From positions 1-45,464 of the forward strand of contig JAIOPR010000052.1 in assembly GCA_021413805.1 (NCBI GenBank): DNA of 45,464 bases, written 5' to 3'. Shown one piece after another: positions 1 through 45,464 of the stretch. The notes under the pieces are model-generated. The model was given only the letters and a program-made list of their open reading frames with translations, was not told where the DNA came from and did no database searches. The position numbers were made by a program, and so were the translations under genes. Within the stretch, counting starts at the first letter, position 1. Each line of letters opens with the position of its first letter. This DNA comes from Planctomycetota bacterium. Lineage in GTDB: Bacteria; Planctomycetota; MHYJ01; WSZJ01.

Positions 1-88
1 CGGAAACGCGCTGAAACACCACGGAAAAGCGCTGTAAAACAGCGACGTTTTACCGCGCTTTTCCGCGTGATGTTTCCGCGCGTTTCCG
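1..88. repeat. long imperfect inverted repeat / hairpin (may extend beyond window start)
   Basis: CGGAAACGCG (1-10) pairs with CGCGTTTCCG (79-88), GAAACA with TGTTTC, CGGAAAAGCGC with GCGCTTTTCCG, and GTAAAAC (34-40) with GTTTTAC (47-53) around a 6-nt loop. Confidence 0.75.
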
Positions 89-121
89 CGTTCGCGAAGC
101 GCCATTTTTTGAAGTTCCTAT

Positions 122-215
122 TGGCTGGTGCTCGAGTGGGCAGCTCTCCGAAAATCAGAATTGCTCGCGGACTGGGACCTGGCGAAGCAAGCCCTTCCAC
201 GGCGAAAACCGCGCG
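122..215 (+). pseudogene. possible remnant of the C-terminus of a DUF4160-family protein
   Basis: Translates as LVLEWAALRKSELLADWDLAKQ, resembling the LVxEWAxxHxxELxxxW C-terminal helix of DUF4160 proteins (recalled, not searched). No N-terminal half or RBS. Confidence 0.45.
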
Positions 216-263
216 GCCGGAGGCCTCGGCGGGCGGTTTCTAAGTTCCTGGCGCCAGTCGTGA

Positions 264-851
264 CTACCGGGGCGTTGCCTGGGCGCGCAGCGTCGCTTCG
301 AGCCGGTCAATCTGCTGGGCAAGCATGAGCTGATCTCCCATCGTCATCGCTCGCATCAGGGCCTGCTTGCAGTCGCCCACCGCGCCCTTCAGGTCGCCCA
401 TTTTTTCATGGGCGGTTGCGCGAAGAGTCCAGGAGTCCTGGTCGTCCGGCTGGAACGTGAGTTCACGGTCCACGTCCACAATCGCCTGGCTCCATCTTTG
501 GAGGGCCATGTCGGCACGGGCGCGGATCCTCCAGCACCCTGGGTAGTTGGCAAGCAGCGTGTGGGCGTGGTCACAGTCCGCGATGGCGCCCTCCGGCTTT
601 CCCGCTTTCAGGCGAGCATTTGCCCGGGCCAGGAATATGGATGGGTCCTGGGCATACTCCTCGATCGACTGGTCGAACTTGCGTTCTGCTTCCCCAAACT
701 TGCCCTGCGCGGCGAGTGCGTACCCTTCCTCCGCGAGGCGCCCGGCCTCTCGTGTCCCGAAAGGGTCCGCTCTCCGCGAGAGCCTGCGGTACTTGAGGTA
801 GAGCCCGCCGCAAGCGAGCGCAATCGTCAGCGCAACGCCAACCGTTTTCAT
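264..851 (-). CDS. membrane-anchored tetratricopeptide repeat protein
   Basis: Likely start MKTVGVALTIALACGGLYLKY (hydrophobic anchor). About four TPR-like units follow, e.g. AEEGYALAAQGKFGEAERKFDQSIE and RATAHEKMGDLKGAVGDCKQAL. Confidence 0.8.
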   Translation of the reverse strand: MKTVGVALTIALACGGLYLKYRRLSRRADPFGTREAGRLAEEGYALAAQGKFGEAERKFDQSIEEYAQDPSIFLARANARLKAGKPEGAIADCDHAHTLLANYPGCWRIRARADMALQRWSQAIVDVDRELTFQPDDQDSWTLRATAHEKMGDLKGAVGDCKQALMRAMTMGDQLMLAQQIDRLEATLRAQATPR

Positions 852-1089
852 AGCGGTATTTCCGCCGCCGGCCTGGCGAGGCGGCCGGGAAAGCCTTCCC
901 GAAGGGGCTCTCGGCTCTGGGACTTGGCGATTCGATCGAAGTGGCATCAAGATTTCCCCGGAGAGTATCGCTGCCCTGTCTTCGCCCGCCCACGTCAGCT
1001 TCACCGGCAACCGCCTCGCCGATTTCGGACCTCCTGCTCGTTCATTCCCACGCGTCCCCGAACCGCATCATCCGAAGCCATCAACCGCC

Positions 1090-4000
1090 CTATGGAATCG
1101 TGAATGTTCCCTCTGCCGTCCACGCGCCGCCGGCCCAGGAGGAGTCGACCGCCTGAACAGACCAGTAGTAGGTCCCGGACGGAAGAAAGAGGGTCGCGGA
1201 GGTCCCCTGGGTCGGCCCGCGGCGCGGAAGCCGAGCCAGGCCGCTTCCAGAATCCGCCATCGGCACGAAGACTTCTGATCCGCCTGGGGATGTCCCGACG
1301 CGAAGGTTGTAACTGAGGCCGGCGGCGGGGGTGTGGTCGTCGGAAGCAGCGGACCAGGACAGGTTGACGAAGCCGGCGCCGGTGGCGGCAGAGGGAGAGC
1401 CCGCGGAGGAAGGGCCTGAGTTGGAAGCGATGATGTTGTTGCGGTAGATTTTCCCGACGATGGCCGCTCCATTGGCCACGCCGGTGATGGCGATGTCCAG
1501 GTCGCCGTCGTTGTCTTCGTCGCCGAAGGCCGTCGCCCCGCGGGTGACGTCCATGAGACCGGCGTTGCAGTCGGCAAACGCGCCGCCGCTGTTCAGGTAA
1601 AGGCGCGTGTAATACGGGCTGGCGCCGGAGACCTGCCCGGACACGACGAGATCGAGGTCTCCATCGTTATCGAAGTCGCCCCATTCGGCGGAGGAGTCCC
1701 CCAACTTCAGGAGAGGCGCCCCGATGTTCGTGAAGACGCCGCTGCCATCGTTCCGGTAGATCTTCGCCGACGAGTAGCCCACGGCCGCGAGATCGAGGTC
1801 TCCGTCCGCGTCGTAGTCGCCCCACGCCAGGGAGCAGGCGTAGATGCCGGTCAGGCCGGCGACGATGTCCGTAAACGTCCCTCCGCCGTCATTTCGGTAG
1901 ATGTGGCAGTTCGCCGAACCGGGGCCGTCCCCGGCCAGGGCCAGGTCCAGGTCGCCGTCGTTGTCGTAGTCGCCCCACTGGATCGCGCAGCTGTGGACCC
2001 CTAGGAGGGAGGCCCCGATGTCCACGAAGCTGCCGCCGCCATCGTTGCGGTAGATTTTCGACACCGAGATCGCGGCGGGGTACTGCTCCCCGCACAGGGC
2101 CAGGTCGAGGTCGCCATCGCGATCGTAATCGCCCCACGCGAACGCCCCTTCATGCACTCCGGCCAGCACGGCGCCCGAGTCGACGAAGACGCCGCCCCCA
2201 TCGTTCCGGTACAGGATCGTGGTGTCCGATCCGGCGGCGTAGCCCGAAACGACGAAGTCGAGGTCGCCGTCCCGGTCGTAGTCGCCCCACGCGATGGCGG
2301 CCCAGTCCATGTTCGCAAACGTGCCGCCGATATCCGCATAGACGCCCACGCCGTCATTCCGGTAAATGCGGGTCTTGGGAAATCCGAGCGGGCATCCCGA
2401 GATGCCGATGTCGAGGTCTCCGTCCCCGTCGTAATCTCCCCACGCCATCGCGTGCCAGGTGCCAACGAAGGTGGTCCCGGTGTCCGACCAGGCGTTGATG
2501 GTGAAGTCGGCGTCGGAAGAATCCGTCCAGGGCCCCGATGCGTCGGAGACGCGGAGCCGGGCGGTGCCGGAGGGCATCGATGGAACCGAAATCGATTCCG
2601 TCCCGTCGTCGGCGGTTCCCATCGCGAGCGGCAGCCAGGTGATGCCGTCCACCGAATATTGGATGTCGACGAGGCCTGAAGTGCCGTGCGAAGCCCACAG
2701 CACCGTGGCGGTCGTCCCGATCCTCCATACCTCCTGGCCGTTCGGGCTGTTCACGCGGATTCCGTCGAATGTGAACGTCCCTTCCGTTGCCCAGGCACCT
2801 CCCTTGAATCCCGCGTCGATGGCCTGGACGCTCCAGAAGTAGGACCCGGGGTTGAGAACGAGGGACTCGGCGATCCCCTGCAGAGGCCCGCGCCGCGGGA
2901 CGCGACGCAACCCGGTTGCGGGGTCCGACATCGTCGCGAAGATTTCGTCGCTTCCGGATGTCGTACCGATCCGCAGGTTGTAGGCGAGCCCGGATGCGGG
3001 CGTGTGGTCGTCGGTCGCGGCGGTCCAGGAGAACGCGACGACAAATCCGGCGCCTGGGGTGGCGCTGAGCCCGGCGGGAGCGGCGGGGGCGGAGTCCGAG
3101 GCAACGACGCCGTTGCGATAGATGCCCGCAAATGCACCGCCTGACGCGATTCCAGCGACGGCGAGGTCCAGGTCGCCGTCGCCATCCTCATCGCCAAGGG
3201 AAAGCGCGCCGCTGTAGACTCCGGTCAGGGGGGCTCCCGTGTCGACGAACGCACCGCCCGTGTTGCTGTAGACCTTTGTCACGAACCCGCCGAAACTCGC
3301 GCCGCAAACAGCGAGGTCGAGGTCGCCGTCATTGTCGACATCACCCCACCTGATGCAGGCGTATTCCACCCCGGTCAGGCCCGCCGCGATGTCGGTGAAG
3401 ACACCTCCACCGTCGTTGCGGTAGATCTGCGCGACGCCGGAGAAAATATTTGAGCCGGCAATGGCCAGGTCGAGATCGCCGTCATTGTCGAAGTCGCCCC
3501 AGTCGAGTGAGGAATACTGGAGTCCCGGAAAGGCAGGCGTCACATTCGTGAAACTCGTCCCGTCATTGCGGTAAAGCCAGGTGCGTTTGCCGACGTAGGT
3601 CGTGATCCCGGTCATGGCGAGGTCCAGGTCCCCGTCGTTGTCGTAGTCGCCCCACTTCAGCGTCCCTAGATACATCCCGATGAACGAGAGGCCGCTGTCC
3701 CTGAACTGATCCACGTCATTCCGGTAGATCTTCACGATGTCCCCGAGCGAAGAGTTCCCCATGAGCGCGAGGTCCAGATCGCCGTCACGGTCATAGTCCC
3801 CCCACGCCAGGGAGCCCATGATAACTCCCTTCAGCGGCGCACCGACGTCGGTGAAAACGTCTCCGCCATCGTTGCGGTAGATGCAGGACGCACCGGCGCC
3901 GCCCGCCACGGTGCCCGCAAGCGCGAGGTCCAGGTCGCCGTCGCGATCGAAATCGCCCCAGGTGATTGCGCAGCGCCCCCCGACACCCTTCAGCCCTGCC

Positions 4001-5653
4001 GTGACGTCAACAAACGTCCCCGAGTCGTTCCGGTATACCGCAGAGGTCGGCGTGCCGCCCACATCCCCTGCCACGGCGAGGTCCAGATCCCCGTCATGGT
4101 CGTAATCGCCCCACTCCAATGCGCACGCTGCGAACCCTGGAAGCCCGGCGCCGATGTCCGTCCAGATCCCGGCGATGGCGAAAACCGCGTCCGAAGTGTC
4201 CGACAAGGAGCCGCCGGTCTGCTTGACCCGCACCCGAGCCGTGGCCGAAGACGGAGCAGGAACGCTCACCACCTGGGAGCCGTCATTGGCGGTTCCCGCC
4301 ACAAGGGAAGTCCACGTGGACCCGTCGATCGACAGGTCGATATCGACGCTGCCTGCGATCCCCGCGGAGAGCCAGGTGACCGTCGCAGAAGTGCCCACAT
4401 ACCAGGTTTCTCCCCCGTTGGGGCTGATGACCTGCAGACCCGCGATCGTGAAGTCCGCGTCCGAGTCGTCCGTCATCGACCCCGCCGTCTGCTTCACCCG
4501 GACACGCGCCGTTGTGCTCAGCGTCGTCGGCGCCGTGACTCCCGTGCTCCCGTCGTTCGGCGTCGAGGCGGCAAGCGTCGTCCACGACACGCCGTCCGTT
4601 GAGATCTGGACATCCACCGTCCCGCCAAATCCTGCCGCGGCCCAGGTCACGGTCTCGCTTCCTCCCGCCGACCAGGATTCTCCGCCGTTCGGACTCGTGA
4701 CCATAATCCCGGTGATCGTGAAATCGGCGTCCGAAACGTCGCTGGCCGATCCCCCCGACCCTTTTACCCGTACCCGCGCCAGCGTCGAAGGCGTGGGCGG
4801 AACGGTGACCAATTGCGCTCCATCGTTCGCGGTGCCTGCCAGCAGCGTGCTCCAGGTGCTTCCATCCGTCGTCAGCTCGAGATCCACCGATCCCGAAAGC
4901 CCCGCCGACGCCCACGTCACCGTCGCCGTCCCGCCCGCGACACATGTCTCCCCACCGTTCGGCGCCGTCACCTGCACTCCGGCGACCGTGAAATCAGAGT
5001 TTGATTCATCCGTCGCAGACCCGCCGGACTGCGTCACGCGAACCCGGGCAGTGGTCGTCGGCCCTACGGGCGCGGTCACCGATTCAGTCCCGTCGTTTGA
5101 AGTGCCCGTCGCGAGGGCGACCCAGGTCGACCCGTCGGGCGAGAATTCGATGTCCAGGGTGCCCGGGAATCCCGCGGCGCTCCAGGTCACGGTCTCCGCT
5201 GCGCCCGAGGACCACGACTCCCCGCCGTTCGGGCTGCTCACCAGCATCCCCGCGACCGTGAAATCCGCATCCGACACGTCACTCGCTCCGGTGCCCGTTT
5301 CCTTCACACGCACGCGGGCCACAGCGCTCGGCGTCGGCGGCGCCGTCACGCTCTCGCTTCCATCATTGCCCGTCCCCGTAACGAGGGGGATCCAGGTGAT
5401 CCCGTCGAGCGTGATCTCCAGGTCCACCAGGCTGGTCACGAGGCCGGGAGTCCACGAGACGGTCTCGGAAGCGCCAATGGTCCAGGTTTCGCCGCCGTTG
5501 GGGCTGGTGACAACCGGAGAGGGGGGAGGTGGAGGCGGCGGGGGCGGGGGCTCCCGAAGAGCCGGAGCTTCCTCCGCCACCTCCGTGCTTGCAGCCTGAA
5601 CTGACCAGCGAGGCCAACAGAAGCGCCGCGACCCCGTACCGGAAAAATGGCAT
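1090..5653 (-). CDS. large surface lipoprotein with SPNGGE Ig-like repeats, two 7-bladed FG-GAP/VCBS propellers and two Fn3-like domains (frameshift near 5521-5550)
   Basis: The 1090..5580 ORF has 6 (S/A)PNG(G/Q)E domains and 14 GDxDxDGDLD repeats in two sets of 7, each set followed by an Fn3-like WxAAxDDHTP..YxWSVQA domain. The lipoprotein signal MPFFRYGVAALLLASLVSSGC (ATG 5653, purine-rich RBS) lies one base out of frame. Confidence 0.85.
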
Positions 5654-5880
5654 CACACTTCCCTCCCTTCCAGTTGAATTCAGCGCGCATCCTAGCCAGT
5701 CAACCGGAAGGCCACAAGAGGCCCTCCCAACTGACATGGGCCGAATCGAACGGCCGAACGAACTACTTCACGGTCCAGCTATCCCGCCTGGTTCCGGACC
5801 CGCGAACGCCATGGTGTAATCTCCAGCGCTCTCACCGTGACAACACGCGCGACGTCCGCCCGTTCAGCACCGGAGCCCCC

Positions 5881-6594
5881 TTGTCCAACGACCTCGAACT
5901 CTACGATCGCCACGCTGCGGAATGGTGGGTGCCGGGCGCCCCCGCGTTCCGGACTCTTCACGCCATCCACGAATTCCGCGCGCCGATGCTCTTCGAATGG
6001 CTGGGCGAAGTGGCCTCCCACGGCCGCGTCATCGACGTCGGCTGCGGCGGCGGGTACTTCGTGGAGGATTTCGCCCGGCGCGGCGCGCGAGTGCTCGGCG
6101 TGGACCTGAGCGGAGCCAGCCTCGCGGCTTCCCGGCGGCACGCCGCTTCGGCCGGCACTCCCGCTTCTGATTACGCCCGCGGCGACGCCCTCGCCCTCCC
6201 CGTCCGCGACGGCTGCGCCGACGGCATCCTCGTGTGCGACCTGCTGGAACATACGCATTTCTGGAAGCGCGTCGTCGGCGAAGCCGCCCGGGTCCTGAAG
6301 CCGGGGGGCTGGATGTTCGCGACGACGCTCAACCGGACGTTCCTGGCGCGTGTCGTCGCCGTCTGGATCGGCGAAGGGCTCGGGTTCGTGCCGCGCGGCA
6401 CGCACGACGCCTCGATGTTCATCCGCCCCGGCGACCTCATCGAGGCCGCCGGCGCGTTCGGCCTCACCCTCGAACAGCAGATGGGCGAACGCCCCCGGAT
6501 TCTCGCAACGCTTCGCCGGAGAACCGTGATCATGGCGAAGAGCCGGATGATGGGGGTTACGTACAGCGTGCTGTTCCGGAAGAGGCAGGCGTAG
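5881..6594 (+). CDS. ubiG: UbiG-like SAM-dependent O-methyltransferase
   Basis: YDRHAAEWW N-terminus, motif I VIDVGCGGG, LLEH, LKPGG, TTLNRT and PRGTHD..FIRP are typical of the UbiG family. TTG start after GGAG. Exact substrate uncertain. Confidence 0.75.
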   Translation: MSNDLELYDRHAAEWWVPGAPAFRTLHAIHEFRAPMLFEWLGEVASHGRVIDVGCGGGYFVEDFARRGARVLGVDLSGASLAASRRHAASAGTPASDYARGDALALPVRDGCADGILVCDLLEHTHFWKRVVGEAARVLKPGGWMFATTLNRTFLARVVAVWIGEGLGFVPRGTHDASMFIRPGDLIEAAGAFGLTLEQQMGERPRILATLRRRTVIMAKSRMMGVTYSVLFRKRQA

Positions 6595-6684
6595 GTCGGC
6601 CGTTCGTGAAGGTAAGGAAGGGGCACGTGGCCCTGTTTTACCGCTCCTGGCGACTTCCTCCCTCCGGTTTCCTGGGAGTCGCGT

Positions 6685-6700
6685 TGGCACAGGTGTTGCG
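6685..6700 (+). promoter_or_regulatory. sigma54 -24/-12 promoter
   Basis: TGGCAC-AGGTG-TTGCG, about 40 bp upstream of ATG 6739. Confidence 0.8.
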
Positions 6701-6738
6701 CTCTTCCGGTGCGGAAGTCACCTCTAGAGGAGCGCCCC

Positions 6739-6921
6739 ATGTCCAAACCCCGAGCTTTCAGCCCCAACCAGCCCACCGGCGGCGCCATTTCCAGGAATTC
6801 CCGCGGTCAGGATGCCCGCGAGCAAGCCTCTGGCATGGCGCGCCCGCACGTCGAGCCGAGTCACCAGCACAACCACGACCGGAAGATGCAGGCGATGAGG
6901 CGCGTCAAAAAGACAAAGTGA
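6739..6921 (+). CDS. small basic hydrophilic hypothetical protein (60 aa)
   Basis: Strong RBS AGAGGAG, its own sigma54 promoter, and it fits the intergenic gap. Sequence MSKPRAFSPNQ...MRRVKKTK. Confidence 0.65.
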   Translation: MSKPRAFSPNQPTGGAISRNSRGQDAREQASGMARPHVEPSHQHNHDRKMQAMRRVKKTK

Positions 6922-6936
6922 GTTTCTGCAGGCGAC

Positions 6937-8907
6937 CTACTTCCGGAACCGGTACACCCGGATCGATCCCGCCCGCAGGATCGCCAGCCGCTTCATGTCC
7001 GTGGACACCGCCCATGCGTCGATGCGCGGGAACTCGACGGTCCTCGCCACCCGGAACGCCGGCGTGTACCAGAGCGTGACATAGGTTCCGTTGACGCCGA
7101 TCGCCGAAGTGGCATCCAGGAACTGGAAGAACTGCACCGGCACGTCCTCCGCCTTGTCGAGGTCCAGGTTCGACGGCGCGAGGCGCCTCGTATAGCCGTC
7201 CACCGTCCAGACGAGCCAGCGTTTCGCTGGGTCCAGCGCCACCTGCGCGTTCCGCCCCCTCCGCGTTTCTTCGAACACCCGCGTCCCTTTGGCGTCGTAC
7301 ACCAGTGTGCCCACTTTGCCTTCGTCGGGAAGCGACGCGGTCATGGCGAGGAACGAGGAATCCTCGGCCCAGGCCACACTCTGCAGATAACGGTTGGCGC
7401 GGGTCAGTGCGGTGCCGCTTCCACCGCGCCCTTTGAACACCGGCCGGAGCCAGACGCCGTCCTCGCCCTCGGTGGCGACGTGGAGGGCGCCGTTAGGGGA
7501 AGTGGCCTCGGGGAGCATGGCGTCGGAATCCTTTTTCGGGTCGAACTTGCGGACCTGCAGGCCCGTCGCGGCGTCCCAGATTTCGCTGTCGCGGGCGGAG
7601 GTCAGCGCGACCTGGGTGCGGCCTGGCCCGGGGAGACCGGTCGTCTGGAAGCCAAGGGCGCCGGGGGCGGCATCGCGGACGATCGTGGTCTTCCCCGTGG
7701 CGGCGTCGGCGAAGATGAAGTCGTTTCCCCAGGCGACGACGCGGGAGTCGTCTCGCGTCCAGGCGAGGTCCCGGATGCGCGGCGTGGCCGGGTAGCGGGC
7801 CGGCTGGTCGGGTGCGCGCCAGGTGACGACGGCGCCGTCGGGGTCGATTGCCATCAGTCGGCCTTCGCTCGGGTGGAACGCGGCCACGCAGGCGTCGAAC
7901 ACCCCGGGCGGCGCCGTGTACGTTTCCAGCGTGCCGTCCACTTCCCACACGCCCAGCCCGCCGGAAAAGCCGACCGCGACCTTGTGGCCGCCGCCATTGA
8001 CCGACACCGAGCGCGGTGGACCGCCCACAGACACCTCGACGCTGCCCCACCGGACTTTTCCGCTCGCGAACGCCACGACGGGCGTCCCGTCCGTCAGCGC
8101 CGAGAGCGCGCGGATCGCCTCACCCTTCGCCTCCCGTTTCGTCTCCTTCCCCGTCTCGATCGAGACCGTCACCAGCGCGCCGCTCTCTCCCCCGGCGATC
8201 ACCGATCCGTCCGACGTCGCGCAAAGGCTCGAGATCCGCTCCGCCTTCAGGTCCAGCCGGCTGCGGTCCTTCCCCGTCGTCGCCTCGGCGATCACCAGTT
8301 CCCCCGCGGCCGACAGGTACACGACCGATTCCCCGTCCTCGCTCCACGCCACTCCGCGTGACGGCGCCGGCGACAGCACCCGCTCCCGCTCGCCTTTCGC
8401 CAGGTTCCAGATCTCCACCCGGTCCGCCGCCACGATCAGCCTCTCCCCCGACGGCTCGAACTGCATCGATGTCACCGGCTTCGATCCCGTATCCAGCCAG
8501 GACTCCGAGCGAAGCGGCTTCAGCGTCCAGAGGAACACGCCTCCCCCGGGGGCCGCGGTCGCGAAGTGCGCATCGGCCGGACTCCCCGCAATGGCGCGGC
8601 AGATCCCGCCGGGAATCGCGATCTCCGTTTCCAGCACGAACTCCGTGTCCAGCAGCTTTCGCTCGTCGATCCGCATCAGAACCCACGCCACCCAGGCCTT
8701 CCTCAGCAACTCCGTCACTTTCGCCGTCCGCAGCGGCGCTTCGCTCGCCGCCCTCAACTCATACAGCCGGTCGGAAGCCTTCTCGCGCGTGGACAGGTCG
8801 TCGGCACCGAGGTCCTCGATAAGACGGTCGATCTCGCCGGGAGCAGGTTCCTGGGCGCGGGAGAAGAGCGGGAGACAGAGGACGAAGCCAAGGAGGAATC
8901 GGTTCAT
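6937..8907 (-). CDS. secreted WD40/beta-propeller protein with N-terminal HEAT-like helical segment
   Basis: Signal peptide MNRFLLGFVLCLPLFSRA, HEAT-like IDRLIEDLGADDLSTREKAS, and many WD-like blades (VTSMQFEPSGERL, VAWSEDG, AFHPSEGRL, LAWTRDDSR). Confidence 0.8.
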   Translation of the reverse strand: MNRFLLGFVLCLPLFSRAQEPAPGEIDRLIEDLGADDLSTREKASDRLYELRAASEAPLRTAKVTELLRKAWVAWVLMRIDERKLLDTEFVLETEIAIPGGICRAIAGSPADAHFATAAPGGGVFLWTLKPLRSESWLDTGSKPVTSMQFEPSGERLIVAADRVEIWNLAKGERERVLSPAPSRGVAWSEDGESVVYLSAAGELVIAEATTGKDRSRLDLKAERISSLCATSDGSVIAGGESGALVTVSIETGKETKREAKGEAIRALSALTDGTPVVAFASGKVRWGSVEVSVGGPPRSVSVNGGGHKVAVGFSGGLGVWEVDGTLETYTAPPGVFDACVAAFHPSEGRLMAIDPDGAVVTWRAPDQPARYPATPRIRDLAWTRDDSRVVAWGNDFIFADAATGKTTIVRDAAPGALGFQTTGLPGPGRTQVALTSARDSEIWDAATGLQVRKFDPKKDSDAMLPEATSPNGALHVATEGEDGVWLRPVFKGRGGSGTALTRANRYLQSVAWAEDSSFLAMTASLPDEGKVGTLVYDAKGTRVFEETRRGRNAQVALDPAKRWLVWTVDGYTRRLAPSNLDLDKAEDVPVQFFQFLDATSAIGVNGTYVTLWYTPAFRVARTVEFPRIDAWAVSTDMKRLAILRAGSIRVYRFRK

Positions 8908-9033
8908 ACCTGCAGTGTAACGGGAGGAGGGAGTGCGAAGCGAGTGGCGGGCTGGGTGTCAGGATTACCGGGCAGGAATGCTCCGGAAACCTGGCAAGTT
9001 CGCCCCTGAGGCCCGCCCCGCTTCGCTCAGGCC

Positions 9034-9049
9034 CGGCACGGGTCTTGCG
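9034..9049 (+). promoter_or_regulatory. sigma54 -24/-12 promoter
   Basis: CGGCAC-GGGTC-TTGCG upstream of the lipid kinase gene. Confidence 0.75.
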
Positions 9050-9145
9050 CCACCTCAAGGGCTTAGGCCGGGAATTGGCTGACAGGCAGATGCTTCGCCT
9101 GGAGTTCTTTGAGTCCGACACGCACTCCTTGCTCCCCCGTGATCC

Positions 9146-10060
9146 ATGATGCCTTCAACCCTGCCCGTGATCGTCAACATCGCTGCCGGCAAGGGCCACG
9201 GCACGGTGAGTCTCGACGCGATTCGCGAAGCGTTTCGCGCCGCGGGGAGGGATGTGGATATTCTGCCGGCCCGGGACATCGCCGAACTTGAGTCGCTCTC
9301 GCGGCGCGCCGCGGCGGAGGCTCATCCCACCATCGTCGCCGCGGGTGGCGACGGGACGCTGAGCGCGGTGGCCGCGGCCATCGTGGATTCCCCCAGCGCA
9401 CTCGGTGTGCTGCCGCTCGGGACCCTGAACCACTTCGCACGGGACCTTCGCATTCCGCTGGTGCTTGAAGAAGCCGCGCGCACCATCGCAGCAGGCAACG
9501 CGGTGATGGTGGACGTGGGAGAGGTCAATGGCCGGGTCTTCATCAATAACTCGAGCATCGGCCTCTATCCCACCGTGGTCCTGCACCGCAAAAACCAGCA
9601 GCGGCGCCTCGGGCGCAGCAAGTGGCAGGCGTTCTTCTGGGCGACCCTGACCGTGCTGGGGCGCCATCCGATGCTGGACGTCCGGTTGAGCCTGGACGAC
9701 GTCCCTGTCGCCCGTCGTACCCCGCTCGTCTTCGTCGGCAACAACGATTACATGATGGAAGGATTCCAGGTCGGCACGCGCGGTCGCTTCGACGCCGGGC
9801 GGCTGTGCGTTTACCTCACCCAGCGCCAGAGCCGCTGGGCGCTCATCCGGCTCGGACTGCACGCACTCTTCGGCACGATCAAGACGGCGAAACAATTCGA
9901 GTCGCTCACCGCCCGCACCGTCAGCATCTCGACGCGCCACGCCCGCCTCCCCGTCGCGACCGACGGCGAAGTCACCGTGATGGCGATGCCCCTCAACTAC
10001 CGGATCCGCCGCGGCGCCCTCAAGGTGATCGTGCCGCTTCCCGAAGCGCAGAACAACTGA
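9146..10060 (+). CDS. diacylglycerol/lipid kinase family protein (YegS/DAGK-like)
   Basis: Motifs VIVNIAAG, AAGGDGT, LPLGTLNHFARDL, FINNSSIG and TDGE. Confidence 0.9.
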   Translation: MMPSTLPVIVNIAAGKGHGTVSLDAIREAFRAAGRDVDILPARDIAELESLSRRAAAEAHPTIVAAGGDGTLSAVAAAIVDSPSALGVLPLGTLNHFARDLRIPLVLEEAARTIAAGNAVMVDVGEVNGRVFINNSSIGLYPTVVLHRKNQQRRLGRSKWQAFFWATLTVLGRHPMLDVRLSLDDVPVARRTPLVFVGNNDYMMEGFQVGTRGRFDAGRLCVYLTQRQSRWALIRLGLHALFGTIKTAKQFESLTARTVSISTRHARLPVATDGEVTVMAMPLNYRIRRGALKVIVPLPEAQNN

Positions 10061-10869
10061 TGCGCATCATCGCCCACCTGTCGGACCTGCATTTCGGGCG
10101 CGTGGACGAAGCGCTCCTCGAGCCGCTGCGGCTTCGAGTTCGGGAACTGGCGCCCCACCTCGTCGTGGTCTCGGGCGACCTCACGCAGCGCGCCCGGCCG
10201 TCGCAGTTCCTCGCCGCCCGGCGCTACCTCGATTCGCTTCCCCAACCGCAGGTCGTCGTCCCCGGCAACCACGACGTGCCGCTCTACAACGTCTTCCAGC
10301 GCTTCTTCCAGCCGTTCCACAAGTATCGGCGATTCATCAATGAGGACCTCGAACCCGGGTTCTGCGACGAAGAGATCGCGGTGGTCGGCATCAACACGTC
10401 GCGCTCCTTTACCTGGAAGGAAGGGAGCATCAATGCAGGCCAGGTCGCGAAGGTGCGCGCGAAGCTCTTCGGCGGCCCCGCGAATGTCGCGAAGATCATC
10501 GTGACGCACCACCCGTTCGACGTCCCCGAGGGGCGCGACGAGAACCAGCTCGTTGCCCGCGCGGAGATGGCGATGAAAGTTTTCGCCGAGTGCGGCGCCG
10601 ACATCCTGCTCTCCGGGCATCTGCACACGACCCACACGACGCATTCCGCCGAGCGCTACAGGATCCCCGGCCATTCCGCGCTGATCGTCCAGGCGGGAAG
10701 CGCCACTTCCACCCGGACCCGCGGCGAGTCGAACAGTTTCAACGTGCTTCACGTGACGCCCGGCGACATCCGCATCGATCGCTACACCTGGGAGCCCGGG
10801 AAGAACGAGTTTTCGCACGCCGGAAGCGAGGAATTCTCGCGCGCATCGGAGGGCTGGCATCGCAAATGA
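10060..10869 (+). CDS. calcineurin-like metallophosphoesterase (CpdA/Icc-like)
   Basis: Motifs HLSDLHFG, SGDLTQ, PGNHD, THHP and GHLH. TGATG overlap with the upstream kinase gene. Confidence 0.9.
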   Translation: MRIIAHLSDLHFGRVDEALLEPLRLRVRELAPHLVVVSGDLTQRARPSQFLAARRYLDSLPQPQVVVPGNHDVPLYNVFQRFFQPFHKYRRFINEDLEPGFCDEEIAVVGINTSRSFTWKEGSINAGQVAKVRAKLFGGPANVAKIIVTHHPFDVPEGRDENQLVARAEMAMKVFAECGADILLSGHLHTTHTTHSAERYRIPGHSALIVQAGSATSTRTRGESNSFNVLHVTPGDIRIDRYTWEPGKNEFSHAGSEEFSRASEGWHRK

Positions 10870-10970
10870 GGCGCCGGAAGAACTCGCCACGGAGGCAGTG
10901 AATCATGGGGACGAGTCCAACCTTCTTGTTCTGCCTCAATCGTCGCCCCTGGCGGTCCGCCTCGCTTCAG

Positions 10971-12908
10971 TCACCGCCCCATGGCGGGCAGCCCCCCGAG
11001 GTAGCCGACCCATCCGCGCTGGTCCGTCTTGCAGCGCAGGCTCGTTTTCACCAGTTCGGGATAGCCGCTCAGGTCTTCGGCTGCCCCGGGATGCTGGATG
11101 CTGCACGTGATGTAGGCCCACCCGTTTGCGTCGTCCACCACGTTCAGCCCCGTGTTCTCGGCGCCGATCGGCGAAGAGAAGATGCGCACCGCGGTCCGGG
11201 AGTCCACGTTCCACGCCCAGATGAAATTGTTCAGGTGGTTCCCCGAGTCTTCTCCGATGAAGAGCGCCCTCATGGCTTCGGAGTAATGGAGGTTGTCGGG
11301 ATTGGCGACTTTCCCGGTGTCGCACTTGTCAAACCGCCCTGCGGCGGCGCCCGCGGGCTGGCGTGCGCCGGTGACGAGGGGCTCCATGTCAACGGCGACA
11401 AAGTCACTGGCGATCGGCTCGCCGCCCAGGTCCTTCTGTCCTCCCCTGAGATTGCTTTCGTACACGGCGCCGCCGTCGAGGTCCTCCTTTTCGCCGAGGA
11501 GCCGGATGTCGTCCCGGGGGCGGCTTCCGTTCTGCCCGTCCAACATTCCCTTCCGTATGTAACTGATCACCGTGTAAAGCTTCCCGTCCGCGACGTTGTG
11601 CGCCTGTCCTTCCATCTTCGTGAATTCCGTCGTCGCGCCGAGCGTCGCGGCGAAACGCCGCGTCTCCAGGAACTCTGCGGCCACTTCCATGCCCGGCTTG
11701 ACGCGCAAATACTCCAGGGCGGTCGAGCCGCCGGTCCCGGTGTACGCGCAGGCGGGCCTGTACTCCTTGAATTTCCCCGGGTCTGCCGACACGGCCGCCG
11801 GCTCCGCGACTTCCCAGATGTCCGAGAAACGCGTGCCCTTGTCGATCAGCGCCCTCACTTCCGCGTCCGTTGCATGTCCCAACCGGATCCAGACAATGGT
11901 GAAGCGGCCGAAGTTGGCGCCGTCCTTCTGCGCCAGCTGGGCCGCGTAGAGCGTCCCCGCCGAGAGGTCGCCGGCCTCGTCCGCGACATACATCGCGCGG
12001 ATTACATCGTCCCCGTCGTCGCCAAAGTACACCGTCTTCCGGTCATCCATGACATCGCCCAACTCGAACGACAGGCGACCCATCGAGAAGTGTTTCACGA
12101 CCTCCGTCTTGCCATCCGGCTTGACCGTGACTTCCGTGATGTGCCCGTACATGTAGGGATTCGCGCCCCCCTCTGAGGCCAGCTTCCCGGCAGTCCCGAG
12201 GTACAGGTTCATCGCCTCCAGGGGCTTCTTCTCGAAGACGCGCGCGTCAGGCTCGTACTCTTCGCTTCCGAGGTGCGTCATCCACGGCGTCGTGGAGGCA
12301 TTGCACGGGATCCAGACTCCCCCGACGCCCGAGAGATCGACGTTCGAGATCGACAACGGCGTCAGGCGACCCGTGGGGCCGTCCTGCTTCAGGACGGTGA
12401 GGTTGAGCGCCATGGGAAGACGCGCGTACAGGTTGACGGGCGGAAGTCCCGGGTCGGTGTTCGCGGCCTCCGTGTCGTACTCGAGGTGATTGACCAGGAA
12501 GAGCGTGCCCTCCCCGGCGCCGGGGACGGACAGCAGGGTCATGCCGTCGGCCCCCGCGGACATGAACGGCCCCCGGCCCGATACGCCGCGAGAATCCCGG
12601 ATGGTTTCGAGAATCGGCGCGCCCTTCGCATCGACCACCAGTCCCGCGTATCCGCCACCGACAAAGTCACCCGAGCGGTGAAGCGCCACATACGACAGCT
12701 TGAACGTGCGCTGCGTCCCGTCGGCCAGCGTCACGATGGCCTCGGACGTCGTGTACGGCGTGACCATTTCCATCTCGGTCGAGGGCGCGGGGGTCGGTGT
12801 GAAACGGACGTCCTTGACCTTCAGCCGGGAAGGCTCGGCGAAGACGGTCGAAAGGAAGGCGCCGCAGAGGAGCACAGCGGCGCTCGAGGCCCTGATCTTG
12901 AACCTCAT
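10971..12908 (-). CDS. phoX: PhoX-family (DUF839) secreted alkaline phosphatase
   Basis: Signal peptide, motifs CNASTTPWMTHLGSEEY, MGRLSFE, KMEG, NPDNL, IGEDS, GAENTG and IQHP. GGAGG RBS before ATG 12908. Confidence 0.85.
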   Translation of the reverse strand: MRFKIRASSAAVLLCGAFLSTVFAEPSRLKVKDVRFTPTPAPSTEMEMVTPYTTSEAIVTLADGTQRTFKLSYVALHRSGDFVGGGYAGLVVDAKGAPILETIRDSRGVSGRGPFMSAGADGMTLLSVPGAGEGTLFLVNHLEYDTEAANTDPGLPPVNLYARLPMALNLTVLKQDGPTGRLTPLSISNVDLSGVGGVWIPCNASTTPWMTHLGSEEYEPDARVFEKKPLEAMNLYLGTAGKLASEGGANPYMYGHITEVTVKPDGKTEVVKHFSMGRLSFELGDVMDDRKTVYFGDDGDDVIRAMYVADEAGDLSAGTLYAAQLAQKDGANFGRFTIVWIRLGHATDAEVRALIDKGTRFSDIWEVAEPAAVSADPGKFKEYRPACAYTGTGGSTALEYLRVKPGMEVAAEFLETRRFAATLGATTEFTKMEGQAHNVADGKLYTVISYIRKGMLDGQNGSRPRDDIRLLGEKEDLDGGAVYESNLRGGQKDLGGEPIASDFVAVDMEPLVTGARQPAGAAAGRFDKCDTGKVANPDNLHYSEAMRALFIGEDSGNHLNNFIWAWNVDSRTAVRIFSSPIGAENTGLNVVDDANGWAYITCSIQHPGAAEDLSGYPELVKTSLRCKTDQRGWVGYLGGLPAMGR

Positions 12909-12982
12909 GGAAGAACCTCCGGGAAGTGGTGCGGCGTTGAAGCTAGCTCTCCCCACCGCAAGATCAACCCCCTCCTTTGACA

Positions 12983-13009
12983 TTCACACCATCTTCATCG
13001 CACCGCAAC
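12983..13009. promoter_or_regulatory. candidate Pho-box-like direct repeats at 11-bp spacing
   Basis: TTCAC (12983), TTCAT (12994) and degenerate GCAAC (13005), lying between divergent phoX and NUDIX-CHAD. Confidence 0.4.
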
Positions 13010-13099
13010 GCGGCCCAAACCCGCCTGCGGGGGCGGTCCCGGTTCAAGTTTGCCTCCATCCACGGCCGATAAAACCCGAGGCATCCAGAGAGGGGACCG

Positions 13100-13537
13100 A
13101 TGACCCGCCGAGACTCCGCCTTCGCCGTCATCCACCGCCGGCAGCAGGTCCTGCTCGTCAAGCCCACGGGCGGGCGGCGCTGGCAGCTCCCGGGCGGCGG
13201 CATCAAGCCGAACGAGACGCCGTGGACGGCCGCGGTGAGGGAGGTGCTCGAGGAAACCGGGCTCGACGCGCAGATCCTGGCACTCACCGGGATATACCGC
13301 CGCTCGGACGGCTCCCTGGCGTACGTCTTCGCCGCCCGCGTTGGTTGGCAGGACATCCCCCGGGGCCGCCTGAACGAAATCGCCAAGCGCCGCTGGATTC
13401 CCGTGGTCGAGGCCGGCGACCGCCTGCCGCGAGCCTCTCGCGCCCGGCTCAAGGACGCCCTCCGCAAACCCGGACTCTTCCGCACGGCCCCGACGGCCCG
13501 CGTTGAAGAACGGGCGCTTCTCTTTTCAGCAGGATAG
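13100..13537 (+). CDS. NUDIX hydrolase
   Basis: Nudix box WQLPGGGIKPNETPWTAAVREVLEETG. RBS GAGGGG. Confidence 0.92.
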   Translation: MTRRDSAFAVIHRRQQVLLVKPTGGRRWQLPGGGIKPNETPWTAAVREVLEETGLDAQILALTGIYRRSDGSLAYVFAARVGWQDIPRGRLNEIAKRRWIPVVEAGDRLPRASRARLKDALRKPGLFRTAPTARVEERALLFSAG

Positions 13538-13543
13538 CCCCCC

Positions 13544-14413
13544 ATGAAGACGCTCGAAGCGGCGCCCCCGACGCCCACGCTTGCAGGCAGTTTCTCGAAG
13601 ACGGCATCGCAGCACCTTGAACGACTGCGCGAAGGCGAGAAACAGGTGCGGGAAAGCGGCGACCTCGAGGGCGTCCATCTCATGCGGACCTCGTGCCGTC
13701 GGCTGCGGGCGACGGTGAAATACCTGGGCGACCACCTCGCGCGCGCCGACCGGAAGTCACTTCAGGGCGGCCTGCGCTCGCTCATGGCGGCCCTAGGGCC
13801 GGTGCGGGACCTGGACGTCCTGCGGCACGCGATCCAGGGGACGCCGGGACTGGACCCCAAGGAAGCCGAACTGCTGGCGATGTCGGTTGACAGCCTGGTC
13901 GCGCCGGCGACGTTGCGGATGAACGAAGCCCTCGGCGGCGGCGACTACGCGCGCCTCCTCAGGGACCTGGCCCGAGTGGCGGAGTCCTCTGCGCGCTCGA
14001 TGCCCGCCAGCCTCGCCGGCCCCTCGCGGATCGGCAAAGCGCTCGCCGAGGCCGTGCGACTCAAGCCCGCCAACTGGGCTGCCGCCCCGGACGAAGAGCT
14101 TCACGATCTCCGGAAGGGCATCAAGAAGCTTCGCTATGCGCTGGAAGCCTTTGCGCCGTCCTACGGCCGCCCGGTGTCGCGTGCCATCGAGCGCTGCCGC
14201 GAACTCCAGGAATCGCTCGGAACGCTCCAGGACGCGGCCGTTTTCGGCTCGCTGCTCAAGGGAGTCCGCACCTTCGGCTCAGGACAGTTCCTTGCGACCG
14301 TGCGCGCTCGCGCCGATGCGGGAATCCAGGCGCTTCCCGCCCACTGGGAGCGGGCGTTCGGACCCAAAGGCCTCTCAAGGCTGGGCGGGCATCTCTTCCG
14401 CAGAGCCGTGTGA
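13544..14413 (+). CDS. CHAD domain protein (polyphosphate-binding)
   Basis: Motifs VHLMRTSCRRLRA, LGPVRDLDV, LHDLRKGIKKLRYALE and LQESLGTLQD. Confidence 0.9.
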   Translation: MKTLEAAPPTPTLAGSFSKTASQHLERLREGEKQVRESGDLEGVHLMRTSCRRLRATVKYLGDHLARADRKSLQGGLRSLMAALGPVRDLDVLRHAIQGTPGLDPKEAELLAMSVDSLVAPATLRMNEALGGGDYARLLRDLARVAESSARSMPASLAGPSRIGKALAEAVRLKPANWAAAPDEELHDLRKGIKKLRYALEAFAPSYGRPVSRAIERCRELQESLGTLQDAAVFGSLLKGVRTFGSGQFLATVRARADAGIQALPAHWERAFGPKGLSRLGGHLFRRAV

Positions 14414-14969
14414 CGGGCGCCGAAGGAGATTCAGGCGGCGTCGTAGCCGACGAGGGGAGTCTTGATATCTGCAGCGGAAACCCCGCCGGCCGTTTCGTCG
14501 CCCGTCAGGAGATCGCCCTGGCACGGCTCGCCCCCACTCCACCCGAGGGGCGCCGAAGAGGCGCGCGCCCACAGCCTCTCCGGCCGAGGCACAGCCGCGA
14601 CAAGCGGTGTGCCGGCCCCATCGGATTGAGAGGAAGCAAGGAGGGCCGACTCATTCCCACTCGCAGGCCCCCCGGCACGCGTACGGCGCCCCGGGCCCGG
14701 AGCGAAAATCGAGAGCAGCAGGATCCAAACCAGTGCGGCGATGAGCAGCATCCGGCCTCCTTTCGTTGCACGACACGAAGATGGTAGGCGGGGCCTGTGA
14801 AGCGCGCGTTCAGCGGGCGTGAAGTCTTGCCGAATGCGCCAGATTCTTTTCGGGACTCGAATTCACCGGGAATTAGCGCGGGCTTCACGCTCCCTTGGTG
14901 GCCAGGCGGTTTCATCCCTGTCGTCCCCGCGCGAGTGCCGCGAGGAACCGACCAGAAACAGGAGCCCCC

Positions 14970-15476
14970 ATGAAAGTTCACGAACTTTGTCGGCGCGCGC
15001 CGTACACGATCGGCCCCGATGCGAACCTGGCCCAGGCCGTGGCCGCAATGTGGGAAGGAGACTGCGGCGCCCTGGTCGTCGTCGATGCCGAAACCCGGCC
15101 GCTGGCCGTCATCACCGATCGCGACATCGCCGTCGCCCTCGGCACTCGCGACGTCGCGGCGAGCGCCCTCAAGGTCTCGGACGTGATGTCCCGCCGCCTC
15201 TTTACCTGCCTCTCCGATGACGACGTCCGCGCCTCCATCCGCTTCATGGTGCGCAACGGCGTCCGGCGCCTCCCGGTCATCGACCGCGAAGCGAAGCTCA
15301 CGGGGATGCTGTCGGTCAACGACCTCGTGCTCGCGGCGCAGTCCGCGCGAATGTCCCGTCACGACGAACTGACCTGGGCGGACCTCGTCCCGGCGCTGGA
15401 AGTGCTCTACCGTCCGTCGCGCTCGCGGATCCCGGATCATCTCAGGGGCGAAGCGAAGGAGCTTGTCACGACGTAG
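14970..15476 (+). CDS. CBS domain-pair protein
   Basis: Motifs MWEGDCGALVVVD, VITDRDI and GVRRLPVID..GMLSVNDL. AGGAG RBS. Confidence 0.9.
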   Translation: MKVHELCRRAPYTIGPDANLAQAVAAMWEGDCGALVVVDAETRPLAVITDRDIAVALGTRDVAASALKVSDVMSRRLFTCLSDDDVRASIRFMVRNGVRRLPVIDREAKLTGMLSVNDLVLAAQSARMSRHDELTWADLVPALEVLYRPSRSRIPDHLRGEAKELVTT

Positions 15477-15480
15477 TGGT

Positions 15481-16164
15481 TCAGCAATCGCGCTGCATTA
15501 CCTGGCTGCCAGACGCGCGCTCCATCTCGAAGGCCGCAGCATCCCGCGTCCTTCCCCGCGGGCGTAGCATCCGCCACGCCTTCTCGTCAGGAACGCGATG
15601 CCATTTTTTAAGGGATCGCCCGACGCCGCTGAGGCGGGGGTGGGTCATCAGGCAGACCACATCGTCCGCCAGGGGCTTAATGCTCGCGATGGAATGTTCT
15701 GTGGCGGCGAGGGCAACGGCGACGATGTGCGAAGCGCGCCGGGCGCGGAGGCTGCGAAGCGCGGCGCGCATCCGTACGCCGGTCGCGAGGCCATCGGCCA
15801 CAAGGATGACGACGCGCCCGGCGACGTTCGGGTTCGTCGAGCCGGGCAGCCAGCGGACGCGCTTCAGGAGCATTCGTGAGAGCCCGTCGATGATCCGGCT
15901 CGCCAGCAGTTCCTCGGAGCCGGTGTTCACATCGCCCGAGTCCAGTTCGACTTCGCCGGTCTCCGCAACCGCGCCGCGGTAACCCTCCACGACCAGCCCT
16001 TCGGCCTGCACCATCCCAAGTTCGGCGCCGAGCCAGAGCGCGACTTCCCGGGCAATCGGGACGCCGCCCGGGGGAAGAGCCAGGACGACGGGGCGGGGAA
16101 CGCGGTACTCCGACAGGCGGGCACCGAGCGCACGCCCAAGTTCCTCAATGTCGTTCGGTTGCAT
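15481..16164 (-). CDS. phosphoribosyltransferase-like protein (degenerate motifs)
   Basis: Motifs VVLALPPGGVPIAREVA, VILVADGLATG and ADDVVCL. GGAG RBS before ATG 16164. Confidence 0.75.
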   Translation of the reverse strand: MQPNDIEELGRALGARLSEYRVPRPVVLALPPGGVPIAREVALWLGAELGMVQAEGLVVEGYRGAVAETGEVELDSGDVNTGSEELLASRIIDGLSRMLLKRVRWLPGSTNPNVAGRVVILVADGLATGVRMRAALRSLRARRASHIVAVALAATEHSIASIKPLADDVVCLMTHPRLSGVGRSLKKWHRVPDEKAWRMLRPRGRTRDAAAFEMERASGSQVMQRDC

Positions 16165-16408
16165 GTGGGTCTCCGGGTGAATTCCGCACGGGCGGCGGCG
16201 TCGCTCGCGGGGGAAGGAGGATGATGGCCCGTGCGTGCAGGCATTGAGCAAAGGACGGGTGAAGAATCCGTAATGATTCGCGGGACTAAAACCCTGCCGC
16301 GGCGTCGAAGTTAGCTCGTCACGCGGCAGGCGTCGCCGAGGACGGCCTGAACGCACAATCCCGCATCTGCCGCTTCCGCAATGAAGAGATGTCTGGTAGG
16401 AACATCCT

Positions 16409-16936
16409 GTGAAACAGAGTGAACTGCCTCACGTTTCGTTTGCGCGGGCGGACGTCACGATGGCGCGCGAACTGCGCGGCCTCGCCGAGGCCTGCGCCGG
16501 GGACCTGACGCGCCGGTTCGGGAACGGACACTGGTCCGGTGTACGGACGCTGGAGACAATCCGGCGCGGGGTGAAAACGCGCGAGGTCTGGGTTGCGCAG
16601 GAAAACGGGAAGATCGTCGGGACCTTCACGCTGGAGCCGAAGAAACCCGGCTTCATTTCGCGCCGAAACTTCACGAACCCGCAGGAGACGTACCTCTGGC
16701 TGGTGAGTTTATTCGTGCACCCGGCACGACAGGGACAAGGCGTCGGGAGGGCGTGCATCTCGGAAATGCGCCGGGTCGCGCTGGCAAAGGGCGCCCGGTG
16801 GATCCGCTGGGACGCCTACAGCGCGCCTGCCGGGGCCGCGGCTTTCTGCGAAAAGTGCGGCGCGAATCGAATCGACGAGACATCCATTCGCGGCGTCGGG
16901 CTCGCCATCTTCGAGATTTCCGCGGGCCCAGCCTGA
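16409..16936 (+). CDS. GNAT family N-acetyltransferase
   Basis: Acetyl-CoA binding motif LFVHPARQGQGVG plus AAAFCEKCG. Confidence 0.85.
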   Translation: MKQSELPHVSFARADVTMARELRGLAEACAGDLTRRFGNGHWSGVRTLETIRRGVKTREVWVAQENGKIVGTFTLEPKKPGFISRRNFTNPQETYLWLVSLFVHPARQGQGVGRACISEMRRVALAKGARWIRWDAYSAPAGAAAFCEKCGANRIDETSIRGVGLAIFEISAGPA

Positions 16937-17059
16937 GGATAATTTCTTCACGGCCGCGACGCCGGGCCCGATCCCGAACTCGAGGACATCACGCATTACG
17001 AACGTGATCCCCGCTGCCCGAAACGTCGAGGCCGCGGGGACCACGGAATTGGACGTCGG

Positions 17060-17878
17060 TCAGAACTGGATGGTGACCTCGGCAAAGAACCCCTGGACTG
17101 CCATCTCAATGTCGAAGTGGTCGTCCCCTCGCCGATCCTCAAGATCGATCCCGATGTAGCGGTACCCGGCGCCGATGGCGACGTTCTGGAAAAGGTAGAA
17201 CTTGGCCTGCACCGTTGCATCGAGGAAACCGGTGCGGATCTCGCGATACCGGATGTACATGGCCTCCGCGTCGGCCTCTAGGGAAATGCAGTTCAGGAAA
17301 CCGAAGCTGGCAGAGGCCCGCGCGACGGGAATGACAGTGTCGCTGTCAACGCGCTCCCGCGGACCGTTGGGGTCCTTCTTCACCGCGCCTTCGGCGTAGA
17401 GGTACCGGCCGCCGACACCGAGACCCAGCCGGAAACCGGCCTTCTTCGCTTCGCCGACATCGATGAGCATGAACTCCGCATCGACGCCACCACTCCGCAC
17501 CGTGACCTCCGAATCCACATCGTCGAACGTGTTGTACTTCGTCCCGTTGTACGTGAAGCTATCGGAGACGACTTGCGAAGATTCATATTCCTGCTGGAAG
17601 TAGCGGGCTTCGACACGCAGGCGCTTGAAGCGCACCTGGGCGAGCCCCTCGACGGCAATCTTGTCATTGCCCAGGTCGAGATCGTCATGCCAGTCGATCT
17701 TGCTTCCGTCGATATCCTCGGTGCCGACTTCCGCGCTGCCTTCGAGCCTCGCCAGCCAGGCGCGACCTTCAACCTTGATGAGGTAATCGTCGATCGACTT
17801 CCCGTCGAGGTCGAAGATTCCCCCGGCGAAGGCCGGGACAGCGCAGAGCGCGAGCGCCAGGCAAATCCTTGTGAGCAT
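17060..17878 (-). CDS. outer-membrane beta-barrel protein
   Basis: Signal peptide MLTRICLALALCAVPAFA, amphipathic strands, IGAGYRY motif and C-terminal Phe (GFFAEVTIQF). Confidence 0.8.
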   Translation of the reverse strand: MLTRICLALALCAVPAFAGGIFDLDGKSIDDYLIKVEGRAWLARLEGSAEVGTEDIDGSKIDWHDDLDLGNDKIAVEGLAQVRFKRLRVEARYFQQEYESSQVVSDSFTYNGTKYNTFDDVDSEVTVRSGGVDAEFMLIDVGEAKKAGFRLGLGVGGRYLYAEGAVKKDPNGPRERVDSDTVIPVARASASFGFLNCISLEADAEAMYIRYREIRTGFLDATVQAKFYLFQNVAIGAGYRYIGIDLEDRRGDDHFDIEMAVQGFFAEVTIQF

Positions 17879-17917
17879 AAGATGTCCTCTGTCTTCCCGA
17901 TGGTGAGAATGGGTCAC

Positions 17918-17945
17918 GCCGGCGCGGCAACTCGGCCGCGCCGGC
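17918..17945. other. perfect 11-bp GC stem-loop between the ElaB-like gene and the barrel gene
   Basis: GCCGGCGCGGC-AACTCG-GCCGCGCCGGC. No U-tract, so possibly an mRNA stability or attenuation hairpin. Confidence 0.5.
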
Positions 17946-17963
17946 CCAATTCAGACGTCGGTG

Positions 17964-18242
17964 TCAGCGGCGGCCCAGGAAGAACCCGAGCAGCGCACCC
18001 GCGACGGAAGCGGCGAGGACCGAGCGGAGAGGGTTACGCGACACGGCCTCTCCCGTCGTGGCGCGGATGGCCAGTACCTTGCGACGCCCAGCTTTCGCGG
18101 CGCGCTTGGAACCGGTTTTCAGGGTCGCCAGGTTGCGCTCGACAGCCTCTTCTACCCTGTCCTTGATCGAAGTCATTCCATCCGTCAGCGCGTGGGCCCT
18201 GGAAGCGTGGTTCGAACGATGTCCATTTGAGCTGTGTGCCAT
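17964..18242 (-). CDS. DUF883 / ElaB-YqjD family tail-anchored protein
   Basis: C-terminus VSRNPLRSVLAASVAGALLGFFLGRR. AAAGGAG RBS. Confidence 0.8.
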   Translation of the reverse strand: MAHSSNGHRSNHASRAHALTDGMTSIKDRVEEAVERNLATLKTGSKRAAKAGRRKVLAIRATTGEAVSRNPLRSVLAASVAGALLGFFLGRR

Positions 18243-18280
18243 GACGTTCTCCTTTGAGTTGTTGACGGATTGGAGGCAAA

Positions 18281-18296
18281 AGCAAAGACAATGCCA
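18281..18296 (-). promoter_or_regulatory. sigma54 -24/-12 promoter
   Basis: Minus strand TGGCAT-TGTCT-TTGCT, about 40 bp upstream of the ElaB-like ATG. Confidence 0.8.
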
Positions 18297-18545
18297 CGGG
18301 ACTGACACGGGAGTTCCTCCTGGTGGCGCGGAACGAATCGGGTCTCCCGGGGCGCCGATCGGCGCGTTGAATCGGCAAAACTTGCCCAAAACGGAAATTC
18401 ATTCTCCCCGCGGGCGGTCCCGGGGAAGACCAGGAACGACCTTGGCGTCATTCGAAGGCAGGAATCCGATCCGGCGCGCAAGTCTCGTACACTTCCAGGC
18501 CTCGGCTCGCGATCCCCGAACCAGCGGGCCCAGCCGGCAGACGCG

Positions 18546-19826
18546 TTACCTGAAATACTTCTCAATCCCATGCGAGAGCGCAAACGCGTTCGGCTTCCCG
18601 ATGAGCCCCTGTACGAAATTCCCTATGGGGAAGCGCCGGCCCGGGTCGAACTCCGCTTCGAAGTCTCTTCGATTCGACTGGATCATTTCGGCGACGTAAC
18701 GCCCGAGCGCGTCGGCCCATGCCAGCCCCGTGGCCCCGGCCATGAAGGAGAGCGTCGGGTCAGCGGTATCCCGGGCCGCGAGGGGAAGGAAGTCCTTGCT
18801 GACGCCGATGAGCCCGGGCCAGAAGTATTCGATCTCGACCGGCACATGCGGGAATCGCTGGCCGAGCCACGAGCGCATCTTCCGGAGAATCCGGGGGGCC
18901 ACCGCCCGCTCCTTGCCGTAGGTGTACAGCAGGCTCGCAGCCCCGATGAGAAGACGGTTGCCGCCGATGACGCGGAAGTACTGGTAGATGAGGTCCGTGT
19001 CCCACACCATCAATCGCGCTTCCGGGAAGATCGCTGCGACTTGCGCGTCGCGGAGCGGGGCTGAAACCGCGAGGAAGGTCTGCACGTGGTAGACCTGCCT
19101 GGGAATCACGTCGACTTCCGGCAGGAAGCGGTCGAGGCAGAGCACCACGGCGTCGGCCCGGACGGTGTGCCCGTTCGCGGTCACCTGCCCTTTCCCCGCG
19201 GCCGTGACGCGAGTCTGTTCATGGATCACGACGCCGGATTGCAGCAGGACATCACGCATCGCGCGGCAGTACCGGTGCGCGTTGATGCCGAATGTCCTGG
19301 AATATCGCAGGCCGCCGTGCGATCCGTTCGACCCGAGAAGCGACGTCAGCGACTCGCGGTCGTGAAGAGTGCTTCCGTAACCGAAGGCCTGCCTCGCGGC
19401 GTGCTCCGCCTGCACGACCGCCGCTCCTTTCTTCGACGCGGCGAGAAACAGCGAGTCCTGGACCTGCAGGTCGCAGTCGATGCCAAAACGCCTGATGTTC
19501 GCGAGGATCGCTTCCACTCCCCCCAGCGCGAATTCCCAAAGGCGCTTCGCTACCCCTGGCCCAAGATTCCGGATGAGGTCGCACAACTCCATTTCGGAAT
19601 CCGGCGTGACGAATCCCGACGATTTCCCGCTCGCGCCACTTCCGCACCGGTCTTTCTCCAGGAGGACGACCTTGCGGCCCTGCTTGCCCAGTGCCTGCGC
19701 ACAGCTGAGGCCAGCCACGCCACCGCCCACCACCACGACTTCGGTCCGCGCATCCTGCGCCAGCGGCATCGGCGGCGATTCCTGCGGTGCCTGCTCGTGC
19801 CAGAATATCCGTGGCTGAACTCTCAT
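18546..19826 (-). CDS. FAD-dependent amine oxidoreductase, PuuB/OrdL (DAO) family
   Basis: Rossmann motif VVVVGGGVAGL, GSGASGKSSG, YQYFR and YFWPG. ATGA overlap with hss. Confidence 0.85.
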   Translation of the reverse strand: MRVQPRIFWHEQAPQESPPMPLAQDARTEVVVVGGGVAGLSCAQALGKQGRKVVLLEKDRCGSGASGKSSGFVTPDSEMELCDLIRNLGPGVAKRLWEFALGGVEAILANIRRFGIDCDLQVQDSLFLAASKKGAAVVQAEHAARQAFGYGSTLHDRESLTSLLGSNGSHGGLRYSRTFGINAHRYCRAMRDVLLQSGVVIHEQTRVTAAGKGQVTANGHTVRADAVVLCLDRFLPEVDVIPRQVYHVQTFLAVSAPLRDAQVAAIFPEARLMVWDTDLIYQYFRVIGGNRLLIGAASLLYTYGKERAVAPRILRKMRSWLGQRFPHVPVEIEYFWPGLIGVSKDFLPLAARDTADPTLSFMAGATGLAWADALGRYVAEMIQSNRRDFEAEFDPGRRFPIGNFVQGLIGKPNAFALSHGIEKYFR

Positions 19827-21250
19827 CGCACGATGACGTTCTTGAACTGCCAGGGGTCCGCTTCATCGAGATCTTCGGGAAACAGCGTCCCGCGATCCCG
19901 AAGCGGCGTCCAGTCGGTGTACACGCCGGTCACCGGCCCAAGGTACGGGCGCTGGACTTCGAGGCAACGCCGGAAGTCCAGGTCGTCAGCCTCGACGATT
20001 CCTGCACGCGGATTGTCGAGCGCCCAGGCCATCCCGGCAATGACCGCAGAGGTGACCTGCAAGCCCGTCGCGTTCTGGTACGGGGCGAGCCGTCGCGTCT
20101 CTTCGATCGAGAGTCGTGAACCGTACCAGTACGCGTTCTTCGGATGGCCGTAGAGGAGCACCCCGAGCTCGTCGATTCCGTCCACGATTTCGTTCTCGTC
20201 CAGGATGCGCCCGGTCGATTGCCGCTTCGAGCCGCTGCCGAAGAGCTCGTGAAGCGACAGCACCGCGTCGCTGGCCGGGTGATATGCGTAGTGGCAAGTC
20301 GGCCGGTACGCGACGTGCCCGTTCTCCCGCACGGTGAACCAGTCGGCAATCGAGATCGACTCGTTGTGAGTGACGAGAAAACCGTATTGCGGACCGGGGG
20401 TCGGGCACCAGCTTCGCACTCTCGTGTTGGCGCCAGGACGCAGGAGATAGATCGACGCGCCGCAGCCGGCATCGTGAAGCCGGCCGTCGGGCGGAAGTTC
20501 CTTTTCGTGAGTCCCCCAGCCGAGCTCGGCGGGCTGAAGCCCTTCCGACACGAATCCGTCGATGGACCACGTGTTGATGAAGGTGTCGACAGGCTTCGGC
20601 GTGCGGGACCGCTGCGTATCGCGCTCCGCGATATGGATTCCCTTCACTCCCGCGCGCTGCATCAATTTCGCCCATTCGGCGCGGGATCCCGGGACGACGG
20701 AACCCAGGCCAGTGGCGGCGGCGACGTCGAGAAGTGCCTGCTTGACGAACCACGAGACCATTCCCGGGTTGGCTCCGCAGCAACTGACGGCGGTGGGACC
20801 TTCCGGATGCGCTCGGCGTTGCGCGAGCAGCGCTTCACGCAAAGCGTAGTTGGATCGCTGGGCCACGGTGAGCGATCCGTCCGTGTAGAACCCCGGCCAC
20901 GGCTCGATCACCGTATCGATGCAGAGCGCGTTCGCTTCGCGACAGACCTCGATTATCGCGGTAGACGAGACGTCAACGGAGACGTTGACCACGAACCCCT
21001 GGCCAGGCCCGGCGTTGAGAAGCGGCAACAGCACTTCCCTGTGGTTGGCGCGAGTCAGCGCGGTTTTCGCGAAGCGGACGCCCGTTTTTTCTGCGAGCCC
21101 CCGGTGGCAATCGTCGGGATCGAGGACGGTGATTCTCGCCGGATCACATTCAAAATGGCGAAGGAGGAGCGGCAGAGTTCCGCGACCGATCGAGCCGAAC
21201 CCGATCATGACGATGGGGCCATCGATGCGGCCATGGATCTGCGGGGGCAA
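19823..21250 (-). CDS. hss: homospermidine synthase
   Basis: Motifs [68 protein letters not shown] and DPWQF. TTG start with AAAGGAG RBS. Confidence 0.95.
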
Positions 21251-21285
21251 AGGGCACTCCTTTCAGCCCATGCCGGGCGCTTCTG

Positions 21286-21747
21286 TTACAGGCGGCGGTC
21301 CAGGCTCATCGGCCCCGGGCCGACCCAGGTGAGAAAGAGCGCCATGCCGAGCATCGATACGTTCTTCATGAACATGATCTGCTGAATCTGCGCCGCCGCG
21401 GGGTCCGCGACTGCCCAGAAGTTGTGCATCACGAGGGTCACAGGGACGAGGAAGAGCACGAGCAGCCAGGCGCCGATGCGCGACTTGTAGCCGAGGGCGA
21501 TGCTGAGGCCGCCGAGGAAAGCCAGGATTCCCGAGAACGGCACGAGCACGTTGGCCAGCGGAACTCCGTGTTCCGCAGCGCTCGCGATTGTTTTGGCCGT
21601 GAAGTGCCCGGGGGCGGCGAGGATAAAGATCGCCGCGAACAGGCAGCGACCTGCCGGCACGGCGAATCGCGCGACTCGGTCAGCCCACGCGTGGGACCAG
21701 ATTCCGCGGTCGGCGGCGACGGGGGCGGCAACGGTGAACGTGTTCAT
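21286..21747 (-). CDS. DoxX family membrane protein
   Basis: Motifs [22 protein letters not shown] and GPGPMSLD. Confidence 0.9.
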
Positions 21748-21798
21748 GACAGCTCCGATTTCAGCGGGTGGTTCGGGGATCTCGAAGGCAGCTTCAGA

Positions 21799-21814
21799 TG
21801 CAAGGCTTATGCCG
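21799..21814 (-). promoter_or_regulatory. sigma54 -24/-12 promoter (doxX-hss-oxidase)
   Basis: Minus strand CGGCAT-AAGCC-TTGCA. Confidence 0.8.
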
Positions 21815-21943
21815 GAGCTTGCAAGGCGCGGGGGACGGTCCTTCGCAAAGCAGGTCTCCGATTGCAGGTAGAACTTTCCGATTCGATGCCGAAATTCGGG
21901 GCACTTCGACTCCGCCCCCACGGTTCCACACGGGGACCGGCCC

Positions 21944-21959
21944 CGGCACGCGGCGTGCA
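21944..21959 (+). promoter_or_regulatory. sigma54 -24/-12 promoter (hydrolase gene)
   Basis: CGGCAC-GCGGC-GTGCA with exact GG-N10-GC spacing. Confidence 0.65.
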
Positions 21960-22026
21960 TACGAACCCCGTGGAGATGCCGCGGCCCTGCCCTTCCCCGC
22001 TACCCCGCAATCAAGGAACGAATCCG

Positions 22027-22866
22027 ATGCGCACGATCACCACCGAGGACGGCACCGAGATCGCGTACAAGGACTGGGGCAAGGGGCAGCCGGTGGTGCT
22101 CAGCCACGGCTGGCCGCTCAACTCCGACAGCTGGGAGTCGCAGATGTTCTTCCTGGCCGAGAACGGGTATCGCTGCATCGCTCACGACCGGCGGGGCCAC
22201 GGGCACTCGACCCAGACATGGCACGGGAACGACATGGACACGTTCGCCGATGATCTCGGGACGCTGATCGAGAAGCTCGAGCTCAAGAAAGTCGTGCTGG
22301 TCGGATTCTCGATGGGCGGCGGCGAAGTGGCCCGCTACGTCGGCCGGCACGGCACGAAACGGCTGGCGAAGGTCGCGCTGATTTCCGCCGTGCCGCCGCT
22401 GATGCTGAAGTCAGCGGCGAACCCGGGGGGCGTGCCGATGGAAGCGTTCGACCACCTCCGCGCCGGCTCGCTCGTCAATCGTTCGCAGCTCTACAAGGAC
22501 ATTGCCAGCGGCCCGTTTTTCGGGTTCAACCGGCCCGGCGCGAAGATCTCAGAGGGCACGATCGATGCGTTCTGGCACCGCGGCATGCAGGCGGGCCACA
22601 AGAACACATTCGATTGCATCAAGGCCTTCTCCGAGACGGACTTCACCGCCGACCTCCGCAAGTTCGACGTGCCGACGCTCATCGTGCACGGCGACGACGA
22701 CCAGGTCGTGCCGATTGACGCTTCCGGCAGAGCCTCCGCAAAACTGATCCCGCACTCGGTCTTCAAGGTCTACCACGGGGCGCCGCACGGCCTCACCGAT
22801 ACCCACAAGCTCCAGCTCAACGCGGATCTGCTCGAGTTCGCCCGGTCGGCCAGCGCGTCGGGATAA
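22027..22866 (+). CDS. cpo: non-heme chloroperoxidase / arylesterase-type alpha/beta hydrolase
   Basis: Motifs YKDWG, SHGWPL, HDRRGHG, nucleophile elbow [15 protein letters not shown] and GAPHG. Confidence 0.9.
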
Positions 22867-22939
22867 GTGCGCTCGGCCGCATCAGGCCGCCCTGTCACCA
22901 GGCAGAGGCTGGACTCACGGGTTCGGGCCGTCCCGGGCG

Positions 22940-23545
22940 CTACTCGACCATCGGCCCGGGAAAAAACATCGGCGTGTCTTCCATCTCCTCGAACTGCGAC
23001 TGGCCGGGTTCGCGGCCGCGCACGAGTTCCCGCATCGCGGCCACGGATTCCCGAACTTCTTCGCCAGCGGCGAAACCAAATTCGCGCGCGCCCTGAAGCG
23101 CCCCGCGGGACACGGCGAACACGGCTTCCGGAACGCTCAGGCCCAACTCGCGAGCGCCCTCGGCCGCGCCGGCGACAAGGCCGTGCGTGGCGGCCCCAAT
23201 GCTGCCGCCTGCCCGCCCGATCTGGCGGATCACTGCCCTCGAGCTCACGGCGAGCGTGGTGAAGGCGGTATCCGGCAGGGCCTTCCGGCCGCGCAGCACC
23301 CCGAGTGCGATCCCCCGGGATGCTTCGACCGCATCGTGCCCCGTGGTGACGACGGCGCCGATCACGCCCGCGATGATGTCCACGAGCAGGTCGCCGGCCT
23401 CAAGCGCTTCATCTCCGGCTTCCTTCATGAATTCTGTCGTCGAGTCGACGACGGCCTTGAAGAGATCGCCGGTCTGGAGGAAGACCTTGAGAGCTTCTTC
23501 CTTGAAGTGCAGGGGGCCCAGCCGTTCGTCAGGGAAGTCAGTCAT
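22940..23545 (-). CDS. Ala/Gly-rich helical hypothetical protein (201 aa)
   Basis: AAAAGGAG RBS and its own sigma54 motif. Repeated small-residue helices (GVIGAV, GIALGV, GLVAGA, GALQGA). Confidence 0.7.
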   Translation of the reverse strand: MTDFPDERLGPLHFKEEALKVFLQTGDLFKAVVDSTTEFMKEAGDEALEAGDLLVDIIAGVIGAVVTTGHDAVEASRGIALGVLRGRKALPDTAFTTLAVSSRAVIRQIGRAGGSIGAATHGLVAGAAEGARELGLSVPEAVFAVSRGALQGAREFGFAAGEEVRESVAAMRELVRGREPGQSQFEEMEDTPMFFPGPMVE

Positions 23546-23577
23546 CCTGGTCTCCTTTTGTGATGAAAGCAAAGGTT

Positions 23578-23593
23578 CGCAAAAGCCGTTCCC
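23578..23593 (-). promoter_or_regulatory. sigma54 -24/-12 promoter
   Basis: Minus strand GGGAAC-GGCTT-TTGCG, 33 bp upstream of ATG 23545. Confidence 0.65.
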
Positions 23594-23745
23594 GCGAGCG
23601 CTGGCAGCGCGTCGAGTGCGGCGACTCATGGAAGCGTGCGATGCGCAGTATTGGGTGACTCACACCCGGAAGCTCCCCCCGCGGTCGGTCACATTGACCG
23701 GGACTCCTCTGGGCGAACTCCGGTACAGGCACTTGTTACCGAGTC

Positions 23746-25185
23746 TCAGGACCCAGGAGGCGAGGCGGGCACATCGAGCGTCCCCCATTGCTTCAACTTG
23801 TTGTACAGCGTCTTAACGCCGATCCCCAGGATGCGCGCTGTCGCCGTCCGCTTGCCGCGGCAGGATCGAAGCGTCGCCATGATCAGGGCCCGTTCCATTT
23901 CGGCGAGCGTCATGCCGATGGCCACCGGGATGCCCTGCGCGCCCCCTGCGACTGTCGGCACCATCGGTTCAGCGGATGCAGGCGCCGCCGGGGCAGGCGA
24001 AGGCGCCGTTGCCGCCGGGTGACCGGCGGACTCCGGTATCATCGACAGGTTCCCGGGCTCGATATCCACGTCCGCCAGGATCCACGCTGCCTGCACCACA
24101 TTGCGCAGCTCGCGAACATTGCCGGGCCACGAATGCGATTCGATCCGCGCCAGCGATTCCGGCACGAAACGCTTCACGACCTCCTTGTCACAATTCATCT
24201 GCCCTAGCGCGTGCTCCGCAAGGAGACGCACGTCGCCACCGCGCTCGCGAAGCGACGGCATGCGGATGTGGAACCCCCGCAGCCGGTAATACAGGTCCTC
24301 CCTCAGCTTGCCCTGTGCGATCGCTTCGGCTGGCTCCCGGTTCGTCGCGGCGACGATCCGGACGTTGACGTCCGTCTCCTTCTCGCCCCCGATCCGCAGG
24401 ACGCGCCCCGTCTCGAGGACTCGCAGCAGCTTCACCTGCAGATCCGGCGACATCTCGCCGATCTCGTCCAGCAGCAGCGTCCCGCCGCTCGCGCGCTCGA
24501 AGTAGCCGGCGTGGCGCTGGGTCGCGCCCGTGAAACTGCCTTTCTCGTGGCCGAAAAGCTCGCTCTCGATCATGGAGGAGGCTACGGCGCCGCAGTTGAT
24601 CGCGAGGAAGGGCCCTTCGGCTCTCGGGCTCATGTCGTGAAGCGTCATCGCGGCCAGTTCCTTGCCCGTGCCGCTTTCCCCGGTGACGAGCACGGTGGCC
24701 TCCGTCGGGGCGACGCGGGAAAGCAGATCGTAGACTTGCTGCATCGCGGGGGAGCCGCCGATGAGCCGCCCGAATCGCCCGAGCTGCCTCAACTCGTCGC
24801 GCAGTTCGCCGATTTCCCCGCGCAGCCGGAGCGTGCGGTGGACGCGCGTCAGGGCCCGACGGAGGGCAACGGTGGACACGGGTTCGTGCAGGACGTCGAT
24901 CGCCCCGGAGCGCTGGGCGTCGAAGGATTCCTTTCCCAGGGGCGCGAGCGCGACAGCCTCCATTCGGGGAAGGCCGCTTATCTCGCGGACGAACTCCAAC
25001 CCGTCGCCGTCCGGGAGTTGCGGGTCCACCAGGACGGCATTGGGCGCAAACCGTTCGAGGGAAGCCCTGGCCGAACTCAGCGATCCCGTGACCGAGACCG
25101 AGTGCCCCTCTTTTTCCAGCGCCATGCCCAGGTCGGTGCGCCTGGACTCATCCGCCTGAACGACCAGGATACGCATTTTCATCAT
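23746..25185 (-). CDS. sigma54-dependent enhancer-binding protein, NtrC/Fis family (atypical receiver)
   Basis: Walker A GESGTGKE, ESELFGHEKGSFTGA, Walker B LLLDEIGE, WPGNVREL and Fis HTH (TARILGIGVKTLYNKL). GGAGG RBS. Confidence 0.95.
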   Translation of the reverse strand: MMKMRILVVQADESRRTDLGMALEKEGHSVSVTGSLSSARASLERFAPNAVLVDPQLPDGDGLEFVREISGLPRMEAVALAPLGKESFDAQRSGAIDVLHEPVSTVALRRALTRVHRTLRLRGEIGELRDELRQLGRFGRLIGGSPAMQQVYDLLSRVAPTEATVLVTGESGTGKELAAMTLHDMSPRAEGPFLAINCGAVASSMIESELFGHEKGSFTGATQRHAGYFERASGGTLLLDEIGEMSPDLQVKLLRVLETGRVLRIGGEKETDVNVRIVAATNREPAEAIAQGKLREDLYYRLRGFHIRMPSLRERGGDVRLLAEHALGQMNCDKEVVKRFVPESLARIESHSWPGNVRELRNVVQAAWILADVDIEPGNLSMIPESAGHPAATAPSPAPAAPASAEPMVPTVAGGAQGIPVAIGMTLAEMERALIMATLRSCRGKRTATARILGIGVKTLYNKLKQWGTLDVPASPPGS

Positions 25186-25535
25186 CACCTCCGTCAAACA
25201 CGCTCCATCGCCTGGCGGCGGAGAAGCGCTTCGCACCGCGTCGCGAACGCGGTGGACACGAGAATTTTACTTCGAGAGTTGAGGGGGTGGACTTTCGATT
25301 CGGCGCTCGGTCAGATTTTCCGGGAAACCCCTAGGGGTTCGACTCCCTTGATTCGGGGGGTTGCGCGCTTCGGACGCACCGCCTCGAAATCAACGTTGAT
25401 CCACTACTGGCAAGCGGGCTAGTGGAATAGAGGAGGAATTTTTCGGGGAGCGGACCCGATGGTTATTCCGGAGGGAGTGTCGTATTTGTTATCCGCGGTG
25501 AGACAAGTCCCCTGGACCTATGCCAAGGAGGGTTC

Positions 25536-25808
25536 ATGTCGCTTCACGAGATACTGTTCGTCGGAGTGGACTGCAGTCGTGAACGGGTCAGCGCCGTGCT
25601 CGATGTGCTGCGAACCTATCCGGATGCGGACTTCCGGATCTGCCAGGGAAAGCTGACCAAGGGGCGCGCGCGCCTGGATCTCCGCTTCGCCGGCCGGCGC
25701 AACTTGATCCACGACGCGCTTGCGGAAATCCGCAATCTCGGCGCCGGGGTCGAGATCATCCCCACCATGGAGCCTGACCGCCGGGTTGCACTCGGCTCCA
25801 CCATTTAA
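25536..25808 (+). CDS. small NIL/ACT-like domain protein
   Basis: AAGGAGGG RBS. The pattern FRICQGKL..ARLDLRFAG...IHDALAEIRNLGAGVEII resembles a NIL domain. Confidence 0.6.
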   Translation: MSLHEILFVGVDCSRERVSAVLDVLRTYPDADFRICQGKLTKGRARLDLRFAGRRNLIHDALAEIRNLGAGVEIIPTMEPDRRVALGSTI

Positions 25809-25834
25809 AGAACCCTTGCGAGCGGGAGTCCACC

Positions 25835-26104
25835 ATGCCCACCTGGAAAACGAGTTTCATCCGGATCGTCGGCGGTCGAGAACACCTCGACGCCGCGATG
25901 TCCCTGATGCAGGAGCACCGGGACGTTCGGCACCGGGTGTGCGGCGACTGCGTGGAAGCGACGGGACCGGGCATCGACCTGGGAATCTCCGGGCACCCGA
26001 ACCGGGTCGATCACGTGATCGAGACGATCCGGCTGCTGACTGTGAGCGTGGACCCTATCCTGGCGCCGCCTTTCCGCTACTTCGTGCGGTCGGGAACCGC
26101 GTGA
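25835..26104 (+). CDS. small NIL/ACT-like domain protein, possible paralog of the upstream gene
   Basis: GGGAG RBS. HRVCGDCV...IDLGISG..NRVDHVIETIRLLTVSVDPI parallels the upstream protein. Confidence 0.55.
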   Translation: MPTWKTSFIRIVGGREHLDAAMSLMQEHRDVRHRVCGDCVEATGPGIDLGISGHPNRVDHVIETIRLLTVSVDPILAPPFRYFVRSGTA

Positions 26105-26331
26105 AACAGAACACTCGCTCCTGCTCCAATTGCGATGGGTGGGGATTCTGGTACCCCAACTCGACGAATGAGGAGATCAACTGGAACATGGCCGCGCGCG
26201 TTCATCCGGACGAGGGCTTCCTCGGCACTCCCGGTTTCCTGACAACCCTGAGCATGCGCCAGCCGGTCCCTATCCGCTGCCCCGAGTGCGGCGGCAGGCC
26301 CGGCAGCAAGTCGCCCCGGCTCCGGAGCTGA
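26101..26331 (+). CDS. small zinc-finger-like protein (76 aa)
   Basis: GTG start overlaps the upstream TGA (GTGA). Two knuckles, CSNCDGWG and CPECGG. Confidence 0.55.
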   Translation: MKQNTRSCSNCDGWGFWYPNSTNEEINWNMAARVHPDEGFLGTPGFLTTLSMRQPVPIRCPECGGRPGSKSPRLRS

Positions 26332-26368
26332 GAACTGATCGCGCGGGTCCAGCCGCGCCGGCTCAAGC

Positions 26369-26538
26369 CTAAGTAGCTCCCCGATAATTTCCTGCCATTC
26401 AGCCGCCGCGAATTTCGCCGGCTGGCAAGGAGGAGACCGGAATCGATGCGGGACGGAGCATCGATGAGGATCGACGACGACGCCAGACGGCGAAAGGCGC
26501 GCGGATAGGTGGCAGAAAATTATCGAGGAGCTACTTAG
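26369..26538. mobile_element. 170-bp MITE / internally deleted IS, probably IS630-Tc1-like (TA duplication)
   Basis: Terminal inverted repeats 26369-26397 and 26510-26538 match at 27 of 29 bases (CTAAGTAGCTCCYCGATAATTTYCTGCCA). The flanks reconstruct an empty CTAG site with a duplicated TA. Confidence 0.75.
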
Positions 26539-27191
26539 CGCTCCGGAAAATGCCGCACTGCATGAGCCACGAGTTGCGTCGCGTTCTCAAGGCCGAGCTT
26601 CTCCTTGATGTTGGCGCGGTGCGTCTCGATCGTCTTCACACTCAGGCACAGCCGCCGCGCGATCGAGCGCGTGCCGATCCCTCGCCCGATCAGCTCGAAC
26701 ACCTCCATCTCGCGATTCGTCAGGCGGCCCACCGGCGACACCGAAGTGCCCGGCGTCCGGCCGGCGACGGAGGCAATGAGGGTCTCGTTCATCCGCGGGC
26801 TCACGTGAATTCGACCCGCAAGGACCTCCCGCGCGGCGGAACGAAGCGTGTCCGCTGCCTCCTGCTTCATCACGTAGCCCATCGCGCCCAGGTGCAGCAC
26901 CCGCTCCGCGTAGAGCTGTTCGTCATGGATCGACAGCACCAGGACCGGGATCCCCGGGTGGCGGGTGCGCAGATCCTTGAGCAGGCTCAATCCACTTCCC
27001 GCTCCCAGCGACAGGTCGAGGATGACCAGGTCGGGAGCCGCAGCGGGGATCCTCTCGAGCGCCTGCACGGCCGTCGCGGCCTCGCCGCAGACAGCCATGT
27101 CGGGCTCGGCCGACAGAAGCGACGTCAGCCCGGCGCGCACGACCTCGTGGTCGTCCACCAGGAACACTTTCGCCCGGGTTTTGGTTTTCAT
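26535..27191 (-). CDS. NarL/FixJ family response regulator (REC + LuxR HTH)
   Basis: Motifs FLVDDHEVVR, ILDLSL, LSIH, YVMKQ and LTNREMEV...LSVKTIETHR. Confidence 0.95.
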   Translation of the reverse strand: MKTKTRAKVFLVDDHEVVRAGLTSLLSAEPDMAVCGEAATAVQALERIPAAAPDLVILDLSLGAGSGLSLLKDLRTRHPGIPVLVLSIHDEQLYAERVLHLGAMGYVMKQEAADTLRSAAREVLAGRIHVSPRMNETLIASVAGRTPGTSVSPVGRLTNREMEVFELIGRGIGTRSIARRLCLSVKTIETHRANIKEKLGLENATQLVAHAVRHFPER

Positions 27192-28504
27192 GCCTGGCTC
27201 CCTGAACAATTTTCCTGCAGGGCGCAAACGACCTGGGTTCCCCCGCTCAAGCGCGGCAGGAAGACGATCCCCGCGTCGATGAGGCCGGCGCGGTAACGCA
27301 TGTTGCGGATCCCGGCGCCTCCCTGCCGGAGTCCTTCCTCAGGGAGACCGCGCCCGTCATCGGCGATCTCCATGACCAGGGTCCCCCCGCAGTCCTGCAG
27401 CCCCACGAGAATCTCGCGAGCCTCCGCGTGCCGGATGGCATTGGTCACCGCTTCCTGCGCGATCCGGTACAGATGCCAGGCGGCGTCGCGGCCATGGACG
27501 ATCACGTTTGCCGAGCACTCGAAGCGGACGGACAGCCCGGAATCGCGGGCGACGTTGTCGGCGAGGTCGCGAAGAGCGCTGACGAGCCCCTGGGGCTCGA
27601 CGTCCACCGGCAGGAGGCCGCGCGAAAGGACCCGGGTCTTTTCGAGGGCGCGCCGGGCCCCATCGGCAAGATGAGCCGCGTCGCGCGCGTCCGCCCCGCC
27701 CCTGGCGGAGAGTCGTTCGGCGAGCGCCCGCGCCAGACAAGTCAGGCCTGTCAGTTCCTGGCCCAGGTCGTCGTGCAGCTCGCGGGCAAGGCCCTTGTGC
27801 CACTCGTGCAGCTTCTCGGAGAATTCCCTCTGCAGCCGACGCCGCTCGATCAGTTCTCCAATGCTGCGCCCGATGTCCGCCATCGTCTCTGGAAACGCCT
27901 CGGGCGGTTGCACGACCTCATCGGAGAAGAACTCGAAGATCGCCACGACCTGTCCATCCACATCCGCGGGATACGCGGCCGCCGAGCGGATCTCCGCCTC
28001 TTCGGCCTGTTTTTCCCGCCCCGGAAGCGCTTCCCGCGCGTCCCTGGCCCACGTCGGGGGGCCCGGCGTGAGCTTCGAGTACCAGACAGCGGCAGGCCCG
28101 GTGGTCGCCGCCTGTCCGCGGTCCAGGATCCAGGCATGGGCCCAGCGAAAGCCGGAGTACTCGGCGATGCGCGGGAGAACGACATGGAGCGCTTCCGTGG
28201 CGGACTCGGCCTCGTTGGCGGCGCTGCTGACCGCGTGGAGCACGGCGAGGCGTTCGGTTGTCAGGATCGCCTGGCTGCGGAGGGCGTCGGACCTGGCGCG
28301 CCACGCCGTTTCACGGCGCAGCCACTCTTCGCGCGTTTCGCGAACCTCCTTCGAGGAACTCTCCTGGGGGAACGCCCCGGGCGTCCTGAGCGCGGCCGGC
28401 GCCGGGGGGATTGGCCACGGCGTCTCGCCTCGGGCGAGGCGGGCGGCGTCCGTGGATTCTGGTTCGCGCCGGCCGTCCATCGGCTCTCCAGTTCGAGGTG
28501 GCAT
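27188..28504 (-). CDS. soluble NarX/UhpB-type histidine kinase (GAF + HisKA_3 + HATPase)
   Basis: Motifs LARELHDDLGQ, YRIAQEAVTNAIRHA, DDGRG and GIRNMRYRA. ATGA overlap with the RR gene. Start may be 28480. Confidence 0.9.
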   Translation of the reverse strand: MPPRTGEPMDGRREPESTDAARLARGETPWPIPPAPAALRTPGAFPQESSSKEVRETREEWLRRETAWRARSDALRSQAILTTERLAVLHAVSSAANEAESATEALHVVLPRIAEYSGFRWAHAWILDRGQAATTGPAAVWYSKLTPGPPTWARDAREALPGREKQAEEAEIRSAAAYPADVDGQVVAIFEFFSDEVVQPPEAFPETMADIGRSIGELIERRRLQREFSEKLHEWHKGLARELHDDLGQELTGLTCLARALAERLSARGGADARDAAHLADGARRALEKTRVLSRGLLPVDVEPQGLVSALRDLADNVARDSGLSVRFECSANVIVHGRDAAWHLYRIAQEAVTNAIRHAEAREILVGLQDCGGTLVMEIADDGRGLPEEGLRQGGAGIRNMRYRAGLIDAGIVFLPRLSGGTQVVCALQENCSGSQA

Positions 28505-29002
28505 GCCGCGTTCCCTTTTCGAGAGCGAGCAACGGGACTGATTCTAGCACGCGTGCACTCGGGACGAGGTCGCAAGGAGTGGATGGCCGTGCGGCGGAGT
28601 GGAGTGAAGCGCCACCCCGCCGCAGGCCTCCAGTTCCCCGGAACAGCGCCGAAGCGCTGCCCCGGAAACTACCCTGATGACTTCGGCCATCGCCGGCGGC
28701 GTCACCTGAGTCGCGAGATCAGCAGACGCCACCCGTCGCGAGCCGAGGACTTGACGGCATGCTGGGACTACGGCCCGGCGTCGATCGTCAGAGCGCTTCG
28801 AGCACGGAGGGAAAGACATGCGGCAGAGAAACACGCCCCATTGGCGAATTTGCTCTGCCGCATGGAACCCGGTTCTGGGGGGATGGTGCTTTCACCCTCG
28901 GAACACTAAGGCATCGGGGCATGCGGAACCATCGGGCACCGGCAGGAAACTACCATCGGGAAATACTGCACGCCGACTCGGGGAAACCCCTATCCCTTAC
29001 GC

Positions 29003-29437
29003 TCAGGCGCGCGAACAGTTGACCTTCAGCCAATAGCGCGCCAGCAGGCCCACGGTTGACACGAACTCCTCAAACTCAAGGGGCTTCACGACGTAACTGT
29101 TCACCCCCAGGTCATAACAGACCGCGCGATCGGCGGGCTCGCTCGATGAAGTCAGGATGACCACCGGCACCAGCTTCAACGCAGGGTCGCTCTTCATCCT
29201 CTTCAGCACCTCGATCCCGTCCACGAGCGGCAGCTTGATGTCCAGGATCACTACCTTTAGTTCGCCCGCGGTTGCCGGCTCGCCCTGCGGAAAAAGAAAG
29301 GTCAGTGCTTCCGCCCCGTTCTTCACCCTGTGCAGACCGCGGGACAGCTGGTTCTTTTCGAGCGCCCAGACCGTCATTTCCGCGTCGGCGGAGTTGTCCT
29401 CGACGAGGAGAACCTCCTCATGCTGGTTTGCCGGCAT
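29003..29437 (-). CDS. single-domain response regulator (Rcp1/CheY-like)
   Basis: Motifs LLVEDN, ILDIKLP, ILTSS and GVNSYVVKP. Confidence 0.92.
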   Translation of the reverse strand: MPANQHEEVLLVEDNSADAEMTVWALEKNQLSRGLHRVKNGAEALTFLFPQGEPATAGELKVVILDIKLPLVDGIEVLKRMKSDPALKLVPVVILTSSSEPADRAVCYDLGVNSYVVKPLEFEEFVSTVGLLARYWLKVNCSRA

Positions 29438-31076
29438 GGCCTTGACCCTCCGTTGGAAGTGAGAAATGGAAGGCGGCGCCCGCCCCGGTCTTGCCTTCCG
29501 CCCAGACGCGGCCGCCATGGCGCAGGATCACGCGCTGGACAAGCGCGAGCCCGACGCCCGTCCCTTCGAACTCTTCGCTGGAATGAAGCCTCTGGAACAC
29601 CCCGAACAGCTTGCTCGCAAACGTTTCGTCGAACCCGACGCCGTTGTCGCGGACAGTCCAGACGGTCTCGCCCTTGTCCTGCCGGGAAGTGAACTCGATG
29701 ACCGCGGACTCCCGCGGCCGCGTGTACTTCACGGCATTGCCGAGGAGATTTGCCAGCACCTGGCGGAGAAGCGCCTGGTCACCCCACGCAGGCGCCAGGT
29801 CCCCGATCCTGAAGTCGATCTTCCTGCCGGCATTCGCCACACGCAACTCGTCGCTGACGGCACACGCAAGGGTCGTCATGTCAACGCGGGAGCGGTTCAA
29901 CTCCGCCCGGCCCATCCGCGAGAAGGCCAGCAGGTCGTCGATCAGCTGCGCCATGCGGCGCGTATTCGTCACCACGACCTCCGTCAGCCGCTTCCCCTCC
30001 GCATCCAGGCTCGCAGAGTGCCGGTCCACGAGGCGGCGTGTAAAACCTTCAATGGCGCGAAGCGGCGCGCGCAGGTCGTGCGAGACGGAGTAGCTGAAGC
30101 TCTCCAGCTCCTTGTTCGCGGCCTCGAGCTGGGCGGTGCGTTCGCTCACGCGCCGCTCGAGCTCCACATTGAGCCGAAGCGCGTCGATCGCAGCCTTCTT
30201 TGCTTCGCTCACGTCCCGTGCCACGGCGTAGATCAGGCGTTCGCTCGGGTACGGCGTTCCCGTCCACGCGAGCCACACGTAGTCGCCGCCTGCGCGCCGG
30301 AAGCGGTTCTCGAAAGAAACCGCGCCGGGCTCCTTCTTGAGCAACTCAAGGGCCTCCCCCGTCGAGGGACGGTCGTCGGGGTGGACAAATTCCAGGAACG
30401 GGCGGCCGGTGACGCGAGCAGGAGTCCATCCCAGGGTTCCTTCCCACGGCGGGTTCCCCTCCCGGATATTGCCGTCAAAGCCTGCGATGCAGATCAAGTC
30501 AGGGGAGAGCGCGAAGAACCGGTTCCGCTGCTCGGTAACCTGCTCCAGCAGCCGGCGGTGCTGGCGGTCCTCCATGCGACGCAGTTGCTCCGCCTGGATC
30601 CTGACCTCCCTCATCGCCCGCGCCAGGTCCACGAACACCGAGACTTTCGAGTGGATCGCCTCCGCGGAGATCGGCTTCATGATGAAATCAGCCGCGCCCA
30701 CGGCGTACGCGTGTTGAAGACTATCGGGCGACGACTCCTCCGCAGTCAGGAAGATGATCGGCGTCGCACGCGACCGCTCCCGCTTCCGGATCATCTCCGC
30801 CGTTTCAAAACCGTTCATCCCCGGCAGGTGCACATCCAGCAGGATCGCCGAGAAGTCGCGGTCCAGGAGACACCGAAGCGCCTCCTCGCCCGACGAAGCC
30901 TTCACGAGCTGGACGTCCAGGTCGCCAAGGATCGCCTCCAGCACCATGAGGTCTTCCGCCCGGTCGTCAACCAGCAGGACGCTGATCCTGGAATCGCGCG
31001 GCGCCTTGGACGCGGGCTGGCGCGTGGCCTCTGACTTGGCCCTGCCCGGGACCGGATTGACACTCTTTCGCGGCAT
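29418..31076 (-). CDS. REC-PAS histidine kinase
   Basis: N-terminal receiver (LLVDD..LLDVHLP..IMKP), PAS (FVHPDD), H-box SYSVSHDLRAPLR and HATPase (DNGVGF, FEGTGVGLA). Confidence 0.93.
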   Translation of the reverse strand: MPRKSVNPVPGRAKSEATRQPASKAPRDSRISVLLVDDRAEDLMVLEAILGDLDVQLVKASSGEEALRCLLDRDFSAILLDVHLPGMNGFETAEMIRKRERSRATPIIFLTAEESSPDSLQHAYAVGAADFIMKPISAEAIHSKVSVFVDLARAMREVRIQAEQLRRMEDRQHRRLLEQVTEQRNRFFALSPDLICIAGFDGNIREGNPPWEGTLGWTPARVTGRPFLEFVHPDDRPSTGEALELLKKEPGAVSFENRFRRAGGDYVWLAWTGTPYPSERLIYAVARDVSEAKKAAIDALRLNVELERRVSERTAQLEAANKELESFSYSVSHDLRAPLRAIEGFTRRLVDRHSASLDAEGKRLTEVVVTNTRRMAQLIDDLLAFSRMGRAELNRSRVDMTTLACAVSDELRVANAGRKIDFRIGDLAPAWGDQALLRQVLANLLGNAVKYTRPRESAVIEFTSRQDKGETVWTVRDNGVGFDETFASKLFGVFQRLHSSEEFEGTGVGLALVQRVILRHGGRVWAEGKTGAGAAFHFSLPTEGQGHAGKPA

Positions 31077-34000
31077 CAGGCCTCCACCCTCTTGCTCTGG
31101 TACATCCAGACCCGGACCAGCGAAAGCAACTGCTCCGTGTCTACCGGTTTCGGGATGTAATCGGAAGCACCCGCTTCAATGCATCGCTCGCGGTCTCCCT
31201 TCATCGCTTTCGCCGTCAGCGCGATGATCGGAAGCGTCTTGAGGTCGTCCTGCATCCGGATCTGCCTCATCGCCTCGTAGCCGTCCATTTCCGGCATCAT
31301 GATGTCCATCAGGACGACGTCCACTCCCCGTCCCCGGCTCTTGAGAAGCTCCACCGCCTCTTTTCCATTCTGCACAAAGGAGGTCTTCAACCCGTGCCGT
31401 TCGAGCACCGACGTGAGGGCAAAGATGTTACGGATGTCGTCGTCCACGATCAGGACGCGGCGATCCGTGATCAGCGGGTCCATCTGGAGCGTGTCGAGGA
31501 GCATCCGCCGCTTATGCTCGGGGAGCGTCGCGGTGACCCGGTGAAGGAACAGGGCGGTTTCGTTGAAAAGCCGCTCCGGGCTGTTCGCGTCCTTCACGAT
31601 GATCGCGCCGGCGTGTTTGCGGAGCTGGGACTCCTCTTTCCGCGAGAGGGACTTCCCTGTGTAGACGACGATCGGGAGGTGCCCCAGGCCGGGATTCTCG
31701 CGGATCTTCCCGAGCAGTTCGAACCCGGACATGTCGGGGAGCCGCAGGTCGAGGACCATGCAGTCGAAAGGCTTCGACTCGAGGGCCTGGAGCGCATCGC
31801 CCCCGGTGCCAACGGCCGTGATTTCCACATCCTTGCCGCCGAGCATCTCGGAGAGCCCGCGCCGCTGGGCTTCGTCGTCTTCCAGGACGAGGAGGTGCTT
31901 CACCGGCTTGTCGATGAACTTCCGGAGCCGCGTGAGCGCCTCCCCGATCGCCTCGCGTGACACGGGCTTCTGCAGGAATGAGAACGCCCCGAGCTTGAGG
32001 CCCCGCTCGCGGTTGTCATCCGCCGTGACGATCTGGACCGGGATGTGGCGCGTCTCCGGGTCGTGTTTGAGGCAGTCGAGGAGCGCCCAGCCGTCCATGT
32101 CCGGCATGCGCATGTCCATCATGAGCGCATCGGGCTTGAATTTCCTGGCCATCTGCAGGCCGATCTCGCCTCCCGTCGCAATCAGGCCCTTGAATCCGTT
32201 TTCATGCGCCAGGTCGAGAAGGACATGGGAGAACGTGTAGTCGTCCTCGACGATCAACACAACCTTGTCCCCCGGCTGCGTCGCTCCACGGTCGTCGTGC
32301 ACTTCCCGCAGCAACGAGTTCACCGGGGACGAATCCACCGCTTCCGTCGCACGGGGAGTGACAGGCCGCCCGGCCACGGTGGTGTATTCCTGCAGGGTGT
32401 GCGATCCATCCCTCGACGCGCGGGACTTGACCGGGGCGAAGTCGAGGGGAAGGTAGAGGGTAAAGGTACTTCCTTCCCGCACCTTGCTCGTGAGCCCGAT
32501 CTCGCCGCCGAGCATCTTGGCGATTTCGCGGCTGATCGAGAGGCCGAGGCCGGTGCCTCCGTATTTGCGGCTCGTCGTCATGTCGGCCTGCTGGAAAGGC
32601 TCGAAGATGATCTGCTGCTTGTCCTCGGGGATGCCGATCCCGGTGTCGGTGACCGAGAAGGCGATGACCGTCTCCGCGCTGTTGAGAATCGGGTGGTCCT
32701 GGCTCCAGCCTGACTGCGCCACCGTCATCCGCAGAGAAACACCGCCCTTCTGCGTGAACTTGAAAGCGTTCGACAGGAGGTTCCTCAACACCTGCTGCAG
32801 CCGCTTCGAATCCGTCTGCATCGCGGAAGGAAGCGCCGGGTCCAGCTGCATCGCAAAGTCGAGCTTCTTGTTCTGCGCGATCGGCCGGAAGCTGGGCTCG
32901 TTGTCAGCCAGGATGTCCTTGAACGACAAGGTTGCGATTTCGAGCGCCATCGTCCCGGACTCGATTTTCGACAGGTCCAGGATGTCGTTGATGAGGCTGA
33001 GGAGGTCGGAGCCCGACCCGTGAATCGCGCGCCCGAACTCGACCTGCTTCGGCGTCAGGTTTCCTTCCGGGTTCTCGTAGAGCATCTTCGCCAGGATCAG
33101 CAGTGAATTCAGCGGCGTCCGGAGCTCGTGCGACATGTTCGCGAGGAATTCCGACTTGTACTTCGACGTCAGCGCGAGCTGCTCGGCCTTTTCCTCGATT
33201 TCCGCGTTCGTCTGCTGGAGTTCCTGCGTCAGGGCCTGCGACTTCTTGAGAAGCGCCTCAGTGTTCATCGTCGCGGCGATCGTGTTGAGCACGATGCCGA
33301 TCGATTCGGTGAGCTGGTCGAGGAAGTGAAGGTGCGTCTCGTTGAAGCTCTTGAAGGACCCTAGCTCGATGACGGCGCGGACCTGGGACTCGAAGAGCAC
33401 GGGGAGGACGACGATGTTGGACGGGGTCGCGTTCCCGAGGCCGGAAGAGACCCGGACGTAGTTGTCGGGGACGCGGTCGAGCAGGATCCGTTTCTTTTCG
33501 ATCGCGCACTGGCCGACGAGCCCGTCGCCGACGTTGAAGCGGGTGGGCAGGTCTTCGCGGGCGGAGTAGCCGTATCCGGAGACGAGGTTCAGCGCGGAAC
33601 CGTCGTTGGATTCATCGAGGGCATAGAAGACGGAGTGCTGGGCGCCGACGAGGGGCGCGAGTTCCGAGAGGATCTGGCGGGAAACGGACTCGAGGTCGCG
33701 CTGGCCCTGGAGCATGCGGGTGAACTTGGCGAGGTTGGTCTTGAGCCAGTCCTGCTCCGCGTTCTTCTGCGTGGTTTCGCGGAGGTTGCGGATCATTTCG
33801 TTCAGGTTGACCTTGAGGTTTTCGACTTCGCCGGCGGCCTCGACCGTGATGGACCGGGTCAGGTCGCCCTTCGTGACCGCGGTGGCGACGTCGGCGATCG
33901 CGCGCACCTGGGTGGTGAGGTTGGCCGCGAGTTGGTTTACGTTGTCGGTGAGGTCGCGCCAGATGCCGGTGGCGCCGGGAACGCGGGCCTGGCCGCCGAG

Positions 34001-36442
34001 GCGTCCCTCGACGCCGACTTCGCGAGCCACCGTCGTCACCTGGTCTGCGAACGTTGCCAGCGTGTCGATCATGTCGTTGATGGTGTCGGCCAGCGTCGCG
34101 ATTTCGCCGCGCGCCTCGAGGGACAGCTTGCGCTGAAGCTCGCCCTTGGCGACGGCAGTCACGACGACGGCGATTCGGCGCACCTGGGTCGTGAGGTTGG
34201 ACGCCATGAAATTCACGCTGTCGGTCAGGTCCTTCCAGACGCCGGCCACGCCCTTCACCTGCGCCTGTCCGCCCAGCTTCCCTTCCGTGCCGACCTCGCG
34301 CGCCACGCGCGTCACTTCGCCGGCGAACGCGTTCAGCTGGTCCACCATCGTGTTGATCGTGTCTTTCAGCTGCAGGATTTCGCCTTCGACCTTGACCGTG
34401 ATCTTGCGGGAGAGGTCGCCTCGCGCCACGGCGGTCGTGACGTCCGCGATGTTGCGCACCTGGGACGTCAGGTTCGACGCCATGAAATTCACGTTGTCGG
34501 TCAGGTCCTTCCAGACGCCGCCGACGCCGCGCACCTGCGCCTGGCCTCCCAGTTTTCCTTCCGTGCCGACTTCGCGCGCCACGCGCGTCACTTCACTCGC
34601 GAACGCGTTCAGGCGGTCCACCATCGTGTTGATCGTGTCCTTCAACTGCAGGATTTCGCCCTTCACCTCGACCGTGATCTTGCGGGAAAGGTCGCCGCGA
34701 GCGACGGCGGTCGTCACGTCGGCGATGTTGCGCACCTGCGACGTCAGGTTCGATGCCATCGAGTTCACGTTGTCCGTCAGGTCCTTCCACACGCCGGCCA
34801 CGCCTTTCACTTCTGCCTGGCCTCCCAGCTTTCCTTCCGTGCCGACTTCGCGCGCCACGCGCGTCACTTCGCCCGCAAATGCGTTGAGCTGGTCCACCAT
34901 CGTGTTGATCGTGTCCTTCAGCCGCAGGATTTCGCCCTTCACCTCGACCGTGATCTTCTTGGACAGGTCACCCTTTGCCACGGCCGTCGTCACGTCGGCG
35001 ATGTTGCGCACCTGCGAGGTGAGGTTGCCGGCCATCGAGTTCACGTTGTCCGTCAGGTCTTTCCAGACGCCGGCGACGCCTTTCACCTGCGCCTGGCCGC
35101 CCAGCTTCCCGTCCGTGCCGACTTCGCGCGCCACACGGGTCACCTCGCCTGCGAACCCGTTCAGCTGGTCCACCATCGTGTTGACCGTGTTCTTGAGCTG
35201 CAGGATTTCGCCCTTCACCGCGACCGTGATCTTCTTCGAGAGGTCGCCCTTGGCCACCGCCGTCGTGACTTCCGCGATATTGCGCACCTGGCTGGTCAAG
35301 TTCACGGCCATGAAATTGACGTTGTCGGTCAGGTCCTTCCAGACGCCGGCCACACCCCGCACCTGCGCCTGCCCGCCGAGCTTTCCTTCCGTGCCGACTT
35401 CGCGCGCCACGCGCGTCACTTCGCCCGCGAACGCGTTCAGCTGGTCAACGAGCGTGTTGATCGTGTCCTTCAGCTGAAGAATTTCTCCTTCGCCTTTCAC
35501 CGTGATTTTGCGCGACAAGTCGCCCTTGGCTACGGCCGTCGTCACGTCGGCAATGTTGCGCACCTGGCTCGTCAGGTTGCCGGCCATGAAGTTCACGTTG
35601 TCCGTCAGGTCCTTCCACACGCCGGCCACGCCTTTCACCTGCGCCTGGCCGCCCAGTTTTCCTTCCGTGCCGACTTCGCGCGCCACGCGCGTCACTTCAC
35701 CCGCGAACCCGTTCAACTGGTCCACCATCGTGTTGATCGTGTTCTTCAGCTGCAGAATTTCGCCCTTCACCTCGACCGTGATCTTCTTCGACAGGTCGCC
35801 CTTCGCCACGGCCGTCGTCACGTCCGCGATGTTTCGCACCTGCGATGTCAAATTCCCGGCCATCGAGTTCACGTTATCCGTCAGGTCCTTCCAGACGCCG
35901 GCCACGCCTTCCACCTGCGCCTGCCCGCCCAGCTTTCCCTCGGTGCCTACTTCGCGCGCGACACGCGTCACTTCCGAAGCGAATGACCCCAGCTGGGACA
36001 CCATCGTGTTCACCGTGCGCGCCATCTGCAGGAACGACCCCCGCACCGGCTTGCCCTCGATCTGCGTCGGCATTTTCTGCGAGAGGTTCCCGTTCGCGAC
36101 CGACCCGATCACGCGCGCCACCTCGTTCGTCGGCCGCACCAGGTCGCCGATCAGTGAGTTCGCGGCGTTCACTGTCTTCAGCCAGGATCCGGAAGAGCCG
36201 CGAAGCGCGGCGCGTTCCGAGAGCTTTCCTTCCTTACCGACCACCCGGCTCACCCGCTGGAACTCCTCCGCCATCCGTTCGTTCTGCCGGATGATCGCGT
36301 TGAGGGTCCGGGCGATTTCACGGCCGGGCCCTCCGCGAGGAACCCGGCAGCGCGTCGCAAAATTGCCCCTTTTGACGGACCGGAGGGTCAAGAGGAGATC
36401 CGGGACGTTGAGAGGATCTCGAACCTTGGTGGCCTGTCTCAC
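31076..36442 (-). CDS. poly-HAMP hybrid histidine kinase (OsaA / fungal group III NIK1-like): HAMP array-GAF-HisKA-HATPase-3xREC
   Basis: 92-aa [11 protein letters not shown] repeats, H-box [20 protein letters not shown] and three receivers. GTG start with TAAGGAG RBS. Confidence 0.95.
33780..36250 (-). repeat. intragenic tandem repeat, 276-bp unit, about 9 copies (7 well conserved)
   Basis: The VWKDLTD-coding motif recurs every 276 bp (e.g. 34229, 34505, 34781, 35057, 35333, 35609, 35885). Outer boundaries are approximate. Confidence 0.9.
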
Positions 36443-36845
36443 AGGAAACTCCTTAGGGAGTGCGGGGAGGCGGGAGGGCGGACATGATCGAAGCCGGGGT
36501 GGATGACGGGGCTCCGTGGCCGGAGGCCGGGTGTGCGATTCCGCTGTGAAGCGGAGGCACGACTCGTTCTGCTGCCGACGGGGGTCGGTCGAGCAATGGG
36601 GCGCCGCCAGGAAGGGGGCGCCGGGGTTCCCGGGTTCGCAAGGAGTATAACCGACGCACTGGAATTGTGTCCGCGGGGGCGCTCAAGAAAATCAGGGGGT
36701 TTTGAAGACGACATCGGGAGGACCAGTTCGTAGCTCCCCGCGGCCGTCCTTCCCCGATCAGCCGGACAAGAATGGTTTCCAGGATGGGTGTCTCCATTCG
36801 CGATCCGGGGATTCCGCCGGAAATTCGGCGGCGTGAAGCAGCGAA

Positions 36846-36861
36846 AGCAAGGCGCGTGCCG
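36846..36861 (-). promoter_or_regulatory. sigma54 -24/-12 promoter
   Basis: Minus strand CGGCAC-GCGCC-TTGCT, about 400 bp upstream of the poly-HAMP kinase start. Confidence 0.75.
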
Positions 36862-36973
36862 CCGAGTTTGCGGGCTACGCAGAGCCTGTTCCCGGGCAAT
36901 GGCTCTCGAATCCCGGGAATAGTTGCCGATGTTTGTGTTTCGTTCCCCCCGGGCGGCAGGCGCATGGCACACC

Positions 36974-37405
36974 TCAGCACCCGAGCAGGATCGGCGGTTT
37001 TCCAAATCTCTTCCGCAGCCTGTTGATGCGTCCCTGGACGCTCGGGCGCTTGAGCAGCTTCCGCTGCAACTTTCGCTTGGACGGGAAATCCGTGATTGAG
37101 AACCCGATCAGGAAGAGAAGCGTGCCCGGAAAAGGGACGCCCGGGATCGCGAGGATGAGTCCGACGATGGCCAGGAGGAATCCACAGATGTTCCTGGTCC
37201 AATAAGTGATTTTTCCCCGCACGCCGACCCGCGGCGTGGGCGCATGCCGCTTCAGCGAAAGATAATCCGCGGGCATGAGGACGATGAAGAGGGCGCACAG
37301 GGCGAAGCTGCCCATCACCGTGAGCACGGCCACGAGCAGAACGGAAGCGAACCCTTCCGCTGAGAGGCCGACGTACCCTGCCATCGAATTGAAGATCTGT
37401 TTCAT
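36974..37405 (-). CDS. PGPGW-family small membrane protein
   Basis: TM segments, IPGVPFPGTLLFLIG..DFPSKRKL and INRLRKRFGKPP. Confidence 0.75.
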   Translation of the reverse strand: MKQIFNSMAGYVGLSAEGFASVLLVAVLTVMGSFALCALFIVLMPADYLSLKRHAPTPRVGVRGKITYWTRNICGFLLAIVGLILAIPGVPFPGTLLFLIGFSITDFPSKRKLQRKLLKRPSVQGRINRLRKRFGKPPILLGC

Positions 37406-37467
37406 GGCTATGCCTCAACCTGAGGTTTCGATCCCATGGTGCTTTCACTCGAGGGCAATCATTCGTT

Positions 37468-37483
37468 TGCAACGACCATGCCG
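37468..37483 (-). promoter_or_regulatory. sigma54 -24/-12 promoter
   Basis: Minus strand CGGCAT-GGTCG-TTGCA. Confidence 0.75.
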
Positions 37484-37602
37484 CTTCCGGGCGAACGGAA
37501 GCCGGATTCATCCTCGCGGGCATCGGCGGTAGCGCATACCCGAGGCGGTAGCAATGACCGGCGGGGGTGCGGCGCAATTCGATCGGCGGCCTGTATGCGG
37601 GC

Positions 37603-37618
37603 GGGCACTTGTTTTGCT
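37603..37618 (+). promoter_or_regulatory. sigma54 -24/-12 promoter
   Basis: GGGCAC-TTGTT-TTGCT upstream of the DUF1328 gene. Confidence 0.75.
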
Positions 37619-37725
37619 TCCTTCACACGCCGGCACTGCTGATTCCGCACGCGCGGCGCGGAAAAGGTTTCCAACCCTCCCCGTTGAAGCGCTCAAGTCA
37701 CGGGGACAAATAAACGGAGGTTCCC

Positions 37726-37911
37726 ATGCTGTACTGGTCCCTGGTTTTCTTCATCGTCGCCATCGTTGCGGCCGTCTTCGGATTCGGAGGCATCGCCGCT
37801 GGTGCCGCGGGAATCGCGAAGATCCTGTTCTTCTTCTTCGTGGTCATCTTCCTCGTGTCATTGATCTGGGGCCTCCTCAACGGCCCGCGGTCCCGTCCCC
37901 CGGCTGTTTAG
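37726..37911 (+). CDS. DUF1328 (YtjA/UPF0391) small membrane protein
   Basis: [44 protein letters not shown]. Confidence 0.95.
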
Positions 37912-37972
37912 TATCGCGATTCGCGCGCAGCTACGTGACTTGGGCCGGGTTTGCGATGAGTCAGGTATGGTC

Positions 37973-38007
37973 CCGGGGGGGTGCAGCCGAAGGTCGCACC
38001 CCCCCGG
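37973..38007. terminator. 12-bp stem-loop between convergent genes, putative terminator
   Basis: CCGGGGGGGTGC-N11-GCACCCCCCCGG. No clear U-tract. Confidence 0.55.
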
Positions 38008-38026
38008 AATCACGCGTTTCGAACCA

Positions 38027-38920
38027 CTACGCTCCCCTGCCCGCGACCGTTTCACTTCCGCGGCCTCGTTCTCCCCGAACGACCAGCACGGGGGACTTCA
38101 ATTCGCGAAGCACCTTCTCCGCGACGCTGCCCGCCACCGGCCTCGACACGCCCTTTCGCCCCTGCGTCGCCATCGCGACCAGGTCGGCGTCGTGGGTGCG
38201 ACTGGCGTCGAGAATTTCGGAAGCGGGGTCGCCGAGGCGAAACAGGGGATCGACGGCGATGTGGTCGTGGGAGAGCGCATCGACCGCGACCCGCACAAGG
38301 GGGTCCCCCTTGCAGCTTGAACGCCGTCCGGCTGGCTCGACGACGCCGAGCACAATCACGCTGGCGCCGAAGGCGCCCGCCAGGGACCGGACGTGGGGCA
38401 GGGCCGCGAGCGAATTCCCGGTGCCGAGGACCGGCATCAGGATCCTCCGGATCGGGACCTCGTGGGCCGAGGTCCGGGCGGCACCAGCGGCGACCTGCTC
38501 GAAAGATCTCAGGATGAGAACGGGAATCTCGCTCTTCCGCAGCACCTGCTCCGTCACGCTCCCGAAGACGCAATGTGAGCGGCCGGTGCGGCCATGCGTG
38601 GCCATGGCAATGAGGGTCGCGCCCTCGTCCCGGGCCACTTCCAGGATTCCACCGGCTTCCCGGCCCACGTGCACGACCCCAAGCACCCTCACGCTGTTCT
38701 TTCGAAGCTCGCGCGCCAGCGCCGAGAGGTAGCGCTCCGCTTCGGCTTTTGTGTCCCGAAGGCTGAAAGGAGCGCTGCCAGGGCGAGGGTGCAATGGGAC
38801 CGGGATGGCGCGCATGAGAATCAGGGTGGCGCCCCGGGTGCGGATCAGGTGGACAACCGGGCCGAGAATGGCCTCGGCTATTTCGGAGCCGTCAAGCGGT
38901 ACCAGAATGCGACGGAGCAT
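38027..38920 (-). CDS. tandem-domain universal stress protein
   Basis: RRILVPLDGS, LIAMATHGRTG..FGSVTEQVLR, and a second domain LVAMATQGRKG..GSVAEKVLR. Confidence 0.93.
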   Translation of the reverse strand: MLRRILVPLDGSEIAEAILGPVVHLIRTRGATLILMRAIPVPLHPRPGSAPFSLRDTKAEAERYLSALARELRKNSVRVLGVVHVGREAGGILEVARDEGATLIAMATHGRTGRSHCVFGSVTEQVLRKSEIPVLILRSFEQVAAGAARTSAHEVPIRRILMPVLGTGNSLAALPHVRSLAGAFGASVIVLGVVEPAGRRSSCKGDPLVRVAVDALSHDHIAVDPLFRLGDPASEILDASRTHDADLVAMATQGRKGVSRPVAGSVAEKVLRELKSPVLVVRGERGRGSETVAGRGA

Positions 38921-38959
38921 GGGGTGGGCCTCAAGGGTGGCCGATCGCAGCTTCTGATC

Positions 38960-38975
38960 TGCATACCGTGTGCCC
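38960..38975 (-). promoter_or_regulatory. sigma54 -24/-12 promoter (usp)
   Basis: Minus strand GGGCAC-ACGGT-ATGCA, 40 bp upstream of ATG 38920. Confidence 0.65.
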
Positions 38976-39125
38976 CTTGAAAAGCATCCACGGACCGGCC
39001 GGAATACGTCATCGCGGGGAGGAGCACGCCGGGAGCCCGGCCAATTCGCCCGCATCCTCCTGCAACAATTCCCGCCGCGCGTACTTCTTGCAGGCCCCAC
39101 CGGATCGCAGCCCGACGGAACCCTC

Positions 39126-39141
39126 GGGCATAGGTGTTGCA
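39126..39141 (+). promoter_or_regulatory. sigma54 -24/-12 promoter (PAS kinase operon)
   Basis: GGGCAT-AGGTG-TTGCA. Confidence 0.75.
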
Positions 39142-39224
39142 AAAGGAATAGCGTCCGCGGCCTCGACACCCGGAAACGTGAGCATTTCTGCCGGACTCGT
39201 GGCGGTGAAAGGAGGGACGCACGA

Positions 39225-41498
39225 ATGAGGCCCATTCCGACGCCGCAGACAATTCCGCGCGAGTTCTCCACACCCCGGCAGTTGCCCAGGATGTCGGCGT
39301 TCGTGCCCGCGCGCCGGTCGCTGTCCATCGACCGCGGCTTCGTGGCCGCCGCCGCCGTGCTCCTCTTCGCCTCCGCAGCCGTCGGCCTCGGCGTTCCGGG
39401 CGTGCCTGGACTCGAAGGCCCGGCGCGAAGCGAATTCCGCCGTGGCCTGGCGCTGGCATTTGCGACAGGTTCGGTCGCTGCCGCGGCTTCGCACGCCGCG
39501 TTTGCCCGGTGGGTGCGTCGCGCCCACATGTGGCGAGCGAGCTACCTTGCGATTCTCGGGACGAGCACGGACTCGGTCGTGGGCTGCGATGCCCGCGGGA
39601 TCATCACTTCCTTCAACCCGGCCGCGGAAGCCATGTTCGGCTGGAAGGCGTCGCAGATGGTGGGGCAGCCGCTGACCCGCCTCATGCCCGAGCGCCACCG
39701 CGCTGCCTTCCGCGAGCGGATCTCGTTCCTTCAACTCAGGAGGGAGTCGCGCCTGGTCGGGGAGTCGAGGGTCTTCGAAGCGCTGACTTCCAGTGGGAAG
39801 GAAATCAGGGTTGAGGTGGCGCTGACGGCATGGGACGGCGAGGACGGGCCCGAATTCGCGGGCGTGCTGAGGGACGCCGGGCGATGGGCGCGAATCGACG
39901 CCCAGTTGCGCCTCTCGGACGAGTTGCTCCTGCAGCTCCCGGAGTGCATTGTCCTCACCGACCTGGGCGGACGGATCGTACGGTGGATGGGTCGCGCCAG
40001 CCAGGTCTTCGGCTACACCGCGGCCCAGGTTGTGGGGATCCCGATCGACCGGCTGCTGGAACCGTCGTACCGCGCCGCGCTGACCCCTGCCGAAGTTGCC
40101 AAGATGCGCAAGGGAGACTACCCGTCTGAAGTCCCCTGTGCGCGGCGCGACGGGACGCCCGTCCACGCAGCAACGAGTTCCTCGGTCGTCTTCGACAGCG
40201 ACGGGAGACCCGCCTACATCATCCACATCCTGCGCGACGTGAGCGAGCGGCGGCGGGCCGAGGAACTGCTCGGTCACTCCGAGCAGAAATACCGCCAGCT
40301 TGTCGAATGCGCCGACGAGCTCATCGTGACCCTCACGCCCGACGGGCTGATCGCCTCGCTCAACCCGGCCTTCGAGCGAACCCTGGGGTGGAAGACGAAG
40401 GACTGGCTCGGGAAACACTACTCCGATCTCGTCCATCCCGAGGACCTTGCAAAGGCCGAGCAGGCGACCGCGACCGCGCTTCGCGGAAACACACCCTCCG
40501 CCGTCATCGTGCGGGCCCGCACGCGCGCCGGGCTTTGGCGCTACCTCGAATCCATCGGCCGGCCCCTGGTCATCGGCGGACGGATTACCGGCGTTATGGT
40601 CATCGCTCGCGACGTGACAGAACGGTGGCTCGCGGAAGCGGCCCGCGCCGCCGCGCAGGCTCAGCTGGAACAGAAGGTGGAGGAACGTACGCACGAACTG
40701 CGGGAAGCAAACGAACGGCTCCACCGCGAGGCCACCGAACGGCAGCGGGTCGCGGCCGAGCTGGCAACCCAGAGGCTCCAGCTCGAGCGTTCCAACGAGG
40801 ATCTCGAGCGCTTCGCCTACGTCGCTTCCCACGACCTCCAGGAACCGCTCCGGATGGTGACCAGCTACGTGCAACTCCTCAACCAGAAGTTCGGGCCCAG
40901 GCTTCCGCCGGACGCTCACGATTTCATGGGCCACGCCATCGACGGCACACGCCGGATGCGCACCCTGATTGTGAGCCTCCTGGAATTCTCGCGTCGCGCC
41001 TGCGGCGAGCAGATTCTCCGCCCGGTTCTCGCCGCCGACGCCCTTCGTGAAGCGCTTCTCAACCTCCGCCCCCTGATCGTCGAGAGCAACGCCAAGGTGG
41101 CGCAGGGCGAGCTGCCGGAGGTTACGGCCGATGCGACGCAACTCACGGAAGTCTTCCAGAACCTCATCGCCAACGCGCTCAAGTACCGCGGTCCGGAGCC
41201 GCCGCGCGTGATGATTGAAGCGCGCCAGGAAACGGATTCATGGGAATTTCTCGTGTCGGACAACGGCATCGGCATCGAGTCGCGCTTCCACGAGCGCATC
41301 TTCCTCCCCTTTCGCCGTGGCCCGGGTTCGGAGCACTGTGAAGGGTCGGGCATCGGGTTGGCGATCTGCAAACGGATCGTGGAGCGTCACGGGGGGCGCA
41401 TCGGGGTCCGGTCGGAGCCCGGGAAGGGCTCTACTTTCTTCTTCAGCCTGCCGATTGCGCCCCCCGGGGGAGCGACCGGGCCGGCCAGGGAGGCTTAG
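39225..41498 (+). CDS. membrane-anchored multi-PAS histidine kinase (Cph1-like kinase core)
   Basis: Two hydrophobic segments, three PAS domains, H-box [20 protein letters not shown] and GSGIGLA. AAGGAGGG RBS near ATG 39225. Confidence 0.92.
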
Positions 41499-41942
41499 AT
41501 GAGCACGATCCAAGGGGAAGCGGCGGACGTCCTGCTGGTCGAAAACAGCCCGGCGGAAGCGAGGTTGCTTGCGGAAGCGATCGCGGGGTGTGAGCCACCG
41601 ATCCGGCAAGTTCTCGCCATGAACGGTGAGGACGCGCTGGACTACCTCCGCCGCAAAGGGAATTACGCTTCGGCGAAAAGGCCGCGGCTGATCCTGCTCG
41701 ACCTGAACTTGCCGCGGAAGGACGGGCGGGAAGTGCTGGAAGACATCAAGGACGACCCGGAACTGAAGCACATCCCGGTGGTGGTGCTCACGACATCGGC
41801 AGCGGAGAGCGACGTGCGTCGTTCGTACCGGAGCCATGCAAACTGCTTCATTACAAAGCCTGCGGAACTGCCCGAGTACCGCACCGTCGTACGTTCGCTC
41901 GTGGACTTCTGGCTCCGGATTGCGCGGCTTCCTGCGGAGTAA
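41499..41942 (+). CDS. Rcp1-like single-domain response regulator
   Basis: Motifs RPRLILLDLNLPRKDGREVL, VLTTS and ANCFITKP. Confidence 0.93.
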   Translation: MSTIQGEAADVLLVENSPAEARLLAEAIAGCEPPIRQVLAMNGEDALDYLRRKGNYASAKRPRLILLDLNLPRKDGREVLEDIKDDPELKHIPVVVLTTSAAESDVRRSYRSHANCFITKPAELPEYRTVVRSLVDFWLRIARLPAE

Positions 41943-41947
41943 ACACC

Positions 41948-42832
41948 ATGGTCGATGACGCGCTGGACATCCTGCTGGTTGAGGACAACGCGGCGGACGC
42001 CGACTCCATCCGCCGCCAGCTCGCGGGCGGCGCAGGCGTCGCGCCGAGCCTCCGAATCTGCCAGACCCTGGACGAGGGAGTGCGTCAGGCCAAGGCCGCC
42101 GCGCCGGACGTTGTGCTGCTGGACCTCAACCTCCCTGACTCCGACGGGCTTGAGACGGTCCGGAGCATGAGCGCGGGCTGCCCCGACATCCCGATCGTCG
42201 TGCTCACAGGCCTGAACGACGACGCGACCGGGCTCGCAGCCGTCAACGCGGGCGCGGAAGACTTCCTCGTCAAAGGCGAAGTCGATCCTCCACGCCTCGC
42301 GAAGATCCTTCGGTTCTCCGTCGAGCGGCACCGGACTCTTTCCGCCCTCCGCGGCCTCTCGACGCGCGACGAGCTGACGGGACTCCACAACAGGCGCGGA
42401 TTCCTCGCCCTGGCCGCACGCCATTTTTCAGGGTCGCACCCGCCCTCGACGTCCTGCGCCTTCTTCTTCATCGACGTTGACGGGCTCAAGCTGATCAACG
42501 ACGGCCACGGCCACGCCGCGGGCGACGCCGCCATCGCAGGCGCCGCAGCCGTCCTCCGAAAGGCCTTCCGCCCTTCCGACCTCGTCGGCCGGATCGGCGG
42601 CGACGAATTCGCGGCGCTTCGTCTTGAGCCGGGCCTGGGACCGCCGGAAACGGTGGTCGCGCGGATCCTCGAAGAGACGGCGGCGTTCAATGCACACACT
42701 CCCAACCCCTGGAAACTGTCCCTGAGCGTCGGGTTCTCCCGTCTTTCAAGCCAGGCCACGACGCTGGAAGACCTGCTCACGGAAGCGGACAAGCGCATGT
42801 ACGAGGCGAAGGCCAACAAGCGCAACCCGTGA
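41948..42832 (+). CDS. response regulator diguanylate cyclase (REC-GGDEF)
   Basis: Receiver domain, DELTGLHNRR, I-site RPSD and intact GGDEF. Confidence 0.95.
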   Translation: MVDDALDILLVEDNAADADSIRRQLAGGAGVAPSLRICQTLDEGVRQAKAAAPDVVLLDLNLPDSDGLETVRSMSAGCPDIPIVVLTGLNDDATGLAAVNAGAEDFLVKGEVDPPRLAKILRFSVERHRTLSALRGLSTRDELTGLHNRRGFLALAARHFSGSHPPSTSCAFFFIDVDGLKLINDGHGHAAGDAAIAGAAAVLRKAFRPSDLVGRIGGDEFAALRLEPGLGPPETVVARILEETAAFNAHTPNPWKLSLSVGFSRLSSQATTLEDLLTEADKRMYEAKANKRNP

Positions 42833-42878
42833 CGGTGCGTCACGCGAGCGGACGTCCGCGCGGCATTGGAGGCCCGGC

Positions 42879-45464
42879 CTACGGGAAACTCACCTCCGCC
42901 AGGTCCAGCACTTCCTTGACGTCTTTCAGGCGCCGCGTGACCTCGATCTTCTCCTGGTTCGGCCGGCCGTAGTTTTTGTAGATGCAGATCTGGACGGTCG
43001 TCGCGCCCGCCAGGACCTGCTGCGTGTTGCCGTAGAAGTCGATCTTCACCTGGAACTTGCCGGAGATCGCCTTCTTCACGAGGTACTCCTCCGGGCCGTA
43101 ACCCTGCGTGAAGTCGGGGCCGAAGCGCCCGCCGCTCATCGTTTCGCGGTGGCCGTAAAAGGCCTTCTCGCCGTCGGGCTCGACGACCCAGAGATCCATG
43201 TCGCAGGCGTCGGCGTCCCAGGTCAGCGTGACGCGCAGGTCGCACGGCAGTGAGGCGACCAGGTCGGCGGGAAGCGTGTGGAATTCCTTGCCCGTTTTCG
43301 CGCGGCAGACGGTGACGATCTCGTTCAACTCGCCGAGGGCGAGGACCTCGAGTTCGGGGAAGCGGCCGTCCCAGGTGCCGAGGACGACCTTCTCGAGAAG
43401 CGCAATCGACTCGGCGTATTCGGCGCGCTTCGCCAGCACCAGCGCGAGGTCGCGGTACGACTGCGGCTCTTCGGGGCGCAGGCGCAGGACATCACGGAAA
43501 ACTTCGGCAGCGAGGGACGTCTCCTCCATCTGGTCGAGGCGATGGCCGAGGATTCGGAGGAGCTGCGGGCTGCCGAGGTTCATCTCGGCGATGTTCGAGA
43601 GGATCTGGAGGGCGGCCTTGCGGTCCTTGCGTTCGTCGAGGAAGAAATCGGCGCAGTCGAGGAAGAATGCGGACGAGTGGCCGTACTCGGCGCGGAGCTT
43701 GCCGTAGACGATGAAGGCGCCGTCGCCGGCCGCGCGGAGAGCCTTGAGGTAAGGCGTGTCGGGCGTCCAGGGCTTGAGGGCGATGCCGGGACCGGACGGC
43801 TTGCCGTCCTCGTCCTTCTTGAGCAGGGCTTCTTCGTTGTGATCACTTTCGCCAAGTCCCTGGCGGGAGCGTTCGCCGGGCGCAGGATCGCTGCCCGGCG
43901 CGGCGCCGGACTCGCCGCCGCGCGCCTTGTCCTTCTTGTCCTCGAACTTGAACCCATCCGGGACCTTGAAATCCGTCTTCCACCACTCGACCCGCGCTGT
44001 CCACAGGCCGCGCACGTACGTCAGCTTTTCCCCCCGCGTCTTCGCCGCGGCGACCTTTTCCTTCTCGATCAGGTCGAAGTACGCCTCCTGCATCTCTTTC
44101 GGCGGCAGCACGCGGTAGCGGACGTACTGCTCCATCGACTCGAGGACGAGAAGCGAGGTTCTCGGCGTGACGATCCCGTACTTGAGCCCGAGCTGCAGGA
44201 CTTCGTCTTCGTGCGCCGCGGCGGGGACGAGGCTCGCGACTTTCTTGCGGGCCCACGTGCGGTCGGCTCTTGCGCCCTCCACACCGGTGCCGATCGTAAA
44301 CGGCACTTCCCATGTCTTCCCTGAAGCGTCGCGGAAGCGCCCCTTGGCTTCTACCGCCGCACCGCCGGCCACGCGCCCCGCAATCCCGAGAACGCGGTCC
44401 GCCCGGCACGGGGCCGGAGGCAGGATCTCGCTCACGCCCTCGCCCTCCACGCCCAGGAAAATCGCCGGCTCCGTCTTCCACGCGGCGAGGCACGCTTCGA
44501 CCTTCTCGGTCGTGAGGTCGAAAAGGTGCCCCGTTGCGAGCCTGTCGAGCACCGCGCGATCCGTCGTCGCCTGCGAGCAGAGCACGTGCACTGGCCGCGA
44601 GCCCATCACCGGCAGCGCCGGGCCGAACGTCGTCATCCCGTCCGTGCACAGCACGATCGCGTCGGCGCGGCCGTCGTACGCCGAGAAATCGAGGCCTGCG
44701 AAGCGGCTCCCACCGTCAGGGACGAGTCCCGCGAGGCGCGCCAGCAGCGCGTCGGCCTTGCCGTCCGCCACGGCGTAGTCCTCTTCGAACCAGACCGCGT
44801 TCGAGAACACGACAAGGTGCACTTGCGACGCGCCCAGCCACCCGAACCACGCGGCCAGCAGCCGGGCTTGGATTCGATGGCCGACGTCGCGCCGGTCGGA
44901 AGAACCGCGGAGAACGTCCGCCCCACCTTCGTCGCCTCCACCGTCACGCGCGGCTTGTCCACCACCGGCAGCGTCAGCACCAGGTCCCACGCCACTTCCA
45001 TGTCCTTCCCCTCGGCGCTCGCGCGGAACGTCTGCGCCTTCGCGTCCGTCACCACGTCCAGGTCGTCCGGCAGCGAAGCGCGCTTCCCGCCAGCGATCCC
45101 CGAAACCTCGGGCACCACGCCGCTCGCCGTCACCTCCAGCACGAAATTCTTCAGCCGCCCCAGCCGCAGCGGCACCACGAAACTCCGCGACGCTTCCCAC
45201 TCCCACGCAATCACGACGCGCTTCGTCCCGTGCGCCGGGATCGGATAAACGCGCGTCTGGAACACGTTCCCCTGCACCCACTCCACCAGCCCCGGGTCCA
45301 CGTTCCGGCGTTCCTCGCTCTCGAACACGAAACGGGCCTTCTCGCGTTCCACGACGGAGGCCTCACGCAGCGTCCCGTCGGTCTCCAGCGCGAACGCCGT
45401 CACCGTGGCTTCGGGGGGAAGCGCCAGCACGAGCTGCCCTTCCAGCACCCGGTCCAGGTCGTTC
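42879..45464 (-). CDS. VIT + vWA-like + TPR + DUF2135 (YfaP-like) protein, 5' end outside the window, frame-disrupted near 44865
   Basis: VIT in one frame (DRVLEGQL, VDPGLVEWVQGNVFQTRVYPIP). LCTDG, VTPRTSLLVLE, PEEPQSYRDLA and DUF2135 LTWD..DMDLWVVEP..GYGPEEY in another frame. Confidence 0.85.

Follow-up and report, generated by a model that had tools for sequence, protein, structure and literature searches.

This locus raises two questions: whether its many sigma-54-type promoters belong to one regulon, and whether that regulon is the organism's general stress response. The window, which is the whole stretch analysed, comprises 45,464 nt (positions 1–45,464) of contig JAIOPR010000052.1 in assembly GCA_021413805.1, a MAG of an uncultured freshwater Planctomycetota bacterium, and holds about 1.0% of the genome bases. 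Judging from sequence, eleven sigma-54 promoters and a common upstream enhancer motif probably make up one enhancer-dependent sigma-54 regulon of this MAG. The type of regulon is ordinary (enhancer-dependent), and the gene set is unusual and general-stress-like.

Sigma-54 promoters and their genes

All eleven promoter sites proposed by the first-pass annotation were found at the same coordinates and on the same strands. With refined gene calls, 11/11 are intergenic and aimed at the adjoining gene, and the three divergent pairs formed by six of them were confirmed. Compared with TGGCAC-N5-TTGCW, the cores carry one mismatch (6685, 18281, 36846, and 37603), two (9034, 21799, 21944, 37468, 38960, and 39126), or three (23578). 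This loose pattern with up to three mismatches showed no enrichment (128 matches, 137.9 expected). The tighter core GGCAY-N6-TGCW was enriched, with 8 matches against 1.02 expected, and 8 were reached in 0 of 100 shuffles. The start codon lies 32–107 nt downstream of the core at ten sites; 36846 is the exception, at 403 nt.

The genome-wide scan suggested by the first-pass annotation was run with a sigma-54 matrix trained on 38 intergenic sites, all outside the window. The genome contains 128 matches of at least 12 bits, and the window contains 9 against 1.19 expected (Poisson P = 4.7e-6). The window is the top contig by count of such sites (runner-up, 4), and its density of them barely exceeds that of contig C8. 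The two weak sites, 21944 and 23578, carry odd −12 or −24 variants that are retained in congeners. About 8–9 of the 10 promoters testable in congeners were kept upstream of orthologs; those counted as kept are 6685, 18281, 21944, 23578, 36846, 37468, 37603, 38960, and 39126.

The core at 6685–6700 (+; 16.1 bits) precedes the gene of a 60-aa hydrophilic protein (6739–6921, +) that matches no family, and the sole congener homolog found (G005:C63) is preceded at the corresponding position by a 19.7-bit site. The core at 9034–9049 (+; 12.9 bits) precedes an operon (9146–10869, +) of a DAGK/YegS-like lipid kinase (Pfam DAGK_cat/YegS_C, 9146–10060) and a calcineurin-like metallophosphoesterase (10060–10869). 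Searches of 7 congeners at E ≤ 1e-20 returned no homolog of this kinase. The core at 18281–18296 (−; 18.7 bits) precedes two genes (17060–18242, −) encoding a 92-aa DUF883/ElaB-like tail-anchored protein (17964–18242) and a 285-aa putative outer-membrane beta-barrel (17060–17917). The DUF883_C match to the window copy (E 0.0052) misses the cut-off, and 4/5 homologs match (best E 3.6e-6). The TIGR04219 match to the beta-barrel (E 6.5e-9) also misses the cut-off. The orthologous operon in G005 (C65) has a 20.3-bit site in front.

The first divergent pair serves a DoxX/SURF4 membrane protein (21286–21747; core 21799–21814, −, 14.5 bits) and an alpha/beta hydrolase (22027–22866; weaker core 21944–21959, +, 9.6 bits, GTGC at −12). 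No sigma-54 site was found upstream of the one DoxX homolog examined (G006:C70). The 21944 variant, GGCACGC-N3-GTGC, also precedes two homolog loci in G005. The non-canonical sigma-54-like core at 23578–23593 (−; 7.4 bits, GGAAC at −24) precedes the gene of a 201-aa Ala/Gly-rich protein (22940–23545). G004 and G002 retain its GGAAC-N5-TTTGC amid otherwise diverged spacer DNA, and G005 does not.

The strongest core, 36846–36861 (−; 21.1 bits), precedes a kinase operon (29003–36442, −) whose gene boundaries abut or overlap, and its equivalents reach 20.8 bits (G004) and 20.5 bits (G002). Pfam assigned to this operon a 1788-aa HAMP-array/GAF hybrid kinase, a REC-PAS-HisKA-HATPase kinase, and a single receiver. 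The second divergent pair serves a 143-aa membrane protein (36974–37405; core 37468–37483, −, 12.4 bits) and a DUF1328/YtjA protein (37726–37911; DUF1328 E 7.7e-13; core 37603–37618, +, 14.1 bits). Equivalents of 37468 score 18.7 bits in G004, 13.4 in G002, and 14.2 in G005, and those of 37603 score 17.8 bits in G004 and 16.2 in G002. The third pair serves a tandem universal stress protein (USP; 38027–38920; Usp E 1.5e-46; core 38960–38975, −, 13.7 bits) and a second kinase operon (39225–42832, +; core 39126–39141, +, 12.7 bits). The site aligned with 38960 in G002 has 8.2 bits and GTGCA at −12; equivalents of 39126 score 16.6 bits in G004 and 15.1 in G002. The second operon encodes a triple-PAS histidine kinase, a single receiver, and a receiver-GGDEF diguanylate cyclase (Pfam). 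Both kinase operons sit behind sigma-54-type promoters, in agreement with the first-pass annotation.

A common upstream motif and its candidate activator

The upstream regions share a 16-base motif, CGG-N10-CCG with an A/T-rich centre, about 40–135 nt upstream of the −24 element. De novo EM gave an LLR of 54.0, and four shuffles gave 41.3–42.2. Twelve control sets of other sigma-54 upstream regions gave a mean of 46.9 (sd 2.3, max 50.5), which places the motif only about 3 sd over sets from real sigma-54 upstream regions. Leave-one-out scores were 8.9–15.4 bits, and 7/8 regions exceeded the 95th percentile of random intergenic DNA (10.0 bits; mean 4.7, sd 3.0).

The candidate enhancer of 6685 lies at 6628–6643 (+; EM site TGGCCCTGTTTTACCG) and has the lowest leave-one-out score of the eight (8.9 bits). 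That of 18281 (18373–18388, −; TGGGCAAGTTTTGCCG; leave-one-out 15.4 bits) has a degenerate copy in G005 at equal distance, and that of 36846 (36914–36929, −; TCGGCAACTATTCCCG) has conserved counterparts in G004 and G002 at 66–67 nt. Each of the three divergent pairs has a single motif site between both promoters: 21866–21881 (−; TCGGAAAGTTCTACCT; leave-one-out 11.9 bits), 37546–37561 (−), and 39037–39052 (+; CCGGCCAATTCGCCCG). The 37468/37603 spacer also holds a weaker second copy (37527–37542), and its main site lies within a block of 40 nt that is conserved across three species. The site at 39037 is conserved in G004; G002 retains a variant of the aligned block and has the matrix's best site nearby. 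The possible copy of 9034 (8991–9006, +) is doubtful: it lies nearer, just 28 nt from the core, and the leave-one-out matrix chose another site.

In 4/4 spacers aligned with G002 and G004, the motif sites fall inside interspecies-conserved blocks. At the syntenic G004/G002 loci, the motif scores 10.2–17.0 bits at 60–88 nt upstream of −24, at 8/9 sigma-54 sites of at least 12 bits. In G005 the promoters are kept and the motif copies are weaker (6.3–6.8 bits). At three unrelated congener loci (L059–L061), the motif reached at most 8.7 bits before all 6 sigma-54 sites. A common, cross-validating, interspecies-conserved motif points to one enhancer-binding protein, which is most likely the local NtrC-type regulator (23746–25197, −).

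Pfam showed that this regulator comprises a receiver, an AAA+ sigma-54 interaction domain, and a Fis-type HTH (Response_reg; Sigma54_activat, E 2.5e-67; HTH_8). Its domains and motifs are intact, with Walker A and B, GSFTGA, and the receiver Asp all readable. The orthologs in G002 and G004 have 83% identity and the same neighbour genes. Two motif copies (23686–23701 and 23726–23741; together 23686–23741) begin 5 nt past its stop codon and lie within blocks conserved in G004 and G002. A motif-like palindrome upstream of the gene (25307–25323; 12.2 bits, outside the training set) is conserved in G004 and G002, yet so is the whole spacer; it suggests possible autoregulation. Genes of distant homologs (L024, L025, L040, and L046) lie directly behind a REC-PAS kinase and receiver, followed by a sigma-54 site. 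A NarL/LuxR-type regulator and a HisKA_3 kinase also adjoin the activator; nothing was found that ties these two to the sigma-54 promoters.

The first-pass annotation took the local activator as the plausible driver of the set. The common motif fits a single activator, and the NtrC-type protein is a reasonable candidate. However, a paralogous activator on C8 (51% identity) has three sigma-54 promoters beside it that carry a similar motif. Sequence therefore does not distinguish the two paralogs, and we infer the assignment to the local one.

We propose that a relay of the HAMP/GAF hybrid kinase, the REC-PAS kinase, and the stand-alone receiver would phosphorylate this regulator. The phosphorylated regulator would bind the CGG-N10-CCG sites, oligomerise, and spend ATP to open the sigma-54 holoenzyme at the promoters. 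The predicted output would include small membrane-anchored stress-type proteins (DUF883/ElaB-like, DUF1328/YtjA, the 143-aa membrane protein, DoxX, and the beta-barrel), together with the tandem USP, the alpha/beta hydrolase, and the lipid-kinase/phosphoesterase pair. It would also include the two sensor-kinase operons, which suggests positive feedback on the sensors, and the diguanylate cyclase that ends one of them suggests a c-di-GMP output.

Extent of the proposed regulon and alternative readings

The regulon had been described as locally encoded. It is only partly local: about seven further candidate promoters with core and motif lie on contigs C188, C8, C10, C152, and C129. Among their genes are homologs of congener island genes on C188 (a 132-aa pair), C8 (Gly-zipper/YflT-like), and C129 (DUF883-like).

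The first-pass annotation went further and inferred a sigma-54-based general stress response. Taken in full, sigma-54 and one activator would then replace an RpoS-, SigB- or EcfG-type switch for the whole organism, and many unrelated stresses would act as inducers. The stress-type cargo it named is present (DUF1328, tandem USP, and the DUF883/ElaB-like protein) and resembles known general-stress cargo, and the label itself derives from this cargo alone. E. coli ElaB is described as controlled by RpoS and OxyR (PMC6389858). In congeners, Gly-zipper/DUF1269/YflT-like genes also follow these promoters (Pfam matches sub-threshold), and with two multi-domain sensors the system could combine several signals. 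However, only about 20 motif-bearing promoters were counted in total, a low number for a general stress response. Sigma-54 promoters lacking the motif also precede the heat-shock chaperone genes GroES, GroEL, and ClpB, which indicates one or more further sigma-54 stress circuits. NmpR, the closest analog to have been studied, is described as responding to one signal, low oxygen (PMC11841059). We therefore regard the full claim as unlikely; the programme may be one specific stress or dormancy response.

Less likely still is a sigma-54-rich island served by several activators, in which the motif would owe something to composition or be bound by the C8-type paralog. The genome has 22 Sigma54_activat matches (18 at E 1.6e-24 or better), and the C8 paralog has its similar neighbouring sites. 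The motif is low in information (about 17 matches of at least 9 bits per 45 kb in the rest of the genome), and its copies for 9034 and 6685 are poor. Against this, the motif cross-validates, its position is conserved between species, and it is largely absent from 79 upstream regions of other sigma-54 promoters (mean 5.8 bits). A third reading, that the promoters are relics of a sigma-54 inactivated by a frameshift, is very improbable. In this assembly the frame of rpoN breaks upstream of the RpoN box: the Sigma54_DBD match runs over two frames, and the box falls in the second. Against this reading, the genome retains about a hundred well-formed promoters and 18 or more activator genes, the DBD is intact in 5/5 congeners tested, and single low-coverage indels are common assembly errors in MAGs.

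Comparison with known systems

ElaB/YqjD (DUF883), YtjA (DUF1328), and USP are also cargo types of the RpoS, SigB, and EcfG regulons. There, a sigma-70-family factor is swapped or released and about a hundred genes or more respond; here, the sigma factor would stay constant, an ATP-dependent activator would exert the control, and far fewer genes are involved. Enterobacteria have two envelope-stress modules under sigma-54, ZraSR-zraP and PspF-psp. In zraP/zraSR a pair of divergent sigma-54 promoters flanks the activator sites, as divergent pairs flank the motif here, and the sensor operon is autoregulated. These modules comprise one or two operons, in contrast to eleven local promoters and several elsewhere, and their cargo families differ. 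The DosR/DevR dormancy regulon of Mycobacterium tuberculosis clusters many USP genes with its own two-component regulator, which the LuxR-type pair beside the activator resembles; DosR acts at sigma-70-type promoters, whereas those here are sigma-54 promoters.

A prediction already in print places USP genes of Planctomycetia under sigma-54 control. An in-silico survey across phyla reports Planctomycetia promoters enriched at COG0589 (UspA), chaperones, proteases, histidine kinases, and NtrC-type regulators, and this genome matches that pattern (PMC12316311). The main-text passages of the survey name no enhancer motif, specific activator, or DUF883/DUF1328/Gly-zipper island, although its supplements may list such genes. 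The common 16-base upstream motif of the window's promoters is new here.

NmpRSTU of Myxococcus xanthus, as described in PMC11841059, has a similar layout, which does not imply orthology: an NtrC-like activator and a relay of a first kinase, a REC-HisKA-CA hybrid kinase, and a receiver-only protein. Its regulon likewise has sigma-54 promoters with dyad enhancer sites and USP among its members, and the first kinase's own operon promoter is a candidate target. The two systems differ in binding site (GCGCA-N5-TGCGC for NmpR, CGG-N10-CCG here) and in first kinase (oxygen sensing via protoglobin or heme in Nmp, a HAMP array and GAF here). They also differ in cargo, which comprises oxygen-use genes in the NmpR regulon (cbb3 oxidase, P-type ATPase, and CBS protein; PMC11841059) and small membrane stress-type proteins here.

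Sigma-54 promoter cores and the genes behind them

The first-pass annotation had placed eleven GG-N10-GC sites at 6685+, 9034+, 18281-, 21799-, 21944+, 23578-, 36846-, 37468-, 37603+, 38960- and 39126+, and all eleven were present at these coordinates and on these strands. Genes were called by a codon-usage model trained on the genome, and their starts were corrected by hand. With these refined calls every site was intergenic and faced the adjacent gene, 32–107 nt ahead of its start codon, except for 36846 (403 nt). The contig (C22) belongs to a metagenome-assembled genome of 4.57 Mb (377 contigs, 66% G+C, approximately 82% complete), and the sole sequencing run that contained the stretch was a freshwater metagenome.

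A loose pattern with up to three mismatches was uninformative (128 matches, 137.9 expected). The core GGCAY-N6-TGCW occurred 8 times against 1.02 expected, a count reached by none of 100 shuffles. A consensus scan of the genome, with GG and GC obligatory and at most one mismatch, gave 42 intergenic and 23 coding matches, while intergenic DNA makes up only 10.3% of the genome. A 28-column matrix was built from 38 such intergenic sites, all outside the window, and the sigma-54 bit scores cited here refer to it. The genome-wide matrix scan, which had been suggested as a check, gave 128 matches at 12 bits or more (81 intergenic by crude gene calls). Nine of them lay in the window, all among the eleven sites (lambda 1.19, Poisson P = 4.7e-6). 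This was the highest count of any contig, at a density only marginally above that of contig C8 (3 matches in 16 kb). The sites 21944 (9.6 bits, GTGC at -12) and 23578 (7.4 bits, GGAAC at -24) were weak. A chance origin of the sites is ruled out by the core enrichment and the genome-wide count, and a repeat or mobile element as carrier of the motif is ruled out since the eleven sites have unrelated flanks. The observation of eleven sigma-54 sites was confirmed and strengthened.

Site 6685 precedes the gene of a 60-aa hydrophilic protein without a family, and 9034 precedes genes for a DAGK/YegS-type kinase and a calcineurin-like phosphoesterase. Behind 18281 lie a 92-aa protein (17964–18242) and a 285-aa putative beta-barrel. 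The C-terminus of the 92-aa protein matched DUF883_C (PF19029) below the cut-off of 27 bits (16.8 bits, E 0.0052), and the same family was matched by four of its five aligned homologs (best E 3.6e-6); a word-indexed search for other homologs returned only the protein itself. Sites 21799, 21944 and 23578 face genes for a DoxX/SURF4 protein, an alpha/beta hydrolase and a 201-aa Ala/Gly-rich protein, for whose function the ESM Atlas gave unnamed clusters only (score 0.93). Site 36846 stands ahead of an operon encoding a 1788-aa HAMP-array/GAF hybrid kinase, a REC-PAS-HisKA-HATPase kinase and a single receiver. The genes behind 37468, 37603 and 38960 encode a 143-aa membrane protein, a DUF1328 protein (E 7.7e-13) and a tandem universal stress protein (USP; E 1.5e-46), and those behind 39126 encode a triple-PAS kinase, a receiver and a receiver-GGDEF protein. 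No RNA run was listed for positions 36400–39400 of the window, and the one RNA run of the same sample contained next to none of its sequence words. No Rfam family was found in the window at gathering thresholds; the DUF1328 leader (37619–37725) holds blocks that are conserved across three species and lack an Rfam match.

Conservation of the promoters in the genus

Syntenic regions were found in the same-genus genomes G002, G004 and G005, and the promoter cores formed conserved islands in the aligned spacers. Equivalents upstream of orthologs, a check that the first-pass annotation had proposed, were found for 6685, 18281, 36846, 37468, 37603 and 39126. The scores in G004 and G002 were 20.8 and 20.5 bits for 36846, 18.7 and 13.4 bits for 37468 (14.2 bits in G005), 17.8 and 16.2 bits for 37603, and 16.6 and 15.1 bits for 39126. 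The 18281 equivalent reached 20.3 bits in G005, and that of 6685 reached 19.7 bits at the sole homolog found (one of seven congeners). The weak sites were retained as variants: GGCACGC-N3-GTGC (21944) stands ahead of two hydrolase loci in G005, and GGAAC-N5-TTTGC (23578) precedes the 201-aa gene in G004 and G002, whereas G005 lacks it. At the USP promoter of G002, the equivalent of 38960, an aligned GTGCA variant scored 8.2 bits. The kinase behind 9034 had no homolog in the seven congeners at E <= 1e-20, and no sigma-54 site lay within 350 nt upstream of the DoxX homolog in G006, the sole one examined. Beyond the genus, 4 of 12 USP-homolog loci had a site of at least 10 bits directly upstream of the USP gene or tandem.

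The sensor operons differ in gene content between species. Downstream of the 36846-type promoter, G002 and G004 have a pair of 132-aa genes ahead of the HAMP kinase; the present genome has the two genes on contig C188, behind their own 22.1-bit promoter. The 403 nt that separate the HAMP kinase from the strongest promoter (36443–36845) are the place that holds these genes in the congeners, and the last 230 nt before the kinase start show 83–84% identity with G002 and G004. In the congeners, a 176-aa Gly-zipper/DUF1269/YflT-like gene (sub-threshold in Pfam) separates the 39126-type promoter from the PAS kinase.

The shared upstream motif and its candidate activator

An expectation-maximization search (one site per sequence, both strands) of eight non-redundant upstream regions returned a 16-mer, CGG-N10-CCG with an A/T-rich centre, at a log-likelihood ratio of 54.0. 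Four mononucleotide shuffles gave 41.3–42.2, and twelve sets of eight real regions upstream of other sigma-54 promoters gave a mean of 46.9 (sd 2.3, max 50.5). In the leave-one-out analysis the identical site was recovered in six of the eight regions, with scores of 8.9–15.4 bits. Random 192-nt intergenic pieces scored 4.7 on average (sd 3.0, 95th percentile 10.0), and 79 other sigma-54 upstream regions averaged 5.8. The motif was weak or doubtful at 9034 and 6685. Palindrome enumeration (5-nt arms, 0–14 nt spacers) found no half-site common to more than two of the eight regions. The only enriched k-mer was GGGCGAAC (four of eight regions, P 5.7e-6 before correction for 1260 k-mers), which partly overlaps the CGG-N10-CCG motif found afterwards.

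The motif sites fell within interspecies-conserved blocks in all four spacers alignable with G002 and G004. By the window-trained matrix, eight of the nine syntenic sigma-54 sites of at least 12 bits in G004 and G002 carried a 10.2–17.0-bit motif 60–88 nt upstream of -24; the ninth, ahead of a 285-aa paralog, scored 3.9 bits. Motif copies in G005 were weaker (6.3–6.8 bits, and 11.4 at its USP gene). At three unrelated congener loci (L059–L061) the motif did not exceed 8.7 bits at any of six sigma-54 sites, and at locus L023 a site outside the syntenic genes had a 12.0-bit motif. Each divergent pair has one motif site, 42–74 nt from both cores. The motif is a weak stand-alone predictor, with approximately 17 matches of at least 9 bits per 45 kb elsewhere in the genome. 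A shared, position-constrained upstream motif, as expected of a single-activator regulon, was found in these promoters.

The gene at 23746–25197 (-) encodes a receiver (Response_reg), a Sigma54_activat domain (E 2.5e-67) and HTH_8 in Pfam. Its sequence reads GESGTGKE, LLLDEIGE, GSFTGA and VLVDPQLPDGDG; with Walker A and B, the GSFTGA loop and the receiver Asp, it is an NtrC-family enhancer-binding protein. None of the NCBIfam equivalog cut-offs was reached, so the protein cannot be named NtrC, ZraR, PspF or any other of these. Its closest match in a named record (83% identity) was that of congener G004. Two conserved motif copies begin 5 nt past its stop codon, and the conserved spacer upstream of the gene itself contains a 12.2-bit copy that had played no part in training. 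Judging from adjacency and from this copy, the protein is a candidate for binding the motif. A paralog on C8 with 51% identity adjoins three sigma-54 promoters with a similar motif, which counts against certainty that the local protein is the activator. Distant homologs of the local protein directly follow a REC-PAS kinase and a receiver, with a sigma-54 site behind them.

The intergenic DNA that separates the activator from a divergent 90-aa gene (25198–25535) is conserved nearly throughout in G002 and G004, far more than the other spacers. The activator is adjoined by a HisKA_3 kinase and a NarL/LuxR-type regulator (26535–28480), an arrangement seen in G000, G002, G004 and G005; identity with the G004 proteins is 98.6% for the regulator and only 74% for the kinase.

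The rpoN gene was found on contig C96 (Sigma54_DBD 155.5 bits), but its RpoN box, which covers the final 30 positions of the profile, reads in a different frame. The apparent frameshift is located at approximately 4786–4790 of C96 (L001 approximately 1883), about 30 codons before the end. The domain is intact in all five congeners tested, and no contig of the sole DNA run spans the frameshift, one stopping 7 bases before it and another starting 5 after.

Extent of the proposed regulon and comparison with known systems

The 128 sigma-54 matches were ranked by their best upstream motif score. The window sites came top, a circular outcome given that they had served to train the matrix. C10:7607, C188:3173, C8:13273, C8:14979, C152:4705, C8:14298 and C129:5656 were among the next. 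Several high-ranked sites outside the window encode homologs of the congeners' island genes, so the regulon is not purely local; "locally encoded", as the first-pass annotation had it, goes beyond the evidence, with candidate members on C10, C188, C8, C152 and C129. In all, approximately 20 promoters had a sigma-54 core plus the motif. On C152 (2663–4634), a 17.6-bit motif copy lies ahead of a tandem pair of USP genes; a strong sigma-54 site is lacking between them.

Genome-wide, Sigma54_activat matched 22 times, including 18 matches with E no higher than 1.6e-24. Behind the best non-window sites, 29 of 60 genes had a Pfam family at E <= 1e-5, including GroES, GroEL, ClpB, a flagellar rod protein, a pilin-like protein, secretin/STN proteins, three FHA proteins, PFOR, YceI, kinases and an activator. 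Strong sites lie directly ahead of GroES (C265:3935(-), 20.9 bits), GroEL (C310:1502(-), 18.4 bits) and ClpB (C18:25361(+), 20.5 bits). These chaperone sites lack CGG-N10-CCG, which suggests a separate sigma-54 heat-shock circuit. A second USP-rich island, conserved in G001, G003 and G004, lies at C214:6000–17200 and has an activator of its own plus four sigma-54 sites; none of the four was among the 30 best upstream-motif scores.

The best-supported reading is a single regulon of sigma-54 and one activator with feedback on the sensor operons, in line with that part of the first-pass interpretation. The term "general stress response" exceeds the evidence. Responses of the RpoS, SigB or EcfG type comprise on the order of a hundred genes including the main protective functions, and here approximately 20 promoters were found, with the chaperone promoters lacking the motif. 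We consider it rather unlikely that sigma-54 and one NtrC-type activator, with no exchange of sigma-70-family factors, underlie the lineage's programme for general stress or dormancy. Such an activator would bind CGG-N10-CCG enhancers, several of them bidirectional, and induce ribosome- or membrane-associated hibernation-type proteins (DUF883/ElaB-like, DUF1328, USP). The same activator would further amplify both of its sensor kinases along with a diguanylate cyclase, and the decision would thereby become bistable.

To our knowledge, the organization of stress protection in Planctomycetota is poorly known, and no classical general-stress sigma system has been assigned to the phylum. The window offers a concrete, testable circuit of eleven promoter cores, a candidate enhancer motif, a candidate activator and a likely sensor relay, all conserved in at least two congeners. 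Its confirmation would show that genes controlled by RpoS, SigB or EcfG in other phyla can come under an ATP-dependent sigma-54 activator. The purely statistical published prediction of sigma-54 sites at Planctomycetia USP genes would likewise be extended to a defined regulon. In that work, PSSM-predicted sites in Planctomycetia were enriched at COG0589 USP genes, chaperones/proteases, kinases and NtrC-type regulators (PMC12316311). An rpoN-type promoter was suggested at a common-stress gene of Rhodopirellula baltica (PMC2754498). A literature search linking DUF1328 to RpoN returned no relevant paper, and the papers returned on sigma-54 in connection with general stress and universal stress proteins described no such regulon, as judged from title and abstract.

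The closest studied analog is the NmpRSTU relay with its NmpR regulon (PMC11841059). The NmpR site GCGCA-N5-TGCGC differs from the CGG-N10-CCG motif here, and in place of the protoglobin sensor the present sensors contain HAMP, GAF and PAS domains. By domain architecture, all parts of an NmpRSTU-type relay are present: a first kinase, a REC-HisKA-CA hybrid kinase, a receiver-only protein and an NtrC-like regulator. Three relay genes are contiguous at loci L025 and L040. An in-silico regulon of a familiar type, rather than a new mechanism, is well supported.

Follow-up and report, generated by a model that had tools for sequence, protein, structure and literature searches.

Tandem palindromic dyads upstream of sigma-54 promoters in a planctomycete contig, candidate enhancer sites of an NtrC-family activator

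Short palindromic dyads recur upstream of sigma-54-like promoters in a contig of a Planctomycetota bacterium (JAIOPR010000052.1), which raises the question of which protein reads them, and whether a single activator serves them all. The window analysed here is the whole stretch of 45,464 nucleotides. To our knowledge, the transcriptional wiring of Planctomycetota is almost unexplored; the source planctomycete and the related genomes are uncultured. The window holds ten promoters of the -24 GG / -12 GC type with dyads upstream (dyads are listed without strand):

8957..8969: candidate dyad, picked de novo, weak (7.9-9.5 bits), 72 bp from the -24 GG
9034..9049, plus strand: sigma-54-like promoter (GG-N10-GC scan, 6/8) of a lipid kinase (YegS/DAGK) gene at 9146-10060 that has Pfam and NCBIfam matches
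14819..14831: site before a CBS gene, rejected, probably a chance match
18281..18296, minus strand: sigma-54 promoter (GG-N10-GC scan) of a DUF883/ElaB-like gene (17964-18242) and a beta-barrel protein gene (17060-17917)
18374..18405: tandem dyads 18374-18386 and 18393-18405, 19 bp apart, both picked de novo, one an exact palindrome
21799..21814, minus strand: sigma-54-like promoter (GG-N10-GC scan) of a DoxX gene (21286-21747)
21867..21879: one strong dyad, halfway between promoters 21814(-) and 21944(+), which diverge
21944..21959, plus strand: sigma-54-like promoter (GG-N10-GC scan) of an alpha/beta-hydrolase gene (ends 22866)
23578..23593, minus strand: sigma-54 promoter of a 202-aa gene (22940-23548), with a GGAAC variant of the -24 element
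23687..23740: two dyads, 23687-23699 and 23728-23740, 41 bp apart, just 3' of the stop codon of an activator gene
36846..36861, minus strand: sigma-54 promoter (scan score 7/8) of a HAMP/GAF hybrid-kinase operon (36442 down to 29003)
36894..36927: tandem dyads 36894-36907 (a weak half-match) and 36915-36927, 21 bp apart
37468..37483, minus strand: sigma-54 promoter of a 143-aa membrane protein gene (36974-37405), kept in 3/3 genomes
37528..37559: tandem dyads 37528-37540 and 37547-37559, 19 bp apart, centred on the midpoint of the divergent pair
37603..37618, plus strand: sigma-54 promoter of a DUF1328 gene (37726-37911; Pfam PF07043), kept in 3/3 genomes
38960..38975, minus strand: sigma-54-like promoter (GG-N10-GC scan) of a tandem-USP gene (38027-38935)
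39039..39092: three dyads, 39039-39051, 39061-39073 and 39080-39092, at spacings of 22 and 19 bp, flanked by divergent promoters
39126..39141, plus strand: sigma-54-like promoter (GG-N10-GC scan) of a PAS-kinase / receiver / receiver-GGDEF operon (about 39226-42832)

A sequence-only reading of the window had listed twelve such sites under the consensus GGYAR-N3-TKRCC and attributed them all to one activator. The twelve strings are all present where it placed them; the consensus itself is too narrow, and its exact matches do not rise above chance (three matches, that is two distinct sites with one palindrome counted on both strands, against an expectation of 0.91, and three were reached in 8 of 100 shuffles). 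When one mismatch is allowed there are 37 matches versus 24.9 +/- 5.7, a count reached in 4 of 100 shuffles. Near-palindromes in general (5+5, at most one mismatch) are not enriched in the upstream regions at any spacer (nine versus 14.5 for spacer 3). The palindromic de novo search that the same reading had proposed did recover a motif: a hard-EM search under a palindrome constraint (seven upstream regions, two sites in each, width 13) returned a looser dyad, nGnAA-N3-TTnCC, with an information content of 9.48 bits. Dinucleotide shuffles gave 7.49 +/- 0.22 bits (25 sets, maximum 8.17), a first 25 sets of real intergenic regions gave 7.53 +/- 0.51 bits with one set at 9.66, and a further 230 real sets gave 7.57 +/- 0.32 bits (maximum 8.82); 9.48 bits was thus reached by none of the 25 shuffled and one of the 255 real intergenic sets.

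The search picked ten of the twelve listed sites (8957, 18374, 18393, 21867, 23687, 23728, 36915, 37528, 37547 and 39061); site 39080 was added to the set later, and 14819 was absent from the search input. Taking all evidence together, ten of the twelve are supported, the two that fell away being 14819 and 8957. There is no GG-N10-GC element in 14700-14900, and site 14819 is not kept in the related genomes G005 or G004, both of which have the CBS orthologue (the conserved block there is 14858-14890). For 8957 and its promoter at 9034 the search for an orthologous intergenic region came up empty, and in G002 the neighbouring gene is a different one. The best of all sites is 21867 (14.0-14.4 bits), and position 3 of the dyad is variable even inside single tandems. 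The motif is low in information: a matrix built from 11 window sites finds 202 genome positions of at least 11 bits, 51 of them intergenic by a crude mask, and 13 of the 25 high-scoring matches in the window lie within genes. An all-against-all comparison of 15 regions found only one 14-base and one 16-base word shared; with no similarity beyond short words, copying of one duplicated cassette is excluded as the origin of these promoter regions.

The arrangement of the sites is more regular than their sequence. The pairing that had been noted at about 19-20 bp is borne out: centre-to-centre distances are 19 bp at 18374/18393, 37528/37547 and 39061/39080, 21 bp at 36894/36915 and 41 bp at 23687/23728 (partner 36894 and the third site at 39039 are additions to the original list). 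Site centres lie 40-142 bp upstream of the -24 element: 85 and 104 bp for 18374/18393, 60 and 72 bp from the two -24 GG elements for 21867, 101 and 142 bp for 23687/23728, and 40 and 61 bp for 36894/36915. Dyads sit between the promoters in all three divergent pairs, as had been observed before, with at least one dyad no more than 12 bp from the midpoint. The best two sites are 19-22 bp apart in nine of 15 promoter regions, as opposed to 6.8% of 3512 control windows (binomial p 1e-7), and in seven of 15 after partners below 5 bits are dropped (p 3e-5); spacing played no part in the de novo motif search. Genome-wide, six tandems with a sigma-54-like promoter downstream are found at 19-22 bp and zero to one at each of nine control spacings. 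On contigs outside the matrix set there are no further tandem-plus-promoter cases (intergenic tandems nine, versus 1-13 at control spacings), and a single-site scan outside the window gives no significant link to sigma-54-like promoters (10 versus 6.1 +/- 2.9, maximum 15). Several promoters have only one convincing dyad (21867, and those on contigs C99 and C10); 21867 has no clear partner, and in some extra candidates the second dyad is 14 bp off instead of 19-22 bp.

Conservation singles out the same positions. In five intergenic regions aligned with genus-mates, 95 of 130 columns (73%) are identical within sites and 191 of 557 (34%) elsewhere, columns and related genomes not being independent of each other. 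Identical columns number 22 of 26 in three genomes at 37528/37547 (versus 35 of 93 flanking columns), 19 of 26 in three genomes at 23687/23728, 16 of 26 in three genomes at 36894/36915, 19 of 26 at 39061/39080 (the 39039 dyad likewise lying in a conserved block) and 19 of 26 in G005 at 18374/18393. The -24/-12 elements are conserved in the orthologous regions as well: G004 and G002 have orthologues of promoters 36846 and 39126 and keep the -24/-12 of 23578, together with the ribosome-binding site and start codon after it; G005 has an orthologue of promoter 18281, and G005 and G006 have promoters similar to 37603. The regions orthologous to that of 21867 are uninformative: the hydrolase orthologue in G005 has a matching promoter with a doubtful dyad, and the DoxX orthologue in G006 has no sigma-54 promoter. 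Outside the genus, 11 loci with DUF1328 genes have no dyad above 8.2 bits, and a sigma-54-like element is found at one only.

We also counted the composite of dyad plus sigma-54 promoter genome by genome, with a reversed-pattern control (in brackets). It is frequent only in the five genomes carrying an orthologue of the activator gene next to the 23687/23728 dyads: G000, the genome of the window, 19 (1), G002 11 (2), G004 13 (2), G005 17 (0) and G006 7 (0). The three genus-mates without the orthologue have 0 (1), 6 (3) and 1 (2), the nearest to an exception being G003 with 6 against 3. CsbD, ElaB-like, CBS and small membrane protein genes on other contigs also have sigma-54 promoters preceded by this grammar; these contigs were found with the window-derived matrix, so the first site on each is not independent. 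A second USP cluster beside another activator (contig C214 of G000, with counterparts in G001, G003, G005, G006 and G007) has no dyads.

Could composition alone produce such a pattern? In a genome of 65% GC the intergenic DNA is lower in GC and may often contain an A/T-rich core with GG/CC flanks, and the unenriched exact consensus, the unenriched general palindromes and the one early control set at 9.66 bits would fit a chance origin; we nevertheless disfavour it as highly improbable, given that none of the 230 further control sets reached 9.48 bits, and given the conserved columns, the spacing preference and the reversed-pattern count of 1 against 19. Because the dyads lie upstream of about ten sigma-54 promoters and are conserved in relatives, they are very probably, as judged from sequence, where one family of activator proteins docks, and the earlier proposal of enhancer (UAS) sites read by a sigma-54 activator has good support in the conserved islands, the pairs two turns apart, the presence of rpoN (a PF04552 match of 155.5 bits on contig C96) and the co-distribution with the activator. 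The candidate and its own upstream site are:

23746..25236, minus strand: candidate activator, with receiver, sigma-54-interaction AAA+ and Fis-type HTH domains (Pfam PF00072, PF00158 and PF02954)
25309..25321: dyad upstream of the activator gene itself, conserved, 13.5 bits

The AAA+ and HTH domains score 226 bits (PF00158) and 48.8 bits (PF02954), a Walker A motif is present, and the loop reads GSFTGA (GAFTGA is the signature loop of sigma-54 activators). The receiver domain is low-scoring (35.7 bits, cut-off 30.2), and its usual acidic pair reads Q-A-D. The best NCBIfam match is ntrC with 357.7 bits (cut-off 558.6), and AtoC (328.4 versus 714), LuxO (298.7 versus 800) and ZraR (282.4 versus 760) are below their cut-offs too; on these profile scores the protein is an NtrC-family member with no named equivalog among NtrC, ZraR, AtoC and LuxO. 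Orthologues are found only in G002, G004, G005 and G006, and dyads directly follow the activator gene in G000, G004, G002 and G006. The 25309 dyad, identical in G004 and with one change in G002, lies within a conserved block and has no sigma-54 promoter nearby; autoregulation of the activator gene is possible. The dyad at 37660 is likewise not upstream of a sigma-54 promoter.

Which protein binds, its control by phosphorylation and the stress signal are what we infer, and a different binder has to be considered: a repressor, an anti-activator or an architectural or global regulator (for example the LuxR-type response regulator at 26535-27227), with sigma-54 activators acting from elsewhere or from solution. 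The promoterless dyads at 25309 (conserved) and 37660 and the roughly half of high-scoring window matches that lie inside genes would suit such a protein. We consider it improbable. Sites that lie 40-142 bp upstream, are paired at a distance of two turns and take the centre where promoters diverge follow the layout known for enhancers; it is at the 19-22 bp spacing alone that tandems have sigma-54-like promoters downstream; from genome to genome the composite goes with the activator; and the sites adjoin activator genes in two families.

The claim that one activator recognises all sites fares less well: 23746-25236 is a good candidate, and it has company. G000 encodes about 17 full-length activators, and the DNA-reading helix is matched by more than one of them: a paralogue encoded on contig C8 (51% identity) shares all but two of the eight helix positions, the changes being K/R and L/M, and the helix of an activator on contig C1 is also similar. 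The gene of the C1 activator is followed neither by dyads nor by flgB. Contigs with the paralogue carry dyad-bearing sigma-54 promoters as well (two on C8 of G000, five rows on C68 of G002 and three rows on C24 of G004), and in the related family f5 a flagellar-type activator, whose HTH is the best match there, likewise has a sigma-54 promoter with two dyads behind its gene, the same grammar standing before flgB. The sites may thus be split among at least two paralogous activators with a shared grammar and no single master, the window protein serving the window island and the C8 paralogue its own island and perhaps scattered small stress genes. We hold this division to be rather unlikely: no sub-motif separates the two islands, and position 3 of the dyad varies within single tandems; genome distribution gives no separation, since both paralogues co-occur in the same genomes. 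Our preferred reading, which we think somewhat better than even, is that the dyads are the UAS of a lineage-specific NtrC-family protein, likeliest 23746-25236 and/or its C8 paralogue.

With such a protein, each 13-bp dyad (nGnAA-N3-TTnCC) would bind one dimer via the Fis-type HTH domains, and a separation of about two helical turns between dyads (19-22 bp; once 41 bp) would put the dimers on the same DNA face. The paired dimers could then nucleate the active AAA+ ring, which would contact the sigma-54 holoenzyme 40-140 bp away and drive promoter opening; at divergent promoters, one central dyad pair may serve both. Predicted targets in the window are the DUF883-like and beta-barrel proteins, DoxX, the alpha/beta hydrolase, the 202-aa protein, the 143-aa membrane protein, DUF1328 and the double USP, probably the lipid kinase, and the two sensor-kinase/receiver operons, which would give feedback; the CsbD, ElaB/LEA-like, CBS and small membrane protein genes would be targets on other contigs.

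The dyads and their activator are an additional case of the already known NtrC-family enhancer type. As in NtrC at glnAp2, NorR and LuxO, dyads are predicted to bind dimers and at least two sites to be needed for the active oligomer, and the Fis-type HTH and AAA+ domain with a GAFTGA-type loop are shared; the differences are the two-turn spacing here (19-22 bp) and the ntrC score of the window protein, which is below the cut-off. The NtrC and LuxO sites appear to be unlike the window dyad in half-site order and sequence, and the ZraR motif differs from it too. ZraR (HydG) of enterobacteria is likewise a response-regulator-type NtrC-family activator whose regulon contains the genes of its two-component system together with an envelope-stress protein, and the three divergent pairs with central dyads resemble its arrangement; the differences are the sub-cut-off ZraR score of the window protein and the number of promoters, about 10 in the window and about 18 genome-wide versus one pair. 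For ZraR that pair is the divergent sigma-54 promoters of zraP and zraSR, and NorR has three sites (PMC4987338 and PMC2831303, respectively).

The target set looks like a stress or dormancy regulon. USP, CsbD and DUF1328 are above the Pfam cut-offs; DUF883 (a weak DUF883_C match in the product of the gene behind promoter 18281), LEA, YtxH and ElaB are below them, and these matches speak to gene content only. CsbD, ElaB/DUF883-like, USP and CBS proteins, small membrane proteins and YegS/BmrU-type lipid kinases are typical of the sigma-B, sigma-S and EcfG regulons, and the same types recur here; control here would differ in relying on sigma-54 and an ATP-driven activator, not on a dedicated sigma-70-family factor. 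Sigma-54 control permits tight off-states and strictly signal-dependent firing. We suggest, tentatively and with more doubt than confidence, that sigma-54 and one or a paralogue pair of phospho-activated enhancer-binding proteins run the general stress/dormancy response of this lineage without such a factor, through tandem nGnAA-N3-TTnCC at about 18 promoters, with hybrid sensor kinases of the regulon itself and a diguanylate cyclase as feedback. If so, proteins that stand under sigma-B, sigma-S or EcfG in other phyla are here gathered under sigma-54.

In the literature on sigma-54, enhancer-binding proteins and stress regulation, Planctomycetes included, we found no description of this motif or regulon; only one promoter survey from 2025 touches on it. 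That promoter-matrix survey of Planctomycetia (Carrera-Reyna et al., PLoS One 2025, PMC12316311) found COG0589 (UspA) and COG2204 regulators enriched among predicted sigma-54 targets, in agreement with the USP gene and kinase operons here; its accessible text deals with promoters only, and has no enhancer motif, activator assignment or tandem-site grammar. What the present analysis adds for use is a concrete predicted binding motif, two candidate activators and a defined set of target promoters, and the motif can serve to annotate sigma-54 regulons in related metagenome-assembled genomes. On the tentative stress-response reading given above, the enhancer grammar would predate the regulon, because in related Planctomycetota it serves a flagellar activator, upstream of flgB.

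All the strings that the sequence-only reading had listed as candidate enhancer sites are present at their positions. Its consensus, GGYAR-N3-TKRCC, proved too tight: there are two distinct exact sites (a number equalled in 8 of 100 shuffles), and one mismatch gives 37 matches against 24.9 ± 5.7 in shuffles; palindromes in general are not enriched. Seven upstream regions, ~840 bp in all, were therefore searched by palindrome-constrained hard EM, started from each 13-mer in turn and set to width 13 with two sites in every region, the motif not being supplied. This arrived at the same sites; the consensus, nGnAA-N3-TTnCC, is looser and scores 9.48 bits. Controls gave 7.49 ± 0.22 bits for 25 dinucleotide shuffles (maximum 8.17), 7.53 ± 0.51 bits for 25 sets of real intergenic DNA (one set at 9.66) and 7.57 ± 0.32 bits for 230 further such sets (maximum 8.82). 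A motif was thus recovered de novo, the opposite of what the sequence-only reading had named as its refutation; the dyad is very probably a real shared cis-element.

The genome (4.57 Mb, 82% complete, 65% GC; the window is its contig C22) encodes rpoN and ~17 full-length sigma-54 activators. Signalling and small stress-type genes are densely packed between ~17 kb and 43 kb of the window.

Genes at ~17–43 kb of the window (called by GC3 and Pfam; coordinates where available)
17964–18242, minus strand, DUF883-like gene
23746–25236, minus strand, receiver-AAA+-HTH activator gene
DoxX gene
alpha/beta hydrolase gene
very large HAMP/GAF hybrid kinase operon
143-aa membrane protein gene
DUF1328 gene
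double USP gene
PAS-kinase / receiver / GGDEF operon

A GG-N10-GC scan gave 22 matches in the window, nine of them intergenic and pointing at a gene. The tenth promoter, upstream of a 202-aa gene, is kept in three genomes, along with that gene's ribosome-binding site and start codon. The plain promoter consensus is not above chance in the window (five against 2.7 expected), and support for these promoters lies in conservation, not in the consensus count.

Sigma-54-like promoters in the window (from the GG-N10-GC scan unless noted)
9034, plus strand
18296, minus strand
21814, minus strand
21944, plus strand
36861, minus strand
37483, minus strand
37603, plus strand
38975, minus strand
39126, plus strand
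23593, minus strand, GGAAC variant of the -24 element

A genome scan with the window-derived matrix, its matches then read individually, found the same tandem grammar (two dyads about two helical turns apart) with sigma-54 promoters ahead of genes on other contigs. The first site of these extra loci was chosen with that matrix and is therefore not independent.

Tandems with a sigma-54 promoter on other contigs
C6, ahead of genes for a CBS protein and a receiver-PAS-kinase
C70, CsbD
C129, ElaB/LEA-like protein
C8, glycine-zipper protein near a paralogous activator
C99, C140 and C10, small secreted proteins

Single sites outside the window show no significant tie to promoters, and contigs that gave nothing to the matrix yielded no new case of a tandem with a promoter. 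A composite pattern (one dyad, then GGCAY-N5-TTGC 25–110 bp on) has 19 matches in the genome, representing 18 promoters, against one for the reversed pattern. Among the further candidates that it added are promoters of a transporter-like gene and of a gene for a small membrane protein of 49 aa; some have the second dyad 14 bp off rather than 19–22 bp. Further dyads with sigma-54 promoters were seen at C188:3110–3398, C129:8145 and C326:2922, one of them ahead of the 49-aa protein gene.

The hard-EM search is blind to the spacing between sites. In nine out of 15 promoter regions (seven in the window, eight on other contigs) the two best sites lie 19–22 bp apart, or in seven out of 15 without partners below 5 bits; this spacing occurs in 6.8% of 3512 control intergenic windows (binomial probabilities 1e-7 and 3e-5, respectively). 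Of the 16 intergenic tandems at 19–22 bp across the genome, six are followed by a sigma-54-like promoter; at nine control spacings there were 1–13 intergenic tandems, 0–1 of them with a promoter. Dyad centres are 40–142 bp from the GG of the -24 element. As had been claimed, dyads sit between the promoters in all three divergent pairs, near the midpoint, and the tandem of the 37483/37603 pair is centred exactly on it.

Five upstream regions were aligned with genus-mates (four three-way with G004 and G002, one two-way with G005), and in these the dyads are conserved islands next to the -24/-12 elements. Identical columns number 95 out of 130 in sites and 191 out of 557 elsewhere (odds ratio 5.2; the p-value overstates the case, because columns and genomes are not independent). 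Positions G2/A4 and T10/C12 of the dyad are among the conserved ones.

Identical site columns in the aligned dyads
18374/18393, 19 of 26
23687/23728, 19 of 26
36894/36915, 16 of 26
37528/37547, 22 of 26
39061/39080, 19 of 26

The alignments also revealed two dyads missing from the original list: the partner of 36915, 21 bp away, and, at 39039, a conserved third member of the 39061/39080 group. Other listed sites fared less well. The site at 14819, before the CBS gene, is not conserved, and no GG-N10-GC element was found ahead of that gene; for 8957 no orthologous region was found; at 21867 the string is present and the evidence is thin. What is conserved there, in both G004 and G005, is a block just upstream of the CBS gene (14858–14890) that does not resemble a sigma-54 element and may be another promoter or a regulator site. 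Within the DUF1328 leader, past the 37603 promoter, there is a further high-scoring dyad (37660–37672, 13.3 bits), in a stretch that by eye is partly conserved in G004 and G002.

Orthologues of the window activator occur in four of the seven genus-mates searched (83% identity in G004 and G002, 60% in G006, 56% in G005) and are absent from G001, G003 and G007. Composite matches follow the presence of this orthologue across genomes: 19, 11, 13, 17 and 7 in the five genomes that have it (reversed control: 1, 2, 2, 0 and 0), 0, 6 and 1 in the three genus-mates that lack it (reversed control: 1, 3 and 2), and mostly 0–4 in 33 more distant relatives. The DUF1328 gene is found in five of the eight genomes, the same five; among 11 DUF1328 loci outside the genus no dyad exceeds 8.2 bits, and just one has a sigma-54-like element. 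Dyads lie directly past the activator's stop codon in the window's genome, G004, G002 and G006. Upstream of the activator, the region 25237–25337 is ~80% conserved in G004 and G002 and holds an inverted repeat able to form a stem-loop together with a conserved dyad (25309–25321), features that suggest possible autoregulation or a leader structure.

Comparative work usually pairs a regulator with its motif on the ground that gene and motif adjoin. In the related family f5, one genus (G019, G034, G038) also has many composite matches. Directly behind the activator whose HTH best matches that of the window protein, G019, G034 and G032 (of another f5 genus) have two dyads of GGAA-N5-TTCC type at 20–21 bp spacing, then a sigma-54 promoter, then flgB (loci L103 on G019:C8, L101 on G034:C83 and L105 on G032:C3); in G038 an HTH match and a composite match are adjacent too, judged by coordinates. 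These three loci look like a flagellar regulon on the same enhancer grammar. From dyads lying next to the best-HTH-match activators we infer that the grammar belongs to a wider planctomycete activator clade and is sited beside activator genes. It does not single out one protein. The C8 paralogue (51% identity to the window activator) has the same recognition helix at six out of eight positions, and in the window's genome, G002 and G004 more promoters with dyads lie on the paralogue's contig. The window activator itself is a generic NtrC-family member, under every NCBIfam equivalog cut-off, with a GSFTGA loop, an HTH domain in about its last 60 residues and an atypical, low-scoring receiver domain. 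The dyads are probably an enhancer for an NtrC-family activator; that the window activator alone reads all of them is somewhat less likely than not.

What is observed here are the cis-elements; beyond them we infer binding, phosphorylation and an inducing signal. Activator dimers would dock on each dyad via the Fis-type HTH, and two dyads on the same helix face would nucleate an AAA+ ring, which would remodel the sigma-54 holoenzyme at a promoter 40–140 bp off, in both directions at divergent pairs. Activation would presumably be by phosphotransfer from kinases, several of them inside the regulon themselves, which would give feedback; the kinases encoded in the putative regulon lie at 29418–31076, 31076–36442 and 39226–41498. 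Classical NtrC-family enhancers have the same layout. Nearest among known systems is ZraR, which drives a divergent pair of sigma-54 promoters, those of zraP and zraSR (PMC4987338). A full-text literature search found nothing closer to the motif or regulon than a 2025 survey that predicts sigma-54 promoters ahead of UspA-family and response-regulator genes in Planctomycetia, whose consulted passages contain no enhancer motif or activator assignment (PMC12316311). In its gene content the set recalls the general-stress regulons known from other phyla, and this aspect would be of greater interest if expression data confirmed it.

A long GC-rich hairpin (37940–38035; MFE -56 kcal/mol, z -2.8) separates the DUF1328 and USP genes, which converge on it. 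Elsewhere in the genome seven partial copies are found, all on other contigs, and genus-mates have copies too; a REP-like repeat or a terminator acting in both directions is what it looks like. Because of this hairpin, a 392-aa ORF (37554–38732) was rejected as spurious. The small-gene order of 36400–39600 differs in genus-mates (L056 on G004:C22, L057 on G002:C39, and G005:C65), and the DUF1328 match in G004 is broken into two frames. In G004 and G005 the neighbour of the 143-aa and DUF1328 genes is the homologue of the beta-barrel gene at 17060–17917, and the G004 homologue is preceded by a sigma-54-like promoter of its own.
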